Assembly: GCA_044360195.1 (NCBI GenBank)
Contig: JBIKKT010000015.1
Span: 429-64,428 of the forward strand
From: Bdellovibrionota bacterium
Lineage (GTDB): Bacteria > Bdellovibrionota_C > UBA2361 > OMII01
Reading direction: 5' to 3'
DNA length: 64,000 bases
Part shown: one piece after another, positions 1 through 64,000 of the stretch
How the letters are laid out: the number at the start of each line of letters is the position of its first letter
How positions within the stretch are numbered: position 1 is the first letter of the stretch
Position numbers and translations under genes: made by a program
The notes under the pieces: model-generated
Told to the model about the DNA's origin: nothing
The model's input: the letters and a program-made list of their open reading frames with translations, nothing else
Database searches by the model: none

Positions 1-1
1 C

Positions 2-1192
2 CGTTCTCACACGGCCGCCTATGCCCAGATCTCTTTCCAAACCGGCTACCTCAAGGCGCACTACGGTGTTGAGTTCATGGCGGCGCTTATGACGCACGAC
101 ATGGAGGATAGTGACAAGACCTTCAAGAATTTTAATGAGTGCCGGAAGCAGGGCATCAAGGTTCTCCCACCCAACGTCAATGAAAGCCGCGCCGGATTCG
201 CTGTGCGTGGGCCAAAGATCCTCTTCGGTATGGAGGCCGTGAAGGGTACTGGTGGTAAGGCGGTTGAGGCGATTCTAAAAGCGCGTGAGCAGGGCGAGTT
301 CGTTGACCTTGATGATTTCGTTTCTCGTGTTGATCTCTCGGCTGTGAACCGACGTGTGGTAGAGAATCTGGTGAAGAGCGGTGGCTTTGATTTTTCTAAG
401 GCTCCACGCCGCGCTATGTTCGATCGAATCGAAGACCTGCTGCGGGTGTTCTCTTCTCAGAAGAGTGTTGATCCAAATCAATTTTCGCTTTTCGGTGCTG
501 AAACCTCGCGTCCAGTTGTGCCAAAAAGGGCCGTTTCTGTGCCCGAATGGCCCGTCAATCAGAAGTTAGCGTACGAACGCGAGGCGTTAGGGTTCTACAT
601 CTCGGGACATCCGCTCGAGAAATTCAAGGGAGACCTTAAGCGCCTCGGTGCTCTCACCACCGCAGACGTTAAGATTCAGCGAATCAAAGAGGTGCGTGTC
701 GGTGGCGTAATCACTGCGCTCAAGTTAAAGAACACCAAAAAGGGCGACCGGTACGCTACCTTTGCGCTTGAGGATTGGCTTGGAACGGTTGATTCGATTG
801 TGTGGCCAGATACCTATCGTCAGGTACAGAACGTAATTGTTGCTGATGATCCAGTGCTTATATCTGGGCGCGCAGATGTAACGGATGAGCGCTGTGCCCT
901 GATAGTGGAAAAAATTGAATCGCTGATTCAGCTTCGTGATCGTAGTGCCACGCAAGGAGTGCTTGTATTAACCGGCCGGGACGATTTTGAGGGTCACCTA
1001 CCGCGGGTGCAATCCATTTTTCAGAAGCATACCGGTAATTGTCCCGTCAAGGTTCGTTTGGCACTGGATAGTGGTGATATCTCGGTTGTTTTACGTGATG
1101 CACGGAATGCACCGGTGTGCGTTAATCCATCTGAAGCGCTGTGCGAGGAGGTAGAGCAGCTCTTCGGACGACCGGTGCTAATGTTTACGTAA
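2..1192 (+). CDS. dnaE: DNA polymerase III alpha subunit, C-terminal part (5' truncated by window edge)
   Basis: Frame is open from base 2 (RSHTAAYAQISFQTGYLKAHY). Contains PPNVNES, an HhH region (VNRRVVENLVKSGGFD), EREALGFYISGHPL and an OB-fold (TKKGDRYATFALED). Confidence 0.97.
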   Translation, partial: RSHTAAYAQISFQTGYLKAHYGVEFMAALMTHDMEDSDKTFKNFNECRKQGIKVLPPNVNESRAGFAVRGPKILFGMEAVKGTGGKAVEAILKAREQGEFVDLDDFVSRVDLSAVNRRVVENLVKSGGFDFSKAPRRAMFDRIEDLLRVFSSQKSVDPNQFSLFGAETSRPVVPKRAVSVPEWPVNQKLAYEREALGFYISGHPLEKFKGDLKRLGALTTADVKIQRIKEVRVGGVITALKLKNTKKGDRYATFALEDWLGTVDSIVWPDTYRQVQNVIVADDPVLISGRADVTDERCALIVEKIESLIQLRDRSATQGVLVLTGRDDFEGHLPRVQSIFQKHTGNCPVKVRLALDSGDISVVLRDARNAPVCVNPSEALCEEVEQLFGRPVLMFT

Positions 1193-1193
1193 G

Positions 1194-2279
1194 GTGAATA
1201 TGATCGCAAAAGAGAGTGCACTACCCCCGCTGTGGGTGACAACAACCTCGCTCTTCGTTGGGGCGCTCTGGCTTGCAGCGCAGCTTAAAGAGCTCGTGGT
1301 ACTCCTCGTGCTTGGGTACTTTCTAGCTTATGCAATAGATCCCCTGTTGCGGAAACTTGAGAGGCAAGGCCTTAGTCGCGCGATATCCTTCTTTGTAGTC
1401 TTAGGGGCCTTTGTTGGGCTGATTGCGGTATTGCTTGTGACCGCAGTTCCGTCGTTAATCGATGAGTTTCGAAAGCTTACAGAGAATCTTCAGAATTATA
1501 TTACAATCGGTCGCGAGCGGCTCGGCCCGGTTCTTCGCTACCTTCAGAATGTACTTCCTGAGGGGATGAAAGAGAGCACGTCTATTTCAGAGCTGCTCTC
1601 CGGATTACCGCTCCTGCTGTCAGATGTAAGCGGCGACACGATTAAGAAGATCGTAAGCACCGCTGGTTCGACTCTTCTAACGGGTTATTCGCAGATCCTT
1701 ACCCTAATTAATATCGCGCTCTTGCCCTTTATTGTGTACTACCTCGCAGTTGATATGCCGGTTCTACACCGTTGTATCCTTAATCTGTTTCCAATAACTC
1801 GTAGGACGCGGGTTGCAAAGGTCTGCGGGGAGATCGACGGGTACGTTTCGGCGTTTGTGCGCGGTCAATTTATCGTATGTACTGTGCTTTTTGTGCTGTA
1901 CTCACTCGGTCTGTGGGTGGTTGGGGTTGACCTGTGGCTCCTTCTTGCTGCGATAACTGGATTTGGCAACCTGATACCATACGCGGGTTTTCTGGTGGGT
2001 ATCATTCTAAGTTCCCTTATGGCCTTGGTAACCTTTGGAGACCTTACGCACGTTGTGTATGTCTGGATAGTTTTTGCAGTGGTTCAGGCTATCGAGGGAA
2101 TGGTTGTTACACCGCGCATCCTAGGTGGGTCCCTTGGTCTTTCGCCCCTCGTTATTATCCTGGCGCTTTTTGCAGGCGGACAGCTCTTTGGCCTGCTTGG
2201 GATATTTTTAGCAGTTCCAGCTGCAGCGGCGATCCGCGTTTTAGCGCGTCACAGCTATCAGGTCGTAATGGAGCGCTAA
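1194..2279 (+). CDS. AI-2E (PerM/UPF0118) family membrane transporter
   Basis: Multiple TM segments with family motifs LAYAIDPL, FVRGQ, IPYAG, QAIEG..VTPRILG, GLSP and GLLGIFLAVP. Confidence 0.92.
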   Translation: MNMIAKESALPPLWVTTTSLFVGALWLAAQLKELVVLLVLGYFLAYAIDPLLRKLERQGLSRAISFFVVLGAFVGLIAVLLVTAVPSLIDEFRKLTENLQNYITIGRERLGPVLRYLQNVLPEGMKESTSISELLSGLPLLLSDVSGDTIKKIVSTAGSTLLTGYSQILTLINIALLPFIVYYLAVDMPVLHRCILNLFPITRRTRVAKVCGEIDGYVSAFVRGQFIVCTVLFVLYSLGLWVVGVDLWLLLAAITGFGNLIPYAGFLVGIILSSLMALVTFGDLTHVVYVWIVFAVVQAIEGMVVTPRILGGSLGLSPLVIILALFAGGQLFGLLGIFLAVPAAAAIRVLARHSYQVVMER

Positions 2280-3158
2280 ATGTCTCTTATTATAAACCCT
2301 CTGGTTCGTAAAATCGTTGCTCTTGCCCTGGAAGAGGACCTCTCTGCTGGCGATGTAACGGCCAGTCTGACTGTTCCTTGTGGCGATCGCTCGCATGCGC
2401 GGATCCTCGCCCGCGAGGAGCTTGTGGTATGTGGGCTCGATATTGTTTCGGTCATCATCGAAGAAGGGCGCTTTGATGCCGTTTTTAGTCGGCGGATGGA
2501 GGAGGGGAGTATCGCAGCGGCTGATGATATCCTTGCAGTAGTGGAGGGCTCCTCGCGCGACCTTCTTGCGCTTGAACGTACAGCGCTTAATTTCTTGCAG
2601 AGGATATCGGGTGTTGCCACCTTCACTCATCGGTTTGTGTCATCCGCAGCGAGTACTCTTTCGGTACTAGACACGCGCAAAACGATGCCCGGCTTTAGGA
2701 CGCTGGATAAGTACGCAACCCGCATAGGTGGTGCGCGCAACCACCGCGGGTCATTGGGCGACATGGTTCTGGTTAAGAATAATCACATCGATGCGCATCC
2801 CCAGGGCATGCGCGGGGCTCTGGCAGATATAGTGAAGAAAAAGCCCCTATATATGCCGTGGGAGGTCGAAGTGCGCGATCTCGAGGAGTTGCGGATTGCG
2901 CTTGAGTTTAAACCGAGTGTTGTAATGCTAGATAATTTCCCTGACGAGCGTGTGAGAGAAGCCGTAGCGGTGGTCACTGAAGCGTTCATAGCTTCGCCCT
3001 CAGAGCGTCCTCTGGTTGAGGTTTCAGGTGGAGTCACATCAGCTCGTCTCAGTTTTATCTCAACCCTTGGCGTTGATGCCGCTTCTGCAGGCGCCCTCAC
3101 AACCCAGGCGCCCAATGTTGATATCTCGATGAGGACCTCTCGAATTGCTGCCTGCTAG
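2280..3158 (+). CDS. nadC: Nicotinate-nucleotide pyrophosphorylase (quinolinate phosphoribosyltransferase)
   Basis: ALEED..GDVT, ERTALNFLQRISGVAT, DTRKTMPG, NHR, EVEV, MLDNF, EVSGG. Confidence 0.97.
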   Translation: MSLIINPLVRKIVALALEEDLSAGDVTASLTVPCGDRSHARILAREELVVCGLDIVSVIIEEGRFDAVFSRRMEEGSIAAADDILAVVEGSSRDLLALERTALNFLQRISGVATFTHRFVSSAASTLSVLDTRKTMPGFRTLDKYATRIGGARNHRGSLGDMVLVKNNHIDAHPQGMRGALADIVKKKPLYMPWEVEVRDLEELRIALEFKPSVVMLDNFPDERVREAVAVVTEAFIASPSERPLVEVSGGVTSARLSFISTLGVDAASAGALTTQAPNVDISMRTSRIAAC

Positions 3159-3933
3159 TGACCTGCAACTTCCTGGTTACGCGTTTTCGTCGTTGTACGA
3201 TGAGGTATCATCAACGATGGACGTTGCTCGCGAAAGGGTAAGTGATGTGTGCGAGGGGGAAGGGGATACGTGTGCTGGACTTGTGGTTGCTCGCAGCCAA
3301 ACCGCTGGACGCGGCAGGCAAGGGCGATCGTGGGTTTCACAGGAGGGGGCCTTTATGGGGACCTTTCTCTTCGCAACCAGCCTCCCGGTTGCTCACCTTT
3401 CTGGATATTCCCTTGCTGTCGGTGTTGGTGTGGCGCATGCGCTGCGAGAGTTTGGCGCTGCTGTGGCTCTAAAGTGGCCTAACGACATCGTAGTCAACAA
3501 AGCACAAGCGATCCAAAAAGTAGGGGGTGTGCTGATAGAGGTACAAGAGCTTTCTGGTAAGCGTGTTCTGCTTGTAGGGCTTGGATTAAATCTTTCCTGC
3601 GCCCCAGCGGATGTTGCTCACTCAACTGCACTTGCAGCTCTCGTTGCTACCGACCGAGTGCCGTCTTTCGTCGGAGTCACCCACAGTTTGGCTCGGCATT
3701 TACTCGATGTTCATCGTGAGTTTTCGAAGGGGGCTGGATTTGGTGCGTTTCAGAGTCGCTGGGATGCTCTTTCGTGCTACGAGAGCGGGCAAACTCAGCT
3801 TTCAATAGAGGTTACGCCACACAGTACAGTCAGTGGTACCTATGCTGGAATTCACGCCAGTGGTGCTCTTGTCATCATCGTAGCTGGAGAGGAGCGACTT
3901 ATTCACTCAGGTCACGTAGTGGCTAGCTCTTAG
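3145..3933 (+). CDS. birA: Biotin-[acetyl-CoA-carboxylase] ligase (no N-terminal HTH)
   Basis: [42 protein letters not shown] start overlaps nadC. Confidence 0.93.
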
Positions 3934-4969
3934 CTTTTCGCCCGGCACTGAGGCGCCGTATAGCGACCTGCATCCTGCGCCACGTTGTAGCCCTTTCAGC
4001 CGGAAAGCCCAAATAATCGCCCGGTGTGGTGATATCTCGAGTAACTCCAGAGCGACCGCCGACGCGCGCGTTCGAGCAGATGCTCAAATGATCGGCGATA
4101 CCTGAGCCTCCTGCCAACACCACGTTGTCTCCGATCGTCGTGCTTCCCGCGATACCAACCTGGCCACAGATTATACAGAACTTTCCGATGGTGGCGTTGT
4201 GTCCAATCTGAACAAGGTTGTCGATCTTTGTGTTGTCCCCGATCGTGGTAGAGCCGAAGGCTCCCCGGTCGATGCAAGTATTGGCTCCAATTTCTACGTT
4301 CTTGCCGATAGTCACGATTCCAACCTGGGGAACCTTTCTCAGGCCAACCTTTGGGTCGGGTATGTACCCGAATCCATCGGCACCGATGACTGAATTGTTG
4401 TGGATGGTTGAATTTTCCCCGATCACGCACTCCTCGCGGACGGATACCCCACAATGGAGCGTTACATTTTTACCGACCTGAGCCGCGCGATAGAGGTGAA
4501 CCCCTGGGTGCAGTATAGCGTTATCACCGACCACTACATCCGGCCCGATTGAGCAGTGCGCCCCGATGGCAACATTAGACCCAATCTGAGCGCTCGGATC
4601 TATTGTGGCTGAGGGGTGTATAGCGCGGGGGTGCTCGTGGGGTGGATAAAACACCGGCAACAGATTAAGGAAGGCCCTATACGGGTCGTCTACTAGGATT
4701 AGTGCGGATTCGCTTGGGACCATCTCGGGAGAAGCAAGCTCCCGAGGGACAAGTATTGCCTGAGCAGTGCATCCCTGTATGGCCTGGGCAAGGTGGCTCT
4801 GAGATGTAGTTCGAACGAAGGTCAGAGAGTTCGGCATAGGCTTCTCAAGTGCCGTCACGGCGCTGATGGAGAGCAGAGGGTCTCCTAGTACCGACCCAGA
4901 GATCTTCTCTGCTAGCGAGCTAGCCTTAACGGCAACGGTAACGGTGATGGCGGTGGGACCAGATTTCAT
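3923..4969 (-). CDS. lpxD: UDP-3-O-(3-hydroxyacyl)glucosamine N-acyltransferase
   Basis: Hexapeptide repeats, [32 protein letters not shown]. Confidence 0.97.
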
Positions 4970-5070
4970 AGGCGCAAAGCGTAACGTGAGTATTCGGTTG
5001 TCTTTAACGATTCGTAACAGCTTACCGCGGCGGATGAAAGGGTTTGGGTTGTGTGATGGGGTGAGTGAGT

Positions 5071-5108
5071 AAATAAAAATGGCACCTACTTGTTTCCAAG
5101 TAGGTGCC
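5071..5108 (-). terminator. Intrinsic terminator (minus strand)
   Basis: Perfect 12-bp stem GGCACCTACTTG (5081-5092)/CAAGTAGGTGCC (5097-5108). On the minus strand the loop is GAAA and the stem is followed by ATTTTTATTT. Confidence 0.85.
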
Positions 5109-5209
5109 CCAGGTTCGGTCGACGTTACCGTCCTAAAAATCAGCCTTTCGGGAAGCTAAGTACATGGGGAGGGATTTGAAGGCTTTTTCCCAGAACATGT
5201 AACGTCCTA
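5071..5209 (-). ncRNA. Candidate ~135-nt small RNA or lpxD leader/attenuator
   Basis: Lies between a sigma70-like promoter and an intrinsic terminator, with no ORF. Internal pairings GACGTTAC/GTAACGTC (5121-5128/5199-5206), TACATG/CATGTA and a TTAGCTT/AGGCTGA hairpin. Confidence 0.5.
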
Positions 5210-5214
5210 TACCC

Positions 5215-5243
5215 ATCATGCTGTAAGACGACGTTTGCGTCAA
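5215..5243 (-). promoter_or_regulatory. Sigma70-type promoter TTGACG-N17-CATGAT
   Basis: Minus strand -35 TTGACG (5238-5243), 17-nt spacer, -10 CATGAT (5215-5220), AT-rich upstream. Confidence 0.6.
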
Positions 5244-5254
5244 TAAAACAATTT

Positions 5255-6364
5255 TTATTTTTGTGAAATATCTCTCTTGTCGATGAAGAGTCCGCTCTTT
5301 GTTTTGTAACTTGTTGGTTCTGCCATTTTTCTCTCGACTACGAGATTTGCTGAGTCGTCGTACGAGCTAGCTGGTAGGTGCCACAACCACTGCGAGCCGT
5401 TGCGACGGATTAGCGCAATCAGGCTGTAGAGCGATTCCAATTGAGCGGGTAGAGGTTGCGATTCGGAAGGGGGAATAAGTTTTGGAAAGGCAGAGCGCGC
5501 CTGGGGGTCGTTCGGTGCGCACGAGCCGCGTAGTAGAGTTCGAATCCAATGGTGCGCTGCTCTCCAGCGGATGAGGCGGTCGTTCTGCTGAGCGACATCG
5601 TACCGGAGGTCCCCTGTTCCAAGAGCGCTTCCTATGGCTGCTTCGGGGCCAAAACCTAGCTGCTGTAGCAGCGCGCTTCCGACCTGATAGGGCTCGCAGC
5701 CAAACGTTACGAGAGCTGAGCGCCGTGTATCAACACCCTGCGTTGATGCGTGCCATTCTGCATATTCGCGCGGATATTTTGCTAGTAAGACAGCCAGGCC
5801 TGCGCAGCGCGCAAAGCCCATTAACATCCCGCCTTCGCCGCCCAACCCATCGGCCTGCGCGCCGAATTGAAAGCCGACTTCTATCTCGGTCATCATCTCT
5901 TTAAAGAGCGGTGTCCAGAGCGCTTGTGGTGGTTTGAGCAGTAGAAGCTGATAGCAGGTGAAATTGATTGCAGCCACGGTAGCCGCCATCCTAACCCCGA
6001 GGCGATCGATTGCTTGCGTAATCTCCTTGATGGTTACCTTTTCGGCATTTGCTTGCATGTCTGCAGCACGCAAGAGACAGCGGGAGTTCCATCCAGTGAA
6101 ACCTGCGTGATGGATAAAGTCGTGTGTGGTAAAGATACCGTTCCATGAATTTCTAACGAGAGTCTGCAAAACCGGCGGGACCGTGAGAGTAGAAGAAGCT
6201 GCCTCGACCGCAGTAATCCAGGTGTAATCGTGCTCAAGAGGAAATGGCTGGTGCTTGCTACCCGGGAACGGAATCGAGCTGCGAGGGGTGCTGCTCTCCG
6301 TGCTTGCAACTTTATCAGTTGTTGAGTCCGAGTCTTGGGGAGCAGCGGGTGTCATAGAGCGCAC
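5255..6364 (-). CDS. HDOD-domain signalling protein (degenerate)
   Basis: HDOD-like segments IKEITQAIDRLG, GFARCAGLAVL and FGCEPYQVGSALLQQLGF. The canonical H-D is not evident. Confidence 0.6.
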   Translation of the reverse strand: MRSMTPAAPQDSDSTTDKVASTESSTPRSSIPFPGSKHQPFPLEHDYTWITAVEAASSTLTVPPVLQTLVRNSWNGIFTTHDFIHHAGFTGWNSRCLLRAADMQANAEKVTIKEITQAIDRLGVRMAATVAAINFTCYQLLLLKPPQALWTPLFKEMMTEIEVGFQFGAQADGLGGEGGMLMGFARCAGLAVLLAKYPREYAEWHASTQGVDTRRSALVTFGCEPYQVGSALLQQLGFGPEAAIGSALGTGDLRYDVAQQNDRLIRWRAAHHWIRTLLRGSCAPNDPQARSAFPKLIPPSESQPLPAQLESLYSLIALIRRNGSQWLWHLPASSYDDSANLVVERKMAEPTSYKTKSGLFIDKRDISQK

Positions 6365-6423
6365 CTATCGATTGGTAGCCGTTAGTGAAGGATAGCGACT
6401 GATTTTAAAAGAGCCTTAACAGA

Positions 6424-7224
6424 CTAGCGCGTAGTGCTTGTTTGATCTAGCTGCTTCTCTGTAATCGTTTGATGCGCTTCAACATTCGTCCGAGACGGTG
6501 ATGCAAGATAGGCTATTGCTACGCTGATCACGTACAGCACAATAAGAGGACCCGCCATAAGGAACTGCGTGATAACATCAGGTGGGGTAAGCACTGCTGC
6601 AGTAATAAATATTACGACGATTGCGTGTTTAAAATATCTCAGTAAAAAGAGGTGGTCGATCACCCCCATTCGGGTCAGGAAAAGTGTCAGCAGAGGAAGC
6701 TCAAAAACTAGCCCAAAAGCGACAAGAAGCGTTATCGTCATCGAGAGGTGGTCGGCGAGCTTGATAGTGGGTGAGATGTTAATTGAGGCAAACTCGTTGA
6801 AGAAAAACGACAGCGTAACGGGCAAAACGGCGTCGTAACAAAACCACGCGCCGCCGCAGAAGAGAATTGAACTTAAAAGTACAAACGGGATAACGTAGCG
6901 CCGCTCACTCTCGTAGAGACCAGGGGCTATGAAGAGCCAGAGCTGATGGAAAAGAAGAGGTGATGTAAGGAGGCAGCCAGCAAAGATCGACACCTTCAGT
7001 TTAAGCACCCATGCCTCTGTCGGTGAGGTGCCGATAAGGGGACTATCGGCAAAGGCCTGGTAGTAGGGCGCACACAACACGAAGAAGATCTCAGTTGCGT
7101 AGTAATACGCCGCAAAGCCACCAAGGGTAACAAAGATGGCCGAAAAGAGAAGTCGCTTACGCAGCTCGCGCAGGTGATCCATGAGGCCCATGACGTTGTG
7201 TTCAGGAGTGTTACCGGACGTCAT
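6424..7224 (-). CDS. tatC: Twin-arginine translocase subunit TatC
   Basis: DHLRELRKRL, QLWLFIAPGLYESE, FGLVFELP, AAVLTPPD. Confidence 0.97.
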   Translation of the reverse strand: MTSGNTPEHNVMGLMDHLRELRKRLLFSAIFVTLGGFAAYYYATEIFFVLCAPYYQAFADSPLIGTSPTEAWVLKLKVSIFAGCLLTSPLLFHQLWLFIAPGLYESERRYVIPFVLLSSILFCGGAWFCYDAVLPVTLSFFFNEFASINISPTIKLADHLSMTITLLVAFGLVFELPLLTLFLTRMGVIDHLFLLRYFKHAIVVIFITAAVLTPPDVITQFLMAGPLIVLYVISVAIAYLASPSRTNVEAHQTITEKQLDQTSTTR

Positions 7225-7603
7225 CTGTGAGCTCTCCTACCGAAGCAGGCCCGAGCCCAGAGCGGTCTGGGGTGTCGCTCAAAGTAGGGTCTTGTGGTTT
7301 CTTGTCAGGGCTATCGGGTGCGCGCTCAGCTCTTTGCCGAGAGGTGGTACCAGCCGATCCTAGCGGGGGAGATAGCACCTCGGTTTTCAGGTCGCGGATG
7401 ATCCGACTCCCCGCCTTAATTTCGTCAGCCAGGTCTGGGGGGTAGACGGTGTTGTAGAATTCCCGCCGAAGGGCGTTTGAGCCCTTGCGCACCTCGCCAG
7501 TTATCTTTCCAAGCTGCCTAGCCAAGGCAGGAAGCTGCTCTGGTCCAAAGAGCAGGAGCGCTACGATGCCGATAACGATGATTTCTGAAAGATTTATGCC
7601 CAC
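7211..7603 (-). CDS. tatB: Twin-arginine translocase subunit TatB (TatA/B family)
   Basis: GINLSEIIVIGIVALLLFGPEQLP. Probable GTG start at 7603 (ORF track starts at 7666). Adjacent to tatC. Confidence 0.85.
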   Translation of the reverse strand: MGINLSEIIVIGIVALLLFGPEQLPALARQLGKITGEVRKGSNALRREFYNTVYPPDLADEIKAGSRIIRDLKTEVLSPPLGSAGTTSRQRAERAPDSPDKKPQDPTLSDTPDRSGLGPASVGELTDDVR

Positions 7604-7797
7604 AATGGTTCCCGTCCCGGTTATAGCCGATCTGGTGCCCCTAGGACCAGTCGCAGACGAGCACAAGTTGGTGGTATCTGTCAGAGACCCGTGAAGTCGG
7701 AAAAATTACCGGGCGCCGGCTGTCAAGTGCTGCGAAATCGATACCTATAGTGTATGGTCCCATGGGCCTACCGCCCAACCGTTTATTCTAGCGCACT

Positions 7798-9213
7798 ATG
7801 TACAACCCAGCACTTCACTTCCACTTTATCGGCATAGGGGGCTCGGGTATGTCGGGTCTCGCTGAGATACTCCTTTCTTCGGGGTTCCGCGTCTCTGGTT
7901 CTGACCTTAAGATGACTGAGGTGTGCCAACGGCTCGTTTCGTTGGGAGCCGAAGTTTCAGTCGGCCACCGAGCAGAGAACGTACCCTCCGCTGCCTCGCT
8001 TGTGGTGTACTCATCAGCGGTGACGCAGAGCAATCCTGAGATGCGCGAGGCAAAACGACGAAAGCTACCGGTGGTTAGGCGGGCTGAGGTGCTAGCTGAA
8101 TTGATGCGCATGAAGTACGGCGTCGGGGTGGCTGGCTCGCACGGCAAGACTACTACGACAAGCATGACCGCGGCGATCCTAGACGCTGCAAAATTTGACC
8201 CGACGGTTGTAATCGGTGGTCAGGTGAAGTCGCTTGGCACCGGAGGTCGTTTGGGTAAGGGGGAATTTCTCGTTGCAGAGACAGATGAAAGCGATCGTAG
8301 CTTTCTCCTCCTTAAGCCCACTATTGCGATCGTCACCAACATCGATGACGAGCACTTAAATGCGTACCGCTCCCGAAAAGATTTAGAGGATTCGTTTGTA
8401 AAATTCGTAGATTCAATCCCTTTTTACGGCCTTGCTGTTTTGTGTATCGATGACCCAACGGTTAAGCGTATGGCGCTCGATTGTCGTCGCAGGATTGTAA
8501 CGTATGGATTCTCGGTTGAAGCAGATCTCCGAGCGGTTAGTATCAAGGGTTCCCCGAGCGGCATGGAGTTCGGCGTAGTTTACCGTGGGGCGCAGCTCGG
8601 GACATTTATGCTTCCGATGCTAGGGCGCCATCTAGTGCAGAATTCGCTTGCTGCAATTGCTGTCGGGATAGAGTGCGGCATAACGGTTGAGGTAATCCGA
8701 GAGGCGCTAAGTTCTTTTGGTGGCGTCAAGCGGCGACTTGAGGTGGTGGGGCAATGTCGAGGGGTCACCGTCGTAAATGATTACGGGCACCATCCAACCG
8801 AGATTCGTGCCACTCTGAGGGCGCTGCGAGAGTGCCTTGCTTCGACCCTAAACAGGCTGATTGTTCTCTTTCAGCCGCACCGCTACACGCGTACCGAAGG
8901 GTGCTGGAACGAGCTCCTGACCTGTTTTAAGGATGCTGACGTGGTGATGTTTGCAGACATATATGCTGCAAGTGAGCAGCCCATTCCGGGCATAACCTCA
9001 GAGAATCTTTGTCGCGCTGTGGAGCACAGCCATAAGGCCTGTATCGGTGCGATTGAGGAGGGGCCGGCGATCCTCGTTTCACGCGCAGAGGCGGGGGATG
9101 TTATTGTAACGCTGGGCGCCGGTTCTGTGGGTCAGCTTCCAGAGAAAATACTTGCTGCGTTGGCTAGTGCTCCTCAAGGTGAGAGCAGCACTGCCCGTGC
9201 CGTAGGCGAATAG
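7798..9213 (+). CDS. murC: UDP-N-acetylmuramate--L-alanine ligase
   Basis: HFIGIGGSGMSG, AGSHGKTTTT, ETDESD, DYGHHPTE, FQPHRYTRT. Confidence 0.98.
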   Translation: MYNPALHFHFIGIGGSGMSGLAEILLSSGFRVSGSDLKMTEVCQRLVSLGAEVSVGHRAENVPSAASLVVYSSAVTQSNPEMREAKRRKLPVVRRAEVLAELMRMKYGVGVAGSHGKTTTTSMTAAILDAAKFDPTVVIGGQVKSLGTGGRLGKGEFLVAETDESDRSFLLLKPTIAIVTNIDDEHLNAYRSRKDLEDSFVKFVDSIPFYGLAVLCIDDPTVKRMALDCRRRIVTYGFSVEADLRAVSIKGSPSGMEFGVVYRGAQLGTFMLPMLGRHLVQNSLAAIAVGIECGITVEVIREALSSFGGVKRRLEVVGQCRGVTVVNDYGHHPTEIRATLRALRECLASTLNRLIVLFQPHRYTRTEGCWNELLTCFKDADVVMFADIYAASEQPIPGITSENLCRAVEHSHKACIGAIEEGPAILVSRAEAGDVIVTLGAGSVGQLPEKILAALASAPQGESSTARAVGE

Positions 9214-9240
9214 GGATCCAGCAAGAGTGAAAGGGCGCTC

Positions 9241-10182
9241 ATGTCTCAAAGTGCAGTAGCGTACAACACGAACGTAGTAGATGGAGTCGTTCGGACCCTC
9301 CAGTCTGAGCTCTCAGCGGCTATTCGTCGCGGGGTGTTAGGAAGCGACCTATGCACCTTCGGAATCGGTGGAGCTTTAGATGCGCTTGTGACGGTAAACT
9401 CCCTCAAAGAGCTCTGCGTGGTAAGGCAGGTAGTCGGGCAGAGTGCCGTGCCCGCGCGAATCCTCGGTAACGGTAGTAACGTTCTGATCAGTGACGCCGG
9501 CGTGCCGGGCTTTGTTGTCAAGCTTTCAGGCGACCTGCGTAGAGTTAGCAATGTAGGTGAAGGGGCATTTGATGTTGGCGGAGCCGTTTCGCTCATGAGC
9601 TTAGCGCGTAAGCTCTCTACGGAGGGCTTCTCCGGTCTGGAGTTTGCAGCGGGAATTCCAGCAACCTGTGGTGGTGCGCTCTTTATGAATGCTGGCGCCC
9701 ACGGCGCCGAGCTTGGTGAAAGGGTGGTGTTCGTGGAAGGGGTTACTCCAAACGGCGAAGTGGTGCGGTTTTCCCGAGAAGAGCTTCCCTGGCGGTACCG
9801 TTCATCTGGGCTAGCTAGCGAGTTTTTTATAACCTCTGCTCGACTTAAGCTGGTGCCTGGTGATCGAGAAAAAATCAGCACCGCCTTAGCACACAACCTG
9901 GCTGAGAGAAGGATGAGGCAACCGCTAACGCTTCCTTCCGCAGGGTCCGTCTTTAAGAATCCCTCTCCTGAACTAGCCACAGGGAGGTTGTTGGAGCAGG
10001 CTGGGCTAAAGGGCGCTCGGGTTGGTGGTGCTGTTCTCTCGGAGCTGCACGCAAATTGGATAGTAAACCCTGAGCGTATGGCAACAGCAAGCGACGTGTG
10101 TCAACTTGTAACGTTATGCCAGGCGAAGGCCCAAGAATTCGGTGGTGTAGAGCTTCACCCTGAGATTCGGATGTGGTTGTGA
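9241..10182 (+). CDS. murB: UDP-N-acetylenolpyruvoylglucosamine reductase
   Basis: GNGSNVL, GLEFAAGIP, MNAGA, QP...PSAGSVFKNP, HANWIVN. Confidence 0.97.
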   Translation: MSQSAVAYNTNVVDGVVRTLQSELSAAIRRGVLGSDLCTFGIGGALDALVTVNSLKELCVVRQVVGQSAVPARILGNGSNVLISDAGVPGFVVKLSGDLRRVSNVGEGAFDVGGAVSLMSLARKLSTEGFSGLEFAAGIPATCGGALFMNAGAHGAELGERVVFVEGVTPNGEVVRFSREELPWRYRSSGLASEFFITSARLKLVPGDREKISTALAHNLAERRMRQPLTLPSAGSVFKNPSPELATGRLLEQAGLKGARVGGAVLSELHANWIVNPERMATASDVCQLVTLCQAKAQEFGGVELHPEIRMWL

Positions 10183-10209
10183 TAAAATCTTCCCCTCCCG
10201 CAATCTAAT

Positions 10210-11064
10210 GTGAAGGGTTATACTGCAGCCATGCGTATAGTGTTCACACTTCTTGTTGCCGCAACTGTTATTGCTATTCACATCCTTGACAGGCCGGAGT
10301 TCTATGTAGCGCGGGCGCATCAGACCAAGGCTGCTATCGGGGACTTCGTTCAGAGTAAAGATATCCGTATCGAGGGGCTTGAGCACCTCCCGCGCGCAGT
10401 GGTGGAGGCTCTCTTGCCGAGCGACCGATCGGTCCCGTGGTGGATGTCTAACAAAGAAAACATTCGTTCGCGTTTGTCGATTAATCCGTGGGTTGAGTCT
10501 GTGGTGATCGAGGGGTGCGGGGATAGTGTGACTGAGAGTTGGGGGTGTTTTGTTCTCTCGGTTAAAGAGAGGCGGGCGCGCTTTGTGGCTGTTGTTGATT
10601 CTGAGTCGTGGCTCATCGCTGAGGATGGAACTTTCCTCTCCCCGCTTGAGCGCGAGGATTGGCAAGGAGTGAAGCGTTTCCACGTCCCCAACATTGTGCG
10701 TGTAAATGGACTGGCATCACGTGTTAATTCGCCAGATGTGGCGCGTGCCCAGCTTGCTATAGCCAGTTTGGCAACAACAACTCTCGAGGAGGTAATCGGT
10801 CGCGCATTAACTGAGCTGGTTTTTTCAAGCAAGGGCGATATGCAGGCGCTATTCAAGGGGTTCTCGTTTCCGATAATCATCAGTGCCTCTCGGGATACAA
10901 GCACGCTACGCGATCAGGCCCAGCGGGCGCGGGCACTTCTGCCGAAGCTTGCTGAGCGGCTAGGGGAGATCGAGAAGGTAGACTTAGCGTTTTCTAAGGT
11001 GGGTATCGTTACCTTTAAAGCGGCGAAGGAGACACCGCCGCCCTCGAAGGGCCGTTCTCGGTAA
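10210..11064 (+). CDS. ftsQ: Cell division protein FtsQ/DivIB
   Basis: N-terminal TM, POTRA-like segment (I.IEG..HL...NPWVESV...SVKER), C-terminal VDL. Lies between murB and ftsA. Confidence 0.8.
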   Translation: MKGYTAAMRIVFTLLVAATVIAIHILDRPEFYVARAHQTKAAIGDFVQSKDIRIEGLEHLPRAVVEALLPSDRSVPWWMSNKENIRSRLSINPWVESVVIEGCGDSVTESWGCFVLSVKERRARFVAVVDSESWLIAEDGTFLSPLEREDWQGVKRFHVPNIVRVNGLASRVNSPDVARAQLAIASLATTTLEEVIGRALTELVFSSKGDMQALFKGFSFPIIISASRDTSTLRDQAQRARALLPKLAERLGEIEKVDLAFSKVGIVTFKAAKETPPPSKGRSR

Positions 11065-11189
11065 TTGGTACGTGCCCTTGACTCTGTAGGGTGCGATACT
11101 TTAAATCACTTAAAACCACTTGCAGTCTTTACAAACTGTGTTTACTCTGTCGACTGGTTGTTCCTTTAGCTTTTTCGCTGTAGAGGTGC

Positions 11190-12416
11190 ATGGCTTCCCC
11201 CGTATCGTTAATTGCTGGTCTTGATATAGGCACATCATCCATAAAGGTGGTCGTCGGTGAACGACGAACTGACGGTGCTATTGATATAGTTGGTGTTGGC
11301 ACTAGTCCATCGCGCGGCCTCCGAAAAGGCGTTGTCGTCAACATCGAGGGTACGGTGTCTGCGATCGGCAAGGCCATCGCTCAGGCTGAGACGATGGCTG
11401 GGTGTGAAATTGGCCAGGTGTTCGCCACCATCTCTGGGAGTCATCTGCGCTCGCAGAACAGTCACGGTATCGTTGGAATCAAAAATAAGGAAGTATCGCA
11501 CGTTGATATAGAGAGAGTAATAGAGGCGGCAAAGGCCGTGGCTGTTCCCCTAGATCGCGAGATTCTGCACGTTATTCCTCAGGAATTTGTTATCGATGAG
11601 CAGGACGGAGTTCGCGACCCGATCGGGATATCGGGTACCCGTTTAGAGGCCAGGGTTCACATCATAACTGGTGCCATAGCGAGTGCTCAAAACATCGTAA
11701 AGTGCGCTAACCGGTGCGGTCTCGTTGTGCAGGATATTGTGGCAGCACCGATCGCTGCGGGCCGCTCGGTGCTTTCGCAAGAGGAGCAGGAGCTTGGGGT
11801 GTGTCTCGTTGATATTGGTGCCGGTACGAGCAGTATCGCCGTGTACAACAACGGCGCTCTCAAATTTACCTCTGTTCTTGCTATTGGTGGAAACCATATT
11901 ACAAACGACATAGCAGCAGGGCTTCGAACCCCGCTTGCGGCAGCGGAGAAAATTAAGTGCGAGTACGGGACCGCGGTAGCGGCTGGGGTTAGTAAAGACG
12001 ACACCCTTGAGGTTCCTTCTGTTGGCGGTCGAGCTGCCAGGGTGCTCTCTCGGTTGGTGCTGGCTGAGATAATCGAGCCACGCGTTACTGAGATCTTTGC
12101 TCTTATACAGCGTGAAATAATAAAGGCGGGTTGCGAGGATATGCTCACAAGCGGCGTTGTCATCACTGGTGGCGGTGCACGGCTGGCTGGGATCTCAACT
12201 GTAGCTGAGAGGGTCTTTAACCTTCCCGTTCGGGTTGGTGCCCCTGCGGGTGTGGGCGGGCTAACTGAGCTTACCAAGGGGTTGGAGTACGGTGTCGGTG
12301 TGGGGCTCGTTCTTCACGGCGCCAACTACGCCGGCTCACATCGGGATAGTAACACTCGAGGTCCCCTGCGGCAGGCCGTTAAGCGGGTAGTTGGGTGGTT
12401 TGCGGAGCACTTTTAA
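11190..12416 (+). CDS. ftsA: Cell division protein FtsA
   Basis: GLDIGTS, GLRKGVVVNIE, DIGAGT, GGNHITNDIA, GVVITGGG and a C-terminal amphipathic helix. Confidence 0.98.
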   Translation: MASPVSLIAGLDIGTSSIKVVVGERRTDGAIDIVGVGTSPSRGLRKGVVVNIEGTVSAIGKAIAQAETMAGCEIGQVFATISGSHLRSQNSHGIVGIKNKEVSHVDIERVIEAAKAVAVPLDREILHVIPQEFVIDEQDGVRDPIGISGTRLEARVHIITGAIASAQNIVKCANRCGLVVQDIVAAPIAAGRSVLSQEEQELGVCLVDIGAGTSSIAVYNNGALKFTSVLAIGGNHITNDIAAGLRTPLAAAEKIKCEYGTAVAAGVSKDDTLEVPSVGGRAARVLSRLVLAEIIEPRVTEIFALIQREIIKAGCEDMLTSGVVITGGGARLAGISTVAERVFNLPVRVGAPAGVGGLTELTKGLEYGVGVGLVLHGANYAGSHRDSNTRGPLRQAVKRVVGWFAEHF

Positions 12417-12636
12417 GACGGATACGGTTTTATTTTGAGGAAAATTTATCCTCGAATGAAAACACGTTTGGTAAGGCTTTACTTTTCCACCTAAAGGGCA
12501 ATAATGCGTGGTTGAGGGTTGTGCCGAGTAATGGCGATTTCGGGCGGATGTTTTCTCAGGTGGTGCTTGAGCAGTTGTGCGAAGTTGGGATCATTCACTC
12601 GGGGTGAAGCCAGGGTGGGGTCGGGCGGAGCACGGT

Positions 12637-13893
12637 ATGAGTGAGAGCGATTCAGTCGATCAGCAGCTACGATTTGATTTTGAAGGAAGTAAACAGGGAG
12701 CGATGAGCATGAACGAGTCAGCAAAGAAGATGCTAGAGAACAGCGGCGCTAATATCAAGGTGTTTGGAATTGGTGGCGGCGGGTTAAACGCAGTCAACAA
12801 CATGATCCGTAGTGGTCTTAACGGCGTTGAGTTCTTCGCTGCTAACACCGACGCGCAGGCACTGTCATCTGCTCTTCCGGTTAACAAGATTAGACTTGGC
12901 GACGACGTTACCAAGGGGCTCGGCGCAGGCGCTGACCCTGAGGTTGGTCGCGCTGCCGCTCGTGAGAGCGTTGAGGGAATCCGAAAAGCGCTTGACGGCG
13001 CGGATATGGTATTCATCACCGCTGGTATGGGTGGTGGAACTGGAACCTACGGTGCCTCTGTTGTAGCTGAAGTTGCTAAGAGCCTCGGTTGTCTCACTGT
13101 AGGCGTTGTAACTAAACCCTTCCTCTTTGAGGGTAAGCGCCGTATGCGCAATGCTGAAAGGGGTATCGAGGAGCTCCGTAAGCACGCTGATACTCTCATC
13201 ACTATTCCCAATCAGCGCCTCCTTTCGATAGCCGGTCGTAACACCTCGTTACTTGATACATTCCGAAAGGCAGACGATGTACTTTACCAGGCAGTAAAGG
13301 GAATCAGCGATCTAATCATCTGCGAAGGCCTTGTTAACGTAGACTTTGCAGACGTTCGCGCTGTTATGTCTGAGATGGGCATGGCGATGATGGGTACTGG
13401 CGAATCAAGCGGCGATAACCGCGCTCTTGAGGCTGCTGAGAAGGCTATCTCGTCTCCGCTCCTTGAGGATATCTCAATCCACGGCGCACGTGGAGTTCTT
13501 ATCAACGTTACTGCTTCGCCTGATGTTACCCTCCAAGAGGTTAACGAGGCTGCTGAGCTTATCCACTCAGAGGCGCACGAGGATGCAAATATTATCTGGG
13601 GTATGGTTATCGATCCTAACCTCGAAGATAAGGTTCGCGTTACCGTTATCGCTACCGGCTTCGGCGACAAGGCAACTGATGATACAACCGTTACGGTTAC
13701 TCCAGTAGCTACAGGTATCAACCAAAGCATCGGTCTTCATACCTCATCTTTGGACGTTCCATCATTTGCTCGCAAGCAAGTGGCGGCAGGGTCATCTGAG
13801 GTTATCAAGCTTAAGAAGCTCTCTGTTCTCTCAACATCAGAGGATGAAGAGAAATTCGAGATCCCAACTTTCTTGCGCAAGCAGGCTGAGTAG
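12637..13893 (+). CDS. ftsZ: Cell division protein FtsZ
   Basis: IKVFGIGGGG.NAVN, GAGADPEVG, AGMGGGTGT, NVDFADV, C-terminal EIPTFLRKQ. Start chosen at ATG 12637 with a GGAG RBS; 12703 and 12709 are also possible. Confidence 0.98.
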   Translation: MSESDSVDQQLRFDFEGSKQGAMSMNESAKKMLENSGANIKVFGIGGGGLNAVNNMIRSGLNGVEFFAANTDAQALSSALPVNKIRLGDDVTKGLGAGADPEVGRAAARESVEGIRKALDGADMVFITAGMGGGTGTYGASVVAEVAKSLGCLTVGVVTKPFLFEGKRRMRNAERGIEELRKHADTLITIPNQRLLSIAGRNTSLLDTFRKADDVLYQAVKGISDLIICEGLVNVDFADVRAVMSEMGMAMMGTGESSGDNRALEAAEKAISSPLLEDISIHGARGVLINVTASPDVTLQEVNEAAELIHSEAHEDANIIWGMVIDPNLEDKVRVTVIATGFGDKATDDTTVTVTPVATGINQSIGLHTSSLDVPSFARKQVAAGSSEVIKLKKLSVLSTSEDEEKFEIPTFLRKQAE

Positions 13894-13936
13894 GTGGTAG
13901 ACGGCGCCAGGTAACGGCGTCGGACCTCGAGAACGC

Positions 13937-13990
13937 AAAGCGGCCACTAAGACCAGATTGTTTCTGAGGTCTTAGTGGCCGCTTTGTTTT
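13937..13990 (+). terminator. Intrinsic terminator after ftsZ (possibly bidirectional)
   Basis: 18-bp stem AAAGCGGCCACTAAGACC/GGTCTTAGTGGCCGCTTT followed by GTTTT. Confidence 0.85.
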
Positions 13991-14163
13991 AAGCGTGCAC
14001 CTAAAGATTCCTTAGGGAAGAACTTTCTGCCAATGCTGTTAAGCGCGTGCCGAGCGGCGCACACCCGCGCGTTTTCTCAGAGGCCGCGCGAGTCAATATC
14101 GGACCTGCGATGGGTCTGGGAGAATGCAAGGGGCGGACTTATCGGGTTGTGGGTCCGATCGCA

Positions 14164-14973
14164 TTACGGAGCCAGCGTGGGCCACAAGGCTTCAAAAGCT
14201 AGTTGAGCTTGGTAGTGAGGGATAACCTCTCGTCCTTCCCTTTCTAGGAGTGAAGCCGGAAACCCCGGCGCGATACGTACGATATCTACTACCAGGTCTG
14301 AAACGGTGAAATAGATCCGCCAACTCCCGCTGCTTAAGCGCTGCTCGCCCTGCTTGGGTGCAGTTATCCGGTTGCGTCTGCTGGGCTGAGGAGAGCGCGA
14401 TAATATCTCGTGTATGCGTGGGAAGAGGTCGATAGCCCAGGTTGAGGTAAGCCAAGCAAACTGCTGCTCAGCAACCGCGCTTAGCCGAACGAGGTAACCG
14501 GGCGTGTGCTCTTCATGTTGGACTTCGTCGAGCCACCCCTGTCTTTGGTTGGGATAGGAATCAACCGCGCTAATATAGGGCTTAATATCAAGTATAGCTG
14601 TACCATCGAGGAGGTCGGTGCTACCAACAACTAGGTTCAGTCCATCAATGGCTATAAGTGGCACTGAGGTGATACCAATTGGGTTTGGCCTGTGAGGAGA
14701 GCGAGTTGCAAATACACCCCTGCGGTGGGTGTTTCCACGTGGCGTACGCACCATCGGCCGCCAATTTGGATTACGGTCAAACCACCAGATAATCCAGACC
14801 CTCTCGAATCCCGCAAGGTCCTTAAGCGCTTCCTCGAAGTGGTTTCCCGGAAAGAGTTCAATTGTATGCGTGTCCGAAGGAGCGCGATCGGCCTGCCGGG
14901 GCGCATCAAACTTAAGGGCTAAGCCAGTGCGAATAACACCGATCGGTACGCAATGCAGGCTTTGATGCGGCAT
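14164..14973 (-). CDS. tsaA: tRNA (m6t6A37) methyltransferase TsaA/TrmO with RelE-like C-terminal domain
   Basis: PIGVI, PRQ, GVFATRSPHRPNPIG, DLLDGTAILDIKPY. Confidence 0.92.
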   Translation of the reverse strand: MPHQSLHCVPIGVIRTGLALKFDAPRQADRAPSDTHTIELFPGNHFEEALKDLAGFERVWIIWWFDRNPNWRPMVRTPRGNTHRRGVFATRSPHRPNPIGITSVPLIAIDGLNLVVGSTDLLDGTAILDIKPYISAVDSYPNQRQGWLDEVQHEEHTPGYLVRLSAVAEQQFAWLTSTWAIDLFPRIHEILSRSPQPSRRNRITAPKQGEQRLSSGSWRIYFTVSDLVVDIVRIAPGFPASLLEREGREVIPHYQAQLAFEALWPTLAP

Positions 14974-14975
14974 AA

Positions 14976-15671
14976 TTAACTTCTATACCGAAGTGGCACG
15001 CTCGGGCGAGGGGAGGTCAAGTTGACCGCGTAGGACCGAGGATCCTCCACGCTGCGACCAACCGTGAGAATAATGTCACTACTATTGTACGAAGAGAGGA
15101 GGGTGCACACGGGAGCAGGCCGCATCGGAAAACCCGAGAGCTTCACTCGTAGTATACTTAAGGGTGTAGTTACCAGACCGGGCTCTGTAACCTGAGGGGA
15201 GAAGAAGTATCTAAGGTTCGTAGAGTTCTCGAAGGAGATGACCGATTCAACGAGACTGCTTGTAACGGCTGGCGTGACCACTTGAGTAAGCGTGTGACTC
15301 AGGATCTCACCGCAGTAATCCGTTCTAGCGAGTAAGCCCTGGTAGTCCCTTCCAAGTTCCCCGCACTCAATAACGTAGCGGGCGTATTCTCCGACTATCG
15401 CTATCACTCCGAGGTCGCCGTTTGCATATCGCGCAGTGTAAACGTAGAGCGCATTAGCATCGCAGGAATAGTGGATGGGACCTAAGGGCGCATCCGGAGT
15501 GACGTGAAATCGATTGCACTCCGTTATGCTACGCGAAGCAGTGTAACCATGCTGGCTCGGAGCGCTCGGTTTTACCAATGATCCCAGGAGGCCGCACACA
15601 CCCTCGAGAAACGAGGGCGTCTCTGCATCAATGTTGCATTGTAGAGTAGTGTTAGAAGAAAGTGCGCTCAT
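14976..15671 (-). CDS. Hypothetical protein, paralogue of 15872-16576
   Basis: 231-aa ORF sharing YTAR(Y/F)ANGD and P.P.CT...S...D motifs with its neighbour. Confidence 0.7.
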   Translation of the reverse strand: MSALSSNTTLQCNIDAETPSFLEGVCGLLGSLVKPSAPSQHGYTASRSITECNRFHVTPDAPLGPIHYSCDANALYVYTARYANGDLGVIAIVGEYARYVIECGELGRDYQGLLARTDYCGEILSHTLTQVVTPAVTSSLVESVISFENSTNLRYFFSPQVTEPGLVTTPLSILRVKLSGFPMRPAPVCTLLSSYNSSDIILTVGRSVEDPRSYAVNLTSPRPSVPLRYRS

Positions 15672-15871
15672 GAGAACGGATATCTTTGCTCAAAAAAAAT
15701 GGGCCACCAAGTCCACTACACATAAAATAAATGCTCCGAGTGAGCAAGGAAAGCAGATAAAGAAACCAGACGTCTGATTCCGAACAACTCAGACAGATCC
15801 GGTGCCAAACAAACACGAGCCATCAACGGCCTATAGAGTACCACGCCCGATCTATCGATGGTCTCCACAAT

Positions 15872-16576
15872 CTACCCCACGTTTGCAACCATCGCCGCTC
15901 CAGCTCCCGCGAGGCTTGCTAGCGGTGTTGTAACGTTGACTGTCTCTGAATCTCGGTTTCGACGCCCCCAGGCGATCTTCACCAAAACGTCGAGGTTGTC
16001 CCGACTACTTTTGAAGGTGCAGGTTGGTAAGGGCCTCTGCTCATCAGACCACCCCTCGAGAGATACCCGAGTGTAGTTAAGGGTAGGTAGCTCACCTTCG
16101 GATCTGTCTGTTGGACGCATTATGAAGGCCTTAATGGCGATAAGAGAGAGTCGGCACGCCAGCGCCTCTACTGGTTTTCTGTCAGGTGAGAACTCGGTCA
16201 GTCGATGTTCCGTCAGAGGGCCACGTTCGGCGGTTTCGAGATGCAGGGCCGTGAATGCGTTACCCAAAACGCCGTCGAAGCAGATGCGGCTCATCGAGCG
16301 ACCGGCGATTAGCAGCAAAGCAACATCGCCGTTTGCAAACCGGGCAGTGTAGCAGAGGAGGCGGCGGTGGTCCGATGATAGCGCAAAAGGGATAAGAGCC
16401 TTCTTCTCTTCCACTATTGAGAGGGATACGAAGGATCTACTTCCTGGGATTCGCAGACCCGGTCGGGCTGCTCTTCGGTGCGATAATATTCGGAGTACGT
16501 GCTTCAATAGGGGCGGATACGACGGCGGTAACACAGAGATATCAACGCGGTTTCTATGTAGTGCCAACTTGAGCAT
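15872..16576 (-). CDS. Hypothetical protein, paralogue of 14976-15671
   Basis: 234-aa ORF with LLCYTARFANGDVALL and RVSLEG..RPLPTCT...VNVTTP. Confidence 0.7.
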   Translation of the reverse strand: MLKLALHRNRVDISVLPPSYPPLLKHVLRILSHRRAARPGLRIPGSRSFVSLSIVEEKKALIPFALSSDHRRLLCYTARFANGDVALLLIAGRSMSRICFDGVLGNAFTALHLETAERGPLTEHRLTEFSPDRKPVEALACRLSLIAIKAFIMRPTDRSEGELPTLNYTRVSLEGWSDEQRPLPTCTFKSSRDNLDVLVKIAWGRRNRDSETVNVTTPLASLAGAGAAMVANVG

Positions 16577-16619
16577 GCAGACACTTTACAGGCCCTGCAT
16601 CTCTTAAGGAAGGAGCCCG

Positions 16620-17831
16620 CTACTTGAGTGCCTTAAGGCCGATATTTCGCTCGAGCGAGGCGTTGTTTGCAAACGACGTAAACGCGCTAGCTATCATATC
16701 ATCGATCAGTTTCGTATACAAAACGCGAGGGTCCGACTTAGCCCACAGGTAGAACGCGCATGACCCTGGAAAGGCGTTTAACTCGTTAAAGAAAACCTGT
16801 CCTGAGGCGAGGTCTACGATAAAATCAAGTCGCGCCACACCTGAGCATCCAAGCAGAGAGAACGAGTGTTGCCCGTATCTGATAACGGCATCTCGGATTG
16901 AGCTATCAAGGTCTTTGGGGTCGATTACTCTTGTGAGGCTTGCCATACCTTGCGATTGACCGCTCTTCTTTCCGCCGTCTCGTAGATACTTCTCTTCGTA
17001 GGAGAGAACTCCCGACTGTGACACTGGTATCTCAACCACAGAGGCTTCAGCATGGCCATCTACCGAGCGAACTGAGACATTCACCTCCATGATTTCGGTA
17101 ACGCACGGCTCTATCAAAGCGGCCGTGTCGTATCGAAACACCTTAGCCAGTGCGGCCGGAAGCTCCTCGACCGACGACACCCGTGACACTCCGATACTAG
17201 AACCCAAGTTGCATGGCTTCACAAAAAGCGGAAATGTCGTGAAATGCTCCTGCTCGACTACCCAACGACATACCTCGCTAATTCCCTCGCGGGCATCATC
17301 GCGGAGAATCACAAGAGCAGGGAGAACAGGCACTCCGTGCGCCTGCAGGTACATCTTGCAGATGTACTTATTCATCGTTATTGCCGATGAGGTGACGTTA
17401 CTGCCTGTGTAGGGGATCCCCGCTAACTCAAAGAGCCCCTGCATGCATCCATCTTCACCGTACTGGCCGTGGAATACGGGAAGGATGCAGTCGATGGGGA
17501 TTATATTTTGAGCTGGCTCACCCATCAGGGTGGAGAGTAACGATCCGGTTGGCCGACCGACGAGGGTAAGCCCACCAACTCCCGGCCGCGGCAGCAGGGT
17601 TACCTCTTGCAGTGTTCCTAGGGCAGCGGGAACGTTCTTGTAGAACGAGCGTTCGAGAAGCTCCCTTCCGGTGTACCAGACTCCATTCGGTGCAATATAC
17701 ACAGGAGTAACTTCATAGCGTTCGGTATCGATAGCGAGCATTAACTGGAGCGCTGAGATAACCGAGATCTCGTGCTCAACTGAGCGACCACCAAAGAGAA
17801 CAGCAATGCGGATTTTTGGCTTTACATTCAT
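16620..17831 (-). CDS. ddl: D-alanine--D-alanine ligase family protein
   Basis: LFGGRSVEHEIS, FHGQYGEDG, FVKP..LGSSIGV, SYEEKY, ARLDF, NELNAFPG. Confidence 0.95.
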   Translation of the reverse strand: MNVKPKIRIAVLFGGRSVEHEISVISALQLMLAIDTERYEVTPVYIAPNGVWYTGRELLERSFYKNVPAALGTLQEVTLLPRPGVGGLTLVGRPTGSLLSTLMGEPAQNIIPIDCILPVFHGQYGEDGCMQGLFELAGIPYTGSNVTSSAITMNKYICKMYLQAHGVPVLPALVILRDDAREGISEVCRWVVEQEHFTTFPLFVKPCNLGSSIGVSRVSSVEELPAALAKVFRYDTAALIEPCVTEIMEVNVSVRSVDGHAEASVVEIPVSQSGVLSYEEKYLRDGGKKSGQSQGMASLTRVIDPKDLDSSIRDAVIRYGQHSFSLLGCSGVARLDFIVDLASGQVFFNELNAFPGSCAFYLWAKSDPRVLYTKLIDDMIASAFTSFANNASLERNIGLKALK

Positions 17832-17836
17832 GCTGC

Positions 17837-19474
17837 TTAAAACCTCACCTTGTTTTCGTGCAGGTCCGGGAGGTCGTTCTCAAGCAGCACGAGGTCACCT
17901 CGCGCCTGCATCTCGGAAAGGACCTGAAAAGCCTCGTCGCGAGTTGAGACGACCCGGATATTATCCCTGTTGTAATCAGCATCCTGTAGTCCAGCAAGAA
18001 GTGCATCACGATTTGCCTTTCCAACAACGATAACCACATCACACACCGCTGCTGCGAGAGCTGCAACACGTCGATTCTCCTCGTACTGCTTCTCGCCGAG
18101 TTCGATCATCCCAGGGGTCATTAGTATCCGCCGTGTAGCTTTTACCGCATCGAGAACCTCAAGGGCTGAGGCAAACCCGGTTGGGTTTGAGTTGTATGCG
18201 TCACGCAGAAACGAGACCCCGGCGGACTTATCAAGCACAAGCCTATTGTCTACTGGTTCAAGCGAAGCGATGCAGGCAACCGCATATTCAGGATCAGCAC
18301 CGAGAGCACACGCTAACGTGAATGCACCCAGGATATTAGATACCGCAGGTCGGCCGAGAAGGGGTGTTCTCGCGGCAAAAGAGTGACCGTTCCAGTTTAT
18401 CGTGAAGGTAGACCCCTGTTCATCAAATGAGAGGTCAGTTGCATGGCAGTCGAGGTGCCCACATCCTAAGTCTAAGCCATAGAGGAGCGTGGTGGCTCTA
18501 TCGTATTGACGCGCCATCCGACGCGCGCCAGGACTATCGCCGTTACACACCAGGATCCCATCATCTGGTAAACCTTGAGCGATCTCCGATTTAGCTTTAT
18601 AGACGTTCTCCTCAGAGCCGAAACGTTCGAGGTGCATGATGCCAACAGCTGTAACCAACGCTGCCTTGGGTGGGGTAAATTCGCACAGCCGCGAGATTGA
18701 GCCGATGTTGTAGGCGCCCATCTCAATCACGGCGAGCTTGTGATAGGGCTTTAGCTCCTCGCGAATAGTGCGCGTGATGCCCATCACGGTATTGATACTT
18801 TTCCGTGGCCAGAAAGTTGGCCCGACGCACCGGCTAAGCAGGTCCGCGAGCGCAGCTTTGGCGCCTGTCTTTCCGTACGAGCCAGTTATGCCGATTATAA
18901 AGGGGTCAACCTCAGCTAAAACTCGCTTCGCGTCTCTGTAGTAGAAATCTTGAATGCGCCTTTCTAGAGGAGCAAGCAGATTGTTAGAAGCGATAAGGAG
19001 AAGCGGAGGTGTCTGCACGATTACGATAGCGAACAGCGCAGTGAGGGCGTACAGCAGAACGGCTGACCATGTAAAGGTAATCATGAGGAGAGCTATGGGG
19101 GTAACGATCAGGAGTAACAGAGCCCAACTTGCAAGGTGAATCTTCTTAGCTCTCTCGGTCATGTTAAGCTTGAGCTTTCCTGATCTGCGCGGATCCTCCT
19201 CGTAAAAAAAAGAAACGGCGAGCAAGGCAGCGCAGCACAGTGCGGTAGAGAGAAAGATAGCCCAGGGAACAGCAAAGAGTAGGCCCACCATAAGGCTTAC
19301 TACGAGCGCAATCGTACCCCGCGTATCGACTGCGTTGTGACGTTTAATCCAGGCTACAAACCGCCGCTGGTTGTATTCCTCTTGCTGGAAATATCTCAGA
19401 TACGAAAGCAGCCGCCGACCAGCAAAGGCAACAGAAAACGCGACGAGCAGAATACACGAGAACTTATTTAGCAC
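17837..19474 (-). CDS. murF: UDP-MurNAc-tripeptide--D-Ala-D-Ala ligase with N-terminal TM helices
   Basis: IGITGSYGKT, EMGA, HLERF, DAYNSNP.G, TPGMIELG, ENDLPD, plus about five hydrophobic N-terminal segments. Confidence 0.9.
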   Translation of the reverse strand: MLNKFSCILLVAFSVAFAGRRLLSYLRYFQQEEYNQRRFVAWIKRHNAVDTRGTIALVVSLMVGLLFAVPWAIFLSTALCCAALLAVSFFYEEDPRRSGKLKLNMTERAKKIHLASWALLLLIVTPIALLMITFTWSAVLLYALTALFAIVIVQTPPLLLIASNNLLAPLERRIQDFYYRDAKRVLAEVDPFIIGITGSYGKTGAKAALADLLSRCVGPTFWPRKSINTVMGITRTIREELKPYHKLAVIEMGAYNIGSISRLCEFTPPKAALVTAVGIMHLERFGSEENVYKAKSEIAQGLPDDGILVCNGDSPGARRMARQYDRATTLLYGLDLGCGHLDCHATDLSFDEQGSTFTINWNGHSFAARTPLLGRPAVSNILGAFTLACALGADPEYAVACIASLEPVDNRLVLDKSAGVSFLRDAYNSNPTGFASALEVLDAVKATRRILMTPGMIELGEKQYEENRRVAALAAAVCDVVIVVGKANRDALLAGLQDADYNRDNIRVVSTRDEAFQVLSEMQARGDLVLLENDLPDLHENKVRF

Positions 19475-20318
19475 CGCCGACTCCTATCTCAGAGAGAAAA
19501 TGTTCGATATGGGTTGCTAGGAGGTGAGAGCCTACATCTCTAAAAGGCTCGTGGCCACGAGCAGGGAGCACTACTAACTTTGAGCCCTGAAGAAGTTGCT
19601 GATACCTGTATCCTATGGCAACCGGCGCTTGAGCATCATCCTCTCCCCATAGTAAAAGCGCCGGAGCCTTTATAGTGCTCGCCTGCGATGTCAGGTCCTC
19701 GTTAACCAGCTTTACAAGTGTCTTTCGCAGCTTCCCTGCGGCCTGATAATCACGCGAGCCGAAGCGCGGCGCTAGGTAGTGAGGAAAAAAGCGCGAGCCG
19801 GTTAAGGAATCGATCCGCTTTGCGACACTGACCAGCCCCTTTATCCAGCGCGAACGGAGCTCCTGCTTTAGGGGTCGGTTGTAGGGGAGCCCTGGTGTAC
19901 CAATAAGAACAAGGGCGGTCACCGCCTCTGGGTACGTGGCTGCTAGTCGCACAGAGACTCGCCCACCAAGGGAGTGACCAATCAGAGTGCACTGCTCAAC
20001 GCCAAGCTTTAAGAGGAGCTCGTGCACCGCTTTTGCGAATTCTGGGGTGCCCCAACCACCACCGTCATCTGAGGCAGCGGGTGGAAGAGGGGAGCGGCCA
20101 AATCCTGGAATATCAACCAAAATAACCCGATAGCTCCCTGATAGGTTCTCGCCAAGCTGACGTAGGTCTTCAAGGGAGTGCATCCACCCGTGCAGAAGGA
20201 CCAACGTTGGCCCATCTGTGCCCAGGAGCTCGTAGTGGATACCGCCCGGGTCGTTGTAAGTAGGGTCGTTGTAAGCTGCGCCGTTGCCAACGGGGTTGGT
20301 TGTCACTTCAGAAGACAT
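19464..20318 (-). CDS. Alpha/beta hydrolase
   Basis: LHGW, DIPGFG.S, nucleophile GHSLGG, LWGEDD, GHEPF. Likely ATG at 20318. Overlaps the murF start. Confidence 0.92.
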   Translation of the reverse strand: MSSEVTTNPVGNGAAYNDPTYNDPGGIHYELLGTDGPTLVLLHGWMHSLEDLRQLGENLSGSYRVILVDIPGFGRSPLPPAASDDGGGWGTPEFAKAVHELLLKLGVEQCTLIGHSLGGRVSVRLAATYPEAVTALVLIGTPGLPYNRPLKQELRSRWIKGLVSVAKRIDSLTGSRFFPHYLAPRFGSRDYQAAGKLRKTLVKLVNEDLTSQASTIKAPALLLWGEDDAQAPVAIGYRYQQLLQGSKLVVLPARGHEPFRDVGSHLLATHIEHFLSEIGVGGAK

Positions 20319-20455
20319 GTCGTGATAGTTGCCCATAGAGCGCTTCAGGACAAGGGAGTAGCAGTTTAGAGGAGGGATTTTTTTTCGACCTCCAGCTCTC
20401 TCAGAAGCCATTTTCTGCCTACCCGAAAACCTCACGATAAAACATAATTACCCCT

Positions 20456-21610
20456 ATGGATTATTCCTCAACCCTAAACGTCAGCCGCTTCAATCATCTA
20501 CGGGCACCGTCTCCGCTAGACCTTGTTCTCGTAGCGACGGTTCTCTTGCTCGTTGGTTTTGGTTTGGTAATGGTCTATTCCACAACAGGAATAGTCTCGC
20601 AAGAGAAGTTGGGAGACTCTCTCTACTACGCCAAGCGCCAGGGTCTGTCTGCGATTATAGGTTTTGTGTTTATGATCGTTGTGAGTCGGGTTCCACTTGG
20701 GTTCCTAAGAAAGATCTCACCCTACCTGCTTGTGGCGTCACTCTTGTTGCTTCTCTTGCCCCTCACTCCAGGTATAGCCGATAGAGCAGGCGGGGCGTCT
20801 CGCTGGGTGAAGTTTGGGCCGGTTCGATTTCAGCCGGCTGAATTTGTAAAGGTGTTGATGGTGGTCTTTATGGCTGGGTTCTTCACCCGCCAGGAGCACC
20901 GCGTACGCTCGTTCGTAGACGGGATCATAAAACCCTTCTCGATGGTTGCAATGGTAGCTGGTCTCTTGCTTTTACAGCCTGATTTTGGATCCTCTGCGGT
21001 GATAGTGACCGTTACCCTTGCCATGGCGCTCGCGTGTGGGGTGCGGCTTTCTCACATGGCGCTCTGTTCGCTTGGGGTGTGCGTTGCTGCCGCCATCTTA
21101 GTTTGGATCTCTCCGTATCGGATGATGCGCGTGGTGAGCTTTCTCTCTCCCTTCTCTGATACTTCCGGTAAAGGGTATCAGTTAATTCAGTCACTGATAG
21201 CTGTCGGTACGGGGCAATTAACAGGCGTGGGCTTGGGAAGTAGTCAACAGAAGCTCTTTTTCCTTCCTGCCGCACACACTGACTTTATCTTCGCTGTTAT
21301 CTCTGAGGAGCTGGGGTTTATCGGTGGTTTGTGTGTCATTGCCGGCTTCCTTGTTGTCTTGTGGCGGGGCTTGCTCTTAGCAAAGGGAGTTCGTCATGAT
21401 TCGTTTCTCTTTGCTATGGCGGTCGGCTTGACGATGATTATGGTAGCTCCTGCGCTGTTAAATGTGGGTGTAGTAATCGGCCTTCTTCCTACGAAAGGAA
21501 TGGTGCTCCCACTTGTTGGTTACGGAGGGTCGAGCCTTATCTCATGTATGGGAGTAGTTGGCCTTCTGCTCGCTGTGAAGCGCGAGGGGGATCGCGGGGA
21601 TTTACTCTAG
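20456..21610 (+). CDS. ftsW: Peptidoglycan glycosyltransferase FtsW
   Basis: GLVMVYS, RW...FQPAEF.K, QPDFG, GYQLIQS, LPAAHTDFIF, LPTKG..LP..GYGGSS. Confidence 0.97.
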   Translation: MDYSSTLNVSRFNHLRAPSPLDLVLVATVLLLVGFGLVMVYSTTGIVSQEKLGDSLYYAKRQGLSAIIGFVFMIVVSRVPLGFLRKISPYLLVASLLLLLLPLTPGIADRAGGASRWVKFGPVRFQPAEFVKVLMVVFMAGFFTRQEHRVRSFVDGIIKPFSMVAMVAGLLLLQPDFGSSAVIVTVTLAMALACGVRLSHMALCSLGVCVAAAILVWISPYRMMRVVSFLSPFSDTSGKGYQLIQSLIAVGTGQLTGVGLGSSQQKLFFLPAAHTDFIFAVISEELGFIGGLCVIAGFLVVLWRGLLLAKGVRHDSFLFAMAVGLTMIMVAPALLNVGVVIGLLPTKGMVLPLVGYGGSSLISCMGVVGLLLAVKREGDRGDLL

Positions 21611-21617
21611 GTTTGCC

Positions 21618-22751
21618 ATGAACGAAGTGCTATCCGCGCAGCCAGCAAGCTCTGACCAACCTCCCGTTGTCGCCCGCAAGCCGATACGGCTTTTAGTTGC
21701 AGCTTCAGGCACAGGCGGTCATATCATTCCCGCGTTGCATATTGTTCGAGCAGTGCGCTCAATTGAGCCTCTATCAGCGATTGAGTTCATCGGGTCAGGG
21801 CGCCCCCTCGAGGAGAAGCTTATCATCGGTAACGGCTATCCTCGGCACGTGGTGCGGCTCTCTGGGGTAAAGAACCGGGGTATAAAAGGAGTGCTGCAGT
21901 TTGCCTTTAGGCTACCAGTTGCAGCCGTACAGCTGTTTTCACTCTTCCGCCGATTTCGGCCTGACGTTGTTGTTGGTGTTGGTGGGTACGCATCCGTTCT
22001 GCCGGTCGTGCTGGCGCGTCTCCTCGGTATTCCCACCTGGATCCATGAAGCGGAGCTTCATCCTGGGTTAGCAAATAGGGTGCTTTCTTATTTCGCTGAT
22101 AGGATATCGGTGGTTTTTTCCAATACGGTTATCAAGGGGCGGGCGCAGGTGGTTGTAACTGGACACCCCGTACGTCAAGAGTTAGTTGGGGTCGATGCAA
22201 CCTCGGTGCGTGACGATGCCCCCAAGCGGCTCCTAATCCTTGGTGGCTCGCAGGGTGCTCGCGGTCTAGATGAGGCGGTATCGACGGTCGCTCCCGTTGT
22301 GAAGGAGCGTGGTATCGAAGTTGTGCATCAGTGTCGGGGCGATCAGATGGACCTGGTTGTTAACTCCTACCGGGCAGAAGGGGTAAACGCCAGCGTAGTG
22401 CCGTTTATCGATGACATGGCCGGTGCCTACGAGTGGGCAGATGTGATCATAAGTCGCGCCGGTGCAAGTTCGGTTGCTGAGATCGGCTGCGTCAATCGCC
22501 CAGCGCTCTTTGTGCCATACCCCTTTCAGACAGGTACTCATCAAAGCGACAACGCTCAAGTTCTAGTAGCACAGGGGAAAGCTCTAGTAGTTGAGGAAAC
22601 TCAGCCTCATTTTCCATCGCGCTTAAAGGCAGCCCTAGAGCATCTTCTTTCGCGCTCTGAGTACCTGGCGATGAAGAACCTCCCGCCTGAATCAAAGGGC
22701 TTACAGGCAGCAAGCAGTATTGCGCGGGGAATAGTAGAGTTAAGGAGATAG
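21618..22751 (+). CDS. murG: Undecaprenyl-PP-MurNAc-pentapeptide GlcNAc transferase
   Basis: GTGGHIIP, GVGGYAS, GGSQGA, SRAGASS.AE, PYP....HQ..NA. Confidence 0.96.
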   Translation: MNEVLSAQPASSDQPPVVARKPIRLLVAASGTGGHIIPALHIVRAVRSIEPLSAIEFIGSGRPLEEKLIIGNGYPRHVVRLSGVKNRGIKGVLQFAFRLPVAAVQLFSLFRRFRPDVVVGVGGYASVLPVVLARLLGIPTWIHEAELHPGLANRVLSYFADRISVVFSNTVIKGRAQVVVTGHPVRQELVGVDATSVRDDAPKRLLILGGSQGARGLDEAVSTVAPVVKERGIEVVHQCRGDQMDLVVNSYRAEGVNASVVPFIDDMAGAYEWADVIISRAGASSVAEIGCVNRPALFVPYPFQTGTHQSDNAQVLVAQGKALVVEETQPHFPSRLKAALEHLLSRSEYLAMKNLPPESKGLQAASSIARGIVELRR

Positions 22752-22793
22752 CTGAGGCTGCCCGGGGCCTCACACCCAACCAAAACAACGCGA

Positions 22794-23501
22794 TTGTCTT
22801 GTTTTGCGCCGGCTCACCCCTGGGGACCTAAGCGTTCAGATAATGCGCTTCAGTCCGCACCACTCCATCAGAGTGAGACATCAGAAGATATATACACAGC
22901 ACCGTTAGGCTCAACTGAGCGGTCGGTGTTCGGTTTGTCGCGGGTTTTTTCGGGGGGTTATACAATGTTGAGAGCGCTTTTAGGCGGCTTATCGGGCTCT
23001 GAAGAGAGCGGGTCCAAAACCTCTACCGGTGTACTCGGTACCGAACCCAGCGAATCTGCCTATTTTAAGTTAAGTTGCGAAAGCCCTGAGCATTTGGCCT
23101 TGCTTCTAAGGGCAAGACATGGCCTTGGCGACCTGAGCGCGGTGTACGCAGCCTTCAAGGCTGACCCGGGCGACGAAGTTCACCCAGAGCGACTGCGAAC
23201 CTCATCCGATGGGTTTGCTGTCTTACAGGGAGCACCCGCAACACAGATTATAAGCACTGGATGCCTCTTAGTTGAGCGTTTTAAGGAGTCAGGTGATGTA
23301 CAGGGAGAGGGGGCTACCTACCAACGCATAAGAGCCTTCAAAAGCTATGCAGGCGCCCTTGCTGAGTTCTGCGCAAAGCTAGAGATGTGCACCGTAGGCT
23401 CCCTTGAGGTTGCTGAGGGTGACCAGAGGGCGGGTAGGGCAGACCTGAAGTTTGAGGGGCTGAACCGCACTATGTCACTGTTTTCCCTCGATCCCTCGTA
23501 G
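22794..23501 (+). CDS. Hypothetical protein (start possibly ATG 22965)
   Basis: Long ORF filling the gap after murG; no recognisable motif. Confidence 0.55.
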   Translation: MSCFAPAHPWGPKRSDNALQSAPLHQSETSEDIYTAPLGSTERSVFGLSRVFSGGYTMLRALLGGLSGSEESGSKTSTGVLGTEPSESAYFKLSCESPEHLALLLRARHGLGDLSAVYAAFKADPGDEVHPERLRTSSDGFAVLQGAPATQIISTGCLLVERFKESGDVQGEGATYQRIRAFKSYAGALAEFCAKLEMCTVGSLEVAEGDQRAGRADLKFEGLNRTMSLFSLDPS

Positions 23502-23945
23502 AGGCGGGGTTCCACCGCTGACCTGCTAGGCACACAATGTTTTTATGGAAGAAGCTAAGCAGCTCTTAGTAAGGTCTTCTTAGGTTGAAGCTTGGGTGAG
23601 AGCTGCACATAAAGGCGGGGAAAATCCTACGAAGAATTCAATCGAAAAAAATCTAAAAAACCTTTAGTTGCCCTTAGTGCAGCTGCTCGGTCGAAAGGTT
23701 TATTGCCCCTTCCCAACGAGAAGCTTTCAGTGTTTGAGCCTCGACTACCCAATCCTATCAATTTCGTGTCCTTACTATTTCGATGCCGCACCCCCTTGAG
23801 TGACTCTCCAAAAGTAGAAAAATTGGCATTATTTGCTCATCTTGCCTGAAAGGGCATCACCGGAAGGGTTTCAGCAGGGTGACGACCCTAGGGAAAAGTT
23901 GTATATCTTTCCTAATTAGAGAGTGTTTCCGAGAGGTTTCCCAGC

Positions 23946-25781
23946 ATGTCATCTTCGTCATCTCCATCGTGTTGTGCCTCAACGGCGCCATCCTTTCTGC
24001 TTAGCGCTTACCGTTCCCACACCTGCAATGAGTTAAGATCCGCCCATGCTGGCGATAAAGTTACTTTGTCTGGGTGGATTCTTCGAAAGCGTGACCACGG
24101 CGGCGTGGTTTTCGTTGATCTTCGCGATAATTACGGCCAGACGCAGGTTGTGTTTAACGATAAGGGGTTAGACCTCATACAATCAGTGCGCGTCGAGTCA
24201 GTTATAACGGTCACTGGAATCGTGAAGTTGCGTGACGCAGCGATGGTTAACCAAAAGATTGAGACGGGTGAAATAGAGGTGCACTGCGAGGAGCTTATCG
24301 TTCAGAGCGTAGCGGACGTACTTCCATTTCAGATTGCTGAAGATGATAAAGCCCCTGAGCCGACTAGACTCACCTATCGCTTTCTCGATCTTCGCCGCGA
24401 GAAGGTTCATGAGAACATACTCTTGCGGTCGAATGTAATACGAAAGATCCGTGAGCTAATGCACGGGATGGGTTTTAATGAGTTTCAGACACCAATCCTT
24501 ACTAGTAGCTCACCCGAAGGAGCGCGAGACTTTCTTGTGCCGTCTCGTTTTCACCCAGGGAAGTTCTTTGCGCTGCCTCAGGCCCCTCAGCAGTTTAAGC
24601 AGCTCTTGATGGTCTCTGGTTTCGATCGTTACTTTCAGATAGCGCCTTGTTTTCGCGACGAAGATCCCCGTGCTGACCGCTCTCCAGGAGAGTTCTATCA
24701 GTGCGATATCGAGATGAGCTTTGTTGAGCAAGAAGATGTCTTTAAGGTTGGTGAGAAGCTACTAAGCGAGCTTTTTCAGGCCTTCGCCAAGGAACCAGTT
24801 ACCCCGGCACCGTTCCTGCGCATTCGGTACGACGATTCTATGGCGCAGTTTGGCTCAGATAAGCCGGACCTTAGAAATCCGCTGCGAATCAAGAACGTCT
24901 CTGAAGCCTTTGTAGGCACAGAGTTTCAGGTCTTTAAGAACGTTCTCGCCTCTAATGGCGCTATCCACGCTATCGCGCTTCCAAAGATGGAGACACCGCC
25001 GCGTAAGTATTTCGATGATACGATTGAACTCTTCAAGAAGTGGAGCGGCCAGGGGCTTGCTTACTTAATAATCGAAGAGAGTGGTTGGCGCGGCTCTATC
25101 GCTAAGTTTTTTGGGCCGAGTGAACAGGAGAAGCTTACAGCGCTGCTTCAGCTTCAACCTGGTCAGGTGGTGTTTTTCGGCGCAGGTGATTCCAAGAAGG
25201 TGCTGCCACACCTTGGACGTATGCGTAACAAGTTTGGCGAGGACTTTAAGCTCCTCACTGGCGGATACCATTTCTGTTGGGTGTACGACTACCCAATGTA
25301 TGAGTGGGATGAAGATGCAAAGGGCATTGTATTCAGCCACAACCCTTTCTCGATGCCACAGGGCGGCATGAAGGCGCTCTGTGAGCAGGACCCCTACGAG
25401 ATTAAGGCTTACCAATACGACATCGTATGTAACGGTTACGAGCTTTCAAGTGGAGCCATTCGAAACCACCAGCCCGATATCATGTACAAGGCTTTTGAGA
25501 TCGCTGGATACTCGAAGGCTGACGTCGACGAGAAGTTTGGTGGTATGATTAAAGCCTTCAAATTTGGCGCTCCCCCGCACGGCGGCTTTGCGCCCGGAAT
25601 CGATCGCATCGTGATGCTACTTGCTCAGGAGCAGGCAATACGTGACGTTATTGCGTTCCCGATGGCGCAGAGTGTAGAGGATCTGATGATGGGAGCCCCA
25701 AGTCTTCCAAGCGAGAAGGCGCTGCGCGAGGCTCATATCAAGGTTGTACTACCCCCGGAAGTCGAGAAGAAGGCGAGTTAG
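23946..25781 (+). CDS. aspS: Aspartate--tRNA ligase (probably non-discriminating)
   Basis: [55 protein letters not shown]. Confidence 0.98.
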
Positions 25782-25788
25782 CCAAAAA

Positions 25789-25862
25789 TATGGACGGCGA
25801 TCTTTCGTTCGTTTTATCTCGGCAGCTTACGAATGGGGGCGAACTAAAGTAAGCGGTCCATA
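25789..25862 (+). other. Long imperfect hairpin immediately after the aspS stop
   Basis: Nested pairings TATGGAC/GTCCATA, CTTT/AAAG, GTTCGTTTT/GGGGCGAAC (G.U run) and TCG/CGA. Confidence 0.6.
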
Positions 25863-25922
25863 CAACGCTAACCCTCTTTTTTGGAAGCGCTAATAGTGGT
25901 AGCCTTCGCAAGTTCAACACAC

Positions 25923-26125
25923 GCCCGAGTGATGACCCTCCTACGCCAAGGCTCCGGCGGGTTTTTGCAGGGGCGCGATACATATGCCCGAGTGATGACC
26001 CTCCTACGCCAAGGCTCCGGCGGGTTTTTGCAGGGGCGCGATACATTTGCCCGAGTGATGACCCTCCTACGCCAAGGCTCCGGCGGGTTTTTTGCAGGGG
26101 CGTGATACATTTGCCCGAGTGATGA
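25923..26125 (+). repeat. Three tandem 63/63/64-bp repeats, each starting with the first 13 nt of tRNA-Leu and containing a REP-like GC hairpin plus T-tract
   Basis: Units start at 25923, 25986 and 26049: GCCCGAGTGATGA-CCCTCCTACGCCAAGGCTCCGGCGGG-TTTTT-GCAGGGGCG(C/T)GATACAT(A/T)T. A fourth GCCCGAGTGATGA at 26113 continues as tRNA. Confidence 0.95.
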
Positions 26126-26150
26126 AATGGTAGACATACGGGACTTAAAA
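26113..26150 (+). pseudogene. 5' half of the original host tRNA-Leu(TAA), ending at attL
   Basis: GCCCGAGTGATGAAATGGTAGACATACGGGACTTAAAA. Its anticodon-stem strand CGGGA pairs with TCCCG of the 3' half at 47015-47019. Confidence 0.92.
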
Positions 26151-26286
26151 GAAAGTGACTGAACGTATGCCCGAGTGATGAAATGGTAGACATACAGGAC
26201 TTAAAATCCTGGGGGAGAAATCCCGTGTCGGTTCAAGTCCGACCTTGGGCAGTCTAATCAATCACTTACGGTCACTTTCTTTTAAG
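26144..26286. repeat. Perfect 16-bp inverted repeat flanking the island-borne tRNA
   Basis: CTTAAAAGAAAGTGAC (26144-26159) and GTCACTTTCTTTTAAG (26271-26286). Confidence 0.93.
26169..26251 (+). tRNA. tRNA-Leu (anticodon TAA), complete, island-borne; CCA not encoded
   Basis: Acceptor GCCCGAG/CTTGGGC-A, D-loop GG, anticodon stem CAGGA/TCCTG with loop CTTAAAA, variable arm GGGA-GAAA-TCCC, T arm GTCGG-TTCAAGT-CCGAC. Confidence 0.97.
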
Positions 26287-26303
26287 GCTCGTGCTACTGG
26301 TTT

Positions 26304-26400
26304 CATTCTCACTGAACCGTCCCGACGTACAGACGATCAACTAACCATCATTCTCACTCATTCTCATTAAGGTTCGCACAAATAACTCCGATGTTCTCAT
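26304..26400 (+). promoter_or_regulatory. Putative integrase arm-type binding sites (left end)
   Basis: TTCTCA at 26306, 26351, 26361 and 26394. ATTCTCACTCATTCTCATTAAGG closely mirrors the right-end ATTCTCACTCTGTTCTCATTGAGG. Confidence 0.6.
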
Positions 26401-26419
26401 CGAGAAGGAGCGAACTAAG

Positions 26420-27787
26420 ATGACTGAAGCTACGTTACATCATGTGTGTGAGGGGGCTGTCGTTCTCTATAAGCGAGATGGCAGCAATACAGAGTGCTGG
26501 TATGCACGATTCAAGAACCCCAAGACGGGCAAATGGAAGAAGTTCAGTACCAAGGTCACCGACCTCGAAAAAGCGAAGCAAATCGCTCAACGACAGTTCG
26601 ATGTACGGGTCGAGCTAATCAAGAACAACATCGACATTGATACGAAACGGTTCTCATACGTCGCTGATTACGTCACCAAACAGCTCCAGGCTGACATCGA
26701 TGCTGGCACTGGTAAGAAGACCTACGAAGACTACATCCGTGTAATCAATCGCTTCAAACAGTTCTTTGGAAATAAGTATATCGGCAACATCACCTATCAA
26801 GACCTTGTCGAGTACGATCAAGAGCGCACCCGCAAACTAGGTCGAAAGGCAAAGCAATCAACGGTAAATCTCGCAAACGTCGCACTGACAAAGGTGTTTA
26901 AGACAGCCATCGAGAAGGGCTGGATGCACCAGTCGCAAGCGATTTCTTTCAGAAACGATGGAAAGAGAGGGGAGCGACGACCTTACTTTGAGCTGCACGA
27001 ATATCAAAAGCTCTATAGGTTTATGCGTGAGTACGTGAAGCTAACAACTAAAGACAGCCCTCAGGGAGGCGTTAAGAACCAGACGCTCATGATTCGAGAG
27101 CTGATGCGAGACTATGTGCTCTTTCTGGCGAATACAGGCTTGCGGCACGGCACAGAGACCAAGAACCTCAAATGGAAGCACATCTCTGAGACGACCATGA
27201 ATGGACAGAAGTTCATCGTAATCGCCCTTGAAAAGGGAAAGACAGGTAAGCGTACCATCGTCTGTCGTCATAGCGTCAGAAAGTACCTAGTTCGCATCAA
27301 GGACCGATTTGCACATCTCAAAGAGCGACACCTAGGGCAGATGCTCGATATCGATGAGCCTGTATTTCGATGTCGTGACGGCTCTGTGCCGAAGGACTTT
27401 CACGGTGCGTTCAGAATCATGATGGAGAAGGCTGAGCTGCTCAATGACGTAAGCGGAGCAAGGCGCTCCCTCTACTCACTGCGGCATACCTATGCGACTT
27501 TTCAGATTATCTACAACAAACTCGACCTGCATACCCTGGCGAAGAATATGGGAACGTCCATAGCGATGCTGGAAAGGCATTACTCTCACCTAGAGGTGCT
27601 GCATAGGGCTGAGGCGTTGGCTGGCAAGGCAGAATCGAAGCCTAGGAAGGTTAAATCAGGTGAAACTCGTATAATCCAGCTTAATAGTGACTTGCAGGCT
27701 ATAAATTCGGGGCATGATACCGAGGTCCTGACGACTGATGGTTGCGCTAAGCCCCAGATTTACGGTCCAGGGAGCACCTCGAAGTGA
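26420..27787 (+). CDS. Tyrosine recombinase / phage-type integrase
   Basis: N-terminal arm-binding-like beta domain (WYARF...KFSTK), catalytic NTGLRHGTE, GKTG, YSLRHTYAT, KNMGTS, RHYSH. GGAG RBS. Confidence 0.95.
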   Translation: MTEATLHHVCEGAVVLYKRDGSNTECWYARFKNPKTGKWKKFSTKVTDLEKAKQIAQRQFDVRVELIKNNIDIDTKRFSYVADYVTKQLQADIDAGTGKKTYEDYIRVINRFKQFFGNKYIGNITYQDLVEYDQERTRKLGRKAKQSTVNLANVALTKVFKTAIEKGWMHQSQAISFRNDGKRGERRPYFELHEYQKLYRFMREYVKLTTKDSPQGGVKNQTLMIRELMRDYVLFLANTGLRHGTETKNLKWKHISETTMNGQKFIVIALEKGKTGKRTIVCRHSVRKYLVRIKDRFAHLKERHLGQMLDIDEPVFRCRDGSVPKDFHGAFRIMMEKAELLNDVSGARRSLYSLRHTYATFQIIYNKLDLHTLAKNMGTSIAMLERHYSHLEVLHRAEALAGKAESKPRKVKSGETRIIQLNSDLQAINSGHDTEVLTTDGCAKPQIYGPGSTSK

Positions 27788-27949
27788 ATGTTCTCCTCGG
27801 GAATGGGCTCATTGACCAATCCCCTGGCATTCGAGGGTGTCTCACTGCGTGAATTACCTGTTCGTTTGAAGCTGGACGTCCAGCAAAACTGTCAGTAAAC
27901 TCAAATGCTTCGGTCATTCTCACTAGTTGACCCAATTATCTGAGGAAAA

Positions 27950-30697
27950 ATGTCAGAGAGCGAGTGGCGCACAAGAAAGAGTCGGATTGATACCAAGCTC
28001 AAGGGGATGAAGCCCGCTTGGAAGATCATCCCGTACTCGTCAGATCTCTCCACTGACACCTTGCATCAAGTTGCAGTTGAGGAGTTCCCAACTTCAAATG
28101 GACCTGCTGATTACGCTCTCTTCATCAAGGGTAAACTGCTCGGCATAATCGAGGCGAAGAAGGTTTCCGTCTCTCCAGGTAATGTCCTTGAACAAGCCAA
28201 GCGTTATTCGGAGGGAGTTGCTCAGCCAGTGCCTCACTATGGGAGCGGGGCAAGCTCAACGCAGTTCAGTAAGTACAAGGCTCCTTTTATCTACAGCACT
28301 AACGGGGAGGTCATCTGGTTTGCAGATGTTCGTGATCCGAAGTTTCTCTCTCGTGAGCTATCTCGTTTCCATTCTCCTGATGCTCTCGAAGAGATGTGGA
28401 ATACGAATAGAACGCAGGCAGCACTCGACCTGGTAGGCAACCCAGTCGAGTTTCCAAGATTACGCCCCTACCAGCGTGACGCAATAACAGCCGTCGAGAA
28501 TTCTCTCTCCGGTGGTAGGCGAAATATGTTGGTAGCAATGGCAACAGGAACAGGCAAGACCTTTACCACGGTTTCTCTCTGCTACCGTCTTCTTGCTTCA
28601 AAGTTTGCGAGGCGGATTCTATTTTTGGTAGATCGAAGAGCCCTGGCAGCTCAGAGCTCGCTTGCATTTCATACTTTCGATACGCCTCGGGGGAACAAGT
28701 TTAATCAGGAATATGAGATCTATTCTCAGCGATTTCGGCGTGAGGACTTAGAGGACGAGGAGGACAGCAAGAAAGCGGCTTTTGATCCACAGGTGTTACC
28801 AGAGGATTATTTAACGCAGCCCCAGGCTAAACATACCTTCGTGTATGTATCGACCATCCAACGAATGGCTATAAATCTCTTTGGTCGTGAGGGGGCATTT
28901 TCTCAAGGTGCATCGGATCCAGACTATGAAGATGATGTCGATAAGTTAGACATTCCGATCCATGCATTTGACGTAATCATCGCTGACGAATGTCACCGTG
29001 GCTACACGGCTCAAGAGGAGGGGGTCTGGAGGAAAGTACTCAATCACTTCGATGCGGTGAAGATAGGTCTTACTGCAACACCAGCGAAACATACCCTTTC
29101 ACTATTTGAAGAGGTCGTTTACGAGTACACCACCGAGCAAGCTATCGCCGATGGATACCTTGTCGATTACGAAGCCGTTGCGATCTCTTCGGGAGTGCGG
29201 ATGAACGGTGTCTTCTTAAAAGAGGGCGAGGAGGTCGAGTTTGTTGATACGGGCAAGGGGACAAAGCAGTATCATCTTCTTGAAGATGAGCGTGAGTTTG
29301 ATGCGTCTAAAATTGAACGTGATATCACCGCACCCGATAGCAACGAAAAAATTATCAAGGAAGTTGCCAAATATGCCCACGAGCATAACGAGAAATTTGG
29401 GCGCTTTCCTAAGATTCTAATCTTCGCAGCAAACGATCTTCAACACACATCCCATGCCGATCAGTTAGTTCGTCTGTGCAGAAAGGTCTTTAATCAAGGT
29501 GATGATTTCGTGATGAAGATCACTGGAAACGCTAACGTGGATCGACCTCTCAAGCGCATTCGGGAATTTCGGAATCGACCCAATCCGAAAGTGGTTGTGA
29601 CAGTAGATATGCTCACTACAGGCGTTGATATTCCATCGTTAGAGTTCATTGTCTTCATGAGACCTGTGAAGTCTCGTATTTTATGGGTGCAGATGCTTGG
29701 TCGGGGAACCAGGCTCTGTAAAGACCTGGCACCGTCAAAAACTCACTTTACTATATTCGATTGTTTCGACGGTTCTTTGATTGATTACTTTCGGGATGTC
29801 ACGGACTTCGAGATTCCACGACCAGAGGTACAGAGCGTGGAGACGAAGCAAGTTATTGAGAACATCTACCAGAATGTGGACCGAGAGTATTTTAGCAAGG
29901 TCCTGGTAAAGCGATTGCGCCGCATTGAGCGTGATATGTCAGGCGATGCATATCAGCAGTTCTCAAAGTTCATTCCAAATGGTGATGTCGGGGCGTTTGC
30001 TTCTGAGCTACAGAGGCGCCTAAAGGATGATTTTACTGGAACCATGCGGGTCCTCAGAGACCCAGGCTTTCAAGAGGAACTGACTTCGTACAAACGTGCA
30101 ATAAGAACCTTCATCGTAGCCCCTGGGGTTGAAGACACGGTTACCTCACGCAAACTCTTCAAGGTAGGCGACAAGAGCCTGAAGCCTGAAGACTACCTCG
30201 TCGCATTTAGAAGGTTCGTGGTTGAGACTAAGAACGAGATAGAAGCGTTGCAGATAGTTCTTGAGAGACCAAAGAAGTGGAGCGTGAAGGCACTATCAGA
30301 GTTGCGTGAGAAGCTCACACTTGGTGGCTTTCCTGAGTCCGATCTTCAGAAGGCACATGAAATCGTTAATCACAAGGCTCTCGCCGATATCATTTCAATC
30401 GTGAAGAGGGGCGCTGAAGAAAACCGACCACTCTTAACTGCAGAGGAAAGGGTAAGGTCGGTTATGGCGACTTTGCGTTCTGAGAGTGCTATCTTCAATG
30501 GTAAGTTTACAGATGATCAAAGCAAGTGGCTTCAGTACATTGAAGAGCACCTTGTTAGAAACCTCTCCCTCTCAGAGGATGATTTTAACGAGATCCCCGT
30601 TCTCGCAGACCACGGAGGTCTCCGGAAAGCTCAAAAGGTCTTCGGTGTTCAGCTCTCTTCACTGATTGAAGAGATAAATTTTAAGTTGGCAGCATAG
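27950..30697 (+). CDS. hsdR: Type I restriction enzyme R subunit
   Basis: Nuclease ADY..IIEAKK, Walker A MATGTGKT, DECHRG, GLTATP, MLTTGVD, QMLGRGTR and an EcoEI-R-like C-terminus. Confidence 0.96.
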   Translation: MSESEWRTRKSRIDTKLKGMKPAWKIIPYSSDLSTDTLHQVAVEEFPTSNGPADYALFIKGKLLGIIEAKKVSVSPGNVLEQAKRYSEGVAQPVPHYGSGASSTQFSKYKAPFIYSTNGEVIWFADVRDPKFLSRELSRFHSPDALEEMWNTNRTQAALDLVGNPVEFPRLRPYQRDAITAVENSLSGGRRNMLVAMATGTGKTFTTVSLCYRLLASKFARRILFLVDRRALAAQSSLAFHTFDTPRGNKFNQEYEIYSQRFRREDLEDEEDSKKAAFDPQVLPEDYLTQPQAKHTFVYVSTIQRMAINLFGREGAFSQGASDPDYEDDVDKLDIPIHAFDVIIADECHRGYTAQEEGVWRKVLNHFDAVKIGLTATPAKHTLSLFEEVVYEYTTEQAIADGYLVDYEAVAISSGVRMNGVFLKEGEEVEFVDTGKGTKQYHLLEDEREFDASKIERDITAPDSNEKIIKEVAKYAHEHNEKFGRFPKILIFAANDLQHTSHADQLVRLCRKVFNQGDDFVMKITGNANVDRPLKRIREFRNRPNPKVVVTVDMLTTGVDIPSLEFIVFMRPVKSRILWVQMLGRGTRLCKDLAPSKTHFTIFDCFDGSLIDYFRDVTDFEIPRPEVQSVETKQVIENIYQNVDREYFSKVLVKRLRRIERDMSGDAYQQFSKFIPNGDVGAFASELQRRLKDDFTGTMRVLRDPGFQEELTSYKRAIRTFIVAPGVEDTVTSRKLFKVGDKSLKPEDYLVAFRRFVVETKNEIEALQIVLERPKKWSVKALSELREKLTLGGFPESDLQKAHEIVNHKALADIISIVKRGAEENRPLLTAEERVRSVMATLRSESAIFNGKFTDDQSKWLQYIEEHLVRNLSLSEDDFNEIPVLADHGGLRKAQKVFGVQLSSLIEEINFKLAA

Positions 30698-30712
30698 TGT
30701 CAGGAGTTCTCG

Positions 30713-32161
30713 ATGGCTGATGTAGTAAATAAATTATGGGGCTTTTGTCACACTCTGCGACATGACGGCGTTGATTACGGGGACTATATCGAGCAGCTAA
30801 CGTACCTGCTGTTCCTCAAGATGGCTGAGGAGAAGGGGATTGAGATCCCTTCATACAAGGTTCAGAAGACTGGAGAGACGAGAGTATGCGATTGGAATAG
30901 CCTGAAAGTTCTCTCTGGGACGGATCTTGTTGATCATTATGGAGAAATATTGCGCACACTGCGAGAAGCCAAGGGTCTCTTGGGTGAGATTTTTAGTCAG
31001 GCGATGCCTCGATTCAATAACCCAGTCAATCTAAAGAAGCTCGTCAATCTCATTGATGAGGAAGATTGGGCTGCTATGGATGTGGATGTCAAAGGTGCTG
31101 CCTTTGAGGGGCTGCTTGAGAAAGCTGCAAGTGAGGGGAAGAAGGGAGCAGGGCAATACTTCACTCCAAGGCCTCTCATTCAATCAATCGTTAATGTCTT
31201 AAAGCCAGATCCAACGACATCAAGAGATTTCACCATCTGTGACCCTGCCTGTGGAACTGGCGGTTTCTTGATCTGTGCCTATGAGTGGCTCAACGAGAAA
31301 TTTAAAGGTGCCTTTGATCGTGATGTCACCAAGCGCATTCGCACCAAAACTTACTTTGGGCAGGAGCTTGTAGCACGACCTCGAAGACTTACTCTGATGA
31401 ACCTCTATCTTCATGGTATCGAACCGACGATCTATCTCGGAGATAGCATTTATGAACCCGATAGAGGGGAAAGATACGATCTCATTCTTTCTAACCCTCC
31501 TTTCGGTACCAAGGGAGCTAATCAAGCCCCTGAGCGTCAAGACTTTACGGTTGAGACAAGCAGTAAGCAGCTTAACTTTGTTCAGCATATCATTGCCATC
31601 TTAAAACCTGGTGGTCGTGCTGCAATCGTTCTCCCTGATAACTGTCTCTTTGAAGATAAAGCAGGGGAGGTCTTCAAGATCGTGATGGAAGATTGTGACG
31701 TGCATACGATCCTTCGACTTCCACGAGGAACCTTCACCCCATATTCACAAGGCGTGAAGGCAAATGTGGTCTTTTTACAGAAAGGAAAGAAGACTGAGAA
31801 CGTCTGGATATATGACTGTCGAGCAAATATTCCAGGCATTACCAAGAAGGACAGACCCCTGACGCTTCAGCACTTTGAAGAATTTGAAAAATGCTACGGC
31901 TCTTCACCTGATGGCTCATCAAAGCGTAAAGACCTTGGTGAGGAGGGCAGGTTCAGAAAGTTCACGATAGATCAGATCAAAGAGCGAAATTACAAGCTTG
32001 ATATTACATGGCTTAAAGATGAGTCGCTTGAAGATGATGATGATTTACCACCACCGCAGGACTTGGCGACAGAAGCTATTACTGAGCTTGAGGCAGTGGT
32101 GGATGATCTTAGGGAGATTATTGCTTCTCTTGAGGGGGAAAATGGAGAGGCAAGAGCATGA
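30713..32161 (+). CDS. hsdM: Type I R-M N6-adenine methyltransferase
   Basis: GQYFTPR, DPACGTGG (motif I), NPPFG (motif IV). Confidence 0.97.
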   Translation: MADVVNKLWGFCHTLRHDGVDYGDYIEQLTYLLFLKMAEEKGIEIPSYKVQKTGETRVCDWNSLKVLSGTDLVDHYGEILRTLREAKGLLGEIFSQAMPRFNNPVNLKKLVNLIDEEDWAAMDVDVKGAAFEGLLEKAASEGKKGAGQYFTPRPLIQSIVNVLKPDPTTSRDFTICDPACGTGGFLICAYEWLNEKFKGAFDRDVTKRIRTKTYFGQELVARPRRLTLMNLYLHGIEPTIYLGDSIYEPDRGERYDLILSNPPFGTKGANQAPERQDFTVETSSKQLNFVQHIIAILKPGGRAAIVLPDNCLFEDKAGEVFKIVMEDCDVHTILRLPRGTFTPYSQGVKANVVFLQKGKKTENVWIYDCRANIPGITKKDRPLTLQHFEEFEKCYGSSPDGSSKRKDLGEEGRFRKFTIDQIKERNYKLDITWLKDESLEDDDDLPPPQDLATEAITELEAVVDDLREIIASLEGENGEARA

Positions 32162-33612
32162 CTTTGGTAGTACCCTTTGAGGAAATATTTCAAAGCGAAG
32201 TTGGACTTCTAGCAAAGCACCTATCTTGGCAGAGAGTTGAGTTGGGCTTAGTGGCGACAGTACAAAATGGCTTCGCATTTTCATCGTCAAAGTTCAGCAA
32301 GGACAAGGGGATCCCTTTGATCAGAATAAGGGATCTGCAACGATCAAAGACCGAAACTTTATTTGACGGATCATTTGATGAAGCGTATCTAGTTAATGAC
32401 GGTGATATTCTTGTCGGTATGGATGGCAATTTTACTTGCGTACGCTGGCAGGGGGGACAAGCTCTACTTAATCAGCGGGTTTGTCGAATTTTACCAAGAA
32501 CTGACTTTGTTGATGCTGCGTTTCTACGACTGGCACTACAAGGTTACCTATCTGCAATCCAGAAGGCGACCTCAAGTACAACGGTCGGGCACTTGTCGTC
32601 AAACGATATCAAGCGAATACCATTACCACTACCACCCCTCAATGAACAAAAACGCATAGTCGCAAAGCTTGATAAACTCTTGCCCAAGGTAGAATCATGT
32701 AAGCAGCGACTTGAGAAAATACCGACGATATTGAAACGCTTTCGGCAGTCGGTGCTTGCTGATGCGGTTTCAGGAAAGCTTACCCAATCCCACAGGCACA
32801 ATGTAGGGTACACGGCTTTACCGCCCAGTGGATTTGAGAGGTTTGAGCTTCCCATGCTACCCACGGGATGGTCGTGGGACTTGCTTGAAAATGTTGCCGA
32901 TTCCCAGGGAGGAAATGCTTTCAAAAGTACTCGCTTTATTGATCACGGCAAGAACCAGGTGTTGCGGATTGGGAATGTTAAGAGTGGAGCCGTCGATCTG
33001 GTGACGTCTCCAGTCTTCATTAAAGATGAGGACGCAAACGAGTTTGCTAGATATGAAGTTAGAGAAAACGACCTGCTCATCTCTTTGACTGGCACTAAAT
33101 ACAAGCGAGACTATGGTTTTGTTTGTCGGGTTGGTCACTGTGATAAGCGCCTGTTTCTCAATCAGCGAGTTGGGAGATTGAGGACGAAGGCTTCGGTTTT
33201 GCCAGGCTTCTTGCAAATGTGGCTTAGTTCGGAATGGTATCGAAATATTTTCTTCGATGGAGAAACGGGAAACGTAAATCAGGGTAACGTGGGGATGGAT
33301 GCAATTCGTAAGGCTCCGTGTCCAGTTCCGCCGATTGAAGAGCAAAATCTGATTATACAAATTATCGAGGACTTTCTGGAAAAGGCTAGGCTTGGCGAAA
33401 AGGCTGTGAGTGGGGCGTTTCGAATCCTTGACCGGACGAGTAGTAGCATTCTTAGTAAAGCATTTTCTGGCTTATTGGTTGAGCAAGATGCTTCCGATGA
33501 GCCTGCCTCGGTCTTGCTTGATCGTATAGGATCTAACCTTGGTCTTAATTCAAAAAAGTCGGTTTCTAGAAAGCGTAAGGCTGAAAAAGAGTCGCAATCG
33601 TTGTCGGTGTAG
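32158..33612 (+). CDS. hsdS: Type I R-M specificity subunit
   Basis: Two TRDs with conserved PLPPLNEQKRIV and PVPPIEEQ; C-terminal KAFSG.L...DEPASVLL.RI. Confidence 0.95.
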   Translation: MTLVVPFEEIFQSEVGLLAKHLSWQRVELGLVATVQNGFAFSSSKFSKDKGIPLIRIRDLQRSKTETLFDGSFDEAYLVNDGDILVGMDGNFTCVRWQGGQALLNQRVCRILPRTDFVDAAFLRLALQGYLSAIQKATSSTTVGHLSSNDIKRIPLPLPPLNEQKRIVAKLDKLLPKVESCKQRLEKIPTILKRFRQSVLADAVSGKLTQSHRHNVGYTALPPSGFERFELPMLPTGWSWDLLENVADSQGGNAFKSTRFIDHGKNQVLRIGNVKSGAVDLVTSPVFIKDEDANEFARYEVRENDLLISLTGTKYKRDYGFVCRVGHCDKRLFLNQRVGRLRTKASVLPGFLQMWLSSEWYRNIFFDGETGNVNQGNVGMDAIRKAPCPVPPIEEQNLIIQIIEDFLEKARLGEKAVSGAFRILDRTSSSILSKAFSGLLVEQDASDEPASVLLDRIGSNLGLNSKKSVSRKRKAEKESQSLSV

Positions 33613-33657
33613 GACCATTTGTGGAGTCTGTTGTCTACCGCTCTAACCAGAAATGAC

Positions 33658-34599
33658 ATGAAGATAGATCGAATGGTGGTTGATCGGTTTATCCGCCACT
33701 ATGCAGGCGCCTTCGATCTGCCCTTCGAGTTAAAGCTGGTTCCCGAAGATGATAGCGCCACACCTGCAAACCAGCGGATAGAGGCGATATATGAAGTTGG
33801 CAGGGTCGCCGTTCATGTCGAACACACCTCCTTCGATATGTTTCACTCTGGTGCTTCTCCAAAGCGTGAGCTTGATGAGGGTTTTAAGGAGTTGGAGTCA
33901 GTTCTGGTCCAAGCGGACTTTCCCTGTCATCCAGGTTTGGTAGTGTTTGTGAGTATGAAGGCGGTTGCTAATCGAAAGAAGCTGCAAGGATGCTTTGACG
34001 ACATTATCGGTGGTATTCATTCATTCTTACGACGTGTAGAAGATACCACAGTTAACTGTGAGCCATACAAGGCTACTAGGCTCCGGTGCGGAAGTATCGA
34101 GTTATCGGTTTGTCTAGACCCACTGCTAGAAGGTAAGACTTCTCTTGAGTACGTCGCTTCATCCGAGAATCGGTATAGCTCGTCGGAGCTCATTAAAATG
34201 TATCAGAAAGCCTTTGCTAAAAAGGTTGAAAAGCTGGGGAGGTCGGTTAGCTATCACGGAGGAGGAGGGATTGGGCTTCTCTTGATAGAGAATCATGATG
34301 TGGCAGTGCAGAGTCCGTTTGTCTTTGACCGAATGTTCAACGAGACTCTGAGGGAGTCTAACGATGGTTGCCATGAGGTTTGGCTTTTGAGGTCCGGGCA
34401 CCGCTCGCTACTGTGGCTGAGAGAATACGATCTGATGCATTGCGACGGAAGTCGTGTGGATTTATCGACTGCTCAATATGCGCTCTCTCATCGAGAACAG
34501 CGATGGCGCCTATGGCGGGAGAGTCGTGAAAAGATGTTTAGCTGTGACGTCACTAACAAGATACCTCAAGGGACCCCGAATCGCCTCGAAGTTGACTAA
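33658..34599 (+). CDS. Hypothetical protein, possible PD-(D/E)xK-like nuclease
   Basis: Co-oriented directly after hsdS. PE...IE......VEHTS pattern and a later LLLIE.D motif. ATG 33658 preferred over TTG 33619. Confidence 0.6.
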   Translation: MKIDRMVVDRFIRHYAGAFDLPFELKLVPEDDSATPANQRIEAIYEVGRVAVHVEHTSFDMFHSGASPKRELDEGFKELESVLVQADFPCHPGLVVFVSMKAVANRKKLQGCFDDIIGGIHSFLRRVEDTTVNCEPYKATRLRCGSIELSVCLDPLLEGKTSLEYVASSENRYSSSELIKMYQKAFAKKVEKLGRSVSYHGGGGIGLLLIENHDVAVQSPFVFDRMFNETLRESNDGCHEVWLLRSGHRSLLWLREYDLMHCDGSRVDLSTAQYALSHREQRWRLWRESREKMFSCDVTNKIPQGTPNRLEVD

Positions 34600-34729
34600 G
34601 GGGTTCATGGGTTTGTGCGTTCGCCATGGGGAGTAGTTTAAGAGGAGGCGTGCCTTGAAGTCCACGTCCAAGTGGTGAGGTGTTGTTCGTCCTGGGACTG
34701 GCCGATGAGAGTATGTTCAAAGGTCGTTA

Positions 34730-34937
34730 GTCGATAAGGGGCAATCCGCAAGAGGCGGAGCTGTAGTCGCATCTGCAAAGCGGCTAGCCCCTCAACGACG
34801 TCAATAAGCCTCGACGCCCTCTGCTCTCGCTACGACACGCCATTGCGACGTTCAACCTGCATACCCGGACCAAGGTATGCGGAACTCTATAGAGGCCGTG
34901 GATGGGCCTTGCACCAACGTGCACTAGGATTGCACGT
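34730..34937 (+). other. Cluster of hairpins in the non-coding gap upstream of zorA
   Basis: AGGGGC/GCCCCT enclosing TCCGC/GCGGA; CTGCATACC/GGTATGCGG; palindrome CTCTATAGAG; AGGCC/GGCCT; ACGTGCA/TGCACGT. Confidence 0.5.
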
Positions 34938-35158
34938 GATTTGAATTCCGACCTGATCTTGAGCGACGTTTACAGCTTGCCATGGGGCAGCTGACCTCTA
35001 TAAAGTTGAGTTAACTGGTCGCAATTCCGTGCTTTTGGGGATATTTGTTGACCATGGATATCGGGCTCTCGGCTTATTCAAAGCGGATATTTCTTCATCT
35101 GTAGAGAAAATCCGCATCGTCGTTACCTTGTGAGAGCTGGTTTGAAAGAGGATTGACG

Positions 35159-37084
35159 GTGGATACGACAGGACAGTGCTTGGGTTTTCTGAGCAGAGGT
35201 GAGTTCACGAAGGGCTGTTCCGTGTTGGGAATCGAGGCCCCTCTCTTTTTATGGGTAGGCTGCTTCGTTCTTTTTGTCACTACTTTTATTTTCCTTTTTC
35301 GGCTCTTTTATTTATCCCATCCAATTATAACCACGCTCAAGCGGCTTACGAGAAAGATAGGCGAGATACAGCCAATTAACAGACCTCTAGACGGAGTAGG
35401 GCTAGAGGAACTACGCCTTCTAATGCAGGATGAGAAGCTAGTTGCTGATGCATGGGGGGAATTCGACGAAACACTTCTCGTGCACCGTGATGAGCGCCAG
35501 GAATTTATTTTTAATACGGGCCAAGCGGATGATTACTTCTCAAAGGAAGCACTCCTAGGTGGGCGAATTAATTTGTCGTTTTATGCTGCATATCCGGGAA
35601 TTCTGACAAGTGTTGGATTGCTTCTCACATTCGTTGCCATTTTGTACGGTCTTTCTGGGATTAAGTTAGATGGAGGGGAGGCAGGCAAGATAGTCGGAGT
35701 AGAGACGCTTGTTACTAGTCTGTCGGGCAAGTTCATTTCGTCCATCTGCGCTCTCGGTTTGGCCGTGATCTTCACCTTTGTAGAGAAGAGAAGGGAGAGT
35801 CTCATCTCGGAAAGCGTTCATGGATTTATACGAGCACTTAATCGAAAGTTATCTCGTCGCCCTGCAGAGCATATCCTTCAGCTAATTCAAAGAGACATCA
35901 GTGAGCAATCGATAGCCTTTCGACAGTTTGGAACTGATTTGTCCGGTCATCTGAAAGAGAGTTTTAGTGAGAGCATGGGGCCCCACTTTCAAAAGGTGGC
36001 AGAGGCTGTCGAAGAACTGCGTAGGCAAAAGTCCGAGAGCATCACTGACTCGCTAGCACAAGTGGTGTCTGAGTTTAAGGGTGCTCTAATGGGCTCTACA
36101 AATTCCGAGTTCAAAAGTTTGGAGTCGACTTTAGCGAGAACTGCGGAAACGCTTAATGTAATGAATAGTCAGAGTAAGGCATCTCAGGAAAAGATGTCAG
36201 AGGTGTTGGAAAGTCTTGATGCTGCTATTTCAAAACAATCGTCGACTGGTCAGGAACACTTGGCAAGGCTTGCGACCACTATGGAGATGGTGATTGATAA
36301 ACTTCAAAATGCCGCATCAGAGTCCTCGACAACACTCGGTGCGTCGGTAGCATCGATGATTCAGCAATTAAAAGCTGGCTTCTCAGAGCAAAGTGCCGAA
36401 ATGGCAAGACGAAATGATGAGTTGGCATCTTTAATGCGGGTCATGATAGAGCAGTTTCAGTCAAGTCTTAACCAATCGTCTTCATCTGTATCATCTACGG
36501 CTCAGACGCTCATGGAAAAGAGTTCTGAATTTACTACTAAGGCTACTGATCAGATTATTTCGGTGCTTGAGCAACAAACGCTAAATGCGCAGGCGATAGC
36601 AGATGCGAGAGTTAGCCTGAATGATGCGTTGAATATTTTTAGGGAGGCCATAAGTGAGGGCGCTGCCACGCTAGATGGCATGGGCTCAGCGTCTTCTTCA
36701 GTGAAGGACGGTATGTCGATTCTGAACAATGCATTGAAGAGCCTTGAGGGAACTCAAGACAAGGCGACTGATTTGGTGTCTCTTGTGGATAAGAATGCCA
36801 ACAATCTCAGAAGCGTCATTGATAGTCAGGCGGAGATCGTCACCAAATACGAAAGTGTTGTTCGAGAATTGGATCGCAGCTTGAGTTCTGTTTTGATGCA
36901 GGTTACGTCGAGCATAGAAAACTACTCTTCGAAGGTTAAGAGTAGCCTTCAGGATACATTGAGCCAATTCGACGAACATCTAACCAACGCCACTTCTAAG
37001 CTGGGGGGAACAGTTCAGGACCTTAGTGAGAGTCTAGAGGATTTGGTTGATCTGGCTTCTCGCTCTAAAGGGGCGTCAACATGA
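35159..37084 (+). CDS. zorA: Zorya protein ZorA (MotA-like TM domain plus long helical tail)
   Basis: Three TM segments (YPGILTSVGLLLTF..IL.GL, LSGKFISSI.ALG.A..F) followed by ~420 aa of heptad-rich helical tail. GTG start after GAGG. Confidence 0.92.
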   Translation: MDTTGQCLGFLSRGEFTKGCSVLGIEAPLFLWVGCFVLFVTTFIFLFRLFYLSHPIITTLKRLTRKIGEIQPINRPLDGVGLEELRLLMQDEKLVADAWGEFDETLLVHRDERQEFIFNTGQADDYFSKEALLGGRINLSFYAAYPGILTSVGLLLTFVAILYGLSGIKLDGGEAGKIVGVETLVTSLSGKFISSICALGLAVIFTFVEKRRESLISESVHGFIRALNRKLSRRPAEHILQLIQRDISEQSIAFRQFGTDLSGHLKESFSESMGPHFQKVAEAVEELRRQKSESITDSLAQVVSEFKGALMGSTNSEFKSLESTLARTAETLNVMNSQSKASQEKMSEVLESLDAAISKQSSTGQEHLARLATTMEMVIDKLQNAASESSTTLGASVASMIQQLKAGFSEQSAEMARRNDELASLMRVMIEQFQSSLNQSSSSVSSTAQTLMEKSSEFTTKATDQIISVLEQQTLNAQAIADARVSLNDALNIFREAISEGAATLDGMGSASSSVKDGMSILNNALKSLEGTQDKATDLVSLVDKNANNLRSVIDSQAEIVTKYESVVRELDRSLSSVLMQVTSSIENYSSKVKSSLQDTLSQFDEHLTNATSKLGGTVQDLSESLEDLVDLASRSKGAST

Positions 37085-37737
37085 GTGATGTTCACTCGTC
37101 ACTCAACAGCTCGTTGACGGATATGATGACCTCCTTGATGGTCATATTCGTTCTGCTTTTGGTGCACTATCTCGGAAGTAAGCAGGATGAGGTGAAGGCG
37201 GCGCAAAGCAAGACCGAGCTTATGAAGGAGCAGCTGGTTGAAAATTTTAAAGCAGCTCACATCGAGGGCATCGATTTCAAAAACGAAGGCAAATACACTC
37301 TCATCGTCATAGTGCCGGAGGACAAACTACAATTTGAGGTTGGTAATAACCAATTGAACTCAAGTGCAAATGACTTCCTGCAAAAATTTATCCCGGCTTT
37401 GCTCGATGCTTACATGGTATTCAAAGATGATGTCAGTTTTGTGAATGTTGAAGGGCACTCGGATCCAAAGCTCAAGAGGGATGCTACCAACGAGTACTAC
37501 AATTGGGATCTAAGCCAAGAGCGAGCCAGTGCCGTAATGAAATTTATTTTCAATCTTCACAAAGGCTCAGAGGCGACAGAGCTATTCAAAAAGAAATCAC
37601 TTTTTGGGGGGCGAGGTCCTATAGAATGCGAACACAGTGCCGAATCAGAGGAGTCAGTACGGAAAAGATGTCGTACGGTGAAATTTAAGATACGAATGAA
37701 ATCGAGCGAGGAAGCTCAAGCGGATAAGGATCGTTGA
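37081..37737 (+). CDS. zorB: Zorya protein ZorB (MotB/OmpA-like)
   Basis: TM helix with conserved Asp (SLTDMMTSLMVIFVLL) and OmpA-like domain (VEGHSD, NWDLSQERA.AV). Confidence 0.93.
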   Translation: MSDVHSSLNSSLTDMMTSLMVIFVLLLVHYLGSKQDEVKAAQSKTELMKEQLVENFKAAHIEGIDFKNEGKYTLIVIVPEDKLQFEVGNNQLNSSANDFLQKFIPALLDAYMVFKDDVSFVNVEGHSDPKLKRDATNEYYNWDLSQERASAVMKFIFNLHKGSEATELFKKKSLFGGRGPIECEHSAESEESVRKRCRTVKFKIRMKSSEEAQADKDR

Positions 37738-39116
37738 TGTTCGGATCACGACGATATTCATCAGACAATGCTACGATGCTGCCTGAATTCTTACGTGCAG
37801 TTCGGGAGCTTGATTTTCTTACCATTTCAAATGCCCCTAACGATCATGTTCCTTTTGACGACCAATCGCTCGCTTGTCCCAAGTTGGCTGCTTTAACCAA
37901 GTCGCTTGGGAGTTCGGTATCTACTGAAATCGTAGTCCTAGACGAAGCAGCTACCGTAACACGATGGAGAGAGCTTAAATCTAGTGCAGATAGTGCCAAG
38001 ATGTCAGCTAGGGACTGTAAAAGATTTTATTGGGTGCCCGAAATAGTGAGCGATCCGCAATTTCAGCACTTAGTTGCAGAGAGGAGTATACCTCTGACAG
38101 TGTCCTCACTGCGAGGGTTGATGTACTGCTATCACCAGAGGTTTGGTGAGCTTTCAATAGATAGCACATTTAATTCGCTGCTCATCGATGCAATCCAAGA
38201 TAAGGCTAATTCAAGGGCCGTAATAAGATCTTGGCTTGATTCAATAGAGTGTTTGGTGGGGGAGAAGGCGCCTCAGCTATTAGCCAAGCGAGCTTATGAG
38301 GAGTTTGCGTTTCCCGAGCAGACTCTCGATGGCTTCGGTTTTAGTGCGGATACAGTTACCGATTTTTCTTCTCGTTTTGCCGGTGAGTTAGCAATTCGCA
38401 TGGCGGGTCGCTACGAGACGATACCGGACGAGCGCCTCCGTTATGCATTGGATGGGTTTCTGGGGTCAAATCTGGTTCGGAGAGAGGCCTTTAACGAGGC
38501 TATATCGGAAATTATTACGAGCAGAAAGGCTGAACGAAGTGAGTTCGTTCAGGAGATTCTAATCGATTTCCTTCTCGAAAAACACGGGCTGGGTGACCCT
38601 CGAATAGAAAAGTGGACGGGAATAGAGGACGCTGCAACGAACAGAGTTATTCAGTGGTTATCGAGAGAGGATATTGATTTCTTTTTTAAGCTCCTACTTG
38701 GAGATAAACAGGATAAACACGGCAGAAAAGCATTTTGGCTCCAGTACGTTGATAAAGTTGCTCGCTCTCGTGCTCTAATATCGAAAGAGGATATTAGAGA
38801 TCATTCGGTTCGGCTGCGAGAGATGGAAGAGAAGGGCCGTTCGTACGGCCGTCTTGATGGTGCGAATTCCTCGAGTTCATTTATTCTCGATTTTGGTCGA
38901 GTTGTTGTCGTGGAATTCAGTGAAGTCGGAAACGCCTGCTACATTTACACTAAAAATGACTTCTTGGAATTAGTTCCCGATTTTTGGGCTAAGGACGTTT
39001 CATTTCGTAGCCTGAAAAATCAGGCAAAGGTTTCTGAAAGAATTACAAGAAGTGTCAAGGATTGGCAGGCGAATGCTCGACAGATCCTGTCTCGATATGG
39101 AGTGCGACGTGGCTAA
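37737..39116 (+). CDS. zorC: Zorya protein ZorC (EH-signature domain)
   Basis: LGDPR...W, IQWLS..DIDFFF, RKAFWLQY, VVVEFSEVGNACYIY. Translationally coupled to zorB. Confidence 0.9.
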   Translation: MFGSRRYSSDNATMLPEFLRAVRELDFLTISNAPNDHVPFDDQSLACPKLAALTKSLGSSVSTEIVVLDEAATVTRWRELKSSADSAKMSARDCKRFYWVPEIVSDPQFQHLVAERSIPLTVSSLRGLMYCYHQRFGELSIDSTFNSLLIDAIQDKANSRAVIRSWLDSIECLVGEKAPQLLAKRAYEEFAFPEQTLDGFGFSADTVTDFSSRFAGELAIRMAGRYETIPDERLRYALDGFLGSNLVRREAFNEAISEIITSRKAERSEFVQEILIDFLLEKHGLGDPRIEKWTGIEDAATNRVIQWLSREDIDFFFKLLLGDKQDKHGRKAFWLQYVDKVARSRALISKEDIRDHSVRLREMEEKGRSYGRLDGANSSSSFILDFGRVVVVEFSEVGNACYIYTKNDFLELVPDFWAKDVSFRSLKNQAKVSERITRSVKDWQANARQILSRYGVRRG

Positions 39117-42100
39117 GAGTGGTGATTCTCGTTTCTTGATTGCTTTGCTAGCTGAAGATCTTCACCTGATAGCTTCAGATAATGGACTGCACATATGTTA
39201 CATGGGCTCAGATCGCAGTATCGATTTGAGCAACAGAGCGGATTGGCGGAAACTGGGTTCGACGACTAGTCAAGGCCAGCTTTTGGCGCAGTCACTCGAC
39301 TTTCTGCTTCAGGAAGACCTTCTTAGGCTGGACAATCAAGGGCTTCATCTTGATTACGTGAACCTAAAGCACCTTGCTGAGGTCGGAGTCGACTTCATAG
39401 AAAAGTTGGTACCATGGGCTCCCTTTTCGATTCACGTTCGTGGTTCAGGAGTAATCGGTTCGAATGGGTTTCGTCTATCGTATGAGTTCATGCTTGGAAA
39501 GCTGCACTCGTTTCCTGTGAGGTTTGGACCATTTTTGATTAGGGGAGACCGAGCATACCGTTTGTCTCCGACTAACTTTGACATTGTTGAGATTGTAGAT
39601 TCGTTTAATAGCCTCAGTCAGAACGAGAAGGATAAAGAGGCCTCTCTGCGCTGTATATCTCGGATAAAGGAGTTGATGGGCAGCGAAGGGCTGGATTCCT
39701 ACTTGGACCGAGAGGGAATCGTGATTCCTCAGAAAGTTAAGGTTGAACTCTCTCTTGAATCAAACGGATTCGTGTCTTTATTTCCAGGATTCGAGGGAGT
39801 GTCTTCTGAGAGAATGAGACATGAGTTCTTTCGACTTGGAGAGGTTCAAAGAATTTACGATCTGCCGACGGATGATGGTCATCGGGTCAGAGTTCTCATC
39901 TCAGAAGAGATCTCTGCAATTCTGTCAGATATGCAGAAATATCGGATGGTCGGTGGTGCTACGAGGGATGCCGTCCTTGCCAATGTTATTGAGTGTTTTT
40001 CCGACGGCGTAAATCGAGATCTGATTGAGCTTGTTGATTTTGCTCCAAGAGTAAAGGGTATTTGTTCCGTCCCGGAACGCTCTCAACTTCTGTTGAATAC
40101 AGAGAGTCGGTGTTGGGAGGGCGTATCGGAGGAGGATGTTGGGCTCGCAGCAGCTGCGGAGAAGCCTTTAATACTAAAGGTGTTTTCTGATGAAAATGTC
40201 GAGATTCCGATGTCCTTCAAAGAGTTCAGGAGTTTCGCTCGGCAAGTTGCAGAGGCGCAGGCGCAGGATTCGGCGCAGGTTCGCTTCGGAAGTAGCAATG
40301 TGCTCATCAACGATGCTCTAGTGGAGCAGATTAAAGAGATTGAAAAGAGATTAGACCGACGCAAGGCTGGTGGAATCGATATTAAGCAGGAAGCCCGAGA
40401 CTGTCAGGTTTTGGATATTCATCAGAATTTCGATCAAACAAGTTACTCCGAGGGGTCTTTGGATAGTATTGAGTCTCTATGGAACCAGCCACAGATACCA
40501 AAAAGCCTCCGGAGCACAAGGGTTAACAAAAGGGGGGAGACCGAGTCTTTTCAGCTGAAATCGCACCAGTATGAGGGAGTGCTGTGGCTTCAAAACCTCT
40601 TCCGCAATCGGTTGCGGAGACGGGGTTGTCTTCTAGCCGATGATATGGGCCTTGGAAAGACGCTCCAGGTGCTCACATTTTTGGCCTGGTGCATTGAGTC
40701 TGGATATAGGAAGGGCCTGGGAGAAGATATCCCACCATACGAGCCGATATTGATTGTAGCTCCTATTATTCTTTTGAAGAACTGGCAGACGGAAATGGAG
40801 GGGTTCTTTGATCATGATATCTTTTCTCCGTCTGTAACTTTGTACGGTTCGACGCTAAGACAGTATAGCCTTGATTCAAAGAAGATGGGCAGGGAGACGA
40901 AAGACGGCAAACAGAGGCTGGATCTCGATCGAATTCGTGAGAATCGAATCGTGATAACGAACTACGACACGGTCAAGAACTACCAACATAGCCTAGCGAA
41001 AGTGCCATGGTCTATTATTGTGACAGATGAAGCGCAGGAGTTTAAGATTCAGAACCAGAAGTCGGACGCTCTTAAAGCGCTCAAGGCTCACTTCCGAATT
41101 GTGGCAACGGGTACTCCTGTTGAAAATAGATTGCTGGATTTGTGGAATCTTGTTGATTTTATGCACCCTGGGTCGTTGTTGGGCTCTGCAAAAGGTTTTT
41201 ATGAAAGATTCGAGAAGGATGTTGCTAATAAGTCAATCGAGGAAAAAAAGGTTCTCACCCGAGAGCTGCGTGAGGCTCTGTATTATGACAGACCAGATGC
41301 CTTTGTAATGCGGAGAGATAAGGAAAGCCAACTGAAAACGGAGCTTCCCTCAAAGATCGAACATCGCATCACCTGTCCCATGCCTGAATCCTTTAAAAGA
41401 ATGCACCTTGATATCGTTCAGCAGTTCAAGGAGAGCATGTCTGATGTTCATCACTTTACCCTGATTGACTCACTGAAGAAGCTGTATCTTCATCCTCGTC
41501 TATTAGAAAGACCGCAACCCGTCGATGACATCAAGTCTCTAGTCGGAGAGAGTCCCAAACTTGAAGCCTTAATAAAGACTCTGGAAGATATTCGATCGAA
41601 GAAGGAGAAGGTGCTGATCTTTACCGAGTATGTCGACCTGCAGACAATGCTTGCTGAAGTTCTTGGAGTTTATTTTGGGCTTAAAATTGAGATTATCAGT
41701 GGTTCCTCAATAGTGGAACGAACACGAGTTTCTGAGCGTCGGCAACAGGCGATAGACGACTTTGAGGCAAAGGAAGGTTTTAACATTCTAATCCTTTCGC
41801 CAAAGGTGGCGGGAGTAGGGCTTACGATAGTTGGTGCGAACCACGTGATTCATTATCAGCGGTGGTGGAATCCAGCGAAGGAGGCTCAAGCCACCGACCG
41901 AGCTTATAGAATTGGACAGAAGAAAGATGTTCATGTGTATTATTTTATAATCACAGATCCTGCGGGCGAGGTCATTTCTTTCGATCAGACTCTGGATAAG
42001 TTACTGCTTGAAAAGCGGGAGCTAGCAAAAGATTTCTTGATCCCAAGGGAAAGCGTTGAGATCAGCACGAGCGAGGTAGCAGATAAAGTTCAGGGTGAAA

Positions 42101-42627
42101 ATGCTGCGGAATCCTCGATTCGACAAGGAAAGAGTCTAGCCATTGTGAAAACGTTGGGAGATGTCGATAGGCTTTCTCCCCACCAATTCGAGGCCTTGAT
42201 TGCGCTAATCTACAGGCGTAAGGGGTTGCTTACGGTTCTAGGCCCGCTGACTAATGACGGAGGAGCCGATTTGTTGATTGTGGGTTTGAGTGACCTCGTA
42301 TACGTGCAATGCAAGCACTCTAGTTGCCTAACTCAGCAGACCGCTCGGGCCGTTCGAGATTTAGAGGAGGCTCCCGATGTATATCGTAGAGATGTGCTAT
42401 CTACCAATCTCAGGAGAAGGATGCCTCAAAGAGTTGCCTGGACAAACTCTACGTTTGACCAAGAGACACGTGCGATGGCAGCTCGTCATGGGATTGAGCT
42501 TCGGGAAGGTAAACATCTGGAGGCGGAGCTCAAGACTGCAGAGATTCACCTTGGGGCCATTCTTGAGATGGAGGCTGAGAGGTTTGGAAGCCTTAAAGAT
42601 ATACGGGCGGCTCTAAAGCACCTGTAA
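39109..42627 (+). CDS. zorD: Zorya protein ZorD (SNF2 helicase/ATPase plus C-terminal Mrr-like nuclease)
   Basis: LLADDMGLGKT, DEAQ, TGTPVEN, WWNPAKE.QATDRAYRIGQ; C-terminal FE.LIA...DGGAD...QCKH. Probable GTG start at 39109. Confidence 0.93.
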   Translation: MAKSGDSRFLIALLAEDLHLIASDNGLHICYMGSDRSIDLSNRADWRKLGSTTSQGQLLAQSLDFLLQEDLLRLDNQGLHLDYVNLKHLAEVGVDFIEKLVPWAPFSIHVRGSGVIGSNGFRLSYEFMLGKLHSFPVRFGPFLIRGDRAYRLSPTNFDIVEIVDSFNSLSQNEKDKEASLRCISRIKELMGSEGLDSYLDREGIVIPQKVKVELSLESNGFVSLFPGFEGVSSERMRHEFFRLGEVQRIYDLPTDDGHRVRVLISEEISAILSDMQKYRMVGGATRDAVLANVIECFSDGVNRDLIELVDFAPRVKGICSVPERSQLLLNTESRCWEGVSEEDVGLAAAAEKPLILKVFSDENVEIPMSFKEFRSFARQVAEAQAQDSAQVRFGSSNVLINDALVEQIKEIEKRLDRRKAGGIDIKQEARDCQVLDIHQNFDQTSYSEGSLDSIESLWNQPQIPKSLRSTRVNKRGETESFQLKSHQYEGVLWLQNLFRNRLRRRGCLLADDMGLGKTLQVLTFLAWCIESGYRKGLGEDIPPYEPILIVAPIILLKNWQTEMEGFFDHDIFSPSVTLYGSTLRQYSLDSKKMGRETKDGKQRLDLDRIRENRIVITNYDTVKNYQHSLAKVPWSIIVTDEAQEFKIQNQKSDALKALKAHFRIVATGTPVENRLLDLWNLVDFMHPGSLLGSAKGFYERFEKDVANKSIEEKKVLTRELREALYYDRPDAFVMRRDKESQLKTELPSKIEHRITCPMPESFKRMHLDIVQQFKESMSDVHHFTLIDSLKKLYLHPRLLERPQPVDDIKSLVGESPKLEALIKTLEDIRSKKEKVLIFTEYVDLQTMLAEVLGVYFGLKIEIISGSSIVERTRVSERRQQAIDDFEAKEGFNILILSPKVAGVGLTIVGANHVIHYQRWWNPAKEAQATDRAYRIGQKKDVHVYYFIITDPAGEVISFDQTLDKLLLEKRELAKDFLIPRESVEISTSEVADKVQGENAAESSIRQGKSLAIVKTLGDVDRLSPHQFEALIALIYRRKGLLTVLGPLTNDGGADLLIVGLSDLVYVQCKHSSCLTQQTARAVRDLEEAPDVYRRDVLSTNLRRRMPQRVAWTNSTFDQETRAMAARHGIELREGKHLEAELKTAEIHLGAILEMEAERFGSLKDIRAALKHL

Positions 42628-42670
42628 CGTTGATCCATTAGTGTGACACCGAGAGTGGGGACGCCATTCA

Positions 42671-42946
42671 CTAAACACGAAGGGCTTTCTCAATGGCCGT
42701 CAATTCTTCAGCTACTCGATAGAGAAATTGCACGACCTGTAGGTGTTGCTCATGCTTGGTGAGAACTATGTTGATGTGGATCTCCATACCATCTTGGTTA
42801 ATGTCGAAGAGCTTTGAGAGAGATGGACTGTAAGCATCTTCACTAAGGGGGGCTTCTCGTTTATGGAACTGTTTGAACTTCATTAGGGCCATCTCTGATC
42901 TTTTCTCTGTAAGGCTAGTCGGGCATTCAATCAACACGTTACTCAC
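42671..42946 (-). CDS. Small hypothetical protein (91 aa)
   Basis: GTG start overlaps the stop of the upstream ORF; third gene of the small-ORF operon. Confidence 0.6.
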   Translation of the reverse strand: MSNVLIECPTSLTEKRSEMALMKFKQFHKREAPLSEDAYSPSLSKLFDINQDGMEIHINIVLTKHEQHLQVVQFLYRVAEELTAIEKALRV

Positions 42947-43134
42947 TGCTCCACAATAATAACTAGAACGTCTCGATAATCTTTGATCGCTAAATCAAGC
43001 TCTCTTATAACCTTGGCTCGCAATCGTTGCTTCTTGGATATTTCCAATGCTCGTTCGATCTCATGTATGTAGAGTGCCTTGGGTTTTGTCTCTGACAGCT
43101 TTCTAGCAGCTTCTTGTTTTGTGGTTTTCGACAT
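42943..43134 (-). CDS. Small basic hypothetical protein (63 aa)
   Basis: GAGGA RBS before ATG; helical, K/R/E-rich. Confidence 0.65.
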   Translation of the reverse strand: MSKTTKQEAARKLSETKPKALYIHEIERALEISKKQRLRAKVIRELDLAIKDYRDVLVIIVEQ

Positions 43135-43168
43135 AGATCCTCGTTCACATTAAAGGTGATACCCCGTG

Positions 43169-43408
43169 CTAGTAGTCACGCTCATGAAGATATTTATCGA
43201 GCTTTAGTTTCGTGGCTTTCAGTGATTCCTGCTGTTGAAGGAAGGCGTCGAGACTAAGAAGCTCTTCATCAATCTTGGCTTTGAGAAACATTCTGATAAG
43301 GGCTAGCCGTGTGATGCGTCTGGATTGTGCGAGCGTGTTCAGATCTTCAATCCATTGAGGTTCTAATAAGAGTCTTAGCTGAGTGAATTTAGGCTTCTTT
43401 ATAGACAT
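43169..43408 (-). CDS. Small protein, ribbon-helix-helix (CopG-like) DNA-binding candidate
   Basis: FTQLRLLL (beta) - WIEDLNTLAQSRRI - TRLALIRMFL pattern; AAGGAAG RBS. Confidence 0.65.
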   Translation of the reverse strand: MSIKKPKFTQLRLLLEPQWIEDLNTLAQSRRITRLALIRMFLKAKIDEELLSLDAFLQQQESLKATKLKLDKYLHERDY

Positions 43409-43456
43409 CGGTTTTTCTTCCTTAATGACTTTTATTTTGTATCTACACTGTATAGC

Positions 43457-43464
43457 TATTTATA
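43457..43464 (-). promoter_or_regulatory. T4-late-type promoter box TATAAATA (candidate) upstream of the small-ORF operon
   Basis: Exact TATAAATA on the minus strand, 48 nt before ATG 43408, with no sigma70 -35 at 17-nt spacing. Confidence 0.5.
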
Positions 43465-43495
43465 AGGGTTCTAATCTGAAAAGAGATCTCAGAAG

Positions 43496-43529
43496 CATCG
43501 TGATTCTCACGATGACGAGCTTCGCTCGT
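43496..43529 (-). other. Two abutting perfect hairpins with GAA triloops on the minus strand
   Basis: Plus strand CATCGTGA-TTC-TCACGATG directly followed by ACGAGC-TTC-GCTCGT. The minus strand contains GCGAAGC. Confidence 0.8.
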
Positions 43530-43584
43530 GGTTTAGTTTGAGTTCTGTTTGTAGGGCCTGTTTTCAAATCTTTTAATGACTTTC

Positions 43585-44005
43585 ATAGTGTGCGGTAGTT
43601 TTGAGATACACTTCGCCCATCAAAGGCGAAGATGATGATGTGCGTATAGCTCATCGATACTTTGTGTTTGCACGTAGCTCCTTTTGAGAGCGAGGGCGGT
43701 TGGGCGGTCTCCTCGTAAGTGCAGCTCGCTGGTGTCCTAGCGGCAAGCATCATCAAAGCCAACACAACGACTTCGAGTGCTTTGCGAGTTCCAAGTGTAG
43801 GGATTGCTCGCATCGTGATGGATCGCATTTTCATTATTAAAGCCACCTGTGGTCGTTCTACGCCGTGAAAGTTCCATCTTACTTTGGGCACTTGGACAGG
43901 TGTGCGACTTAGGGGAGTCAATGGAAGTATGACTGCAAGATCTTATTGGGTCGCTATTTTCGAAACTCAGCTCAGTGCTTTATTAGTGGCTGAGTCGAGT
44001 TTCTG
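43585..44005 (-). ncRNA. Candidate large structured non-coding RNA (~420 nt)
   Basis: At least ten nested stems and two pseudoknot-type pairings (see findings). Begins just downstream of TATAAATA. Confidence 0.6.
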
Positions 44006-44010
44006 TACTC

Positions 44011-44018
44011 TATTTATA
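44011..44018 (-). promoter_or_regulatory. T4-late-type promoter box TATAAATA (candidate) upstream of the structured RNA
   Basis: Exact TATAAATA on the minus strand, 7 nt before the first stem, with no -35. Preceded by a GCCTC/GAGGC hairpin (44033-44049). Confidence 0.5.
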
Positions 44019-44244
44019 CAATTTTAAAGCTCGCCTCGTTTATGGAGGCAGATTTTTCAATTACATATTAGGGCCGGCTATTTGGAATGGTCTGTCTCCT
44101 CAGTCTCACTACGGGGTCGCAAGAGAGTTCGGCGTGATGGTAAGGAAGCGTTCCGATAAACTCGCTGTTCTATGGATCCATTTTAGGTGTCTTCAAATCA
44201 GCTCTCCCCGATTGGTAACGCATTCCTTACCTAGTGGCTTTTAG

Positions 44245-44886
44245 TTAGGACGATCTGACGAGCACTGCATGATGCCCGAGATTGTCAAGATTACCCTCAG
44301 CCATTATTCCCTTGAGCGTGGCCAACTGTTCTTGGGTCAGTCGTCCGAGCATCATGGAAAGCATGTATCGGTCGCAGGCAACCCCGCAATGCTCCGTAGG
44401 TTCAACAAGTCGACCATGCCCGTCTCTGTAGAATTTTACCTTGAGGTAGAGCTCTGGCTCTGCCGGCGGGTAGAGATCTATGAAAGGCTTTGGATTGACT
44501 TCGACTACCTCCGCAACGAAGAGGCCGAAAGAGGAGAAGGCAGACCAATTGCCAAGCACATGGCAACCCACAAGGGCTGCTACGGAGGTCTTTAGGGATA
44601 AATCTACAAGGTACGTGACGATTGTGTGATCTCTTCGACGCAGCTCATCTGACCATTCGTGAGTTATGAGAAAGGGAGTACTTTGGCTCTCGCTAATCTC
44701 GTTGCACACCTCAATTATTTTATCCCGAGTAAACCCTCTGAAAAATCGTAGAGGGATCTGTATTCCTTCTTGTTGGCTAGACGTCGGCATATTGTCGGCT
44801 CCAACCTCAAGGGATCGGTCAATCAAGTACTGAAGCACCTGATTTCGTACTCGATCTCTCTTTGAATTAATCGTTTTCTTAACCAT
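44245..44886 (-). CDS. Hypothetical protein (~213 aa)
   Basis: Long ORF; ATG 44886 has AAAGG upstream (ORF track starts at 44982). No recognised motif. Confidence 0.65.
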   Translation of the reverse strand: MVKKTINSKRDRVRNQVLQYLIDRSLEVGADNMPTSSQQEGIQIPLRFFRGFTRDKIIEVCNEISESQSTPFLITHEWSDELRRRDHTIVTYLVDLSLKTSVAALVGCHVLGNWSAFSSFGLFVAEVVEVNPKPFIDLYPPAEPELYLKVKFYRDGHGRLVEPTEHCGVACDRYMLSMMLGRLTQEQLATLKGIMAEGNLDNLGHHAVLVRSS

Positions 44887-44993
44887 ATTATTAACCTTTA
44901 AAAAATACAGAGCGTTAGGGCTAACGTGCTGTATGTATTGTTTAATTAAGGGGTTAGTGCACAAACTATTGTTCATGCACATACCAAGCTTGA

Positions 44994-45115
44994 AAACTTG
45001 CCGTTAAGTTTACTTGTAAACGTGACGACCAGTTTCTATACTATAATAGTAACAGGGTTTGTTTACATTGTCCACAAAATAGTGACAGTGTTTGAGAAAT
45101 ACGAAAATCTCGTAG
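44994..45115 (+). promoter_or_regulatory. Putative res site and promoter of the resolvase
   Basis: TTGTAA(45014-19)-N17-TATACT(45037-42); short inverted repeats AAACTT/AAGTTT, TGTAAAC/GTTTACA and TACGA/TCGTA in an AT-rich tract. Confidence 0.45.
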
Positions 45116-45132
45116 TTTTAAGGGGTTAAGAT

Positions 45133-45819
45133 ATGAATGTTTTCGCATACCTAAGGGTAAGTACCTCAAGACAGGCTGAGGATGGGCTCTCTATAGAAGT
45201 TCAGGAGCAGCAGCTTGAGGCTTATGCGAACTTGCACAACCTCTCTGTAAACCGATGGCTGAGAGACCGTGGAATCTCTGGATCCATACCCCTAAGTGAT
45301 AGACCTATGGGAAAGCAGCTCCTAGAGGAGGTGCGCTCTGGTGACGTGGTCATCGCAGCTAAGTTGGATCGTATGTTCCGAAATGCCAGAGATGCTTTGA
45401 ACACTTTGGAAGCCCTCAAGAACAAGGGGGTAGCACTGCATTTCATCGATCTTGGGGGAGATGTCTGTAATGGTATCGGCAAGCTAGTCTTTACGATTCT
45501 TTCGGCTGTGGCAGAGCAAGAGCGGAGCAGAATTAGGGAGCGCATCTCTGAGGCAAAGAAGCAGATGCGAGACGAGAACCGTTATCAGGGTGGGAAGATA
45601 CCCTTTGGATATCGAGTTAATTCTGAGAACCAGCTAGTAGAGGACGAGCTCCAGCAGAGATGCATCATCTTCATGCGGGCGAAGCGAAAAGAGGGGTTGG
45701 CTTACAGAATGATTAGCGACCTCTTAAGAAAGGAGCTCGGCGTTGCTTTATCGCATTCGGGTATACGGAAGATCCTCATCGGTGAGAGACGAACCGATGA
45801 TGCAGATAATCAGAAATGA
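45133..45819 (+). CDS. Serine recombinase (resolvase/invertase family)
   Basis: YLRVST..Q, D.GISG, KLDRMFR, AVAEQER..IRER, GG.IPFGY. Confidence 0.95.
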   Translation: MNVFAYLRVSTSRQAEDGLSIEVQEQQLEAYANLHNLSVNRWLRDRGISGSIPLSDRPMGKQLLEEVRSGDVVIAAKLDRMFRNARDALNTLEALKNKGVALHFIDLGGDVCNGIGKLVFTILSAVAEQERSRIRERISEAKKQMRDENRYQGGKIPFGYRVNSENQLVEDELQQRCIIFMRAKRKEGLAYRMISDLLRKELGVALSHSGIRKILIGERRTDDADNQK

Positions 45820-45890
45820 CCCATTATCTATAGGGTTAATGACCCATAGTGGCGGTTGAGAAATACGGCTTTGGCTGTTAAGGTCCTCAC

Positions 45891-46808
45891 ATGGCACCAT
45901 TCAACGAAGACCTCCCTAGATCCAAGCAAGTCGGTAAGAAAGCAATTTTTACTGCGCTTACTATTCTTAAAGAGAATGGTGGTCAGATGCGTGGTCGTGA
46001 AGCAATCGATGCTGTTGGTCGACGTCTTGATTTGGATAGCTGGGCACGGGAGCGTTATTCAAAGAGTGGCTATGTTCGATGGGAGTCGATTCTTCATTTC
46101 GAGACTATTGCTTGCGTCAAAGCTGGGTTCCTTATTAAGAAAAAGGGTTCGTGGTTCCTTACTCCTGAGGGCGAAGCAGCGATTGCGCTAGGGGAGGACT
46201 CTCTTTATTCGAAGGCAGCAGCGGCATACGCAATATGGAAGGCAAGTCTCCCTCGTGAAGTAGAGCAAGTTCAAACCGAAGAGGAGTCGTCTGCTGAAGA
46301 GCAAGCGATTGTCGATACAAACAAGGCGCTGGAGCAAACCGAGCAGCTCGCATACGATCAAATCGAAGGCTTCATTGATCGATTGAACGCCTACGAGTTT
46401 CAAGACCTCGTGGCAGCATTGTTGCGAGGGATGGGCTACTACACTCCGTTTGTGGCTCCGACGGGCAAGGATGGTGGTGTTGATATCGTTGCATATCGAG
46501 ATCCACTCGGTACTCAGACGCCTCGGATCAAAGTCCAAATCAAGCATCGAGACTCGACGGCACGAGTCGATGAGGTGCGACAGTTAATGGGATTACTTCA
46601 GAAAGACGGAGACGTTGGCATTTTCGTCTCTACGGGTGGTTTCACTCCAGACTGTCGTTCAACAGCCCGAGGTTCTCACGTTCATGTGGAGTTGATAGAC
46701 TTGAGTCGCTTTATCAATTTGTGGCAAGAATTTTACCCGAAGCTGACAGACGAGGATAAAGCTCGACTTCCATTGGTATCGATTTACTTCTTGGCTCCTC
46801 AAGACTAG
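45891..46808 (+). CDS. mrr: Mrr-family (type IV) restriction endonuclease
   Basis: N-terminal winged-helix (Mrr_N-like; KAG...KKG.W.LT.EG) and catalytic FQDLVA.LL..MGY, DGGVDI, VQIKH, FVSTGGFT. Confidence 0.92.
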   Translation: MAPFNEDLPRSKQVGKKAIFTALTILKENGGQMRGREAIDAVGRRLDLDSWARERYSKSGYVRWESILHFETIACVKAGFLIKKKGSWFLTPEGEAAIALGEDSLYSKAAAAYAIWKASLPREVEQVQTEEESSAEEQAIVDTNKALEQTEQLAYDQIEGFIDRLNAYEFQDLVAALLRGMGYYTPFVAPTGKDGGVDIVAYRDPLGTQTPRIKVQIKHRDSTARVDEVRQLMGLLQKDGDVGIFVSTGGFTPDCRSTARGSHVHVELIDLSRFINLWQEFYPKLTDEDKARLPLVSIYFLAPQD

Positions 46809-46815
46809 CTGGAAC

Positions 46816-47003
46816 GTTCTCATCCTATTCTCAGCTCGTGATTTTCTTGCTTCCTCAGAGTGCCTAAACTACATTCTCACCCTGCGAACTCAAAAAGAGC
46901 AGCAAGTGAGAACAAGCATTTACATCGGACTATTCTCACTCTGTTCTCATTGAGGGAGTGCGCTTGTAGGTAGTTGAAACGAGGCTGGAATCAGTTCGCA
47001 CAA
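46816..47003 (+). promoter_or_regulatory. Putative integrase arm-type binding sites (right end)
   Basis: TTCTCA at 46817, 46828, 46874, 46933 and 46944, plus inverted TGAGAA at 46907. GTTCGCACAA (46994-47003) is also present at the left end (26372-26381). Confidence 0.6.
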
Positions 47004-47007
47004 GCTT

Positions 47008-47059
47008 CTTAAAATCCCGGGATCGAAAGGTCGTGTCGGTTCGAGTCCGACCTTGGGCA
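47008..47059 (+). pseudogene. 3' half of the original host tRNA-Leu(TAA), beginning at attR
   Basis: CTTAAAA-TCCCG-GGATCGAAAGGTC-GT-GTCGGTTCGAGTCCGAC-CTTGGGC-A. Confidence 0.93.
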
Positions 47060-47110
47060 CTCTAAGCAGTTCAATTACCGAAGCCATCTGTGGTAAGACT
47101 GTAGCCGACG

Positions 47111-47896
47111 ATGGACTCAACGAATCCTGTGAATTTTAACTGGCTCCATTTTACGGAGCGCTGGGCGGACCTGGCTACCTCTCAGGGCCTGCAGCCGAAG
47201 GTTCTTGCTACCACTCCTGCGGGACCGCTCTTGGCGTGGGAGAAGGCGGGGAGGGGACCAACCGTATATATCTCAGCCGGAATACACGGTGATGAGCCAG
47301 CCGGTCCGCTGGCAGTCATGCAGCTGCTAGAAAGTGGGCTTTTTACTGCAGAGCTTAACTGGCGTATCTGTCCCGCGCTTAATCCGACAGGCCTCTCATT
47401 GGGGGTGAGAGACAATCACCTTGGGCTCGATCTAAACAGAGATTACTTCCTGCGGGTTAGTGCAGAGGTTACTGCCCACGCCCGCTGGATTGAAGATAGG
47501 CCCCCGCCCGATCTATTCCTCTCGCTGCACGAGGATTGGGAGGTCAATAAATTCTACCTCTATGAGATAAACACAGGAAACGATGAGCCCCACGTCGCTC
47601 GCGGCATTTTACGGGGTGTTTCTAAGCACTTCCAGCCTCAAGATTCAGCGCTTATTGATGACCACGCACCACGCGAGCCTGGATGGATCTTTCATGAGCC
47701 TGAACCTGATGAGCCGCATGGATGGCCGGAGGCGATATTTTTAGTTAAGCGCGGGTGTCCGCTCTCGTTTACATTTGAAACCCCTTCCGGTGCTCCTCTG
47801 CCGGATAGAGTTGCTGCGCACTGCACAGCGGTAGAGAGTGCTTTACTGTTAAAAGGCTTAATTCAGAAGGCCCGTATGGTTACCGAGGAATCGTAG
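47111..47896 (+). CDS. M14-family metallo-hydrolase (succinylglutamate desuccinylase/aspartoacylase-like)
   Basis: AGIHGDEPAG, NPTG, DLNRD, SLHED, TFETP. Confidence 0.88.
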   Translation: MDSTNPVNFNWLHFTERWADLATSQGLQPKVLATTPAGPLLAWEKAGRGPTVYISAGIHGDEPAGPLAVMQLLESGLFTAELNWRICPALNPTGLSLGVRDNHLGLDLNRDYFLRVSAEVTAHARWIEDRPPPDLFLSLHEDWEVNKFYLYEINTGNDEPHVARGILRGVSKHFQPQDSALIDDHAPREPGWIFHEPEPDEPHGWPEAIFLVKRGCPLSFTFETPSGAPLPDRVAAHCTAVESALLLKGLIQKARMVTEES

Positions 47897-47918
47897 AGCT
47901 CACAGCTTTATTATAAAG

Positions 47919-48305
47919 CTACGCTTCATCACTACTCGGCTCGGTGAACTCTACAATATCGGCTGTGATGACGATCTTCGGAATGGAGAAGAGAATTAGA
48001 TATATGCTCGACGAGTCCTGCGTTTGGTTTGCAAGAGCAACCGAGCGCCCTTCTAGTTTGTGGCCTACGGAGGTGTAGAGGTCCGACTTAGCGTCAGCAT
48101 AGTTCGGTGAGACGATCGGTATAAGCCCTAGAAGGTAAAATCCGACGCTCTTGCCCCGCGCTCCGGCCTTGAGAACTTTGTAGTTGTTCTCTTTTAGAGA
48201 CACCTCGGTTGCGGTCAACTGAGGCATGCTACCGCTCCGTTCGGCTACGCAGCCGGAAAGAAGTATGAGGGTAAGCATAGAGGCTATGATCTGTTTCATA
48301 TACAT
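47919..48305 (-). CDS. Lipoprotein (DUF6567-like)
   Basis: Lipobox LLSGC; V.L...NYKV, FYLLGLIP, ITADIVEF. Confidence 0.7.
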   Translation of the reverse strand: MYMKQIIASMLTLILLSGCVAERSGSMPQLTATEVSLKENNYKVLKAGARGKSVGFYLLGLIPIVSPNYADAKSDLYTSVGHKLEGRSVALANQTQDSSSIYLILFSIPKIVITADIVEFTEPSSDEA

Positions 48306-48348
48306 TCAACGTATCGTGCGCTGAATCTTGGAACAAGGAGAAAAGACG

Positions 48349-48864
48349 ATGGAACAGGGTAAATGTCTCCCGATCTCACCAGAGGTTCGAATTGGCCACG
48401 TGCACTTAAAAGTAACAGACCTCGACCGGTCAATCGGTTTCTATTCTGGCATTCTTGGCTTTGATGTAACGCAGAGGTTCGGTAAGACTGCGGCCTTTTT
48501 AGCAGTTGGTGGGTACCATCATCATATTGGCCTTAATACTTGGGAGAGTGAAGGAGATGTCCCGCCGCATGAAACTTCAACGGGTCCTTACCATACTGCA
48601 ATCTTGTATCCGTCTCGTCGCGACCTAGCTGACGCCTTGCAGAGATTGAATCGCGCAGGCGTTAAGGTAGAGGGTGTCGTTGACCACGGGGTCAGCGAAG
48701 CCCTCTACCTGAAGGATCCCGATGGAAACGGCGTTGAGCTCTACTGGGATAAGCCCCGAGATCGCTGGCCCCGCGCAGCCGACGGTGCCCTTCAGATGTA
48801 CACTCAGAGCTTGGACGCTAATGAGCTGCTGCGAGAGCTGCAAAGCGGCCCCATCACGAGATAG
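48349..48864 (+). CDS. VOC/glyoxalase family protein (catechol 2,3-dioxygenase-like)
   Basis: IGHVHLKV.DL, GGYHHHIGLNTW, DHGVSEALYL.DPDGNGVELY. Confidence 0.92.
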   Translation: MEQGKCLPISPEVRIGHVHLKVTDLDRSIGFYSGILGFDVTQRFGKTAAFLAVGGYHHHIGLNTWESEGDVPPHETSTGPYHTAILYPSRRDLADALQRLNRAGVKVEGVVDHGVSEALYLKDPDGNGVELYWDKPRDRWPRAADGALQMYTQSLDANELLRELQSGPITR

Positions 48865-48876
48865 CGAAGCTTGTTT

Positions 48877-49359
48877 TTATCTGCCCGGTCGCTTTGGAGG
48901 CCGCCCTGAATTCCCTGGCGACCGCTGCGACGGACCCGACTCTTGGGGCGTTGGTGGGACCGGGGTATCCATGATGGGAGGTTCCTCCGGCGGTGAATCC
49001 TCAGGGAAGTAGCAGGTCTCCTCCTCGGCCGCCCTAAGTTCAGGCCGCAGTGCACGCCACAGCTCTCGCTCAATCAGGCCAGCTCGACCAAGAGCCTTAA
49101 GGCCTGGAAGAATTCGGGCCGAGGCGCGACGGAAGCAGCGCCGGCATGATTCCTCATCAAACTCATCATCACAGCGATTCACCACAAAGTCAGCAGCAGT
49201 CTGGATTGAGATGTACTTTCCGTCAGAAAAGCATGATAGCTGCTCAAGAGCTGCCTCCACCTCATCAATTGTGCAGGCCTCCTGCGACGAGCCAGACGAA
49301 GGCAGTGCCACAACTAAACTACAGCCGATAGCGAGTACAAAGTTCTTTACTTTTTTCAT
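48877..49359 (-). CDS. Secreted cysteine-containing protein with Pro-rich tail
   Basis: Signal peptide MKKVKNFVLAIG..., six further Cys residues, PPEEPP..PPTP tail. Confidence 0.65.
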   Translation of the reverse strand: MKKVKNFVLAIGCSLVVALPSSGSSQEACTIDEVEAALEQLSCFSDGKYISIQTAADFVVNRCDDEFDEESCRRCFRRASARILPGLKALGRAGLIERELWRALRPELRAAEEETCYFPEDSPPEEPPIMDTPVPPTPQESGPSQRSPGNSGRPPKRPGR

Positions 49360-49559
49360 ACCTATAGGCGCTCCGGATATCAGGTCTTTCAATCCATGTT
49401 GCAAGGAGCAAACCAACTAACAACCACTACCCTGCTGTAGGCACTTGGGCATTAACTGCCCGGAGGGGCGTCAAGCATAGGACCGGGATGAGGCTCGCGA
49501 ACTGGAAAGTGGGGTAATGTACTCACTAGAAAGTGCAGAGCTAAAGCTCTGTAGGTGTT

Positions 49560-50726
49560 TTGCCGATAGCAGGGGTGATGTCGTCGTATATGGAAATTGC
49601 CACTCTCATTCTCGTCCTAGGAATCATCCTAATCTCTCAAATCTTCTTGATGGAGCAGAGGCTCAGACGCGAGGCGTCCGACCAGGCCCGTGAAGGAGGT
49701 CAGTGGCGTGAGGAGCTACGCACGGTAATTGACGGAAAGCTTGAACTGATGCGGGGTATACTCGACCAGCGGATTCGAGACCTACAGGTATCAAATGAAA
49801 CAAAACTAGAGCAGATGCGCTCAACGGTAGACGAGAAGCTACAGAGCACGCTCGAGCGGCGCCTTGGTGAATCATTTCGGCAGGTAAGCGAACATCTTGC
49901 CTCAGTGCAGCGAGGGCTGGGAGAGATGCAGAACTTGGCCCAAGGGGTTGGGAGCCTCAATCGTGTGCTGGGTAATGTAAAATCACGTGGCATATTTGGT
50001 GAAACCCAGCTCGAGTTGATCCTCTCTGATATGCTCGCGCCTCAACAGTACTGCCGCGAATTTAGTCCGCAAGGTAACGGTGAGCGGGTTGAGTTTGCAG
50101 TGAGGCTGCCTTCGCAAGCAGAGCCCGGTGCCAGCGAGACGTTTATACCGATCGATGCAAAATTCCCGAGAGAAGACTACGAGCGCATGGTAGCTGCGTC
50201 TGAGATAAGCGACCGCGAAGCGCTTGAGAGTGCACGCCGCGCATTGCTCAGGCGACTTGAGGATTCGGCTGCAGAGATATCCTCTAAATACATCGTACCA
50301 CCAGTAACCACAAACTTTGCCTTGATGTTTCTTGCAACTGAAGGGCTGTATGCAGAGGTACTGCGGGAACCAGGATTTCAGGAGCGTCTGCAAAGGGAAT
50401 ATCGCGTGATCGTTACCGGCCCCGCAACGCTGTCGGCGATCCTAACCAGCCTGGCAGTTGGGTTCCAGACGCTTGCTATTGAGCAGCGATCGGGTGAGAT
50501 ACGCCGCGTGCTAGGCGAGGTAAGAAACGAATTCGGGCGCTTCGCCCTAGTATTGGCCAAAGTCCAGAAGCAACTCGGCACGGCATCACGCTCAATAGAT
50601 GATACGTTTCGTAGAACGCAGAAGATGGAGCGAGCACTTCGCGGGGTTGACGGCGCAGCGCAGCCACTTGCGACAGAGGTATTTGAAGTTGATGAGCTAG
50701 ACGACGGCGACCAGCCGACGGTATAG
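49560..50726 (+). CDS. rmuC: DNA recombination protein RmuC
   Basis: TVDEKL..TLE.RLGESF, NVKSRG.FGE.QL, IPIDAKFP.EDY, KYI.PP.TT.FA.MFL.TEGLYAE. Confidence 0.95.
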   Translation: MPIAGVMSSYMEIATLILVLGIILISQIFLMEQRLRREASDQAREGGQWREELRTVIDGKLELMRGILDQRIRDLQVSNETKLEQMRSTVDEKLQSTLERRLGESFRQVSEHLASVQRGLGEMQNLAQGVGSLNRVLGNVKSRGIFGETQLELILSDMLAPQQYCREFSPQGNGERVEFAVRLPSQAEPGASETFIPIDAKFPREDYERMVAASEISDREALESARRALLRRLEDSAAEISSKYIVPPVTTNFALMFLATEGLYAEVLREPGFQERLQREYRVIVTGPATLSAILTSLAVGFQTLAIEQRSGEIRRVLGEVRNEFGRFALVLAKVQKQLGTASRSIDDTFRRTQKMERALRGVDGAAQPLATEVFEVDELDDGDQPTV

Positions 50727-50751
50727 GGGTAAAAACCAACGAAGGCTCTTC

Positions 50752-51162
50752 TCACAACTTCTTAATAACCGCAACAAACTCTCTAAAGTCACCGAGGCGG
50801 TCCTTAATTATGGAAGTGACGATTTGTAGATCGAGCGTCTGATATTCATGTACGGCTAGGTTTCGGAAGCCGACCATCTTTTTAAGTCGACCACTAAGGT
50901 CCGCATCGATATATCCAGCGTTAGCTAATAGGTCCAACGTTTCGCGACTACTGCGTGGTACCCCTAGTCGATGGGCGCGGATAAGGTGTGTTGCTAAATC
51001 TAGTAACACCTCGCAAGCACGCTGAAGATTGAGCATGACAGCGTCCTGCTTTGTGAGGTCAGAGAGTATCACTTCGGGATCTGCTTGGACGACCTCGTGG
51101 ATACGGTTTAAACACCGTTCAATCGAAGCGCATTTATTGATAACTATATCGTCTACAACCAC
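50752..51162 (-). CDS. HEPN (DUF86/HepT-like) toxin
   Basis: MVGFRNLAVHEY matches the RX4HXY motif. Confidence 0.92.
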   Translation of the reverse strand: MVVDDIVINKCASIERCLNRIHEVVQADPEVILSDLTKQDAVMLNLQRACEVLLDLATHLIRAHRLGVPRSSRETLDLLANAGYIDADLSGRLKKMVGFRNLAVHEYQTLDLQIVTSIIKDRLGDFREFVAVIKKL

Positions 51163-51165
51163 CGC

Positions 51166-51561
51166 CTACGAACCCCCAGAATAGAAATCTTCAAGGATGC
51201 CCCGTCTAAGCTCATTCAGCCGTATATAGTCTGACAGTGCATACATCTCAAATTCAGCAACCCTTTGGGGGGATGCCGCGTGCAGTAATCCACCCTTGTC
51301 GATGACCTGCATCTTAACGGTGTCGTTCGCATCCCACAGGTCAACCAAGTCAACCTCTTTCTTGAGCCCATCCGATAATGCACCCGCGATGCGAACACGC
51401 TCATCAAATGCCAGCCTAGAGCCTGCTCTGATCGCAACGTCAACATCGCTGTTGTCTGTTGCTGTACCCGCAAACTGCGATCCAAAAAGGTATGCTAATT
51501 CAAGCGTCGGGACGTTCGCGCGCAAAATCGATACGATCAAGCCAGTATCCATACAACTCAC
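51166..51561 (-). CDS. Minimal nucleotidyltransferase (MntA-like) antitoxin
   Basis: YLFGS...G.....SDVD.A and VDLVDL; directly upstream of the HEPN gene. Confidence 0.92.
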   Translation of the reverse strand: MSCMDTGLIVSILRANVPTLELAYLFGSQFAGTATDNSDVDVAIRAGSRLAFDERVRIAGALSDGLKKEVDLVDLWDANDTVKMQVIDKGGLLHAASPQRVAEFEMYALSDYIRLNELRRGILEDFYSGGS

Positions 51562-51621
51562 TAGTGTATCATCAACCGCGGGTTCCAGTAACCACCATAT
51601 TTCGTTAAGGTCAACCGGGCA

Positions 51622-53235
51622 TCAAAGCACCGAAGACACCTCAAGATCCTCATCGGGCTGGTCACCTGGTCCGCTCGGCGGGGTACTATCTGATGACCTG
51701 ATACTAGGTGCCTTGAAAGAATCTGGAGCTGGCAACTTTAGCAGCGATGCACGCAGCTCCTGACGGAGCTTTCGGAGGGAATCTGCCGAGCGCTCCTCAG
51801 AAGCAACGCTCAGGGGGATTCTCTTACTCTTAAGCAGCTTTCGTAACCTCTCGAGCTCTTTTGTGCCAGATGCCTGAGGCTGAACAGCAACCACACCAGA
51901 CACTTTTAGCCGTGAGCTCCCAGCGCCAACCGAATGTATTGCTCGCGGAATTATCTTGCGGCCAGAGTCGTCCAACGAAAGAAGTGCAACTGCGCCGGGT
52001 GTAGAGGCTAGCTGCTTTGGCGAAATAACCTCCTGAAGATCGATTGAGAGGTCAATTGCGGCCTGCCCACTTGACTCAAAAAAGCAGAAAGAGAAACGTG
52101 AACGGATAGTTGAATCGGACAGGAGTTGGCCTATCGTATCGCGGTAGCGCTCGAGGGACTTGGCCGTTCCAAGAGCGATAACCGAGGTAGTAGCAGCAGA
52201 CGGAACACTCAGGCAGTTAAGATGAGGCGGAGCGGCGACGTCCTCTTGAGGAGAGAGCGAAAGCGTAGAGGTGGCAGAGCCAAAGTCTGCTGCCAGCGGA
52301 AGGTCACGTCCCTTCACGGCGACAACCTCGCGCTGGTAAGCGTCGTAGACTGAGAGGATAGCGTCCACCTTATCGCGTGTCTTTAACGGCGAGAATGAGA
52401 GTACAAAGGTTAGCGGGCTACACACACCGACATCGTCCTGCGAAAGGGTAAAGATGCGGCACCCAGAGGCAGCAAGCCCAACACCGGCGCGTCGTGTATT
52501 GGCGCCCGCGGCTGAGGTGTGCTTAGCAAACGAAAGTTCCCAGTCAGAGAGAAAGAGTGGTCCGTTACCACCCTTTACCATAAGGGAATATCTGGTTCGC
52601 GACAGATCTGGTGCTTTCCATGAGTCAATTTGGAGCGCGTCAACTACAGCCCGGGTCGCCTCCGAGTACTTAATGTTAAGTAGTGTGCAGTGACTATTAA
52701 ACGCGGAGGAACATCCATCATCAAGGAGTGCTTCAAGCGCGATATCAGCCGACCGGAGGTACGCGGCAAGCGAACCTGCGGGCGAGATAACGTGCAGCTT
52801 AGCGCCATGACGGTACCACAGCTCGCTAAGCGCAAGAGCTCGTCCTTCGTTTGAACTGGCATTTTTGAGCTCAGTGCTTTCCTCAAGTGCCTCAAGATTT
52901 GGAGCCTCTGTCCCTAAACCTATCGAGCTAAGAAGGGTAGTGGTCTCTTGGCTAAGCTCGGTTGGGTCGCGCTCAACTTCAGGCTCAAGCGAGCCTCCCA
53001 TGCCAAACGAACCGAGGCCACATCCTGCTGGAAATATGGATACTGTGAGCAGTGTGACGGCCGCAAAGACGCGCCGGGCCAGCAGGGTAATCACAGCAGA
53101 ATAGTTACACGACGACGACATGAGGCCGGGTATATCACATACGGCTCTGTCTGCATATTTACTTCGCGCTCTATGAGCCAACTTCTCCCCACCGGCATTC
53201 GGGGTAGGGTATATCGGTATGGAACGGATCGACAC
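51622..53235 (-). CDS. Hypothetical lipoprotein (real start probably ~120 nt downstream)
   Basis: Hydrophobic stretch ending FPAGC. Distant resemblance to alpha/beta-hydrolase-type lipoproteins, but no intact nucleophile motif. Confidence 0.6.
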   Translation of the reverse strand: MSIRSIPIYPTPNAGGEKLAHRARSKYADRAVCDIPGLMSSSCNYSAVITLLARRVFAAVTLLTVSIFPAGCGLGSFGMGGSLEPEVERDPTELSQETTTLLSSIGLGTEAPNLEALEESTELKNASSNEGRALALSELWYRHGAKLHVISPAGSLAAYLRSADIALEALLDDGCSSAFNSHCTLLNIKYSEATRAVVDALQIDSWKAPDLSRTRYSLMVKGGNGPLFLSDWELSFAKHTSAAGANTRRAGVGLAASGCRIFTLSQDDVGVCSPLTFVLSFSPLKTRDKVDAILSVYDAYQREVVAVKGRDLPLAADFGSATSTLSLSPQEDVAAPPHLNCLSVPSAATTSVIALGTAKSLERYRDTIGQLLSDSTIRSRFSFCFFESSGQAAIDLSIDLQEVISPKQLASTPGAVALLSLDDSGRKIIPRAIHSVGAGSSRLKVSGVVAVQPQASGTKELERLRKLLKSKRIPLSVASEERSADSLRKLRQELRASLLKLPAPDSFKAPSIRSSDSTPPSGPGDQPDEDLEVSSVL

Positions 53236-53258
53236 AACAGAGCAGGGGACAACCGCGT

Positions 53259-53780
53259 ATGGCTACAACAGATGCTACAGGAAGTGAGAAGAGAACCGAG
53301 GTATACACGGTCGAGCAGTCGGGCGCAGGACCCCTTGAACATGAGGCGTTTCTCTCCCTGGTACGGACCGCAAGCAGATTAGAGGGTGAGCTTAACCGCC
53401 TCTTTCGCTCATACGAACTTACTAATGCAACATACAACATCTTACGCGCTCTTGAGCCCTTTGGCGTTCAGGGGTTGTCGTGCGGCGATATCGCTCAGCG
53501 CCTTATTGCGGAGGTGCCCGATATGACACGCCTGCTCGACCGGCTTGAACGGCTTGGGTACGTCGATAGACACAGGAGCGAAGTAGACCGGCGAATGGTG
53601 AAAGTTACCCTCACGGCGAAGGGGAGTAGCGTGCTTGGTGAATTGAAAGGTCCGGTTGAGGAGTGCCACAAGCGGCAGATGAATGCGTTAGACCGGAATA
53701 AGCTTCAAGAGCTGCTCTCTCTTTTGAAACAGGTCTCGGTTACTCCGGGAGAGGGTGCGCGGCTAGGTGGTACGCTGTAG
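53259..53780 (+). CDS. MarR family transcriptional regulator
   Basis: LT...YNILR.L, PDMTRLLDRLE..GYV.R.RS..DRR.V.V.LT.KG. Confidence 0.95.
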   Translation: MATTDATGSEKRTEVYTVEQSGAGPLEHEAFLSLVRTASRLEGELNRLFRSYELTNATYNILRALEPFGVQGLSCGDIAQRLIAEVPDMTRLLDRLERLGYVDRHRSEVDRRMVKVTLTAKGSSVLGELKGPVEECHKRQMNALDRNKLQELLSLLKQVSVTPGEGARLGGTL

Positions 53781-53932
53781 GTCGAGGTGCACGCAAGGCG
53801 CAGAAAGAGCAGAGAATACAGTACGCCTCCTCTTCCGTTCTTGCGGAGCTCTGAGCGGCTGATAGCAGCCTCTCAGAGCTCTCTCAAAACTACCTAGCCA
53901 ACCACAAGCTGTAGCTGGGCGGTGAAAGTACC

Positions 53933-54850
53933 CTACGTTTCCACAACCCTGGAAACGATACCGCAGATCCTCCCCTCCTTAGTTTCTCCAAGGATTAAGA
54001 GGTCCTGGTCGATCTCACCGAATGTGTAGGCGCGTAGTGACTTCAAATTATCCTCAAGGATGCTACGCAGGGAGTCAAAACGTTTAGCGCGCGCTCGCTC
54101 CTGTGCGTCGGTGCTGTCTAACGCTCTTGAAACCCACCCAAAAAGCTGAGCGATTGACCTAACAGACCCCGGCACCGCTGGGAGCTCCCCGATCTGCTTC
54201 TGCATCTGCGCCTTAGTAAACGGCCATAGCGGGTTCTTCGGAAAACATACCACACCGATCGGGAAATCGGACTCGCTCATCCACTGAAGCCCCTCGACGG
54301 CTGTGGTAAGCGCCTTCACCGCCGCGATACCTCCATTGTCTGGGGTGCCCCGAGCGATCCAGCGATTGAGTGCGACCTTAGCCTCTGTCGATAAAGGTGT
54401 ACGTGATGCCCACTGAGATAACTCATAGGAGCGGACTGGGTTTGGCTTGGAGCCGAGGATGGAGAGTAGAAAGTCTGCGTCCTCTTTCGATAATCTGCGG
54501 TTTCCGCGCACACCACGCAGCCACTCAGAGGTAAGGCGAAATGCCTCAACCCTACGAAGATTTATAGCCTTTCCACTTAGTGCGCTCGTTGATCGAGCGA
54601 GCCACAGGTCAGCGGTAGACTGCGCCTCGGCGCTCAAGGAACGGCGAGTGTTGAACAGCGCTGCGCGCGCAAACTCAGCCTCCTGCTTGGTCATCCCCGG
54701 ACCATCTAGCTCAAAAGCAGCTAAGGCTAGCTGCATCTCTGACTTTGAGACCGTGCGTTCCAGGTCAAAGCCCATTGGGGAGCGGGCAAAGCCTAACAGC
54801 AGCGAAAAAAGTGTGGTGACGGTGAACACGGTATTCATAAAGACCTCCAA
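53933..54850 (-). CDS. Secreted protein with C-terminal nuclease A inhibitor (NuiA)-like domain
   Basis: GLQWMSESDFP...RF..L...LEDNL..L.AY.FGEI.....LG....G...G....VVET matches NuiA. N-terminal signal-like segment. Confidence 0.8.
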   Translation of the reverse strand: MEVFMNTVFTVTTLFSLLLGFARSPMGFDLERTVSKSEMQLALAAFELDGPGMTKQEAEFARAALFNTRRSLSAEAQSTADLWLARSTSALSGKAINLRRVEAFRLTSEWLRGVRGNRRLSKEDADFLLSILGSKPNPVRSYELSQWASRTPLSTEAKVALNRWIARGTPDNGGIAAVKALTTAVEGLQWMSESDFPIGVVCFPKNPLWPFTKAQMQKQIGELPAVPGSVRSIAQLFGWVSRALDSTDAQERARAKRFDSLRSILEDNLKSLRAYTFGEIDQDLLILGETKEGRICGIVSRVVET

Positions 54851-54953
54851 AAGTTAATAGACCGATGATGGCTGTTAATCGGTAGAGGGCTGAGAAAGTT
54901 GCGTCATGCGTGTTCAGGCTTAGTGGGGTAATACAAGCTAACCCCGGAAGCCG

Positions 54954-57446
54954 TCAGCCTTCCAGGTGAAGAGGATCCTCTGGCCACCTATGCTTAGGGT
55001 ACCTTCCGCGTAACTCCTTGCGCACCTCTGGATAGCTGTTGCGCCAAAAGCTTGCGAGGTCTTTTGTGACCTGCACGGGCCGTCGCGCAGGAGAGAGGAG
55101 GTGGACCGTCATGGGGACTTGAGTCTTTCCAAGACGGGGAGCCTCCGCTACACCAAAGAGTTCCTGAATGGTAGCAGCAAGTATAACCTCATTAGGTTGC
55201 GAATAATCAAGGTGGCGAACCTTCCCGGAAGGAAGCTTGTAAGATTCCGGGGCGACGCTCGCTAGCTCACGTTGCTGCGGATATGTAAGGAGGGCCAATA
55301 CTGCTTCAGAGACAATACTTGTTGTAATCGAACGCAAGCGATACGGCGCGCGCAGAAAAGGCTGCAGCCAGAGATCTACGCCTCTCATCAACTCCGCATC
55401 AGAGAGCTCCGGGAAGCCTTCACAGCCAAGCGCGCATTGCGCAAAGAGTACACGCTGCCTAAGACGGGTGACTTCCTCTGAGAACGGCAGGCGCGAGAAC
55501 CCTTCTTTTGTTTTTAGCCAACTGAGTAACCCTTCAAGCTCTTGTTCAGGCTCCAACTGCTGATTCGGTTGTTCAGAGATGACAACCGTGCCAAGCATGC
55601 GCCGTTTGGATGCAACCAGGGCTCCGCGGTGGTCATCGAAGCTAACAGCTAATTCATCCGATACAAGCGATCGCAACGGGCCCTCAAAGAGCCTAGAGTC
55701 AAGCCGCGCGGCCAGACCAATCTTTGCATCTCCGACACCCTCCTTCTGCTCAATCACCACAAGGTATTCAGAAGCGGCCAGTGGGTCACCCTCCTTAAGC
55801 GTAGCACCCTGGCCTGAAGCTACTAGATAACGGGGAGAGTTGGCGCCCCGCCGTTTTGCAACGGATAGTGGAAAGGCCTGTGCGAGAAGAAATCCAACGT
55901 GGTTGTCGTCGGTTAGTAGGTCGCGGTCGCTGGTGACCCGCTGGTTGCGAGGAATCTTCTCAATACGACGCAACCAGCGCTCAGCGAGCGCATGGATGCG
56001 TTGCAGGCGAGGATTGCTGCTCCTTGCACCTTCGATAAGCGCAAGGCGTTTTGCAATGTCAGCGCCTGAGTCAACTACGTCCCGCTCTTCTATTATAGCT
56101 AGTAGCCGCGCTGCGACAGCCTCTAGCCCTAGAGCTCGAGCTGAGAGGGCGAGTTTACCCAAAACAGGGTGAGTGCCAAGCTCTGCAAGCTGCCTCCCCT
56201 CTGAGGTAATCGCGCCACCACCAGACACCGCACCGACAGTTAACAGCAGTGATTGCGCAGCAGCGATCGCAACTTGTGAGGGCTTAGTAATCCATGAGAA
56301 CTCGGCCGGTTTTGTTACCCCCCACGCGGCTAGGTCTAAGAGGGCAGGGGCCAGGTCTACCCGCAGCACCTCAGGCTCTCTGAATGGGCGTAGCGCCTGG
56401 TGTTCTTGCTCACTCCAAAGCCGTATGCAGACGCCAGGCGCTGTTCTGCCGGCGCGACCCGCGCGCTGATCGCTTGAATCGCGGCTAATACGCTCTGTCT
56501 TAAGCGACATGGTACCGATTGAGTCGCTGCGGGATACCTTGTGAAGCCCTGAGTCGATTATGATGCGGACCCCTTCAATGGTAACGCTTGTCTCTGCGAT
56601 ATTGGTTGAGAGTACAACCTTCCTCCTCCCACTCGTATCCGGTAGCATGGCGCGCTCCTGCTCGGTTGGAGAGAGATCGCCATAGAGCGGCAAGATTACT
56701 GTCCCGTTCATTCTGCTCTGAGTGAGCAGGGCCTCGGTACGTTGAATCTCATAGAGGCCTGGCAAAAAAACTAACGCATCTCCCTCGTGCTGGTTCAAAG
56801 CCGAGAGGGTGGCGGCTGCTACCCGATCCCAAATCGGAAGACGACTCTCGCCGGGCATGTAGCGCACGGTAACGGGGAAGGTGGTACCCGAAAACTCATA
56901 CCGAGCAGCGCCGGAGAGATTGTCAAGGACGCTCGCATCGGAGAGTGTGGCAGACATCACCACCAGTCGCAGGTCAGGTCGAAACGTTTCTGCAATCTCC
57001 CTCGCCAGTGCAAGACCGATATCTGCGTGGATACTCCGCTCGTGAAATTCGTCAAATATTATTGCTCCTACGCCCTTAAGTTCCGGGTCAGAGATAATTC
57101 GTTTGGCGAGAATCCCCTCAGTGATGATCTCAAGGCGGGTCGCAGCCGATGCAACGCGCTCAAGTCGCATCTGGTAGCCAACGGTTTTGCCGACGGGTTC
57201 ACCTAGCATCTCCGACATGCGGGTAGCCACGCTCTTGGCTGCGAGGCGTCTTGGCTGAAGCATCAGGCAACGCTTGCCTGCCATCCACGGTGCATTGAGC
57301 AGTGCAAGTGGAAGTACCGTTGTCTTTCCTGTGCCAGGAGGCGCTTGCAAAATGAGCGTTGTGTGTCTTTCAAGAAGGTCGGTTATCGGGCCGATGTGCT
57401 CATAAATTGGGAGTAAAGATGTGACCTTCGTATCCATCGCATTCAA
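54954..57446 (-). CDS. hrpB: ATP-dependent RNA helicase HrpB
   Basis: APPGTGKTT, DEFHERS, MSATL, TNIAETS.TI, QRAGRAGR, C-terminal LLSPARRP.Q.T.DL.SFW...Y.EVRKELRGRYPKH.WP.DP. Confidence 0.97.
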   Translation of the reverse strand: MNAMDTKVTSLLPIYEHIGPITDLLERHTTLILQAPPGTGKTTVLPLALLNAPWMAGKRCLMLQPRRLAAKSVATRMSEMLGEPVGKTVGYQMRLERVASAATRLEIITEGILAKRIISDPELKGVGAIIFDEFHERSIHADIGLALAREIAETFRPDLRLVVMSATLSDASVLDNLSGAARYEFSGTTFPVTVRYMPGESRLPIWDRVAAATLSALNQHEGDALVFLPGLYEIQRTEALLTQSRMNGTVILPLYGDLSPTEQERAMLPDTSGRRKVVLSTNIAETSVTIEGVRIIIDSGLHKVSRSDSIGTMSLKTERISRDSSDQRAGRAGRTAPGVCIRLWSEQEHQALRPFREPEVLRVDLAPALLDLAAWGVTKPAEFSWITKPSQVAIAAAQSLLLTVGAVSGGGAITSEGRQLAELGTHPVLGKLALSARALGLEAVAARLLAIIEERDVVDSGADIAKRLALIEGARSSNPRLQRIHALAERWLRRIEKIPRNQRVTSDRDLLTDDNHVGFLLAQAFPLSVAKRRGANSPRYLVASGQGATLKEGDPLAASEYLVVIEQKEGVGDAKIGLAARLDSRLFEGPLRSLVSDELAVSFDDHRGALVASKRRMLGTVVISEQPNQQLEPEQELEGLLSWLKTKEGFSRLPFSEEVTRLRQRVLFAQCALGCEGFPELSDAELMRGVDLWLQPFLRAPYRLRSITTSIVSEAVLALLTYPQQRELASVAPESYKLPSGKVRHLDYSQPNEVILAATIQELFGVAEAPRLGKTQVPMTVHLLSPARRPVQVTKDLASFWRNSYPEVRKELRGRYPKHRWPEDPLHLEG

Positions 57447-57883
57447 TAAAAGGCCTAGGGCCGGTTAACTCTCTAGAGCTTCGATCGTAGCGCGTGTTTG
57501 TGAGGAGGTCTACTAACTGGTATGTCGTGTGAGTAAAAAGATGGTGAGGAAGCACCACTGGTTACTGCCGACGGTAGTGAGCTAGGTTCAGAACAACAAG
57601 CATTAATTGCGTGTCGGGGGTCAAAGCACCTTCACATCCGGATGATACCGCGTGTTACCCACTCGATTCTAGGTTAAGCCAAAGAGCCATTCTGACGTTT
57701 GGGCTGAATTTCTGGGCTTTTTTTATGATGCACATCATGTCGCCCTGCGCAACAAGGCGGGGAGGCGGTGGTGCCCAAGGTCAAATTCCACTTTTGTGGC
57801 TGTATATTCCCGCTAATTGGATGATACTATGAGCTGTATGACCTATACTCCTTTGTGAGGAGCAACCTAAAGGGAGGGGCTGT

Positions 57884-58432
57884 ATGTACGGGTTAGTCAA
57901 TGAAGGAATCCGAGACATGGTGTTGGCTATGGCAGGTACTGACCTGTGGGAAGCTATAAGCCGTGACGCGGAGATCGATTCAGGCGGTTTTGAAGCACTG
58001 TGCCCCTATGACGACTCCCTCACCTACAAGCTCGTAGATTTGGTTTCGAAACGATTAAACCTCCCTGCCGAGGAAGTACTTCGTCGATATGGGAAGTATT
58101 GGATCACGTATACGGCAACTCAAGGCTACGGCGAGCTCATGCAACTCTTTGGAACTGACTTCCATTCATGCCTGACAAATCTGAATCGGATGCACGGCCA
58201 CATGGGAGCTATGATGCCAAAACTCTCTCCTCCCCGATTTCGGGTTGATGCCCGTGACGCTCAAAGCATGGTTGTTCACTATTATTCTCAACGCGAGGGG
58301 CTGGGGCCGATGGTGGTAGGTCTTTTGGAGGGATTAGCCGAGCGATATGGCGAGAGGATATCGATAGTGCACATTCCGAAGGGTGCTCGCTCAGACCATG
58401 ATGAGTTTGAGGTGTCACTTCACTCTGTATGA
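57884..58432 (+). CDS. H-NOX heme NO-binding protein
   Basis: MYGLVN, proximal His (LNRMH), P.L.PP.F, YxSxR (YYSQR). Confidence 0.93.
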   Translation: MYGLVNEGIRDMVLAMAGTDLWEAISRDAEIDSGGFEALCPYDDSLTYKLVDLVSKRLNLPAEEVLRRYGKYWITYTATQGYGELMQLFGTDFHSCLTNLNRMHGHMGAMMPKLSPPRFRVDARDAQSMVVHYYSQREGLGPMVVGLLEGLAERYGERISIVHIPKGARSDHDEFEVSLHSV

Positions 58433-60189
58433 TACTATCCGCCGATCAATGTGCGTTCGATGAACTGTATCCCTTCTCGTACACTACCGACGCGAGCGGG
58501 GCGTTCCTAGCACTTGGTCGCTCTCTGCGGAAGCTCTATCCGGAGCTCGCAATTGGTGGGCATTATCAAGATGGTTTTTCAGTTGTGCAGCCAGGTGGAC
58601 TCCGAGGGCCCGTTCCCCCGTTAGCTCTCAATGGCGAGCTGGTGATTCTTGAATCCGTCGAGAATCGAGACATCAAGTTTCGAGGGCATATGGTAGCAAC
58701 AAATGCTTCTCCTCCTACCTACCTTTTCGCTCTGAAACCCCTCATCACCTCGCTCTCCGATATCTCACGATTAGGGCTGACTATTGCGGACTTCGAGGTC
58801 AGCGACCCCATCTTTGACTTCCTCATGTACATGCAAAGTCAGCGCACCGATCAACAGAAACTGCGCGAAGCGAAAGTGCAGCTCGAGTGGGACCATGGTG
58901 TCGCGAAACTCCTTCTCTCGATAGCGCTCACTACCGAGAGGAGCGAGACTGAGCTAGACATTTATCGTGCAGCGCTCTCCCCAGTCTGCGACTTCCTTGA
59001 TTGGGAATTTGGTCACGTGTTTTTAGTTTCCGAGTCTTACAAGGGGCAGCTCGTCTCGGGCAAGGTTAGCACCAACCGAGATCCAGACCAATTTGGAGCC
59101 TTTGAGGGCGCCTCTCTTTCCTCGGCTCTCTCGTGCCTCGAAGAGCTCCCCGGGAGGGTATGGCGAACGCAAGATGTTGTATGGGTTCAAAACATGCAGA
59201 GCGGGCTCACCCCTTCTCGGCGCATTGGAGTGGCAAGTCTCGACAATTTGACCGGCGTCGGAGTTCCAGTCGTTGTTAACAACGAAATCGTCGCCATCCT
59301 GGAATTCTTCACGGCCCGCACTATCTCGGACAACGAGAACATGAGGCAATTCTTCACATTCCTTTCGGTTCAACTCGGAGGCGCAGTAGCTCGTTCTCGT
59401 GCCGAACAAGCAGCTCGTCAGCACCTAGCAGGACTCGCTAACGCGTCAAAGATGGCGACGCTCGGAGAGATGGCGGCGGGGGTTGCCCACGAGCTCAACA
59501 ATCCACTTCACAACCTTACGCTCATCAATCATATCCTCAAGCGGCTTTCTCAGTACGGGCCACTCACACCAGAGCAACTCCATTCACAGCTCAGCAAGGT
59601 AGACTCAGCTGTACAACGAATGTCATCTATAGTGGGCGCTCTCCAGGGGTTCTCGCGAGATTCCTCCCACGACCACTTTCAGAAAGCGTCGTTGAACAGA
59701 TTGCTTCGGGAGACCCTGGAGCTCAGCAACGCGAAACTTTTGGGGCGCGGCATTCAGGTCTCAGTTACGAACATTCCAGATACATGGACCGTTGAGTGCC
59801 GACCATCACAAATCTCACAGGTCATCCTTAACCTTGTGAACAACGCTTATGATGCAATCAGCGAACTTGTCGAGCAGTGGATCCGTGTTGAGGTTAGTGA
59901 TACCGGCGTGGCCTATGAGATCGCGGTTTTAGACTCGGGCCCAGGGGTCCCTCCAAACATCGCAGAGAATATCATGACCCCGTTCTTCACGACTAAGCCT
60001 CCCGGAAAGGGCACCGGCTTGGGATTGAGCATCTCAAAGAACATTATGGCGGATCACAATGGCTCCCTCTCTCTCGATCTAAGCTCTCAGCGCACTCGAT
60101 TTGTGATCATGCTGCCCAAGCACAACACTATATCGCCACCTCAAGAGGTCGACTCGCAACGGGCTCTCACCTTAGCGCAACGGGAGTAA
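58429..60189 (+). CDS. H-NOX-associated histidine kinase (HNOBA/PAS-GAF-HisKA-HATPase)
   Basis: F.ELYPF (HNOBA-like), GAF (LPGRVW...GVPV), AHELNNPL, N-box NLVNNA.DA, DSGPG, PFFTTK, GTGLGL. Confidence 0.92.
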   Translation: MILSADQCAFDELYPFSYTTDASGAFLALGRSLRKLYPELAIGGHYQDGFSVVQPGGLRGPVPPLALNGELVILESVENRDIKFRGHMVATNASPPTYLFALKPLITSLSDISRLGLTIADFEVSDPIFDFLMYMQSQRTDQQKLREAKVQLEWDHGVAKLLLSIALTTERSETELDIYRAALSPVCDFLDWEFGHVFLVSESYKGQLVSGKVSTNRDPDQFGAFEGASLSSALSCLEELPGRVWRTQDVVWVQNMQSGLTPSRRIGVASLDNLTGVGVPVVVNNEIVAILEFFTARTISDNENMRQFFTFLSVQLGGAVARSRAEQAARQHLAGLANASKMATLGEMAAGVAHELNNPLHNLTLINHILKRLSQYGPLTPEQLHSQLSKVDSAVQRMSSIVGALQGFSRDSSHDHFQKASLNRLLRETLELSNAKLLGRGIQVSVTNIPDTWTVECRPSQISQVILNLVNNAYDAISELVEQWIRVEVSDTGVAYEIAVLDSGPGVPPNIAENIMTPFFTTKPPGKGTGLGLSISKNIMADHNGSLSLDLSSQRTRFVIMLPKHNTISPPQEVDSQRALTLAQRE

Positions 60190-60225
60190 AGTTTACATCT
60201 CAACAGGCCAAACTTGGCGAGGTGC

Positions 60226-61683
60226 TCATGATGAAGAAAATATGTGGCCCTTATATCCATCGCACTCGATAAACAGCCCCGCGCCGGTAATCTCCTCCAT
60301 GCTGCGCTCGTACTGTGCGTGAGTGAGTAAGTCCACTAAGCGCACGTTTTCTTCCGCCACGAGGGTTAAAGGAAGCGAGACCCGACACTGACTGCGGTAC
60401 GGCGCCAGGTTAACCACAACAAGGAGCCAGTTATTGCGGAGGGTCAGGAAGAAGGCTACAAAACTATCGTTACTAGGATTTCCCTCCCAGGCATGTCGCG
60501 GCGTAAGCAAGGTCCACTCTCCCTCTTTAGCAATGTCTGATTGCACGATAGGTAAGAGGGTGTTGTAGAAGGCTAGAAGCTCTGGGTTGTCTTGCTCCTT
60601 TGGTCCGCGCCTTAGGTGAACCGGAATACGGACCTTGTGGCCCTCGAACTGCCCACGGTGAAAGAAGCGCAGACCGGGCGTGAGGTACGAAACGAGCGCC
60701 ATAGCTTCACTGTGGTCGGTACTTACCCGCGAAGCGATACGAGGCTCGTCGTGATTTTCAAGGAAGCGCACCATTTTGCGTTGGTAGGTGAGGGGAGCTG
60801 CAAGGTGGGAGCGAACGCTCTGGGCACTTGACTCGACCAAACGATCGTAGAGAGCCTTATCGTAGGTGTAATCAAAGCCGTGCTGCTGCAGCTTGTATTC
60901 GTAGTCCCAATACACTTCAGCCATAAAAAGAAATTCTGGATGTGTTGCCTTCACGCGCTCTATCGCCTCTGGCCAAAAGTGTGGGATCTTCGGATCGAAG
61001 CTGCCGTTTCGTCCAGCCCATGTGCGCGCAAAAACCTCAGGCTCAAGAAGCATCGCCATATCACACCGCACACCGTCGCACTGTGATGCAACACGTTGAA
61101 GCTCTGCAATCATCTGCTCTCTGAGTGCCGGGTTAAAATAGTTAAGCTGCAAGGTGTCCGGCCAACCAGGAAAGTACGGGTCGCGGCCGTGTGCTAAGAT
61201 CTCACCACCTGGAAGACGAACATAGTTACCAGGCTGCTGCTCAAGGTCTGCTTCTGTTCCCGTAATAAAAAAATTTGGATTGGATTTAACCCACGGATGA
61301 TCCAGGGCTACATGATTGGGAACAAAATCAAGAAGTAAACGAACTCCCCGAGCAGCAAGCCGCTTCCTTAGCCGTGCAAGCGCAAGCTCTCCACCAAGCT
61401 CAGGAGTAACGTGATACCCGGCTACAGCAAAAGGAGAGCCACAGATATCGCTTTCGGTGAGATCGGGTAGTGCCCCTCGATACTCCTCGTGCCAATCTTT
61501 GTTGGACCGCGATATGTTTCTGCCTGCCTCGCCCAGTGACCAAACACCCAAAAGCCAGACCCAATCAAAGCGCAGCGCTGCTACCTCATCAAGGAGGCTA
61601 TCTGGAATATCATCCAGCACAGCGTGAGTGCCAAGTTCGCTAAGAAGAACTTTGGTGTTGATTTGATACAGGCTTGGGTTCAC
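60226..61683 (-). CDS. GH13 alpha-amylase family glycosidase
   Basis: DFVPNH, GVRCDMA, AEVYW, LENHDE catalytic regions. Confidence 0.92.
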   Translation of the reverse strand: MNPSLYQINTKVLLSELGTHAVLDDIPDSLLDEVAALRFDWVWLLGVWSLGEAGRNISRSNKDWHEEYRGALPDLTESDICGSPFAVAGYHVTPELGGELALARLRKRLAARGVRLLLDFVPNHVALDHPWVKSNPNFFITGTEADLEQQPGNYVRLPGGEILAHGRDPYFPGWPDTLQLNYFNPALREQMIAELQRVASQCDGVRCDMAMLLEPEVFARTWAGRNGSFDPKIPHFWPEAIERVKATHPEFLFMAEVYWDYEYKLQQHGFDYTYDKALYDRLVESSAQSVRSHLAAPLTYQRKMVRFLENHDEPRIASRVSTDHSEAMALVSYLTPGLRFFHRGQFEGHKVRIPVHLRRGPKEQDNPELLAFYNTLLPIVQSDIAKEGEWTLLTPRHAWEGNPSNDSFVAFFLTLRNNWLLVVVNLAPYRSQCRVSLPLTLVAEENVRLVDLLTHAQYERSMEEITGAGLFIECDGYKGHIFSSS

Positions 61684-61865
61684 CTAGGGAGTATATGACT
61701 TTAGCTGGGTGTGCGGGAAGGGGCGGTTTTATGACTAGGCCCTTTAGTTGTTCATATTAACCTGTCCAAAGGCTCCTCCGGAGCACCGCAGACCAGCGAA
61801 GACCCGAGGAACCGAGCTCATCGCTCACTAGCACCAACCACCTTCTTGCAGTAGCATGACGAATT

Positions 61866-62390
61866 ATGGGCAATCAACAGCAGAGAGTCCTCTCGCTCTT
61901 AACCGAGCTTGAGATCGAGCATTCTCATTTTACGCACCCCGCTGTCTTTACGACCGCAGACGTCGGCAAGCTTACTGAAGAGATCCCCGGCAGCGACACT
62001 AAGAACCTCTTTCTTCGCGATGAAAAGCGTTCTCGCTATCTTCTTGTCTGTGTTCGCGGAGAGACTCGGGTAAACCTGAAAGAGCTCGGTAAGCAGCTAG
62101 GCATTAAGGGCCTTTGCTTTGCATCACCAGAGGAGTTGCAAGCGCTGCTGGGAATCACCCCAGGTTCAGTGTGCCTCTTTGCGCTGATGAATGATTCGGG
62201 CGGGCGTGTGGTAGGGTATCTCGATGCCTCAATTGAACCTGCAGAGCAGATGCAGAACCATCCCCTTGAGAATACAGCTACGGTAGTTCTAACCGCAGCT
62301 AACATCGAGCGGTTTTGCTTACATGTAGGGCATCCAATCACTCGGATTGAGATTCCGACACGAGGTGCTTCAACTTCCCAGTCTCTTTAA
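61866..62390 (+). CDS. Prolyl-tRNA editing protein (YbaK/ProX family)
   Basis: HPAVFT, TKNLFLRD, LGITPGSV, HPL.NTAT. Confidence 0.9.
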   Translation: MGNQQQRVLSLLTELEIEHSHFTHPAVFTTADVGKLTEEIPGSDTKNLFLRDEKRSRYLLVCVRGETRVNLKELGKQLGIKGLCFASPEELQALLGITPGSVCLFALMNDSGGRVVGYLDASIEPAEQMQNHPLENTATVVLTAANIERFCLHVGHPITRIEIPTRGASTSQSL

Positions 62391-62665
62391 CCTGACCCGC
62401 AACGCGCTTTAAGACGAGGTAAAGAAACACCTACTCGTGAGTGAAGCGCTACCCATATTTAGGCCCCACACTTCTTCTGCTCCTCTAGCGACTTATAACT
62501 TTCGGATGAGGTTTATCGATTATCCAGTATACGCTGAACGGCTACTCGCATATTACGTGGCGGGGAAAGGACCCAGCACCGCCGCCGCCACCAGAACTAA
62601 CCAGGCGCTCACAGGCCATGCTCCTCTCCTGGTCAGCAAACGGAAGGCCTTCCCACCAAGGTGTT

Positions 62666-63418
62666 CTAGCCGTCAATTTTGGTTTTGACAGAGCTTAGAC
62701 CTCCATCTGCTCCGAACACCTGTCCAGTAATCCAAGATCCCTCATCCGTCAGGAGGATGGAGGCGAGTCCTTTGATATCATCTGCAACACCGAGCCTGCC
62801 AAGGGGGTGGAGAGCCCGAGAGAATGACTCTGCCGAGGGATTCGATGTTATCTTTTCGCTCATCTGGGTTTTTACAAGACCTGGAGCGATGCAATTAACC
62901 CTAAGTCCACGACCTGCGTAGGTTGCCGCAGCAGAGAGAGTGAGGCCGATTATTCCCGCCTTCGCGGCTGCAATGGCTTCGTGATTCGCCAGTCCGATCC
63001 GTGCCGCTGCGGAGGAGAAGAGAAGGACGGAGCCACCGGCGGTCATCGTTCGTGCAGCGGTCCTCACCACCAAGAAAGCTGATGTAAGGTTCTGATTGAT
63101 AACGGAAGAGAATTCGGCCTCACTCGTAAGGTGGGCTGGTTTTAAGAGGATGGAACCAACGCAGTGCGCCACGCCGGTGATCGTGCCTAATCTCGTGGTT
63201 GCTTGGGCAAAGGAGCCCTCAACCTCGGCGAGAACAGTTGCGTTAGCTGTTGCATATCCCGAAGCGCCGACGATAGAGGCGGTCTCGGCTAATCGCATCT
63301 CGTCGCGCCCTACGAGAAATGTCGACACGCCCTTATCGCGCAGTGTTTGAGCTATTGCAGAACCGATTCCACCACTACCACCAAATATAAGAACTCCAGC
63401 CATAGCATCCTCGATCAA
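62666..63418 (-). CDS. SDR family oxidoreductase
   Basis: GGSGGIG, VGSILLKP, SS.AA, IAAAK (Tyr replaced), RVNCIAPG, WITGQ....DGG. Confidence 0.93.
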   Translation of the reverse strand: MIEDAMAGVLIFGGSGGIGSAIAQTLRDKGVSTFLVGRDEMRLAETASIVGASGYATANATVLAEVEGSFAQATTRLGTITGVAHCVGSILLKPAHLTSEAEFSSVINQNLTSAFLVVRTAARTMTAGGSVLLFSSAAARIGLANHEAIAAAKAGIIGLTLSAAATYAGRGLRVNCIAPGLVKTQMSEKITSNPSAESFSRALHPLGRLGVADDIKGLASILLTDEGSWITGQVFGADGGLSSVKTKIDG

Positions 63419-63697
63419 AATTTTCGTCCTCAGTGTACTATGGTAGGGAGGCGGGATGCTATGAGAGATGTTGGGATGAGGTATATATTGAAGCTAAGCG
63501 AGGTGGAGGGGGGAGGCTCCTCCTTCTCCTCCTTCTCCTCACTCGTTCCTTGCTAACTCCTCCGACCGGAGAGCCACAAAGGCATCGACTCCCCTCCGGG
63601 TCTACCAGCTCGGCGAGGTTGGATAATGCTTGGTTCTCCATGAGCGGCTTTGAGCGCTTCTTGCACCATAGATGGCTCTTGATACCCGGCATATTCC

Positions 63698-64000
63698 TTA
63701 TGGATTGGTGTAGGTTGAACCGTCGAACTGCGCTGCTTCCCCCGGACGCAGCGCCATGGCAGAGTAATAAACACCCGAATCGTCCGAGGACCACCCGCGG
63801 ATAATCAGATTGGGCGACATACACCTCGACATGCGATTACGCCGGAGCACCAGCGTCTCTACCGACCTGCATACATCTCTCTTTACCGTATCACTCGTAC
63901 TCTGCAACTCGGCAATAATCTGGCTGTCTTTACTGACCTCGGTAACAGACTGTCCGACCGATGACTGCGAGCAGCTCGCGGAGAACATCAGGGAAACAAA
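63698..64000 (-). CDS. Possible lipoprotein, 5' truncated by window edge
   Basis: Frame is open to the window end (FVSLMFSASC lipobox-like). Confidence 0.35.
   Translation of the reverse strand, partial: FVSLMFSASCSQSSVGQSVTEVSKDSQIIAELQSTSDTVKRDVCRSVETLVLRRNRMSRCMSPNLIIRGWSSDDSGVYYSAMALRPGEAAQFDGSTYTNP

Follow-up and report, generated by a model that had tools for sequence, protein, structure and literature searches.

In canonical genomic islands that target tRNA genes, attP carries the 3′ part of the tRNA, or rarely its 5′ part, through which one of the two junctions regenerates the gene. Islands of this type were reportedly treated by Williams in Nucleic Acids Research in 2002, and Zhao and Williams are said to have described, in the Journal of Bacteriology of the same year, an integrative element that reverses the usual orientation of the target gene and duplicates the 5′ part of the tRNA at its integrase-proximal end. 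Canonical tRNA-restoring genomic islands are represented in Islander (PMC4383910). Temperate phages can instead depend on a tRNA of their own. In the tRNA-dependent lysogeny presented for the actinobacteriophages Fionnbharth, LeBron, Gaia and others (Guerrero-Bustamante and Hatfull 2024, PMC10865867), the attB site is within a single-copy tRNA gene, the shared core of 8–17 bp is too short to rebuild the tRNA, and the requirement for the tRNA was demonstrated by genetics. The same paper, which bears out the precedent in temperate phages that the initial annotation of our locus had invoked, cites prophage Lj965 of Lactobacillus johnsonii as a comparable case. For pelagiphage HTVC019P and related phages, a host tRNA is described as split into two non-functional parts, with a phage tRNA of the same kind proposed as the replacement; metagenome fragments of the order integrase, intact tRNA-Leu, 3′ end of tRNA-Leu are also given (bioRxiv 10.1101/410191). 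The principle of disrupting and replacing a tRNA gene is itself already in print, for actinophages (PMC10865867) and for a pelagiphage (bioRxiv 10.1101/410191).

The window analysed here is the whole 64,000-nt stretch of DNA from a Bdellovibrionota bacterium, and it contains an insert of 20.9 kb (26151–47007). We consider it very probable that this insert is an integrative defence island lodged in the single-copy host tRNA-Leu(TAA) gene, with the crossover in the 7-bp CTTAAAA loop and with a whole tRNA-Leu(TAA) supplied by the island. The reading draws on direct observation of the anatomy of the locus, of the empty site in a relative, of the linkage between tRNA and element, and of recurrence with nesting. 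The GC content is 0.44–0.51 within 26001–47000 and 0.50–0.57 outside, and the step coincides with the junctions.

The displaced 5′ half of the host gene (26113–26143, plus strand, as are all features below unless stated) consists of the acceptor strand, the D arm and the anticodon-stem strand CGGGA, and is followed by the core CTTAAAA of attL (26144–26150), which is the anticodon loop; 26113–26150 thus reads GCCCGAGTGATGAAATGGTAGACATACGGGA plus CTTAAAA. The core recurs at attR (47008–47014), where direct reading of the sequence shows it joined to the displaced 3′ part (47015–47059) to give a 3′ half at 47008–47059, with TCCCG, the variable arm GATCGAAAGGTC (GATC-GAAA-GGTC), the T arm with its loop TTCGAGT, the acceptor strand and A73. 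Past the left core the sequence continues as GAAAGTGAC, and the right core is preceded by CACAAGCTT; the junctions have only CTTAAAA in common. ARAGORN called no tRNA at either the attL or the attR junction of the window, and the target gene is regenerated at neither. These sequences agree to the base with the initial annotation, which had placed the island in the 7-nt anticodon loop with neither junction rebuilding the host gene. A repeat search of the window found a 5′ tRNA duplicate of 44 nt (93%) and a 3′ duplicate of 61 nt (84%), and the whole window holds exactly two 5′-type and two 3′-type pieces of tRNA-Leu.

The closest island-free relative, G038, carries an intact 83-nt tRNA-Leu(TAA) that equals the 38-nt 5′ half joined to the 52-nt 3′ half through the 7-nt overlap, at 83 of 83 positions; the 31 nt before the core are the first 31 of this gene, and the displaced 3′ part is its end. 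The gene is flanked by aspS (97% amino acid identity) and by the same downstream gene (77%) with no island between, and the regions upstream of the window locus and of G038 are colinear in alignment. The two halves are therefore more than a chance fit, and the expectation that an island-free relative would have the CGGGA/TCCCG gene is exactly what G038 presents.

The complete tRNA-Leu(TAA) of the element (26169–26251; called by ARAGORN at 26168–26252) begins 18 bp inside the left junction, immediately upstream of the integrase gene. It has the stem CAGGA/TCCTG, the variable arm GGGA-GAAA-TCCC and the T-loop TTCAAGT, and differs from the host tRNA at 9 of 83 positions, including the compensatory pair 28/42 and arm changes at 46–48/53–55. 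The same tRNA, identical or nearly so, is found in G001, G003, G009, G010 and G012, and in G000 the CAGGA/TCCTG allele belongs physically to the element block. The whole and different tRNA that the island had been suggested to bring is thus tied to the element in other genomes as well. The 18-nt spacer GAAAGTGACTGAACGTAT (26151–26168) starts the P′ side. Core and spacer together form the left arm (26138–26166) of a 29-nt inverted repeat, whose right arm (26264–26292), GTCACTTTCTTTTAAG, is an inverted copy of them with 83% complementarity in the repeat search. The inverted repeat co-varies in other versions of the element, and RNA folding predicts that it surrounds the cloverleaf (z −4.7).

The integrase gene (26420–27787) encodes a putative tyrosine integrase of 455 aa that matches phrog_1 integrase (E 8.5e-34) and has a SAM-like N-domain. 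The catalytic set of tyrosine recombinases is R-K-H-R-H/W-Y. R242, K274, R355 and Y388 do not vary among 25 aligned integrases, and the nucleophile region of Tn1549 Int (6EN0) aligns with Y388, a weak match (E 0.002). The two places held by histidines in most tyrosine recombinases are Y352 and T379 in all 25, and the Pfam model of the catalytic domain, PF00589, gave no direct match to the island integrase, while homologs at 40–50% identity do have PF00589. Because of these two histidine places and the Pfam result, the activity of the integrase is only assumed. Candidate arm-type sites are arranged at both ends. A cluster of four RTTCTCAY motifs lies in the P′ arm (26305–26400); the P arm (46816–47007) has five (46816–46950), with GTTCGCACAAGCTT adjoining the core. 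The window holds 24 copies of the motif against 9.6 expected, a count reached in none of 100 shuffles, and 9 of the 24 are found no more than some 250 bp from one or other junction. Of the 45 nt preceding the right core, 44 are identical in G003 and in G021, a member of another family of the order. Profile searches including PHROGs recognised no excisionase among the island ORFs. Neither a circular (attP) junction nor an empty-site read was found for this population, and a typed attP probe hit 0 metagenome contigs in a collection where just 5 contigs hold the element motif.

Besides the integrase, the island encodes type I restriction-modification, type I Zorya and Mrr. The genes hsdR, hsdM and hsdS (27950–33612) were assigned by Pfam and by PADLOC (REase_I, MTase_I, Specificity_I), and are followed by an ORF of 326 aa (33619–34599) with no match in Pfam, NCBIfam, PADLOC or PHROGs. 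The Zorya genes zorA, zorB, zorC and zorD (35153–42627) match ZorA1, ZorB1, ZorC1 and ZorD1 of PADLOC (ZorD E 1.6e-210) and the Pfam families EH_Signature, SNF2 and Mrr_cat, with NCBIfam scores below the equivalog cut-offs; four genes in this order, with an EH signature for zorC and SNF2 plus an Mrr-like nuclease for zorD, are what defines type I Zorya. ORF calling placed five ORFs of 91, 63, 79, 112 and 245 aa on the minus strand (42671–44982). None of them matches Pfam or PHROGs, the 245-aa ORF has no match in NCBIfam either, and the 245- and 112-aa ORFs have none in PADLOC; a directionality factor could be among the five. Near the right end are a small serine recombinase of the resolvase/invertase type (45133–45819; PF00239, phrog_125 DNA invertase) and an Mrr-type restriction endonuclease (45891–46808; PF04471 and PF14338, PADLOC PDC-S02/type IV REase). 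No island ORF matched a phage structural, lysis or replication family in Pfam, and the PHROGs matches were to integrase and invertase only.

The module of 18-bp spacer, whole tRNA, inverted repeat and integrase recurs among relatives. Its motif, CTTAAAAGAAAGTGAC, marks 18 of 36 family genomes and is absent from the reversed control, and 16 of the 18 have a 5′ fragment with spacer ahead of the element tRNA, with at least eight different host 5′ halves. The bases on either side of CTTAAAA differ, leaving the heptamer as the sole sequence common to attB and the inferred attP, in line with the 7 bp of identity first proposed. In G010, G011 and G015, for example, the identical spacer, tRNA, inverted repeat and arm region adjoin host 5′ halves such as GCCCGGATGGCGAAATTGG..., whose acceptor stems would be unable to pair with the element tRNA. 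A survey of homologous integrases had been proposed as a check; for each of the six integrases of at least 55% identity that have sequence upstream, a whole tRNA-Leu(TAA) lies 131–219 bp before the gene on the same strand, and five of these six loci have the 5′ fragment. Two successive 5′ fragments were observed in G008, G009, G037 and G045, nested fragments in L177, and as many as three in L175 and in L178; these loci support the idea that the island tRNA offers a fresh attB for later integration. Since the module stands beside at least eight host 5′ halves and behind up to three nested 5′ fragments, the tRNA moves together with the element and serves again as a target. G000 and G012 carry differing cargo and have 98% identity in the integrase N-terminus, against 83% in AspS. 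That the integrase exceeds AspS in identity, and that the P arm also occurs in the other-family genome G021, supports horizontal spread of the element.

The same loci bear on whether the island might be canonical after all, with its start at the anticodon loop of the complete tRNA (26200) and only the usual 3′ half brought along. The intact gene would then combine a 5′ half from the host with a 3′ half from the island, and the 5′ half and spacer lying upstream would be an older host scar. Scar states are indeed real in G005, G011 and G038 (in G038 further upstream), and the CAGGA/TCCTG allele occurs in some other island-free genomes of the genus (G046, G016). G012 and G004 also look canonical and lack a 5′ fragment; there the 56-bp unit of 5′ fragment and spacer has been lost, leaving a locus indistinguishable from a canonical island. 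However, the host gene before insertion would have paired CAGGA with TCCCG, an A-C mismatch, and G038, with its 97% identical AspS, has CGGGA/TCCCG and no fragment and spacer directly before the tRNA. What stays constant with the element, moreover, is the spacer together with the intact tRNA's 5′ half, whereas the host 5′ fragment and its flanks vary, and the host type in G010, G011 and G015 has a different acceptor stem. A canonical island with a scar thus appears disfavoured, and we hold it to be improbable.

Two further explanations seem less probable still. Repeated tRNA-Leu pieces of different metagenome strains might have been collapsed or mis-joined, given that the genome is a draft of 128 contigs and that Logan contigs of four runs end between ~25952 and 26185, at the repeats, with none bridging. 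Such an artefact is hardly to be expected when the same junction order is present in 16 genome assemblies and 5 metagenome contigs, the repeats of just 38–61 nt are shorter than the usual read length, and the GC step falls at the junctions. Mobilisation by the serine recombinase (45133–45819) rather than the tyrosine integrase is suggested by a resolvase-family gene close to the right end. Its 228 aa are of the resolvase/invertase type and lack the large C-terminal domain of serine integrases, though, and the part conserved across differing cargo is the tyrosine integrase with the tRNA and the arm-motif module. A 7-bp core between repeated arm motifs also fits tyrosine integrases, and we give this alternative very little credence.

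Integration of a defence island that replaces the tRNA it splits would then proceed as follows. The tyrosine integrase would recombine within the CTTAAAA anticodon loop of the host tRNA-Leu(TAA). The attachment site would share no other tRNA identity with the gene; the 5′ half would remain at the left junction, with its 3′ counterpart 20.9 kb away; neither junction would rebuild the tRNA because only the 7-bp core is held in common. The island would compensate through its complete tRNA-Leu(TAA) 18 bp inside the left junction, and precise excision may restore the host gene. Core, spacer, whole tRNA, inverted core and spacer, arm sites and integrase would form a portable backbone carrying variable anti-phage cargo. 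Sharing its anticodon stem-loop with the gene it replaces, the arriving tRNA would become the next target, and elements nest.

The element tRNA is the only one with a TAA anticodon among the 43 tRNAs that ARAGORN found in the draft assembly (97.9% complete), though a gap between its 128 contigs might hold a second, and TTA is used in host ORFs at 9.2 per 1000 codons, or 8% of Leu codons. The proposal that UUA decoding now depends on the island finds support within the draft assembly, and the island tRNA is probably needed for it. Deletion is penalised less than that proposal assumed, since the relatives G005, G011, G012 and G004 carry viable deletion products. Once integrated, the island tRNA would rely on the host tRNA promoter, with transcription running through the dead 5′ half; a sigma-70 scan found no promoter-like site upstream of the 5′ half. 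We offer only tentatively, as a somewhat unlikely extension, that the unit of core, spacer, tRNA and inverted repeat is a promoter-less tRNA cassette read from the host tRNA-Leu promoter, in which the inverted repeat would act at the RNA level as a leader–trailer clamp on the tRNA ends. The dead host 5′ half in the same transcript could pair with the 3′ strand of the new tRNA, and the clamp would stop this mis-folding. If true, cassette and clamp would amount to a tRNA-swap platform dedicated to the integration of defence islands, and nesting together with recombination between copies would replace one allele of an essential tRNA by another throughout the genus.

Like canonical islands, the present one targets a tRNA gene, has its tyrosine integrase adjoining a tRNA and is marked at the far end by the displaced 3′ fragment, and it shares the crossover in the anticodon loop with one canonical integrase class; unlike them, it restores the gene at neither junction and supplies a third, whole copy. 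The element attributed to Zhao and Williams reportedly supplies a 5′ half with promoter only, whereas here a whole gene is supplied and both host halves are displaced. HTVC019P differs in being a phage of another host with its replacement tRNA elsewhere in the phage genome (bioRxiv 10.1101/410191), and the parts of the sources drawn upon for the pelagiphage and Lj965 describe neither an inverted repeat nor nesting (bioRxiv 10.1101/410191; PMC10865867). With the actinophages, as that paper presents them, the island shares a tyrosine integrase, an attB in a tRNA gene (tRNA-Leu for Gaia), a short core (7 bp here) and an element tRNA (PMC10865867). Those are temperate phages, whereas the island has no phage genes found and carries anti-phage cargo, and its tRNA requirement would follow from the gene content of the draft genome. 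Set against their description are also a tRNA 18 bp from the crossover and bracketed by inverted core and spacer, a core that is exactly the anticodon loop, and serial nesting into the incoming tRNA (PMC10865867). The island works in the manner of tRNA-dependent lysogeny, yet it is no lysogen; it is a non-phage element with anti-phage cargo. What is new is a non-phage defence island using tRNA disruption and replacement, common as an element in this freshwater bacterial group, whose core is a minimal 7 bp and whose tRNA is bracketed by a conserved inverted repeat that co-varies between element versions.

The element divides a host tRNA-Leu(TAA) gene at the anticodon loop and carries a complete tRNA-Leu(TAA) just inside its left junction. 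Reading rightward, the end of aspS and a 63-bp tandem repeat precede the displaced 5′ half with the 7-nt core (GCCCGAGTGATGAAATGGTAGACATACGGGA-CTTAAAA, 26113–26150), which is followed by an 18-nt spacer (GAAAGTGACTGAACGTAT, 26151–26168) and then by the complete gene. ARAGORN reports a single tRNA in the window, tRNA-Leu(taa) at 26168–26252; direct reading of the sequence places it best at 26169–26251, with A73 included. After 20.7 kb of other DNA, the right junction and the displaced 3′ half (...GTTCGCACAAGCTT-CTTAAAA-TCCCGGGATCGAAAGGTCGTGTCGGTTCGAGTCCGACCTTGGGCA) occupy 47008–47059. A repeat search recovered the duplicated tRNA pieces (44 nt at 93%, 61 nt at 84%), and pattern searches found no further 5′- or 3′-type tRNA-Leu piece in the window. 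The GC content is 0.44–0.51 within 26001–47000 versus 0.50–0.57 outside. The stems, variable arms, T-loops and 18-bp distance described in the initial annotation are all correct on direct reading, and its interpretation, a split host gene with a replacement supplied by the island, is supported.

The same annotation had predicted that an island-free relative would retain the intact host gene, and such a relative exists. G038, a congeneric genome, carries an uninterrupted 83-nt tRNA-Leu(TAA) that equals the 38-nt 5′ half and the 52-nt 3′ half of the window overlapped by 7 nt, both matching exactly. It is flanked by aspS (97% amino acid identity) and a homolog of the gene at 47111–47896 (77%), with no island between them, and upstream of it the two genomes remain colinear as far as the loop. 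Between the host tRNA and that of the island there are 9 differences over 83 positions, most of them in compensating pairs. About 65–105 nt upstream of the intact G038 tRNA (locus L089) lies a degenerate old scar, ...GGTAGACATACGGGA-CTTAAAG-GAAAGTGACTGAACATAC, followed by a 13-nt plus hairpin unit; the scar marks an earlier visit of the same element family to this island-free relative.

The arrangement recurs across the family. The loop plus spacer motif CTTAAAAGAAAGTGAC was found in 18 of 36 family genomes and its reversed control in none. In 16 of these 18, a tRNA 5′ half, the loop and the spacer stand directly before an element-type tRNA. The inverted repeat and arm region come next in nine (G000, the genome of the window, and G001, G003, G009, G010, G017, G037, G040 and G045), the contig stops before the downstream block could be seen in four (G007, G008, G015, G047), no island lies behind the tRNA in two (G005, G011), and the element tRNA has in turn been split at the loop in one (G036). 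The host-side 5′ halves comprise at least eight distinct sequences, and the spacer, tRNA and downstream block are constant throughout. One host type, GCCCGGATGGCGAAATTGG... (G010, G011, G015), is also present in the island-free genomes G014, G035, G041 and G018, where the matching 3′ half has another acceptor stem. A composite gene, with its 5′ half from the host and its 3′ half from an island, cannot account for a constant element block beside varied host 5′ halves. Judged from these comparisons, the whole tRNA-Leu(TAA) gene is element DNA. In the G036 locus (L035, contig C4, about 1440–1600), the element-type 5′ half that follows the fragment and spacer is cut at the same loop, beyond which the sequence is unrelated (TCCCAAGCGCC...); another contig of that genome holds an intact tRNA-Leu(TAA).

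The integrase gene (26420–27787, 455 aa; phrog_1, E 8.5e-34) is followed by hsdR, hsdM, hsdS and an ORF without assigned function, then by zorA, zorB, zorC and zorD, by five ORFs without assigned function on the opposite strand, and finally by a small serine recombinase and a Mrr-type nuclease. A PHROGs search of the island ORFs found no phage families beyond the integrase and invertase matches, and family searches including PHROGs found no excisionase among the small ORFs. Of the Pfam models, only the SAM-like N-domain matches the integrase, the catalytic-domain model missing it; among its 2975 homologs at E ≤ 0.001, many at 40–50% identity carry PF00589. Across 25 aligned members, R242, K274, R355 and Y388 do not vary, nor do Y352 and T379 (25/25), which stand at the positions of the two catalytic histidines in most tyrosine recombinases. 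Against PDB sequences phmmer gave no match, and a profile search reached Tn1549 Int alone, weakly (E 0.002).

The window holds 24 copies of the motif RTTCTCAY where 9.6 are expected, a count reached in none of 100 shuffles. Four copies lie at 26305–26400 and five at 46816–46950; such a distribution over both ends is what arm-type sites on the two attP arms would show, and the motif is a candidate for them. RTTCTCAY, GAAAGTGAC and GTTCGCACAA are candidate integrase-binding sequences. A sigma-70 promoter scan of 25750–26450 gave nothing usable upstream of the tRNA pieces.

The tRNA is bracketed by a 29-nt inverted repeat (26138–26166 and 26264–26292, 83% complementary) whose right arm is the loop and spacer inverted. 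All complete elements seen have the repeat, and its two sides change together, with the versions GAAAGTGAC in G000, GAAAGTGAT in G045 and GAGATGAGGTGAA in the element of G020, where the integrase is 56% identical. The loop letters of the right arm vary (TTTTGAG in G017 and L098, TTTGAAG in L097); since they are not strictly kept, a second crossover site there is unlikely. Folded as RNA, 26113–26300 forms a cloverleaf enclosed by the inverted-repeat stem (−66.9 kcal/mol, z −4.7), as expected of any inverted repeat. The repeat may serve as a leader-trailer stem of the precursor or as paired protein-binding sites in attP. A single-stranded hairpin attP of the CTX or integron style was rejected, because the integrated element has both repeat arms at one end. 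Further upstream, at 25923–26125, a 63-bp unit is repeated 3.2 times in tandem. Each copy begins with the first 13 nt of the tRNA (GCCCGAGTGATGA) and continues with a small GC hairpin, a T run and about 20 nt of the sequence normally found just before the tRNA. One unit of this type also stands before the tRNA in G012, G017 and G038, and the repeat looks like a duplication of the upstream region plus the first 13 tRNA nucleotides, amplified in G000.

For the physical continuity of the locus, 24 lake or freshwater DNA runs were found as Logan contigs, and those of four runs were aligned to window positions 24000–28000. Their contigs cover the flanks and the integrase; none bridges about 25952–26185, and the loose contig ends at 26224 and 26257 derive from this island's own right junction. 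Neither an empty site nor a circle junction was present in the Logan contigs of these four runs, which do not bridge the repeats. A 25-nt probe for the predicted circle junction had no match in metagenome contigs, where the control motif matches only five contigs, all of the left-junction type.

Two consecutive 5′ fragments precede the tRNA in G008, G009, G037 and G045; among metagenome contigs, L175 and L178 have three each, and L177 no fewer than two. A 56-bp tandem duplication could mimic two fragments with a common spacer, as in G008, where both fragments and both spacers are identical. It cannot account for G009, G037, G045 and L175, however, where fragments or spacers differ. In G009 and G037 the inner fragment, with the spacer CGGAGGAAGTAAACGGTTGGGCATAT, derives from the tRNA of a different element, and hence the incoming tRNA serves as the next target. 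The proposal that the new tRNA offers a fresh attB for further integration is supported by the nested fragments. Nesting is documented solely from left ends, and a search of G000, G008, G009, G045 and G037 found right junctions in G000 and G045 only. At the start of contig C29 of G008 (L094, 1–110 and about 1060–1230), several decayed tRNA-Leu 3′ fragments lie in series, which is what the right-hand flank of an often-used integration hotspot should look like.

Loss also shapes these loci. G012, G004 and G044 are without the 5′ fragment and retain the downstream block of the element, which fits recombination between the two 5′ copies 56 bp apart; such a locus resembles a canonical island, and the strategy may therefore be under-counted by island-mapping tools. 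The state of G005 and G011, with no island behind the tRNA, is consistent with recombination of the tRNA with the displaced 3′ half. The element tRNA is the only one with a TAA anticodon among 43 in the G000 assembly (completeness 97.87%), and in 25 long host ORFs from the window 9.2 of every 1000 codons are TTA. The dependence of UUA decoding on the island gene agrees with this, but the suggested penalty on island loss, an 'addiction', is weakened by G005 and G011, whose states show that an island can be lost without killing UUA decoding.

The element has spread between hosts. In G012, where a single contig holds both junctions at a distance of 13.7 kb, the integrase N-terminus is 98% identical to that of the window (246/252) against 83% for the neighbouring AspS. 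Its integrase gene stops after residue 252 (L091, 2461–5947) beside an IS21-family istA/istB on the other strand, and the element is probably immobilised; its cargo differs from that of the window (Eco57I-type methylase, T5orf172/ResIII protein, SocA-like antitoxin). The 45 nt before the right-junction core are the same in G003 and G021, which belongs to another family of the order, and differ by one base from the window. The need for almost no target homology helps to explain one backbone in hosts with different tRNA-Leu alleles. A supposed mini-element in G017 was discarded as a minimal integrase and tRNA unit, the 369-aa ORF between its junctions being a periplasmic binding protein.

All six integrases at least 55% identical for which upstream sequence is available (G000, G009, G020, G045, L097, L098) have a whole tRNA-Leu(TAA) 131–219 bp upstream on the same strand, five of them with the 5′ fragment. 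In the wider family, at 37 of the 80 best loci (mostly 36–45% identity) a tRNA lies on the same strand no more than 1.5 kb upstream (Met 19, Phe 12, Leu(taa) 5, Gln 1), and a match resembling a 5′ fragment occurs in only four (L095, L098, L100, L129). At L129 (Burkholderiales, integrase 37% identical), a tRNA-Met 5′ fragment at about 1058–1092 lies 125–159 nt upstream of an intact tRNA-Met, which may represent a related displaced-half architecture at another tRNA.

Contig C81 of G000 carries a second, orphan copy of the P arm, the element end beside the right junction (L182 1440–1520, C81 about 12530–12613). It spans about 84 nt with two RTTCTCAY and GTTCGCACAAGCTT-CTTAAAA, at 2 mismatches from the window, and is preceded by an AbiEi/AbiEii pair and followed by non-tRNA sequence and greA. 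No second close integrase was found in the G000 genome, and the copy may be what is left of a related element that had inserted at a secondary site outside tRNA genes. On the same contig (L183), two ECF sigma-factor ORFs with identical Pfam scores (7971–8621 and 10215–10865) stand on either side of a DUF4143 ATPase gene, possibly a duplication around an insertion.

The element is not rare, since its mark is found in half of the sampled genomes of one family. It constitutes a compact natural integration module, with integrase, 7-bp core and tRNA within about 1.7 kb, and the co-varying inverted repeat around the tRNA is a testable feature.

The principle of disrupting and replacing a tRNA is already known. 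Actinophages of several groups were shown to enter a single-copy tRNA gene with the help of a tyrosine integrase and a core of 8–17 bp, without rebuilding the gene, and to carry a cognate tRNA required for lysogen survival; removing that tRNA left few or no integrants unless a second copy was provided. Prophage Lj965 is cited there as an older hint (Guerrero-Bustamante and Hatfull, PMC10865867). Pelagiphage HTVC019P is described as splitting tRNA-Cys in two, with the phage tRNA-Cys 'likely used instead' (10.1101/410191), and a similar replacement by phage-related sequences is mentioned for Sinorhizobium meliloti in two papers (PMC11476347, PMC12429752). Our literature search, thin in subscription journals, found no report of such a replacement in non-phage or defence islands. 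Within its reach, what appears new is the carrier, a defence island that is not a phage; a core that is minimal, at 7 bp, and coincides with the anticodon loop; the position of the tRNA, 18 bp from the crossover and within a co-varying inverted repeat; the frequency in one bacterial family; and the nesting. The hosts here belong to a different phylum from the known temperate-phage cases, related loci being labelled Bdellovibrionota and some Pseudomonadota. The strategy of breaking a tRNA gene and bringing one's own is here extended from a few temperate-phage groups to a non-phage island that carries anti-phage systems.

Follow-up and report, generated by a model that had tools for sequence, protein, structure and literature searches.

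The window, as we call the whole 64,000-nt stretch of Bdellovibrionota DNA analysed here, holds a chromosomal island bounded by two att repeats (Table 1). The island carries type I restriction-modification (R-M), Zorya I and Mrr genes, in agreement with the cargo named in the original prediction. Searches of the window with Pfam, PHROGs and PADLOC named only integrase, R-M, Zorya, resolvase and Mrr families in the island and, with regard to a satellite, found no replication, capsid-redirection or packaging gene; island proteins of 326 aa and 245 aa matched no family. In relatives, the same integrase (88–97% identical) and the module described below are paired with differing cargo. The module is part of the backbone shared by a family of islands that are integrated at tRNA genes in one order of Bdellovibrionota; what varies is the defence cargo between integrase and module.

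The module is organized around an 8-mer, TATAAATA. An exact-match search of the window returned two copies, both on the minus strand and each, as had been predicted, at the 5′ end of a unit on that strand. The end of box 1 lies 48 nt ahead of the ATG of ORF1 at 43408, which is preceded by an AAGGAAG Shine-Dalgarno sequence (43417–43423) and begins a run of three ORFs. Box 2 is separated by 7 nt from a stable hairpin at the predicted 5′ end of a structured RNA. The positions of both boxes are conserved in relatives.

Table 1. Features of the module and of its island, in window coordinates.
Feature	Position	Strand	Description or basis
attL	26200..26260	+	3′ part of tRNA-Leu(taa); 61-nt repeat, 84% identical to attR
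Integrase gene	26420-27787		follows attL
ORF3	42671..42946	-	91 aa from GTG, no family; ORF call, family searches
ORF2	42943..43134	-	63 aa, helical, no family; ORF call, family searches
ORF1	43169..43408	-	79 aa, RHH-like, leads operon; strand-helix-helix pattern
Two ATACA repeats	43438..43454	-	11 nt apart, right after box 1; candidate operator or 5′ UTR element
Box 1 (TATAAATA)	43457..43464	-	putative core promoter of the RHH-led operon
Two adjacent hairpins, then CTTCT	43496..43529	-	3′ side of RNA region; folding
Conserved RNA core	43583..43828	-	covariance model R1; covariation
Structured-RNA-like noncoding region	43490..44003	-	about 0.5 kb, ends inferred
5′ stem-loop	43962..44003	-	7 nt past box 2; folding
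Box 2 (TATAAATA)	44011..44018	-	putative core promoter of the structured RNA
attR	47008..47068	+	repeat of tRNA 3′ part; G+C content climbs again here

Conservation and promoter-like features of the boxes

Box 1 was compared among 13 distinct related modules. Upstream of the homologues of ORF1 it is exact in 11 of them and reads GATAAATA or CCTAAATA in the other two; TAAATA is present in all 13, and the distance from the box to the ATG of ORF1 is 36–56 nt throughout. It is retained though the flanks diverge and the identity of ORF1 drops to 37–46%. Three of the four modules that have no RNA homology upstream keep it as well, which implies that box 1 acts independently. Box 2 has the exact 8-mer in 6 of 10 lineages (the window, G025 with L022 and L018, G003, L009, the second module of this genome on contig C63, and G038:C29); it is replaced by TATATATA in G057 and by TATAAAATA in G061, and is missing from G012/L019. 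Both boxes are kept in the C63 module, the ORF1 of which is 46% identical to that of the window.

The boxes had been predicted to lack a sigma-70 -35 element at canonical spacing. This was borne out by a consensus scan of the window, which placed neither box in a sigma-70-type site; at spacers of 15–19 nt, no more than 2/6 positions of a -35 agree with the consensus at box 1 and no more than 3/6 at box 2. No TTGACA-like -35 at 16–18 nt and no TGn extended -10 was found at the boxes, and no register of TATAAATA fits a TAnnnT -10 with T and A at positions 1–2 plus T at 6. A -35 match of at least 4/6 occurs at 2 of the 13 box 1 sites, and neither a -35 nor a TGn is conserved among the boxes of the related modules. 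A TG stands right before box 2 in the four lineages of the window's module type that retain the box, and box 1 has no TGn upstream. The -10 consensus of sigma-70 promoters has a T at -7, which TATAAA lacks. Since this T, the -35 and the TGn are all missing, the housekeeping holoenzyme should use the boxes poorly. The strict conservation of the 8-mer also exceeds what a -10 usually shows. As for the host's own promoters, several tRNA genes have TTGACA-17-TAnnnT upstream, and in a positive control 4 of 42 host tRNA genes passed a strict two-hexamer test, compared to 1.4% of shuffles; hexamer enrichment upstream of 687 crudely called host genes gave no promoter signal, TTGACA included, and was uninformative. 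Judged by sequence, the putative promoter cores match the T4 late box letter for letter and are unusual for this host.

The structured RNA and the operon

The hairpin past box 2 has a folding energy of -15.5 kcal/mol in the window (z -3.56; none of 200 shuffles as good). It is found at the same place in all five lineages of this module type, beginning 5–10 nt after box 2 and with stem sequences that differ. Within the RNA, 17 of the 56 pairs of R1 show compensatory changes, compared to 6.5 ± 1.9 in shuffled alignments (0/500 as high) and 0–3 pairs in slid controls. When three sequences from outside the model building were added, 28 of 56 pairs covaried (14.0 ± 2.4 when shuffled, 0/500; slid controls 3–10 pairs), in an alignment that is fitted to the model itself. 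The RNA core is better conserved than the adjacent genes. Neither at the gathering score nor with E values up to 10 did an Rfam search assign the RNA to a family, the only hits being tRNAs and a chance miRNA match with an E value of 1.4. The module contains a new structured RNA of about 0.5 kb that is supported by covariation and has no Rfam family. Large bacterial RNAs are seldom newly discovered, and those that are often point to new biochemistry.

A 112-aa ORF that runs across the RNA shows no conservation at the protein level: its amino acid identity is 52–84% over nearly identical DNA, and the module copy on contig C63 has no counterpart of it. A blastn search for antisense targets of the RNA in its own genome found only the RNA itself, the next best match being 17 nt long (E 0.1–0.4). 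The two hairpins on the 3′ side (-16.5 kcal/mol, z -2.07) are invariant in all rows of the module type except for one arm in G012. A terminator scan called no canonical terminator between the RNA and box 1, these hairpins included. A hairpin followed by a T-run was considered as a terminator in C63-type modules and was dismissed on the basis of scan and folds.

ORF1 matched known families only below threshold, namely PRK11675 (E 0.0055, 17.1 bits against a cut-off of 62) and DUF6364 (E 0.09). It has 23 close relatives, one of which is named a RelBE/DinJ-type antitoxin by a source. In an alignment of 10 sequences with 37–95% identity to the first, the conserved pattern is compatible with strand-helix-helix. 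A profile search against PDB sequences gave no match below E 0.3; the single-chain AlphaFold model is all-helical with a pLDDT of 75.8, and the predicted dimer scored 0.41 against a mark of 0.42. On its sequence pattern, ORF1 is a putative RHH-like DNA-binding protein. GATACA occurs 7–14 nt past box 1 in 12 of the 13 modules, and a lone (G)ATACAG-like copy is found downstream of box 2. The (G)ATACA repeats are likely the operator through which the RHH-like protein would bind and repress both units.

The other two ORFs of the operon are more divergent between the modules of this genome: ORF2 is 27% identical to its C63 equivalent, and ORF3 has no detectable similarity to the ORF3 of that module, for which the ESM Atlas gave only weak four-helix-bundle look-alikes of a low-confidence model. 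Relatives of ORF3 begin at an ATG that would give 73 aa (42671–42892). An excisionase-like HTH_17 gene closes the operon in 8 of 12 related loci. All four of its products tested, here called ORF4 proteins, matched HTH_17 (PF12728) at E values of 1e-12 to 1e-13 and with 46.6–51.2 bits against a Pfam cut-off of 27. Neither the window nor the surroundings of the two modules of this genome contain the gene, which the window's module has lost. The proposed link of the module to excision finds a partial basis in these relatives.

Interpretation of the module

We propose that the boxes are conserved core promoter elements of the -10 type in a two-unit control module of the island, an explanation we consider probable. 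Box 2 would start the RNA with its stem-loop 5′ end, and box 1 would start the operon led by the RHH-like protein. Since most relatives have an HTH_17 excisionase-like gene at the end of the operon, the module probably sets the excision and maintenance state of the island. The polymerase form that reads the boxes is most likely host RNA polymerase with a housekeeping or alternative sigma factor, perhaps together with an additional factor. A repressor-type first gene and repeats across the presumed start site suggest that the promoter is active without phage and would be kept down by the RHH-like protein.

Could the two 8-mers simply be functionless AT-rich words that arose by chance? The box count across the window is by itself not significant: shuffled windows contained 0.75 copies on average and at least two in 18 of 100. 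Chance copies do exist, as illustrated by one 29 nt before a housekeeping phosphoglycerate mutase gene that is not kept in 29 relatives and is uninformative on host use. Genome-wide, 44 copies in 3.5 Mb correspond to 0.26 expected per 20.8-kb island, and from local composition just 0.02–0.035 copies are expected on the relevant strand of the 836-nt noncoding stretch. TATAAATA-N1-4-TACAG occurs only four times in the 3.5-Mb genome, three of them inside the two modules. Because both positions are conserved among modules with diverged flanks, among them a second module with 46% identity in ORF1, the chance explanation is contradicted already and we regard it as extremely improbable. The boxes could instead be sites bound by a nucleoid protein or by the neighbouring recombinase (of the serine or the small tyrosine type), flanking a deletable or invertible segment. 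They form direct repeats around the RNA region, and a pair of oppositely oriented copies encloses about 270 nt on contig C82. A resolvase gene adjoins the module in three loci, its placement relative to the module differing between the window and G025, and a gene for a 194-aa tyrosine recombinase does so in four. Most loci, however, have no resolvase, and box 1 keeps its fixed distance to ORF1 in three of the four modules without a second box or RNA. The stretch shared by the boxes is just about 9–15 nt long without the dyad symmetry that known serine-recombinase sites have, and a hairpin directly past box 2 suits the 5′ end of a transcript, leaving recombination or protein-binding sites quite unlikely. 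Box 2 might also be the sole promoter, with the 0.5-kb RNA as a cis-acting leader (attenuator or sensor) and box 1 as an RNA-level or operator element within it. The RNA could be such a long leader because no canonical terminator precedes box 1, and RNA and operon are adjacent and co-oriented in all 9 modules that carry the RNA and whose contig includes both parts. A single promoter is nevertheless improbable in our judgment, given that box 1 and the repeats downstream of it are conserved in modules without the RNA and that the same 8-mer with a TACAG-like element at both boxes suggests the same function.

The original prediction took the boxes for T4-late-type promoters that only a gp55-like sigma factor from an infecting T4-like phage can read, such that RNA and operon stay silent until late infection and then bring about excision, hijacking or abortive infection. 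The T4 late consensus is TATAAATA, with its core about 6–7 nt upstream of the start site, and a looser form, NATAAATA, is used in cyanophages. A hairpin that begins 7 nt past box 2 is compatible with this spacing. The exact identity of the box with this consensus, the absence of -35 and TGn, and the retention of all eight positions over diverged modules are consistent with late promoters, as are the defence-island setting and the excisionase-like gene of the relatives; the variant GATAAATA would suit the cyanophage form. Such decoys would fire the island RNA and an excision or control operon only with the late sigma of a T4-like phage, late transcription itself being the trigger. Late promoters need gp55, gp33 and gp45, as outlined in PMC6024815. 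A T4 gp55 query found no relative in the genome, which is weak evidence against this reading since such absence is expected for a lytic phage. The module had no match in plasmid or phage records, and neither an RNA 20-mer nor the ORF1 profile matched viral contigs. We know of no T4-like phage of Bdellovibrionota. At box 1, CCTAAATA departs from a strict late box. So do TATATATA and TATAAAATA at box 2, both of which resemble a loosely defined AT-rich -10 instead, and so does the loss of that box in G012/L019. With an autoregulator-type gene in first place and repeats spanning the presumed start site, activity free of phage would likewise be implied. A literature search at the level of titles and abstract openings returned no precedent of a host or island promoter under a phage late sigma factor and nothing on these islands. 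What speaks for late-sigma control is, in the end, the identity of the box to the T4 late consensus, and we treat it as an unlikely, minority reading.

The module resembles a control unit for a family of defence islands, integrated at tRNA genes and so far undescribed, in a phylum that has received little study. It raises the question of whether a mobile island reads out a phage's own late transcription machinery. Identification of the box reader would, either way, tell how such islands time their excision; if host polymerase reads the boxes, they would represent a -35-independent promoter class in Bdellovibrionota.

Comparison with known systems

The late promoters of T4-like phages share with the boxes the same 8-mer and the lack of both a -35 and an extended -10, and the position of the boxes would suit initiation a few bases further on. 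Those promoters sit in a phage, whereas the boxes are in a chromosomal island of Bdellovibrionota. Here no gp55 or T4-like phage is linked to them, a dependence on gp55 is hypothetical, and the box 2 variants are looser. Extended -10 promoters of sigma-70 also work without a -35 and have the consensus TGnTATAAT. The boxes resemble them in being a lone AT-rich element like a -10, with a TG before box 2 in four lineages. This TG is one base out of register, however, and box 1 has none; TATAAA lacks the T at -7, and host tRNA promoters have a clear -35.

In the satellite phage P4, a small immunity RNA lies upstream of a regulated operon, and late promoters are activated by the helper's late activator. 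The island is similar in its integrase at a tRNA gene, its defence cargo, its promoters without a usable -35 and an RNA gene directly upstream of a co-oriented regulatory operon. Its RNA, in contrast, is about 0.5 kb long rather than less than 100 nt and is unrelated in sequence. The two boxes share no upstream activator dyad, the island shows no gene for primase, capsid size or packaging, and no helper is known. Control modules that pair a repressor with an excisionase (RHH or HTH with an HTH_17/AlpA-type protein) occur in integrative elements and phage-inducible islands. Like them, the module described here opens with a gene for a small, putative DNA-binding protein, closes with an excisionase-like gene in 8 of the 12 loci, and lies in an island that is integrated at a tRNA gene and has an integrase and att repeats. 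It differs by two additional small proteins without family, by a second unit that consists of a large structured RNA and by its invariant TATAAATA core, and its copy in the window lacks the excisionase-like gene.

Setting of the boxes in the island

The source genome is a 3.5-Mb draft with 51.7% G+C, and both boxes lie inside a low-G+C island of 20.8 kb. The island carries, in order, an integrase, a type I restriction-modification system, a 326-aa protein without a family and a type I Zorya system (zorABCD), followed by three small minus-strand ORFs, 836 nt of noncoding DNA, a 245-aa protein without a family, a serine recombinase and an Mrr-type nuclease. The defence cargo named by the original prediction (Zorya, restriction-modification and Mrr) was found in the gene annotation; the satellite-like nature it proposed finds no support in gene content, as no replication, capsid or packaging gene is named in the island. 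Since integrases of 88-97% identity accompany different cargo in related loci, the integrase and the module form the backbone and the defence genes the cargo.

Several other features of the island were observed. The 5′ part of tRNA-Leu is doubled, which suggests an older integration or excision scar. The gene for the 326-aa protein directly follows hsdS, and its product has no match in Pfam, PHROGs, PADLOC or NCBIfam. As it is kept beside restriction-modification genes in the related genome G025 (84% identical), the protein may work with the type I system as a partner not yet characterised. The gene for the 245-aa protein, immediately upstream of box 2, is absent from all related loci. Relative to the module, the resolvase gene is on one side in the window and on the other in G025 (L013:6537-7205; proteins 66% identical), so this island end has been rearranged.

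Features of the island and the module in the window
Feature	Position	Strand	Description
Left island end	26200-26260		3′ part of tRNA-Leu
Right island end	47008-47068		repeat, 84% identical to the tRNA-Leu 3′ part
Doubled tRNA-Leu 5′ part	26107-26150 and 26163-26206		93% identical; copy 56 nt upstream of the gene
326-aa protein gene	33619-34599
Box 1	43457-43464	-	exact TATAAATA; 3′ end 48 nt before the ATG at 43408
RNA core	43583-43828		between the boxes
Box 2	44011-44018	-	exact TATAAATA; stable stem-loop starts 7 nt downstream
Terminator-like hairpin with T-run	44033-44049	+	just upstream of box 2
245-aa protein gene	44245-44982	-
Resolvase gene	45133-45819

Occurrence and conservation of the boxes

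The sequence TATAAATA occurs exactly twice in the window, both times on the minus strand at the 5′ end of a unit, the operon and the RNA, as originally predicted. Likewise, neither box was part of a sigma-70-type site in a consensus scan, and, with spacers of 15-19 allowed, a -35 matched at no more than 2/6 positions for box 1 and 3/6 for box 2. The bare count is not significant, since dinucleotide shuffling of the window gave at least two copies in 18 of 100 runs, and the whole genome holds 44 copies. Given its composition, the 836-nt noncoding stretch should hold 0.02-0.035 copies on the box strand. The extended motif TATAAATA-N1-4-TACAG occurs four times genome-wide, three of them inside the two modules of this genome. 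The terminator-like hairpin upstream of box 2 points in the opposite direction, and no plus-strand gene ends there.

Three genomes of the genus contain the segment 42688-43823 with 80-88% identity, and one genome of another family contains part of it (carriers in 5 of 61 and later 5 of 91 genomes searched, counting the window's own); four metagenome contigs carry the segment as well. The module is also complete, at 79% identity and including both boxes, in a MAG titled Pseudomonadales, another phylum (L009), suggesting that it was transferred horizontally or binned wrongly. In a nine-row alignment, several rows of which are near-duplicates, box 1 is invariant (9/9) and box 2 is exact in six of the eight rows that reach it, being absent from G012 and its near-copy L019. 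A stronger test of conservation is a second, diverged module on contig C63 of the source genome (L024:9147-10570, minus strand), complete with both boxes, the RNA between them, the RHH-like ORF and the two small ORFs. It sits in another tRNA island, with a type III restriction-modification system, a reverse transcriptase (RVT_1) fragment and an exonuclease as cargo, together with a resolvase and a short tyrosine recombinase. Identity to the window is 46% for ORF1 and 27% for ORF2, and ORF3 has no detectable similarity; TATAAATA is nonetheless found 48 nt before ORF1 and again about 616 nt farther upstream. Where the window has the 245-aa gene, this module encodes two unrelated proteins, of 191 and 146 aa.

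Later counts added modules from relatives of the second type and from covariance-model matches. Box 1 was exact in 11 of 13 distinct modules and read CCTAAATA and GATAAATA in the other two, so TAAATA is kept in 13/13. It always starts 36-56 nt from the ATG, whereas its 45-nt upstream flank varies freely, and it is kept in three of the four modules without RNA homology upstream. Box 2 was exact in 6 of 10 lineages, read TATATATA in G057 and TATAAAATA in G061, and was unrecognisable in G012/L019 and in G047. This conservation across modules and the rarity of the extended motif show that the boxes are functional elements. Chance 8-mers, a caveat raised at the outset, are excluded by conservation in the diverged modules.

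The structured RNA and the operon

The RNA core is near-invariant even where ORF1 identity is only 56%. The region has no match in Rfam, and a 112-aa ORF across it does not encode a conserved protein. Alignment of the two module types gave a consensus fold of 56 pairs, 17 of which show compensatory changes, compared to 6.5 ± 1.9 in column shuffles (0/500 as high) and 0-3 in slid controls. A covariance model of seven sequences of both types recovered three more members, from other families of the order, with matches in 8 of 91 genomes of the order and 0 of 33 other genomes of the class. With these three added, 28 of 56 pairs covary (14.0 ± 2.4 in shuffles, 3-10 in slid controls), although this alignment leans towards structure because it was fitted to the model. 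In the five lineages of the window module type, a hairpin that differs in sequence begins 5-10 nt downstream of box 2, which is what a transcript 5′ end would be expected to show. On its 3′ side in the window, the RNA has two stable hairpins and then CTTCT, but scans called no terminator before box 1, and the hairpin on this side in the other module type folds no better than shuffles. The RNA could be transcribed separately or form a long leader.

The operon begins at an ATG preceded by an AAGGAAG ribosome-binding site and comprises minus-strand ORFs of 79, 63 and 91 aa. ORF1 shows a conserved strand-helix-helix pattern in alignment. Its family matches are all sub-threshold, the best being an RHH-type LexA-regulated protein model (E 0.0055), and one relative is named a DinJ/RelB-type antitoxin in one source. 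ORF2 and ORF3 have no family match. A fourth gene follows ORF3 in 8 of 12 loci, and all four of its products tested match HTH_17, an excisionase-type helix-turn-helix, well above the cut-off. It is absent from the window (zorD ends there 44 nt beyond ORF3), from G025 and from both modules of the source genome. Recombinase genes are found nearby in some loci: one for a 194-aa tyrosine recombinase next to box 2 (four loci) and one for a resolvase close to the module (three loci). The proposed switch to excision stands in part: promoter positions at unit starts, defence cargo and, in relatives, a link to excision hold, but the gene that makes this link is missing here. Two (G)ATACA repeats follow box 1, 10-11 nt apart (GATACA in 12 of 13 modules), and one similar copy lies downstream of box 2; they are a candidate operator of the RHH-like protein.

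Reading of the boxes and comparison with known systems

The original prediction held that the boxes are T4 late promoters fired by the sigma factor of an infecting phage. Among the 13 modules, a -35 match of at least 4/6 was seen at only two box 1 sites, about the chance rate, and TGn was absent; no register of the 8-mer gives TAnnnT. This profile is that of a T4 late promoter. Unlike the boxes, host tRNA genes have ordinary TTGACA-17-TAnnnT promoters, clear for tRNA-Ile, Ala, Gly, Asn and His, and 4 of 42 pass a strict two-hexamer test compared to 1.4% of shuffles. However, sequence identity is all that ties the boxes to phage: a search of the genome with T4 gp55 found no relative, viral contigs, phage records and plasmids held no relative of the module, and the looser box 2 variants look like an ordinary AT-rich -10. 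Moreover, an operon that opens with a repressor-type gene and has repeats spanning the start site is best understood if its promoter fires without phage. We regard firing by a phage sigma as improbable. It is probable instead that the boxes are functional promoter cores, most likely read by host polymerase; the RHH-like protein would control them through the (G)ATACA repeats. Use of the boxes as DNA sites and a leader-only reading share the remaining probability.

A further copy of the 8-mer, located upstream of a housekeeping gene, is not conserved in 29 relatives and is thus silent on host use of the box. On contig C82 (L025:11222-11503), TATAAATAtgTACAG and an inverted box copy flank about 270 nt of G+C-rich noncoding DNA, without an Rfam match, between a PhzF-like gene and an AbiEi/AbiEii pair. 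Contig C62 and two other genomes share a core of about 100 nt; in the closest relative spanning both ends (G012, contig C64), the antisense box alone is kept.

A literature search covering titles and abstract openings brought up no promoter on a chromosome or island that a phage late sigma reads, and these islands did not appear. Of the nearest known systems, T4 late promoters share the core of the boxes, for which gp55 dependence is predicted at most. In the control region of satellite P4, an immunity RNA lies upstream of an operon and the late promoters are helper-activated. By analogy, this region would also be among the nearest systems, as are the repressor-excisionase modules of integrative islands. 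We rate the module as an island control module whose RNA represents a new family and whose putative promoter core is unusual and highly conserved.

What the first reader, a model, noticed from the sequence alone, without database searches (positions are those of the whole stretch)
43585..44018. Large, densely structured and apparently pseudoknotted non-coding RNA behind a phage-late-type promoter inside the island
Seen (plus-strand coordinates; the RNA would be minus strand): 5' stem GAAACTC-AG-CTCAG/CTGAG-TC-GAGTTTC (43962-44003), starting 7 nt after TATAAATA. Domain 2: TCGCA/TGCGA (43823-27/43903-07) stacked on CACCTGT/ACAGGTG (43844-50/43896-902), and TGCGAG/CTCGCA (43783-88/43807-12). The loop of the latter (CCAAGTG, 43791-97) is perfectly complementary to CACTTGG (43889-95) in the loop of the former, giving a kissing-loop pseudoknot. 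A second crossing pair is TTCCAT/ATGGAA (43872-77/43921-26). Domain 3: TTTGA/TCAAA (43600-04/43753-57), TGATGATG/CATCATCA (43633-40/43748-55), CTTCGCC/GGCGAAG (43611-31), TGCAC/GTGCA (43669-73/43719-23) enclosing GCTC/GAGC and CGAGG/CCTCG, and CGCT/AGCG. Only a weak TTG-start ORF overlaps it. I do not see RNase P, tmRNA, SRP or group I/II intron signatures. Inference: an undescribed large ncRNA or ssDNA origin/packaging element of a mobile element, possibly expressed only during phage infection.
Basis: partly seen in the sequence, partly recalled or inferred. Interest (0 to 1): 0.88.

Follow-up and report, generated by a model that had tools for sequence, protein, structure and literature searches.

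The report
New large structured RNA in island
A roughly 515-base stretch with no gene call inside an integrated defence island looks like the gene for a previously undescribed, intricately folded and pseudoknotted RNA, shared by a small family of such islands and sitting where sister islands carry a protein gene instead.

Summary
Window 43490-44021 (minus strand) has no conserved ORF, yet its 228-nt core is the best-conserved part of a four-part module: RNA, a ribbon-helix-helix (RHH) gene and two small genes.

I found 13 copies in three subfamilies. One is a second copy in this genome. All lie in tRNA-integrated islands of Bdellovibrionota-labelled genomes, directly upstream of the RHH operon.

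On a model-fitted alignment, 24 of 56 core pairs change on both sides and stay paired. Shuffles give a mean of 8.5, and 0 of 500 reach 24. Slid controls give 1-6.

It joins the P5 loop to the linker after P7.

Its kissing loop is only partly conserved.

No Rfam family matches any subfamily.

Sister islands share the integrase and the RHH operon but carry a weakly Rep-like protein gene in this slot.

My best reading is a discrete RNA gene of the island backbone that works with the RHH module in island propagation or maintenance. Expression is unproven and the function is inferred.

The parts
44010..44021 (-). P1, a promoter-like motif TTGTATAAATAG (extended -10 type). The presumed transcription start is about 44006.
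   Evidence: TATAAATAG occurs only twice in the 64-kb window, here and at 43456-43464 (0.32 expected). It is kept at the 5' edge in window types A, B and D and, as TATAAATAG or TATAAAATAG, in L034, L042 and L048. It is absent in type C. Promoter activity is inferred, not shown.
43962..44003 (-). 5'-terminal hairpin (P1 stem)
   Evidence: Inverted repeat I1, 14 nt, 86% complementary. It is in the minimum-free-energy fold. A hairpin of different sequence stands at the same place in 9 of 10 sequences folded.
43904..43954 (-). P2 helix GCGAC (43954-43950) with GUCGC (43908-43904), enclosing a variable hairpin
   Evidence: Invariant in the 9 subfamily-1 sequences. L042 has ACGAC/GUCGU (changed on both sides) and L038 has GUGAC/GUCGC (wobble).
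43844..43902 (-). P3 helix CACCUGU/ACAGGUG, closing a variable domain
   Evidence: Type B has ACAUUCG/CGAAUGU, type D has CGAUAG/CUAUCG and type C has only CGAU/AUCG. Each helix taken alone is weak (43 to 1931 of 2000 shuffles reach it).
43590..43817 (-). Conserved 228-nt core: hairpins P4, P5, P6, P7 (with P7a and P7b), P9 and P10, plus conserved single strands
   Evidence: Mean pairwise identity is 0.84-0.94, against 0.47-0.88 in the three protein genes. Sense-strand z is -2.1 to -5.3. Covariance model R1 finds L034 (47 bits), L042 (25.8) and L048 (24.7) over its full length. 24 of 56 pairs change on both sides.
43783..43812 (-). P4 hairpin UGCGAG/CUCGCA, with a 20-nt loop that contains CACUUGG
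   Evidence: The stem is GCGAG/CUCGC in subfamily 1, CUGAG/CUCAG in L034, GUAGG/CCUAC in L042 and GCGGG/CCCGC in L038. The long loop is kept only in subfamily 1 and L034.
43662..43767 (-). Pseudoknot: P5 apical loop UUGUGUU (43767-43761) pairs with AACACAA (43668-43662) in the linker after P7
   Evidence: Inverted repeat I2. The cognate Watson-Crick runs are 7 bp in subfamily 1, 8 bp in L034 (UCUUCUUG/CAAGAAGA), 8 bp in L042 (CAAUCUCU/AGAGAUUG) and 7 bp in L048. Shuffled linkers reach these in 151, 2, 8 and 16 of 5000 trials. Subfamily-1 and L034 loops against other lineages' linkers give only 2-5 bp.
43611..43631 (-). P10 hairpin CUUCGCCU/GGGCGAAG
   Evidence: 8 bp in every lineage, with different letters: L034 has CUUUGCCC/GGGCAAAG and L042 has AUACACCC/GGGUGUAU.
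43496..43529 (-). Two terminal hairpins: HpA CGAGC-GAA-GCUCG (43529-43515) and HpB CAUCGUGA-GAA-UCACGAUG (43514-43496). They are the presumed 3' end of the RNA, or a palindromic operator.
   Evidence: This is the most conserved 40 nt of the module (0.99). The arms differ between subfamilies but stay complementary. HpA is broken in L003 (3 of 5 pairs). No run of U follows, so the role as a terminator is an inference. A 10-nt copy of the HpB 3' arm stands at the start of the core (D9).
43456..43464 (-). P2, a second TATAAATAG motif about 45 nt before the RHH start codon
   Evidence: TATAAATA lies 39-48 nt before the ATG in 7 of 14 distant RHH loci whose upstream DNA was available. These include loci without the RNA.
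43169..43408 (-). 79-aa RHH-like protein gene, always directly downstream of the RNA
   Evidence: Weak, below-cutoff hits only: DUF6364 and 'LexA regulated protein'. One database source names a homologue as a RelB/DinJ-type antitoxin. It is found in 18 of 124 genomes of the phylum. The RHH fold is my own reading of the sequence.
42671..43134 (-). Two small genes of unknown family (63 aa at 42943-43134; 91 aa at 42671-42946), in an operon with the RHH gene
   Evidence: No family in Pfam, PHROGs, NCBIfam or PADLOC. They are syntenic in RNA-bearing and RNA-less loci.

Best explanation
Window about 44006 to about 43490 (minus strand) is the gene of a discrete structured RNA of roughly 515 nt with no known family.

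Shown:
- It is non-coding.
- Its core is under stronger constraint than the neighbouring genes.
- Its helices, and one pseudoknot, are kept by compensatory changes across three diverged subfamilies.
- It belongs to the backbone of tRNA-integrated islands that carry defence cargo. Here the island runs from tRNA-Leu to the attR repeat, 26168-47065.
- It always lies immediately upstream of, and in the same direction as, an operon of an RHH gene and two small genes.

Inferred:
- It is transcribed from its own TATAAATAG-type promoter, the same motif that precedes the RHH operon.
- It begins with a protective or regulatory 5' hairpin and ends at two hairpins before the operon's promoter.
- It acts as a folded RNA (a protein-binding or catalytic scaffold) and not as an antisense regulator.
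- It works with the RHH module in the propagation or maintenance of the excised island, that is, in replication, mobilisation or their control.

The reason for the last inference is synteny. Sister islands have the same tRNA site, integrase and RHH operon, but hold a weakly Rep-like protein gene in exactly this slot.

My odds: about 0.85 that it is a real structured RNA; about 0.3 that its job is in DNA processing of the island. The confidence of 0.55 given for this explanation is for the whole statement in its general form: a discrete trans-acting RNA gene of the island backbone that works with the RHH module.
For: Conservation: the core is 0.84-0.94 identical, against 0.47-0.88 in the adjacent genes.

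Non-coding: every frame has at least 2 stops in all 9 close copies. The 112-aa ORF is stopped in types C and D, and the antisense ORF is frameshifted in L015. Variable columns fall 18/16/24 over the codon positions, against 45/35/64 in the RHH gene. Subfamily 2 gives 81/91/77 and has many 1-nt indels.

Structure: sense-strand core z is -2.1 to -5.3. Model R1 finds diverged copies end to end. 94.5% of cells are paired, and 24 of 56 pairs change on both sides. Shuffles give a mean of 8.5 and 0 of 500 reach 24; slid partners give 1-6. Ten helices are collinear and complementary in 8 representatives. The pseudoknot has three different sequence solutions. Cells with G-U number 43 and cells with A-C number 12, which favours the strand that P1 would transcribe.

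Transcription unit: the P1 motif followed by a 5' hairpin recurs across lineages. A terminator-like hairpin of the upstream gene stands just before P1 (44033-44049).

Context: all 13 copies lie upstream of the RHH operon. L051 (RNA) and L062 (Rep-like gene) share tRNA-His plus integrase at 75% and the P2-RHH operon at 76%. They differ only in the segment between.
Against: No transcript has been seen; promoter, start and end are all inferred.

The alignment used was fitted to the model's structure, which inflates pairing. The helix table was picked by hand.

Only about 5 independent lineages exist, so no R-scape-type statistic is possible.

The 5' domain does not fold better than shuffles.

Neither terminal hairpin is followed by a U run. 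HpB is a perfect palindrome that could equally be a DNA operator.

The 'Rep-like' label of the alternative cassette is weak. Pfam REP_ORF2-G2P scores E 8e-5 to 0.04 and RepSA scores 0.003 to 0.05, all below the curated cut-offs. The AlphaFold model has pLDDT 56 and the Foldseek search was uninformative.

The RNA and the Rep-like gene never occur in the same genome (0 shared, 7 and 7 of 124 genomes). With these numbers, about 0.4 shared genomes are expected by chance, so this is not significant.

The window's own island lacks the short tyrosine recombinase that accompanies many copies.
Confidence: 0.55

Rival explanations
1. It is a very long cis-acting leader of the RHH operon, working like a riboswitch or T-box. 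The core senses a ligand, protein or RNA. It then decides whether transcription or processing proceeds past hairpins HpA and HpB into the operon.
For: The RNA is always co-directional with the operon and directly upstream of it. In each subfamily one arm of HpB is repeated at the 5' border of the core, so the other arm could pair there instead and close the core. Subfamily 1 repeats a 10-nt AUCACGAUGC (D9). L048 has GUUCAA and L034 has UGAGCAA (my reading). That is the logic of an expression platform. The tail UGUAUCU(C) is complementary to (G)AGAUACA in the operon's 5' UTR in all 5 subfamily-1 sequences tested and in L042.
Against: The operon keeps its own conserved P2 motif and upstream region in islands that have no RNA. 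No U tract follows HpB. The tail-to-UTR match is missing in L034, L048 and L038, and AGAUACA is also present in RNA-less loci. The repeats could instead be operator half-sites.
Confidence: 0.2
2. The element works as DNA and not as RNA. It could be a single-strand origin, an oriT or replication origin, or a cluster of protein-binding sites of the excised island, whose hairpins form in single-stranded or supercoiled DNA.
For: Hairpins kept by compensatory change are also expected for folded ssDNA sites. HpB is a perfect 8+3+8 palindrome with a third half-site 300 bp away. Sister islands carry a weakly Rep-like gene here, and origins often lie beside such genes (general knowledge, recalled).
Against: The strand that folds is the one a conserved promoter motif would transcribe, bounded by a 5' hairpin and terminal hairpins. 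Conserved unpaired stretches and a loop-to-linker pseudoknot are typical of RNA tertiary folds. No Rep-like gene was found in any of the 7 genomes that carry the RNA. No iterons or tandem repeats were found.
Confidence: 0.1
3. The RNA is part of an anti-phage or addiction system together with the three small proteins. It could be an RNA antitoxin or an infection sensor with the RHH protein as regulator, possibly switched on by a phage late-transcription factor through the TATAAATA motifs.
For: The module sits among defence cargo: type I restriction-modification, Zorya type I and Mrr in the window, and other systems elsewhere. RHH proteins are common antitoxins; one source names a homologue that way. 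TATAAATA equals the T4 late-promoter consensus (recalled).
Against: The module is the constant part of the islands while the defence genes vary. That fits a backbone function. PADLOC has no hit for the four proteins. The RNA has no tandem repeats as in type III systems. The same operon works without the RNA in other islands. The motif is not enriched in the genome.
Confidence: 0.07
4. It has no function: chance stems in a spacer, or the decayed remains of a gene.
For: The 5' domain folds no better than shuffles. ORFs of 49-120 aa appear in single sequences.
Against: It is the most conserved part of the module. There is deep covariation. No frame is kept.
Confidence: 0.03

Closest known systems
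sgm-sRNA of Salmonella genomic island 1 (PMC9299015; I read the abstract, found passages and part 1 of the Discussion)
   Same: Both are non-coding RNAs encoded in the backbone of an integrative, non-self-transmissible island, with their own promoter. The SGI1 primary transcript is 650-700 nt. It has a terminator-like inverted repeat close to the 5' end and ends at an inverted repeat before the next operon. It lies beside DNA-processing genes of the tyrosine-recombinase family and a resolvase. The paper says it acts differently from classical base-pairing sRNAs. Many copies here lie next to a 194-aa tyrosine recombinase that has only the catalytic domain, and a resolvase.
   Different: No sequence or structure comparison with SGI1 was possible here, so homology is untested. 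The operon downstream here encodes an RHH protein and two small proteins, not MpsA and MpsB. The short recombinase is divergent, is absent from 5 of 13 RNA loci including the window, and is present in one RNA-less locus. Its plasmid homologues are mostly on plasmids typed non-mobilizable (211 of 381). No oriT is known here.
Orphan large structured bacterial RNAs in Rfam (GOLLD, ROOL, OLE, HEARO, raiA). Names are recalled; PMC12286853 and PMC10861870 were seen only in search listings.
   Same: It is over 400 nt with many helices, a pseudoknot, conserved unpaired nucleotides, a link to mobile DNA or tRNA-adjacent loci, and unknown biochemistry.
   Different: No Rfam 15 model matches any subfamily, even at E up to 10 for the window slice and up to 1 for the others. 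Distribution is narrow: 7 of 124 genomes of one phylum, plus 1 genome contig and 4 metagenome contigs.
ColE1-type primer RNA II with RNA I and Rom (recalled, not tested)
   Same: RNA II is a folded RNA of about 550 nt with its own promoter, whose structure decides whether replication starts without a Rep protein, and a 63-aa helper protein gene lies nearby. Here a 515-590-nt folded RNA stands where sister islands have a Rep-like gene, followed by a 63-aa gene.
   Different: No antisense RNA I promoter, origin or RNase H site has been identified. No similarity to Rop/Rom was seen; Pfam gave no hit. ColE1 replicons are enterobacterial plasmids.
Immunity RNAs processed from leaders in satellites and phages (P4 CI, P1/P7 C4; recalled)
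   Same: They are RNAs made from the leader of an operon of a tRNA-integrated element with defence hotspots. They pair with repeated sequences in the same transcript.
   Different: Those RNAs are about 70-80 nt. No match to any Rfam family was obtained. The repeat-to-target relation here is only partial.

Membership tests
Any described RNA family (Rfam 15: RNase P, tmRNA, SRP, group I/II introns, GOLLD, ROOL, OLE, HEARO, raiA, C4, ribozymes and others) | A covariance-model match at or near the family's gathering score | tested here: not met
   Whole window at gathering score: only tRNA-Leu. Window 43100-44500 at E up to 10: one 18.9-bit CRISPR-repeat hit outside the element. L053, L054, L055 and L034 at E up to 1: none. 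ARAGORN finds no tmRNA.
SGI1-type mobilisation RNA (sgm-sRNA) | Encoded between a tyrosine-recombinase-type relaxase gene and oriT of an integrative mobilisable island | tested here: inconclusive
   A 194-aa catalytic-domain-only tyrosine recombinase is adjacent in L002, L004, L011, L015, L019 and L052, and lies 2.9 kb away in L049. None was found near the RNA in the window, L003, L018, L050 or L051. No oriT is defined.
SGI1-type mobilisation RNA (sgm-sRNA) | Required in trans for conjugative mobilisation | not testable with these tools
   Needs mating assays.
Riboswitch or attenuator leader | Mutually exclusive terminator and anti-terminator pairing next to a conserved sensor domain | tested here: inconclusive
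   An alternative pairing of one HpB arm with the border of the core exists in subfamily 1 (10-nt repeat D9), and by eye in L034 and L048. There is no U tract, and a separate conserved promoter motif follows.
Single-strand origin (sso) of rolling-circle elements | Sits in an element that encodes a rolling-circle Rep or relaxase | tested here: not met
   Profile A7 of the Rep-like protein finds nothing at E 1e-5 or better in the 7 RNA-bearing genomes. Other Rep or relaxase families were not searched.
Type III toxin-antitoxin RNA | Tandem direct repeats of about 34-36 nt upstream of an endoribonuclease toxin gene | tested here: not met
   The repeat finder shows only scattered 9-19-nt two- or three-copy matches. 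The downstream proteins have no PADLOC or Pfam family.
Retron msr-msd RNA | A reverse transcriptase gene immediately downstream | tested here: not met
   The downstream genes are the RHH and two small genes in all 13 copies. An RVT_1 fragment lies in the cargo of L049 only.
T4-type late promoter | TATAAATA at -10, read by a phage-encoded sigma factor | not testable with these tools
   The motif is present at P1 and P2, but it fits an ordinary extended -10 equally well. It occurs 26 times in the genome, against 29 for the reversed control.

The most novel reading that the evidence does not exclude
The RNA is the functional replacement of a protein initiator. In these islands a folded RNA of 515-590 nt does the job that sister islands give to a Rep-like protein. 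It could do this as a Rep-independent primer or origin RNA of the excised circle. It could instead be an RNA partner that gives DNA-site recognition to proteins without a DNA-binding domain of their own, such as the catalytic-domain-only tyrosine recombinase. Either would be a new way for an integrative element to start its replication or transfer.
Probability: 0.15. Interest if true: 0.9.

Novelty: new variant of a known kind. Interest (0 to 1): 0.78.

Why it matters
New bacterial RNA classes longer than 400 nt, with a conserved multi-helix fold and a pseudoknot, are rare. In the past such classes have turned out to be ribozymes, ribonucleoprotein scaffolds or guide RNAs.

This one is a fixed backbone part of mobile islands that ferry defence systems in predatory-bacteria-related lineages. 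In the window the cargo is type I restriction-modification, Zorya and Mrr.

It alternates with a protein gene at one syntenic slot. That gives a direct experimental handle: swap the two cassettes and measure excision, circle copy number and transfer.

It also offers a second, independent example beside SGI1 of an island that needs, or at least keeps, a long non-coding RNA in its propagation module.

Tried and rejected
Expression. The look-up of sequencing runs listed no RNA holder. This says nothing either way.

Homology searches that gave nothing.
- Phage and plasmid collections by blastn.
- Four viral contigs pattern scans. The single hit, L029, is a bare 19-mer.
- L013 and L014 are chance 20-mers. 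L016 shares only a 35-nt stretch (91%) with the P4 hairpin.
- The core as a blastn query against 124 phylum genomes gave 4 real matches and 5 short matches of 20-32 nt at E 0.002-0.007, which I treat as chance.
- Model R1 over the phylum found nothing new and, under the stricter filters, missed subfamily 2.
- L038 scores only 7.7 bits with R1. I count it as a member on blastn to L049 (74% over 562 nt) and on the helix table.
- Alignment A6 contains many junk hits and was not used.

Coding. The sense 112-aa ORF and the antisense 'MQLAG...' ORF were both rejected. The sense ORFs in subfamily 2 were rejected too.

Proteins.
- ESM Atlas on the 91-aa protein gave no usable lead.
- A PDB profile search with the Rep-like alignment gave one hit at E 0.21.
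- The AlphaFold model of the Rep-like protein has pLDDT 56, and Foldseek returned only AcrB sub-domains at E 0.009 or worse.
- The RHH protein has no tblastn match in plasmids.

Ideas dropped.
- An obligate RNA plus short-recombinase pair: 5 of 13 RNA loci lack the recombinase nearby, and one RNA-less locus has it.
- RNA tail pairing with the operon's UTR as a general mechanism: it is absent in 3 lineages.
- TATAAATA as a genome-wide promoter class.

Papers. Four full-text searches listed nothing describing this RNA. In PMC11109978, 'Bdellovibrio', 'ribbon-helix', 'genomic island' and 'CopG' do not occur. Supplements were not seen and could hold motif lists.
Full report
**What is in the window.**
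Positions 43409-44244 form an 836-nt gap between two minus-strand ORFs: a 79-aa gene (43169-43408) and a 245-aa gene with no known family (44245-44982). The gap lies in a low-GC island (about 0.46 against about 0.53). The island is bounded by tRNA-Leu(UAA) at 26168-26252 and by a 34-nt repeat of the tRNA's 3' end at 47032-47065.

The island carries these genes:

| Feature | Coordinates |
|---|---|
| Integrase | 26420-27787 |
| Type I restriction-modification system | 27950-34599 |
| Zorya type I, ZorABCD | 35153-42627 |
| Resolvase | 45133-45819 |
| Mrr | 45891-46808 |

**The observation.**
When the stretch is split, the signal is in the core (43590-43817). It is stronger on the minus strand: sense z runs from -2.1 to -5.3 in five sequences, against -0.6 to -3.0 for antisense. 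The 5' domain is not significant. No Rfam 15 family matches, at gathering scores over the whole window or at E up to 10 over 43100-44500.

**Homologues.**
- Blastn found the region in 3 of 100 related genomes, all of the same genus (3 of 34).
- A 20-mer scan of genome contigs gave 6 stretches. Four are homologous and 2 are chance.
- A 20-mer scan of metagenome contigs gave 5 stretches. Four are homologous and one shares only 35 nt.
- After removing duplicates, 9 close copies remain ('subfamily 1'). They fall into four types of 5' domain: A is the window; B is L002, L017, L019 and L011; C is L003 and L018; D is L004 and L015.
- Titles of the public contigs read 'Bdellovibrionota bacterium', and one reads 'Pseudomonadales'.
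- Nothing matched in phage or plasmid collections, or in four viral-contig scans.

**Conservation and coding.**
In 40-nt windows over seven sequences, the core is 0.84-0.94 identical and the block 43491-43530 is 0.99. The three downstream protein genes are 0.47-0.88.

No reading frame is kept. All six frames have at least 2 stops in every copy. The 58 variable core columns fall 18/16/24 over codon positions, against 45/35/64 in the RHH gene.

**A wider family.**
The 79-aa protein has relatives of 24-56% identity in 18 of 124 genomes of the phylum. Upstream of four of them lies a diverged version of the same RNA:
- L034 is intermediate.
- L038, L042 and L048 form 'subfamily 2'.
- L048 is a second copy in the window's own genome, on contig C63 near tRNA-Thr.

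A covariance model of the subfamily-1 core (R1) matches L034 at 47 bits (E 2e-12), L042 at 25.8 bits (4e-6) and L048 at 24.7 bits (9e-6), each over the full model. L038 scores only 7.7 bits, but it is 74% identical to L048's region. In all there are 13 copies, and 7 of the 124 held genomes carry at least one. Subfamily 2 and L034 also have no conserved frame and no Rfam match.

**Structure.**
On the model-made alignment A5 (6 subfamily-1 sequences plus L034, L042 and L048), one search gives:

| Measure | Observed | Controls |
|---|---|---|
| Cells forming standard pairs | 94.5% | 36-42% with partners slid |
| Pairs (of 56) changed on both sides | 24 | Shuffled mean 8.5, 0 of 500 reach 24; slid partners 1-6 |

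That alignment was fitted to the structure, so these figures lean towards it.

A hand-made table of ten helices is collinear and almost fully complementary in eight representatives, with different letters in different lineages. The helices are P2, P4, P5, the pseudoknot, P7, P7a, P7b, P10, HpA and HpB.

| Helix | Subfamily 1 | L034 | Subfamily 2 |
|---|---|---|---|
| P4 | GCGAG/CUCGC | CUGAG/CUCAG | GUAGG/CCUAC (L042), GCGGG/CCCGC (L038) |
| P7a | CGAGG/CCUCG | UCGGU/ACCGA | AAGUG/CACUU |
| P10 | CUUCGCCU/GGGCGAAG | CUUUGCCC/GGGCAAAG | AUACACCC/GGGUGUAU (L042) |

G-U cells outnumber A-C cells 43 to 12, so the folded strand is the minus strand.

**The pseudoknot.**
The apical loop of P5 (43761-43767) is complementary to the single-stranded linker after P7 (43662-43668) (I2).

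| Lineage | Pairing | Watson-Crick run | Shuffled linkers reaching it (of 5000) |
|---|---|---|---|
| Subfamily 1 | UUGUGUU/AACACAA | 7 | 151 |
| L034 | UCUUCUUG/CAAGAAGA | 8 | 2 |
| L042 | CAAUCUCU/AGAGAUUG | 8 | 8 |
| L048 | AUCUCUU/AAGAGAU | 7 | 16 |
| L038 | 10 bp counting G-U | 4 | 841 |

Loops of subfamily 1 and L034, tested against the linkers of other lineages, give only 2-5 bp.

**The likely transcription unit (inferred).**
- TTGTATAAATAG (44021-44010) stands at the 5' edge. The same 9-mer occurs once more in the window, 45 nt before the RHH start codon.
- A hairpin of lineage-specific sequence follows the first motif in 9 of 10 sequences.
- A terminator-like hairpin of the upstream gene lies just before the motif.
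- After the core come an AU-rich variable stretch and two hairpins (43496-43529). Their arms differ between subfamilies but stay complementary.
- No U run follows them. HpB is a perfect palindrome, and its 3' arm is repeated at the start of the core (D9). It may therefore be an RNA end, a switch, or a DNA operator for the RHH protein. I cannot decide between these.

**Context.**
In every copy the order is RNA, RHH gene, 63-65-aa gene, 73-123-aa gene, often an excisionase-type HTH gene, and then variable cargo. A 194-aa tyrosine recombinase with only the catalytic domain lies divergently upstream in many loci but not all. A resolvase is frequent.

Islands with the RHH operon but without the RNA carry one of two proteins in the same place:
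- A 205-268-aa protein with weak, below-cutoff similarity to rolling-circle initiators (REP_ORF2-G2P, E 8e-5 to 0.04; RepSA, E 0.003 to 0.05). It has a conserved H-x-H followed by hydrophobic residues.
- A 160-217-aa protein with a similar H-Y-H motif.

L051 (with the RNA) and L062 (with the Rep-like gene) share tRNA-His, the integrase (75%) and the P2-RHH operon (76%). They differ only in the segment between. This is a clean cassette exchange. The Rep-like protein occurs in 7 of 124 genomes, and none of them is among the 7 that hold the RNA. With such numbers this exclusivity is not statistically meaningful.

**How it most likely works.**
The fold, the conserved unpaired stretches and the pseudoknot point to an RNA that acts through its shape. 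The constant position in the island backbone, the promoter motif shared with the RHH operon, and the exchange with a Rep-like gene point to a role in propagation or maintenance of the excised island, together with the RHH module.

The closest described case is the sgm-sRNA of Salmonella genomic island 1 (PMC9299015). There the primary transcript is 650-700 nt, with a 5'-proximal terminator-like repeat. It lies beside tyrosine-recombinase-type mobilisation genes and is needed for transfer by an unknown, non-classical mechanism. Membership in that family cannot be claimed: no sequence comparison was possible and the neighbouring genes differ.

The rivals are a giant cis-acting leader, a DNA-level origin or operator cluster, and a defence or addiction RNA.

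**Limits.**
- There are no expression data.
- There are about five independent lineages.
- One alignment was fitted to the model and one helix table was picked by hand.
- The functional argument rests on synteny and on a weakly supported label for the alternative cassette.

Noticed in passing
window 26168-26420 and 46800-47065: The island ends are a tRNA-Leu(UAA) gene and a 34-nt repeat of its 3' end (32 of 34 identical). Several copies of a (A/G)TTCTCA motif cluster just inside both ends. They may be arm-type binding sites for the integrase or an excision factor.
   Followed up: partly
L049 (own genome, contig C63) 9147-10575: A second, diverged copy of the whole module (RNA, RHH, 65-aa and 106-aa genes) lies in another island near tRNA-Thr (16623-16698). 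A resolvase and the 194-aa recombinase lie upstream. Downstream cargo includes an RVT_1 fragment (7198-7800) beside an RNase_T-type exonuclease gene (5825-7201).
   Followed up: partly
window 43495-43504 and 43810-43819: An exact 10-nt direct repeat (GCATCGTGAT on the plus strand) links the 3' arm of the HpB palindrome with the first bases of the conserved core. Analogous repeats of other sequence are visible in L034 and L048. Either the pairing is alternative (a switch), or these are repeated operator half-sites.
   Followed up: partly
window 43436-43452 and 43600-43610: The RNA tail UGUAUCU is complementary to AGAUACA in the 5' UTR of the RHH gene. This holds in all 5 subfamily-1 sequences tested and, over 8 bp, in L042, but not in L034, L048 or L038. 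AGAUACA is also kept in islands that lack the RNA.
   Followed up: yes
L062 7261-8821 against L051 2375-3328; also L037, L040 and L043: Sister islands at tRNA-His carry a 205-268-aa protein with an H-x-H-hydrophobic motif and sub-threshold Rep hits in place of the RNA. L036, L041 and L044 carry a different 160-217-aa protein with H-Y-H-L-L.
   Followed up: partly
window 44245-44982 (minus): This 245-aa ORF directly upstream of the RNA has no match in Pfam, PHROGs, NCBIfam or PADLOC, and no homologue in any other locus fetched. The genes at this position differ in every island type.
   Followed up: partly
L002 2304-2888 and homologues: The 194-aa catalytic-domain-only tyrosine recombinase has relatives of about 50% identity on 381 plasmid records. 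Most are from Acinetobacter (162), Piscirickettsia (154) and Legionella (25), annotated as site-specific integrases.
   Followed up: no
L016 2529-2562: An unrelated metagenome contig shares a 35-nt stretch (91%) with the P4 hairpin and its loop, but nothing else. This may be chance or a shared short motif.
   Followed up: no
L011: One close copy (79% over 1.15 kb, with the same gene order) is on a contig whose public title says Pseudomonadales. This is either transfer between phyla or a binning error.
   Followed up: no
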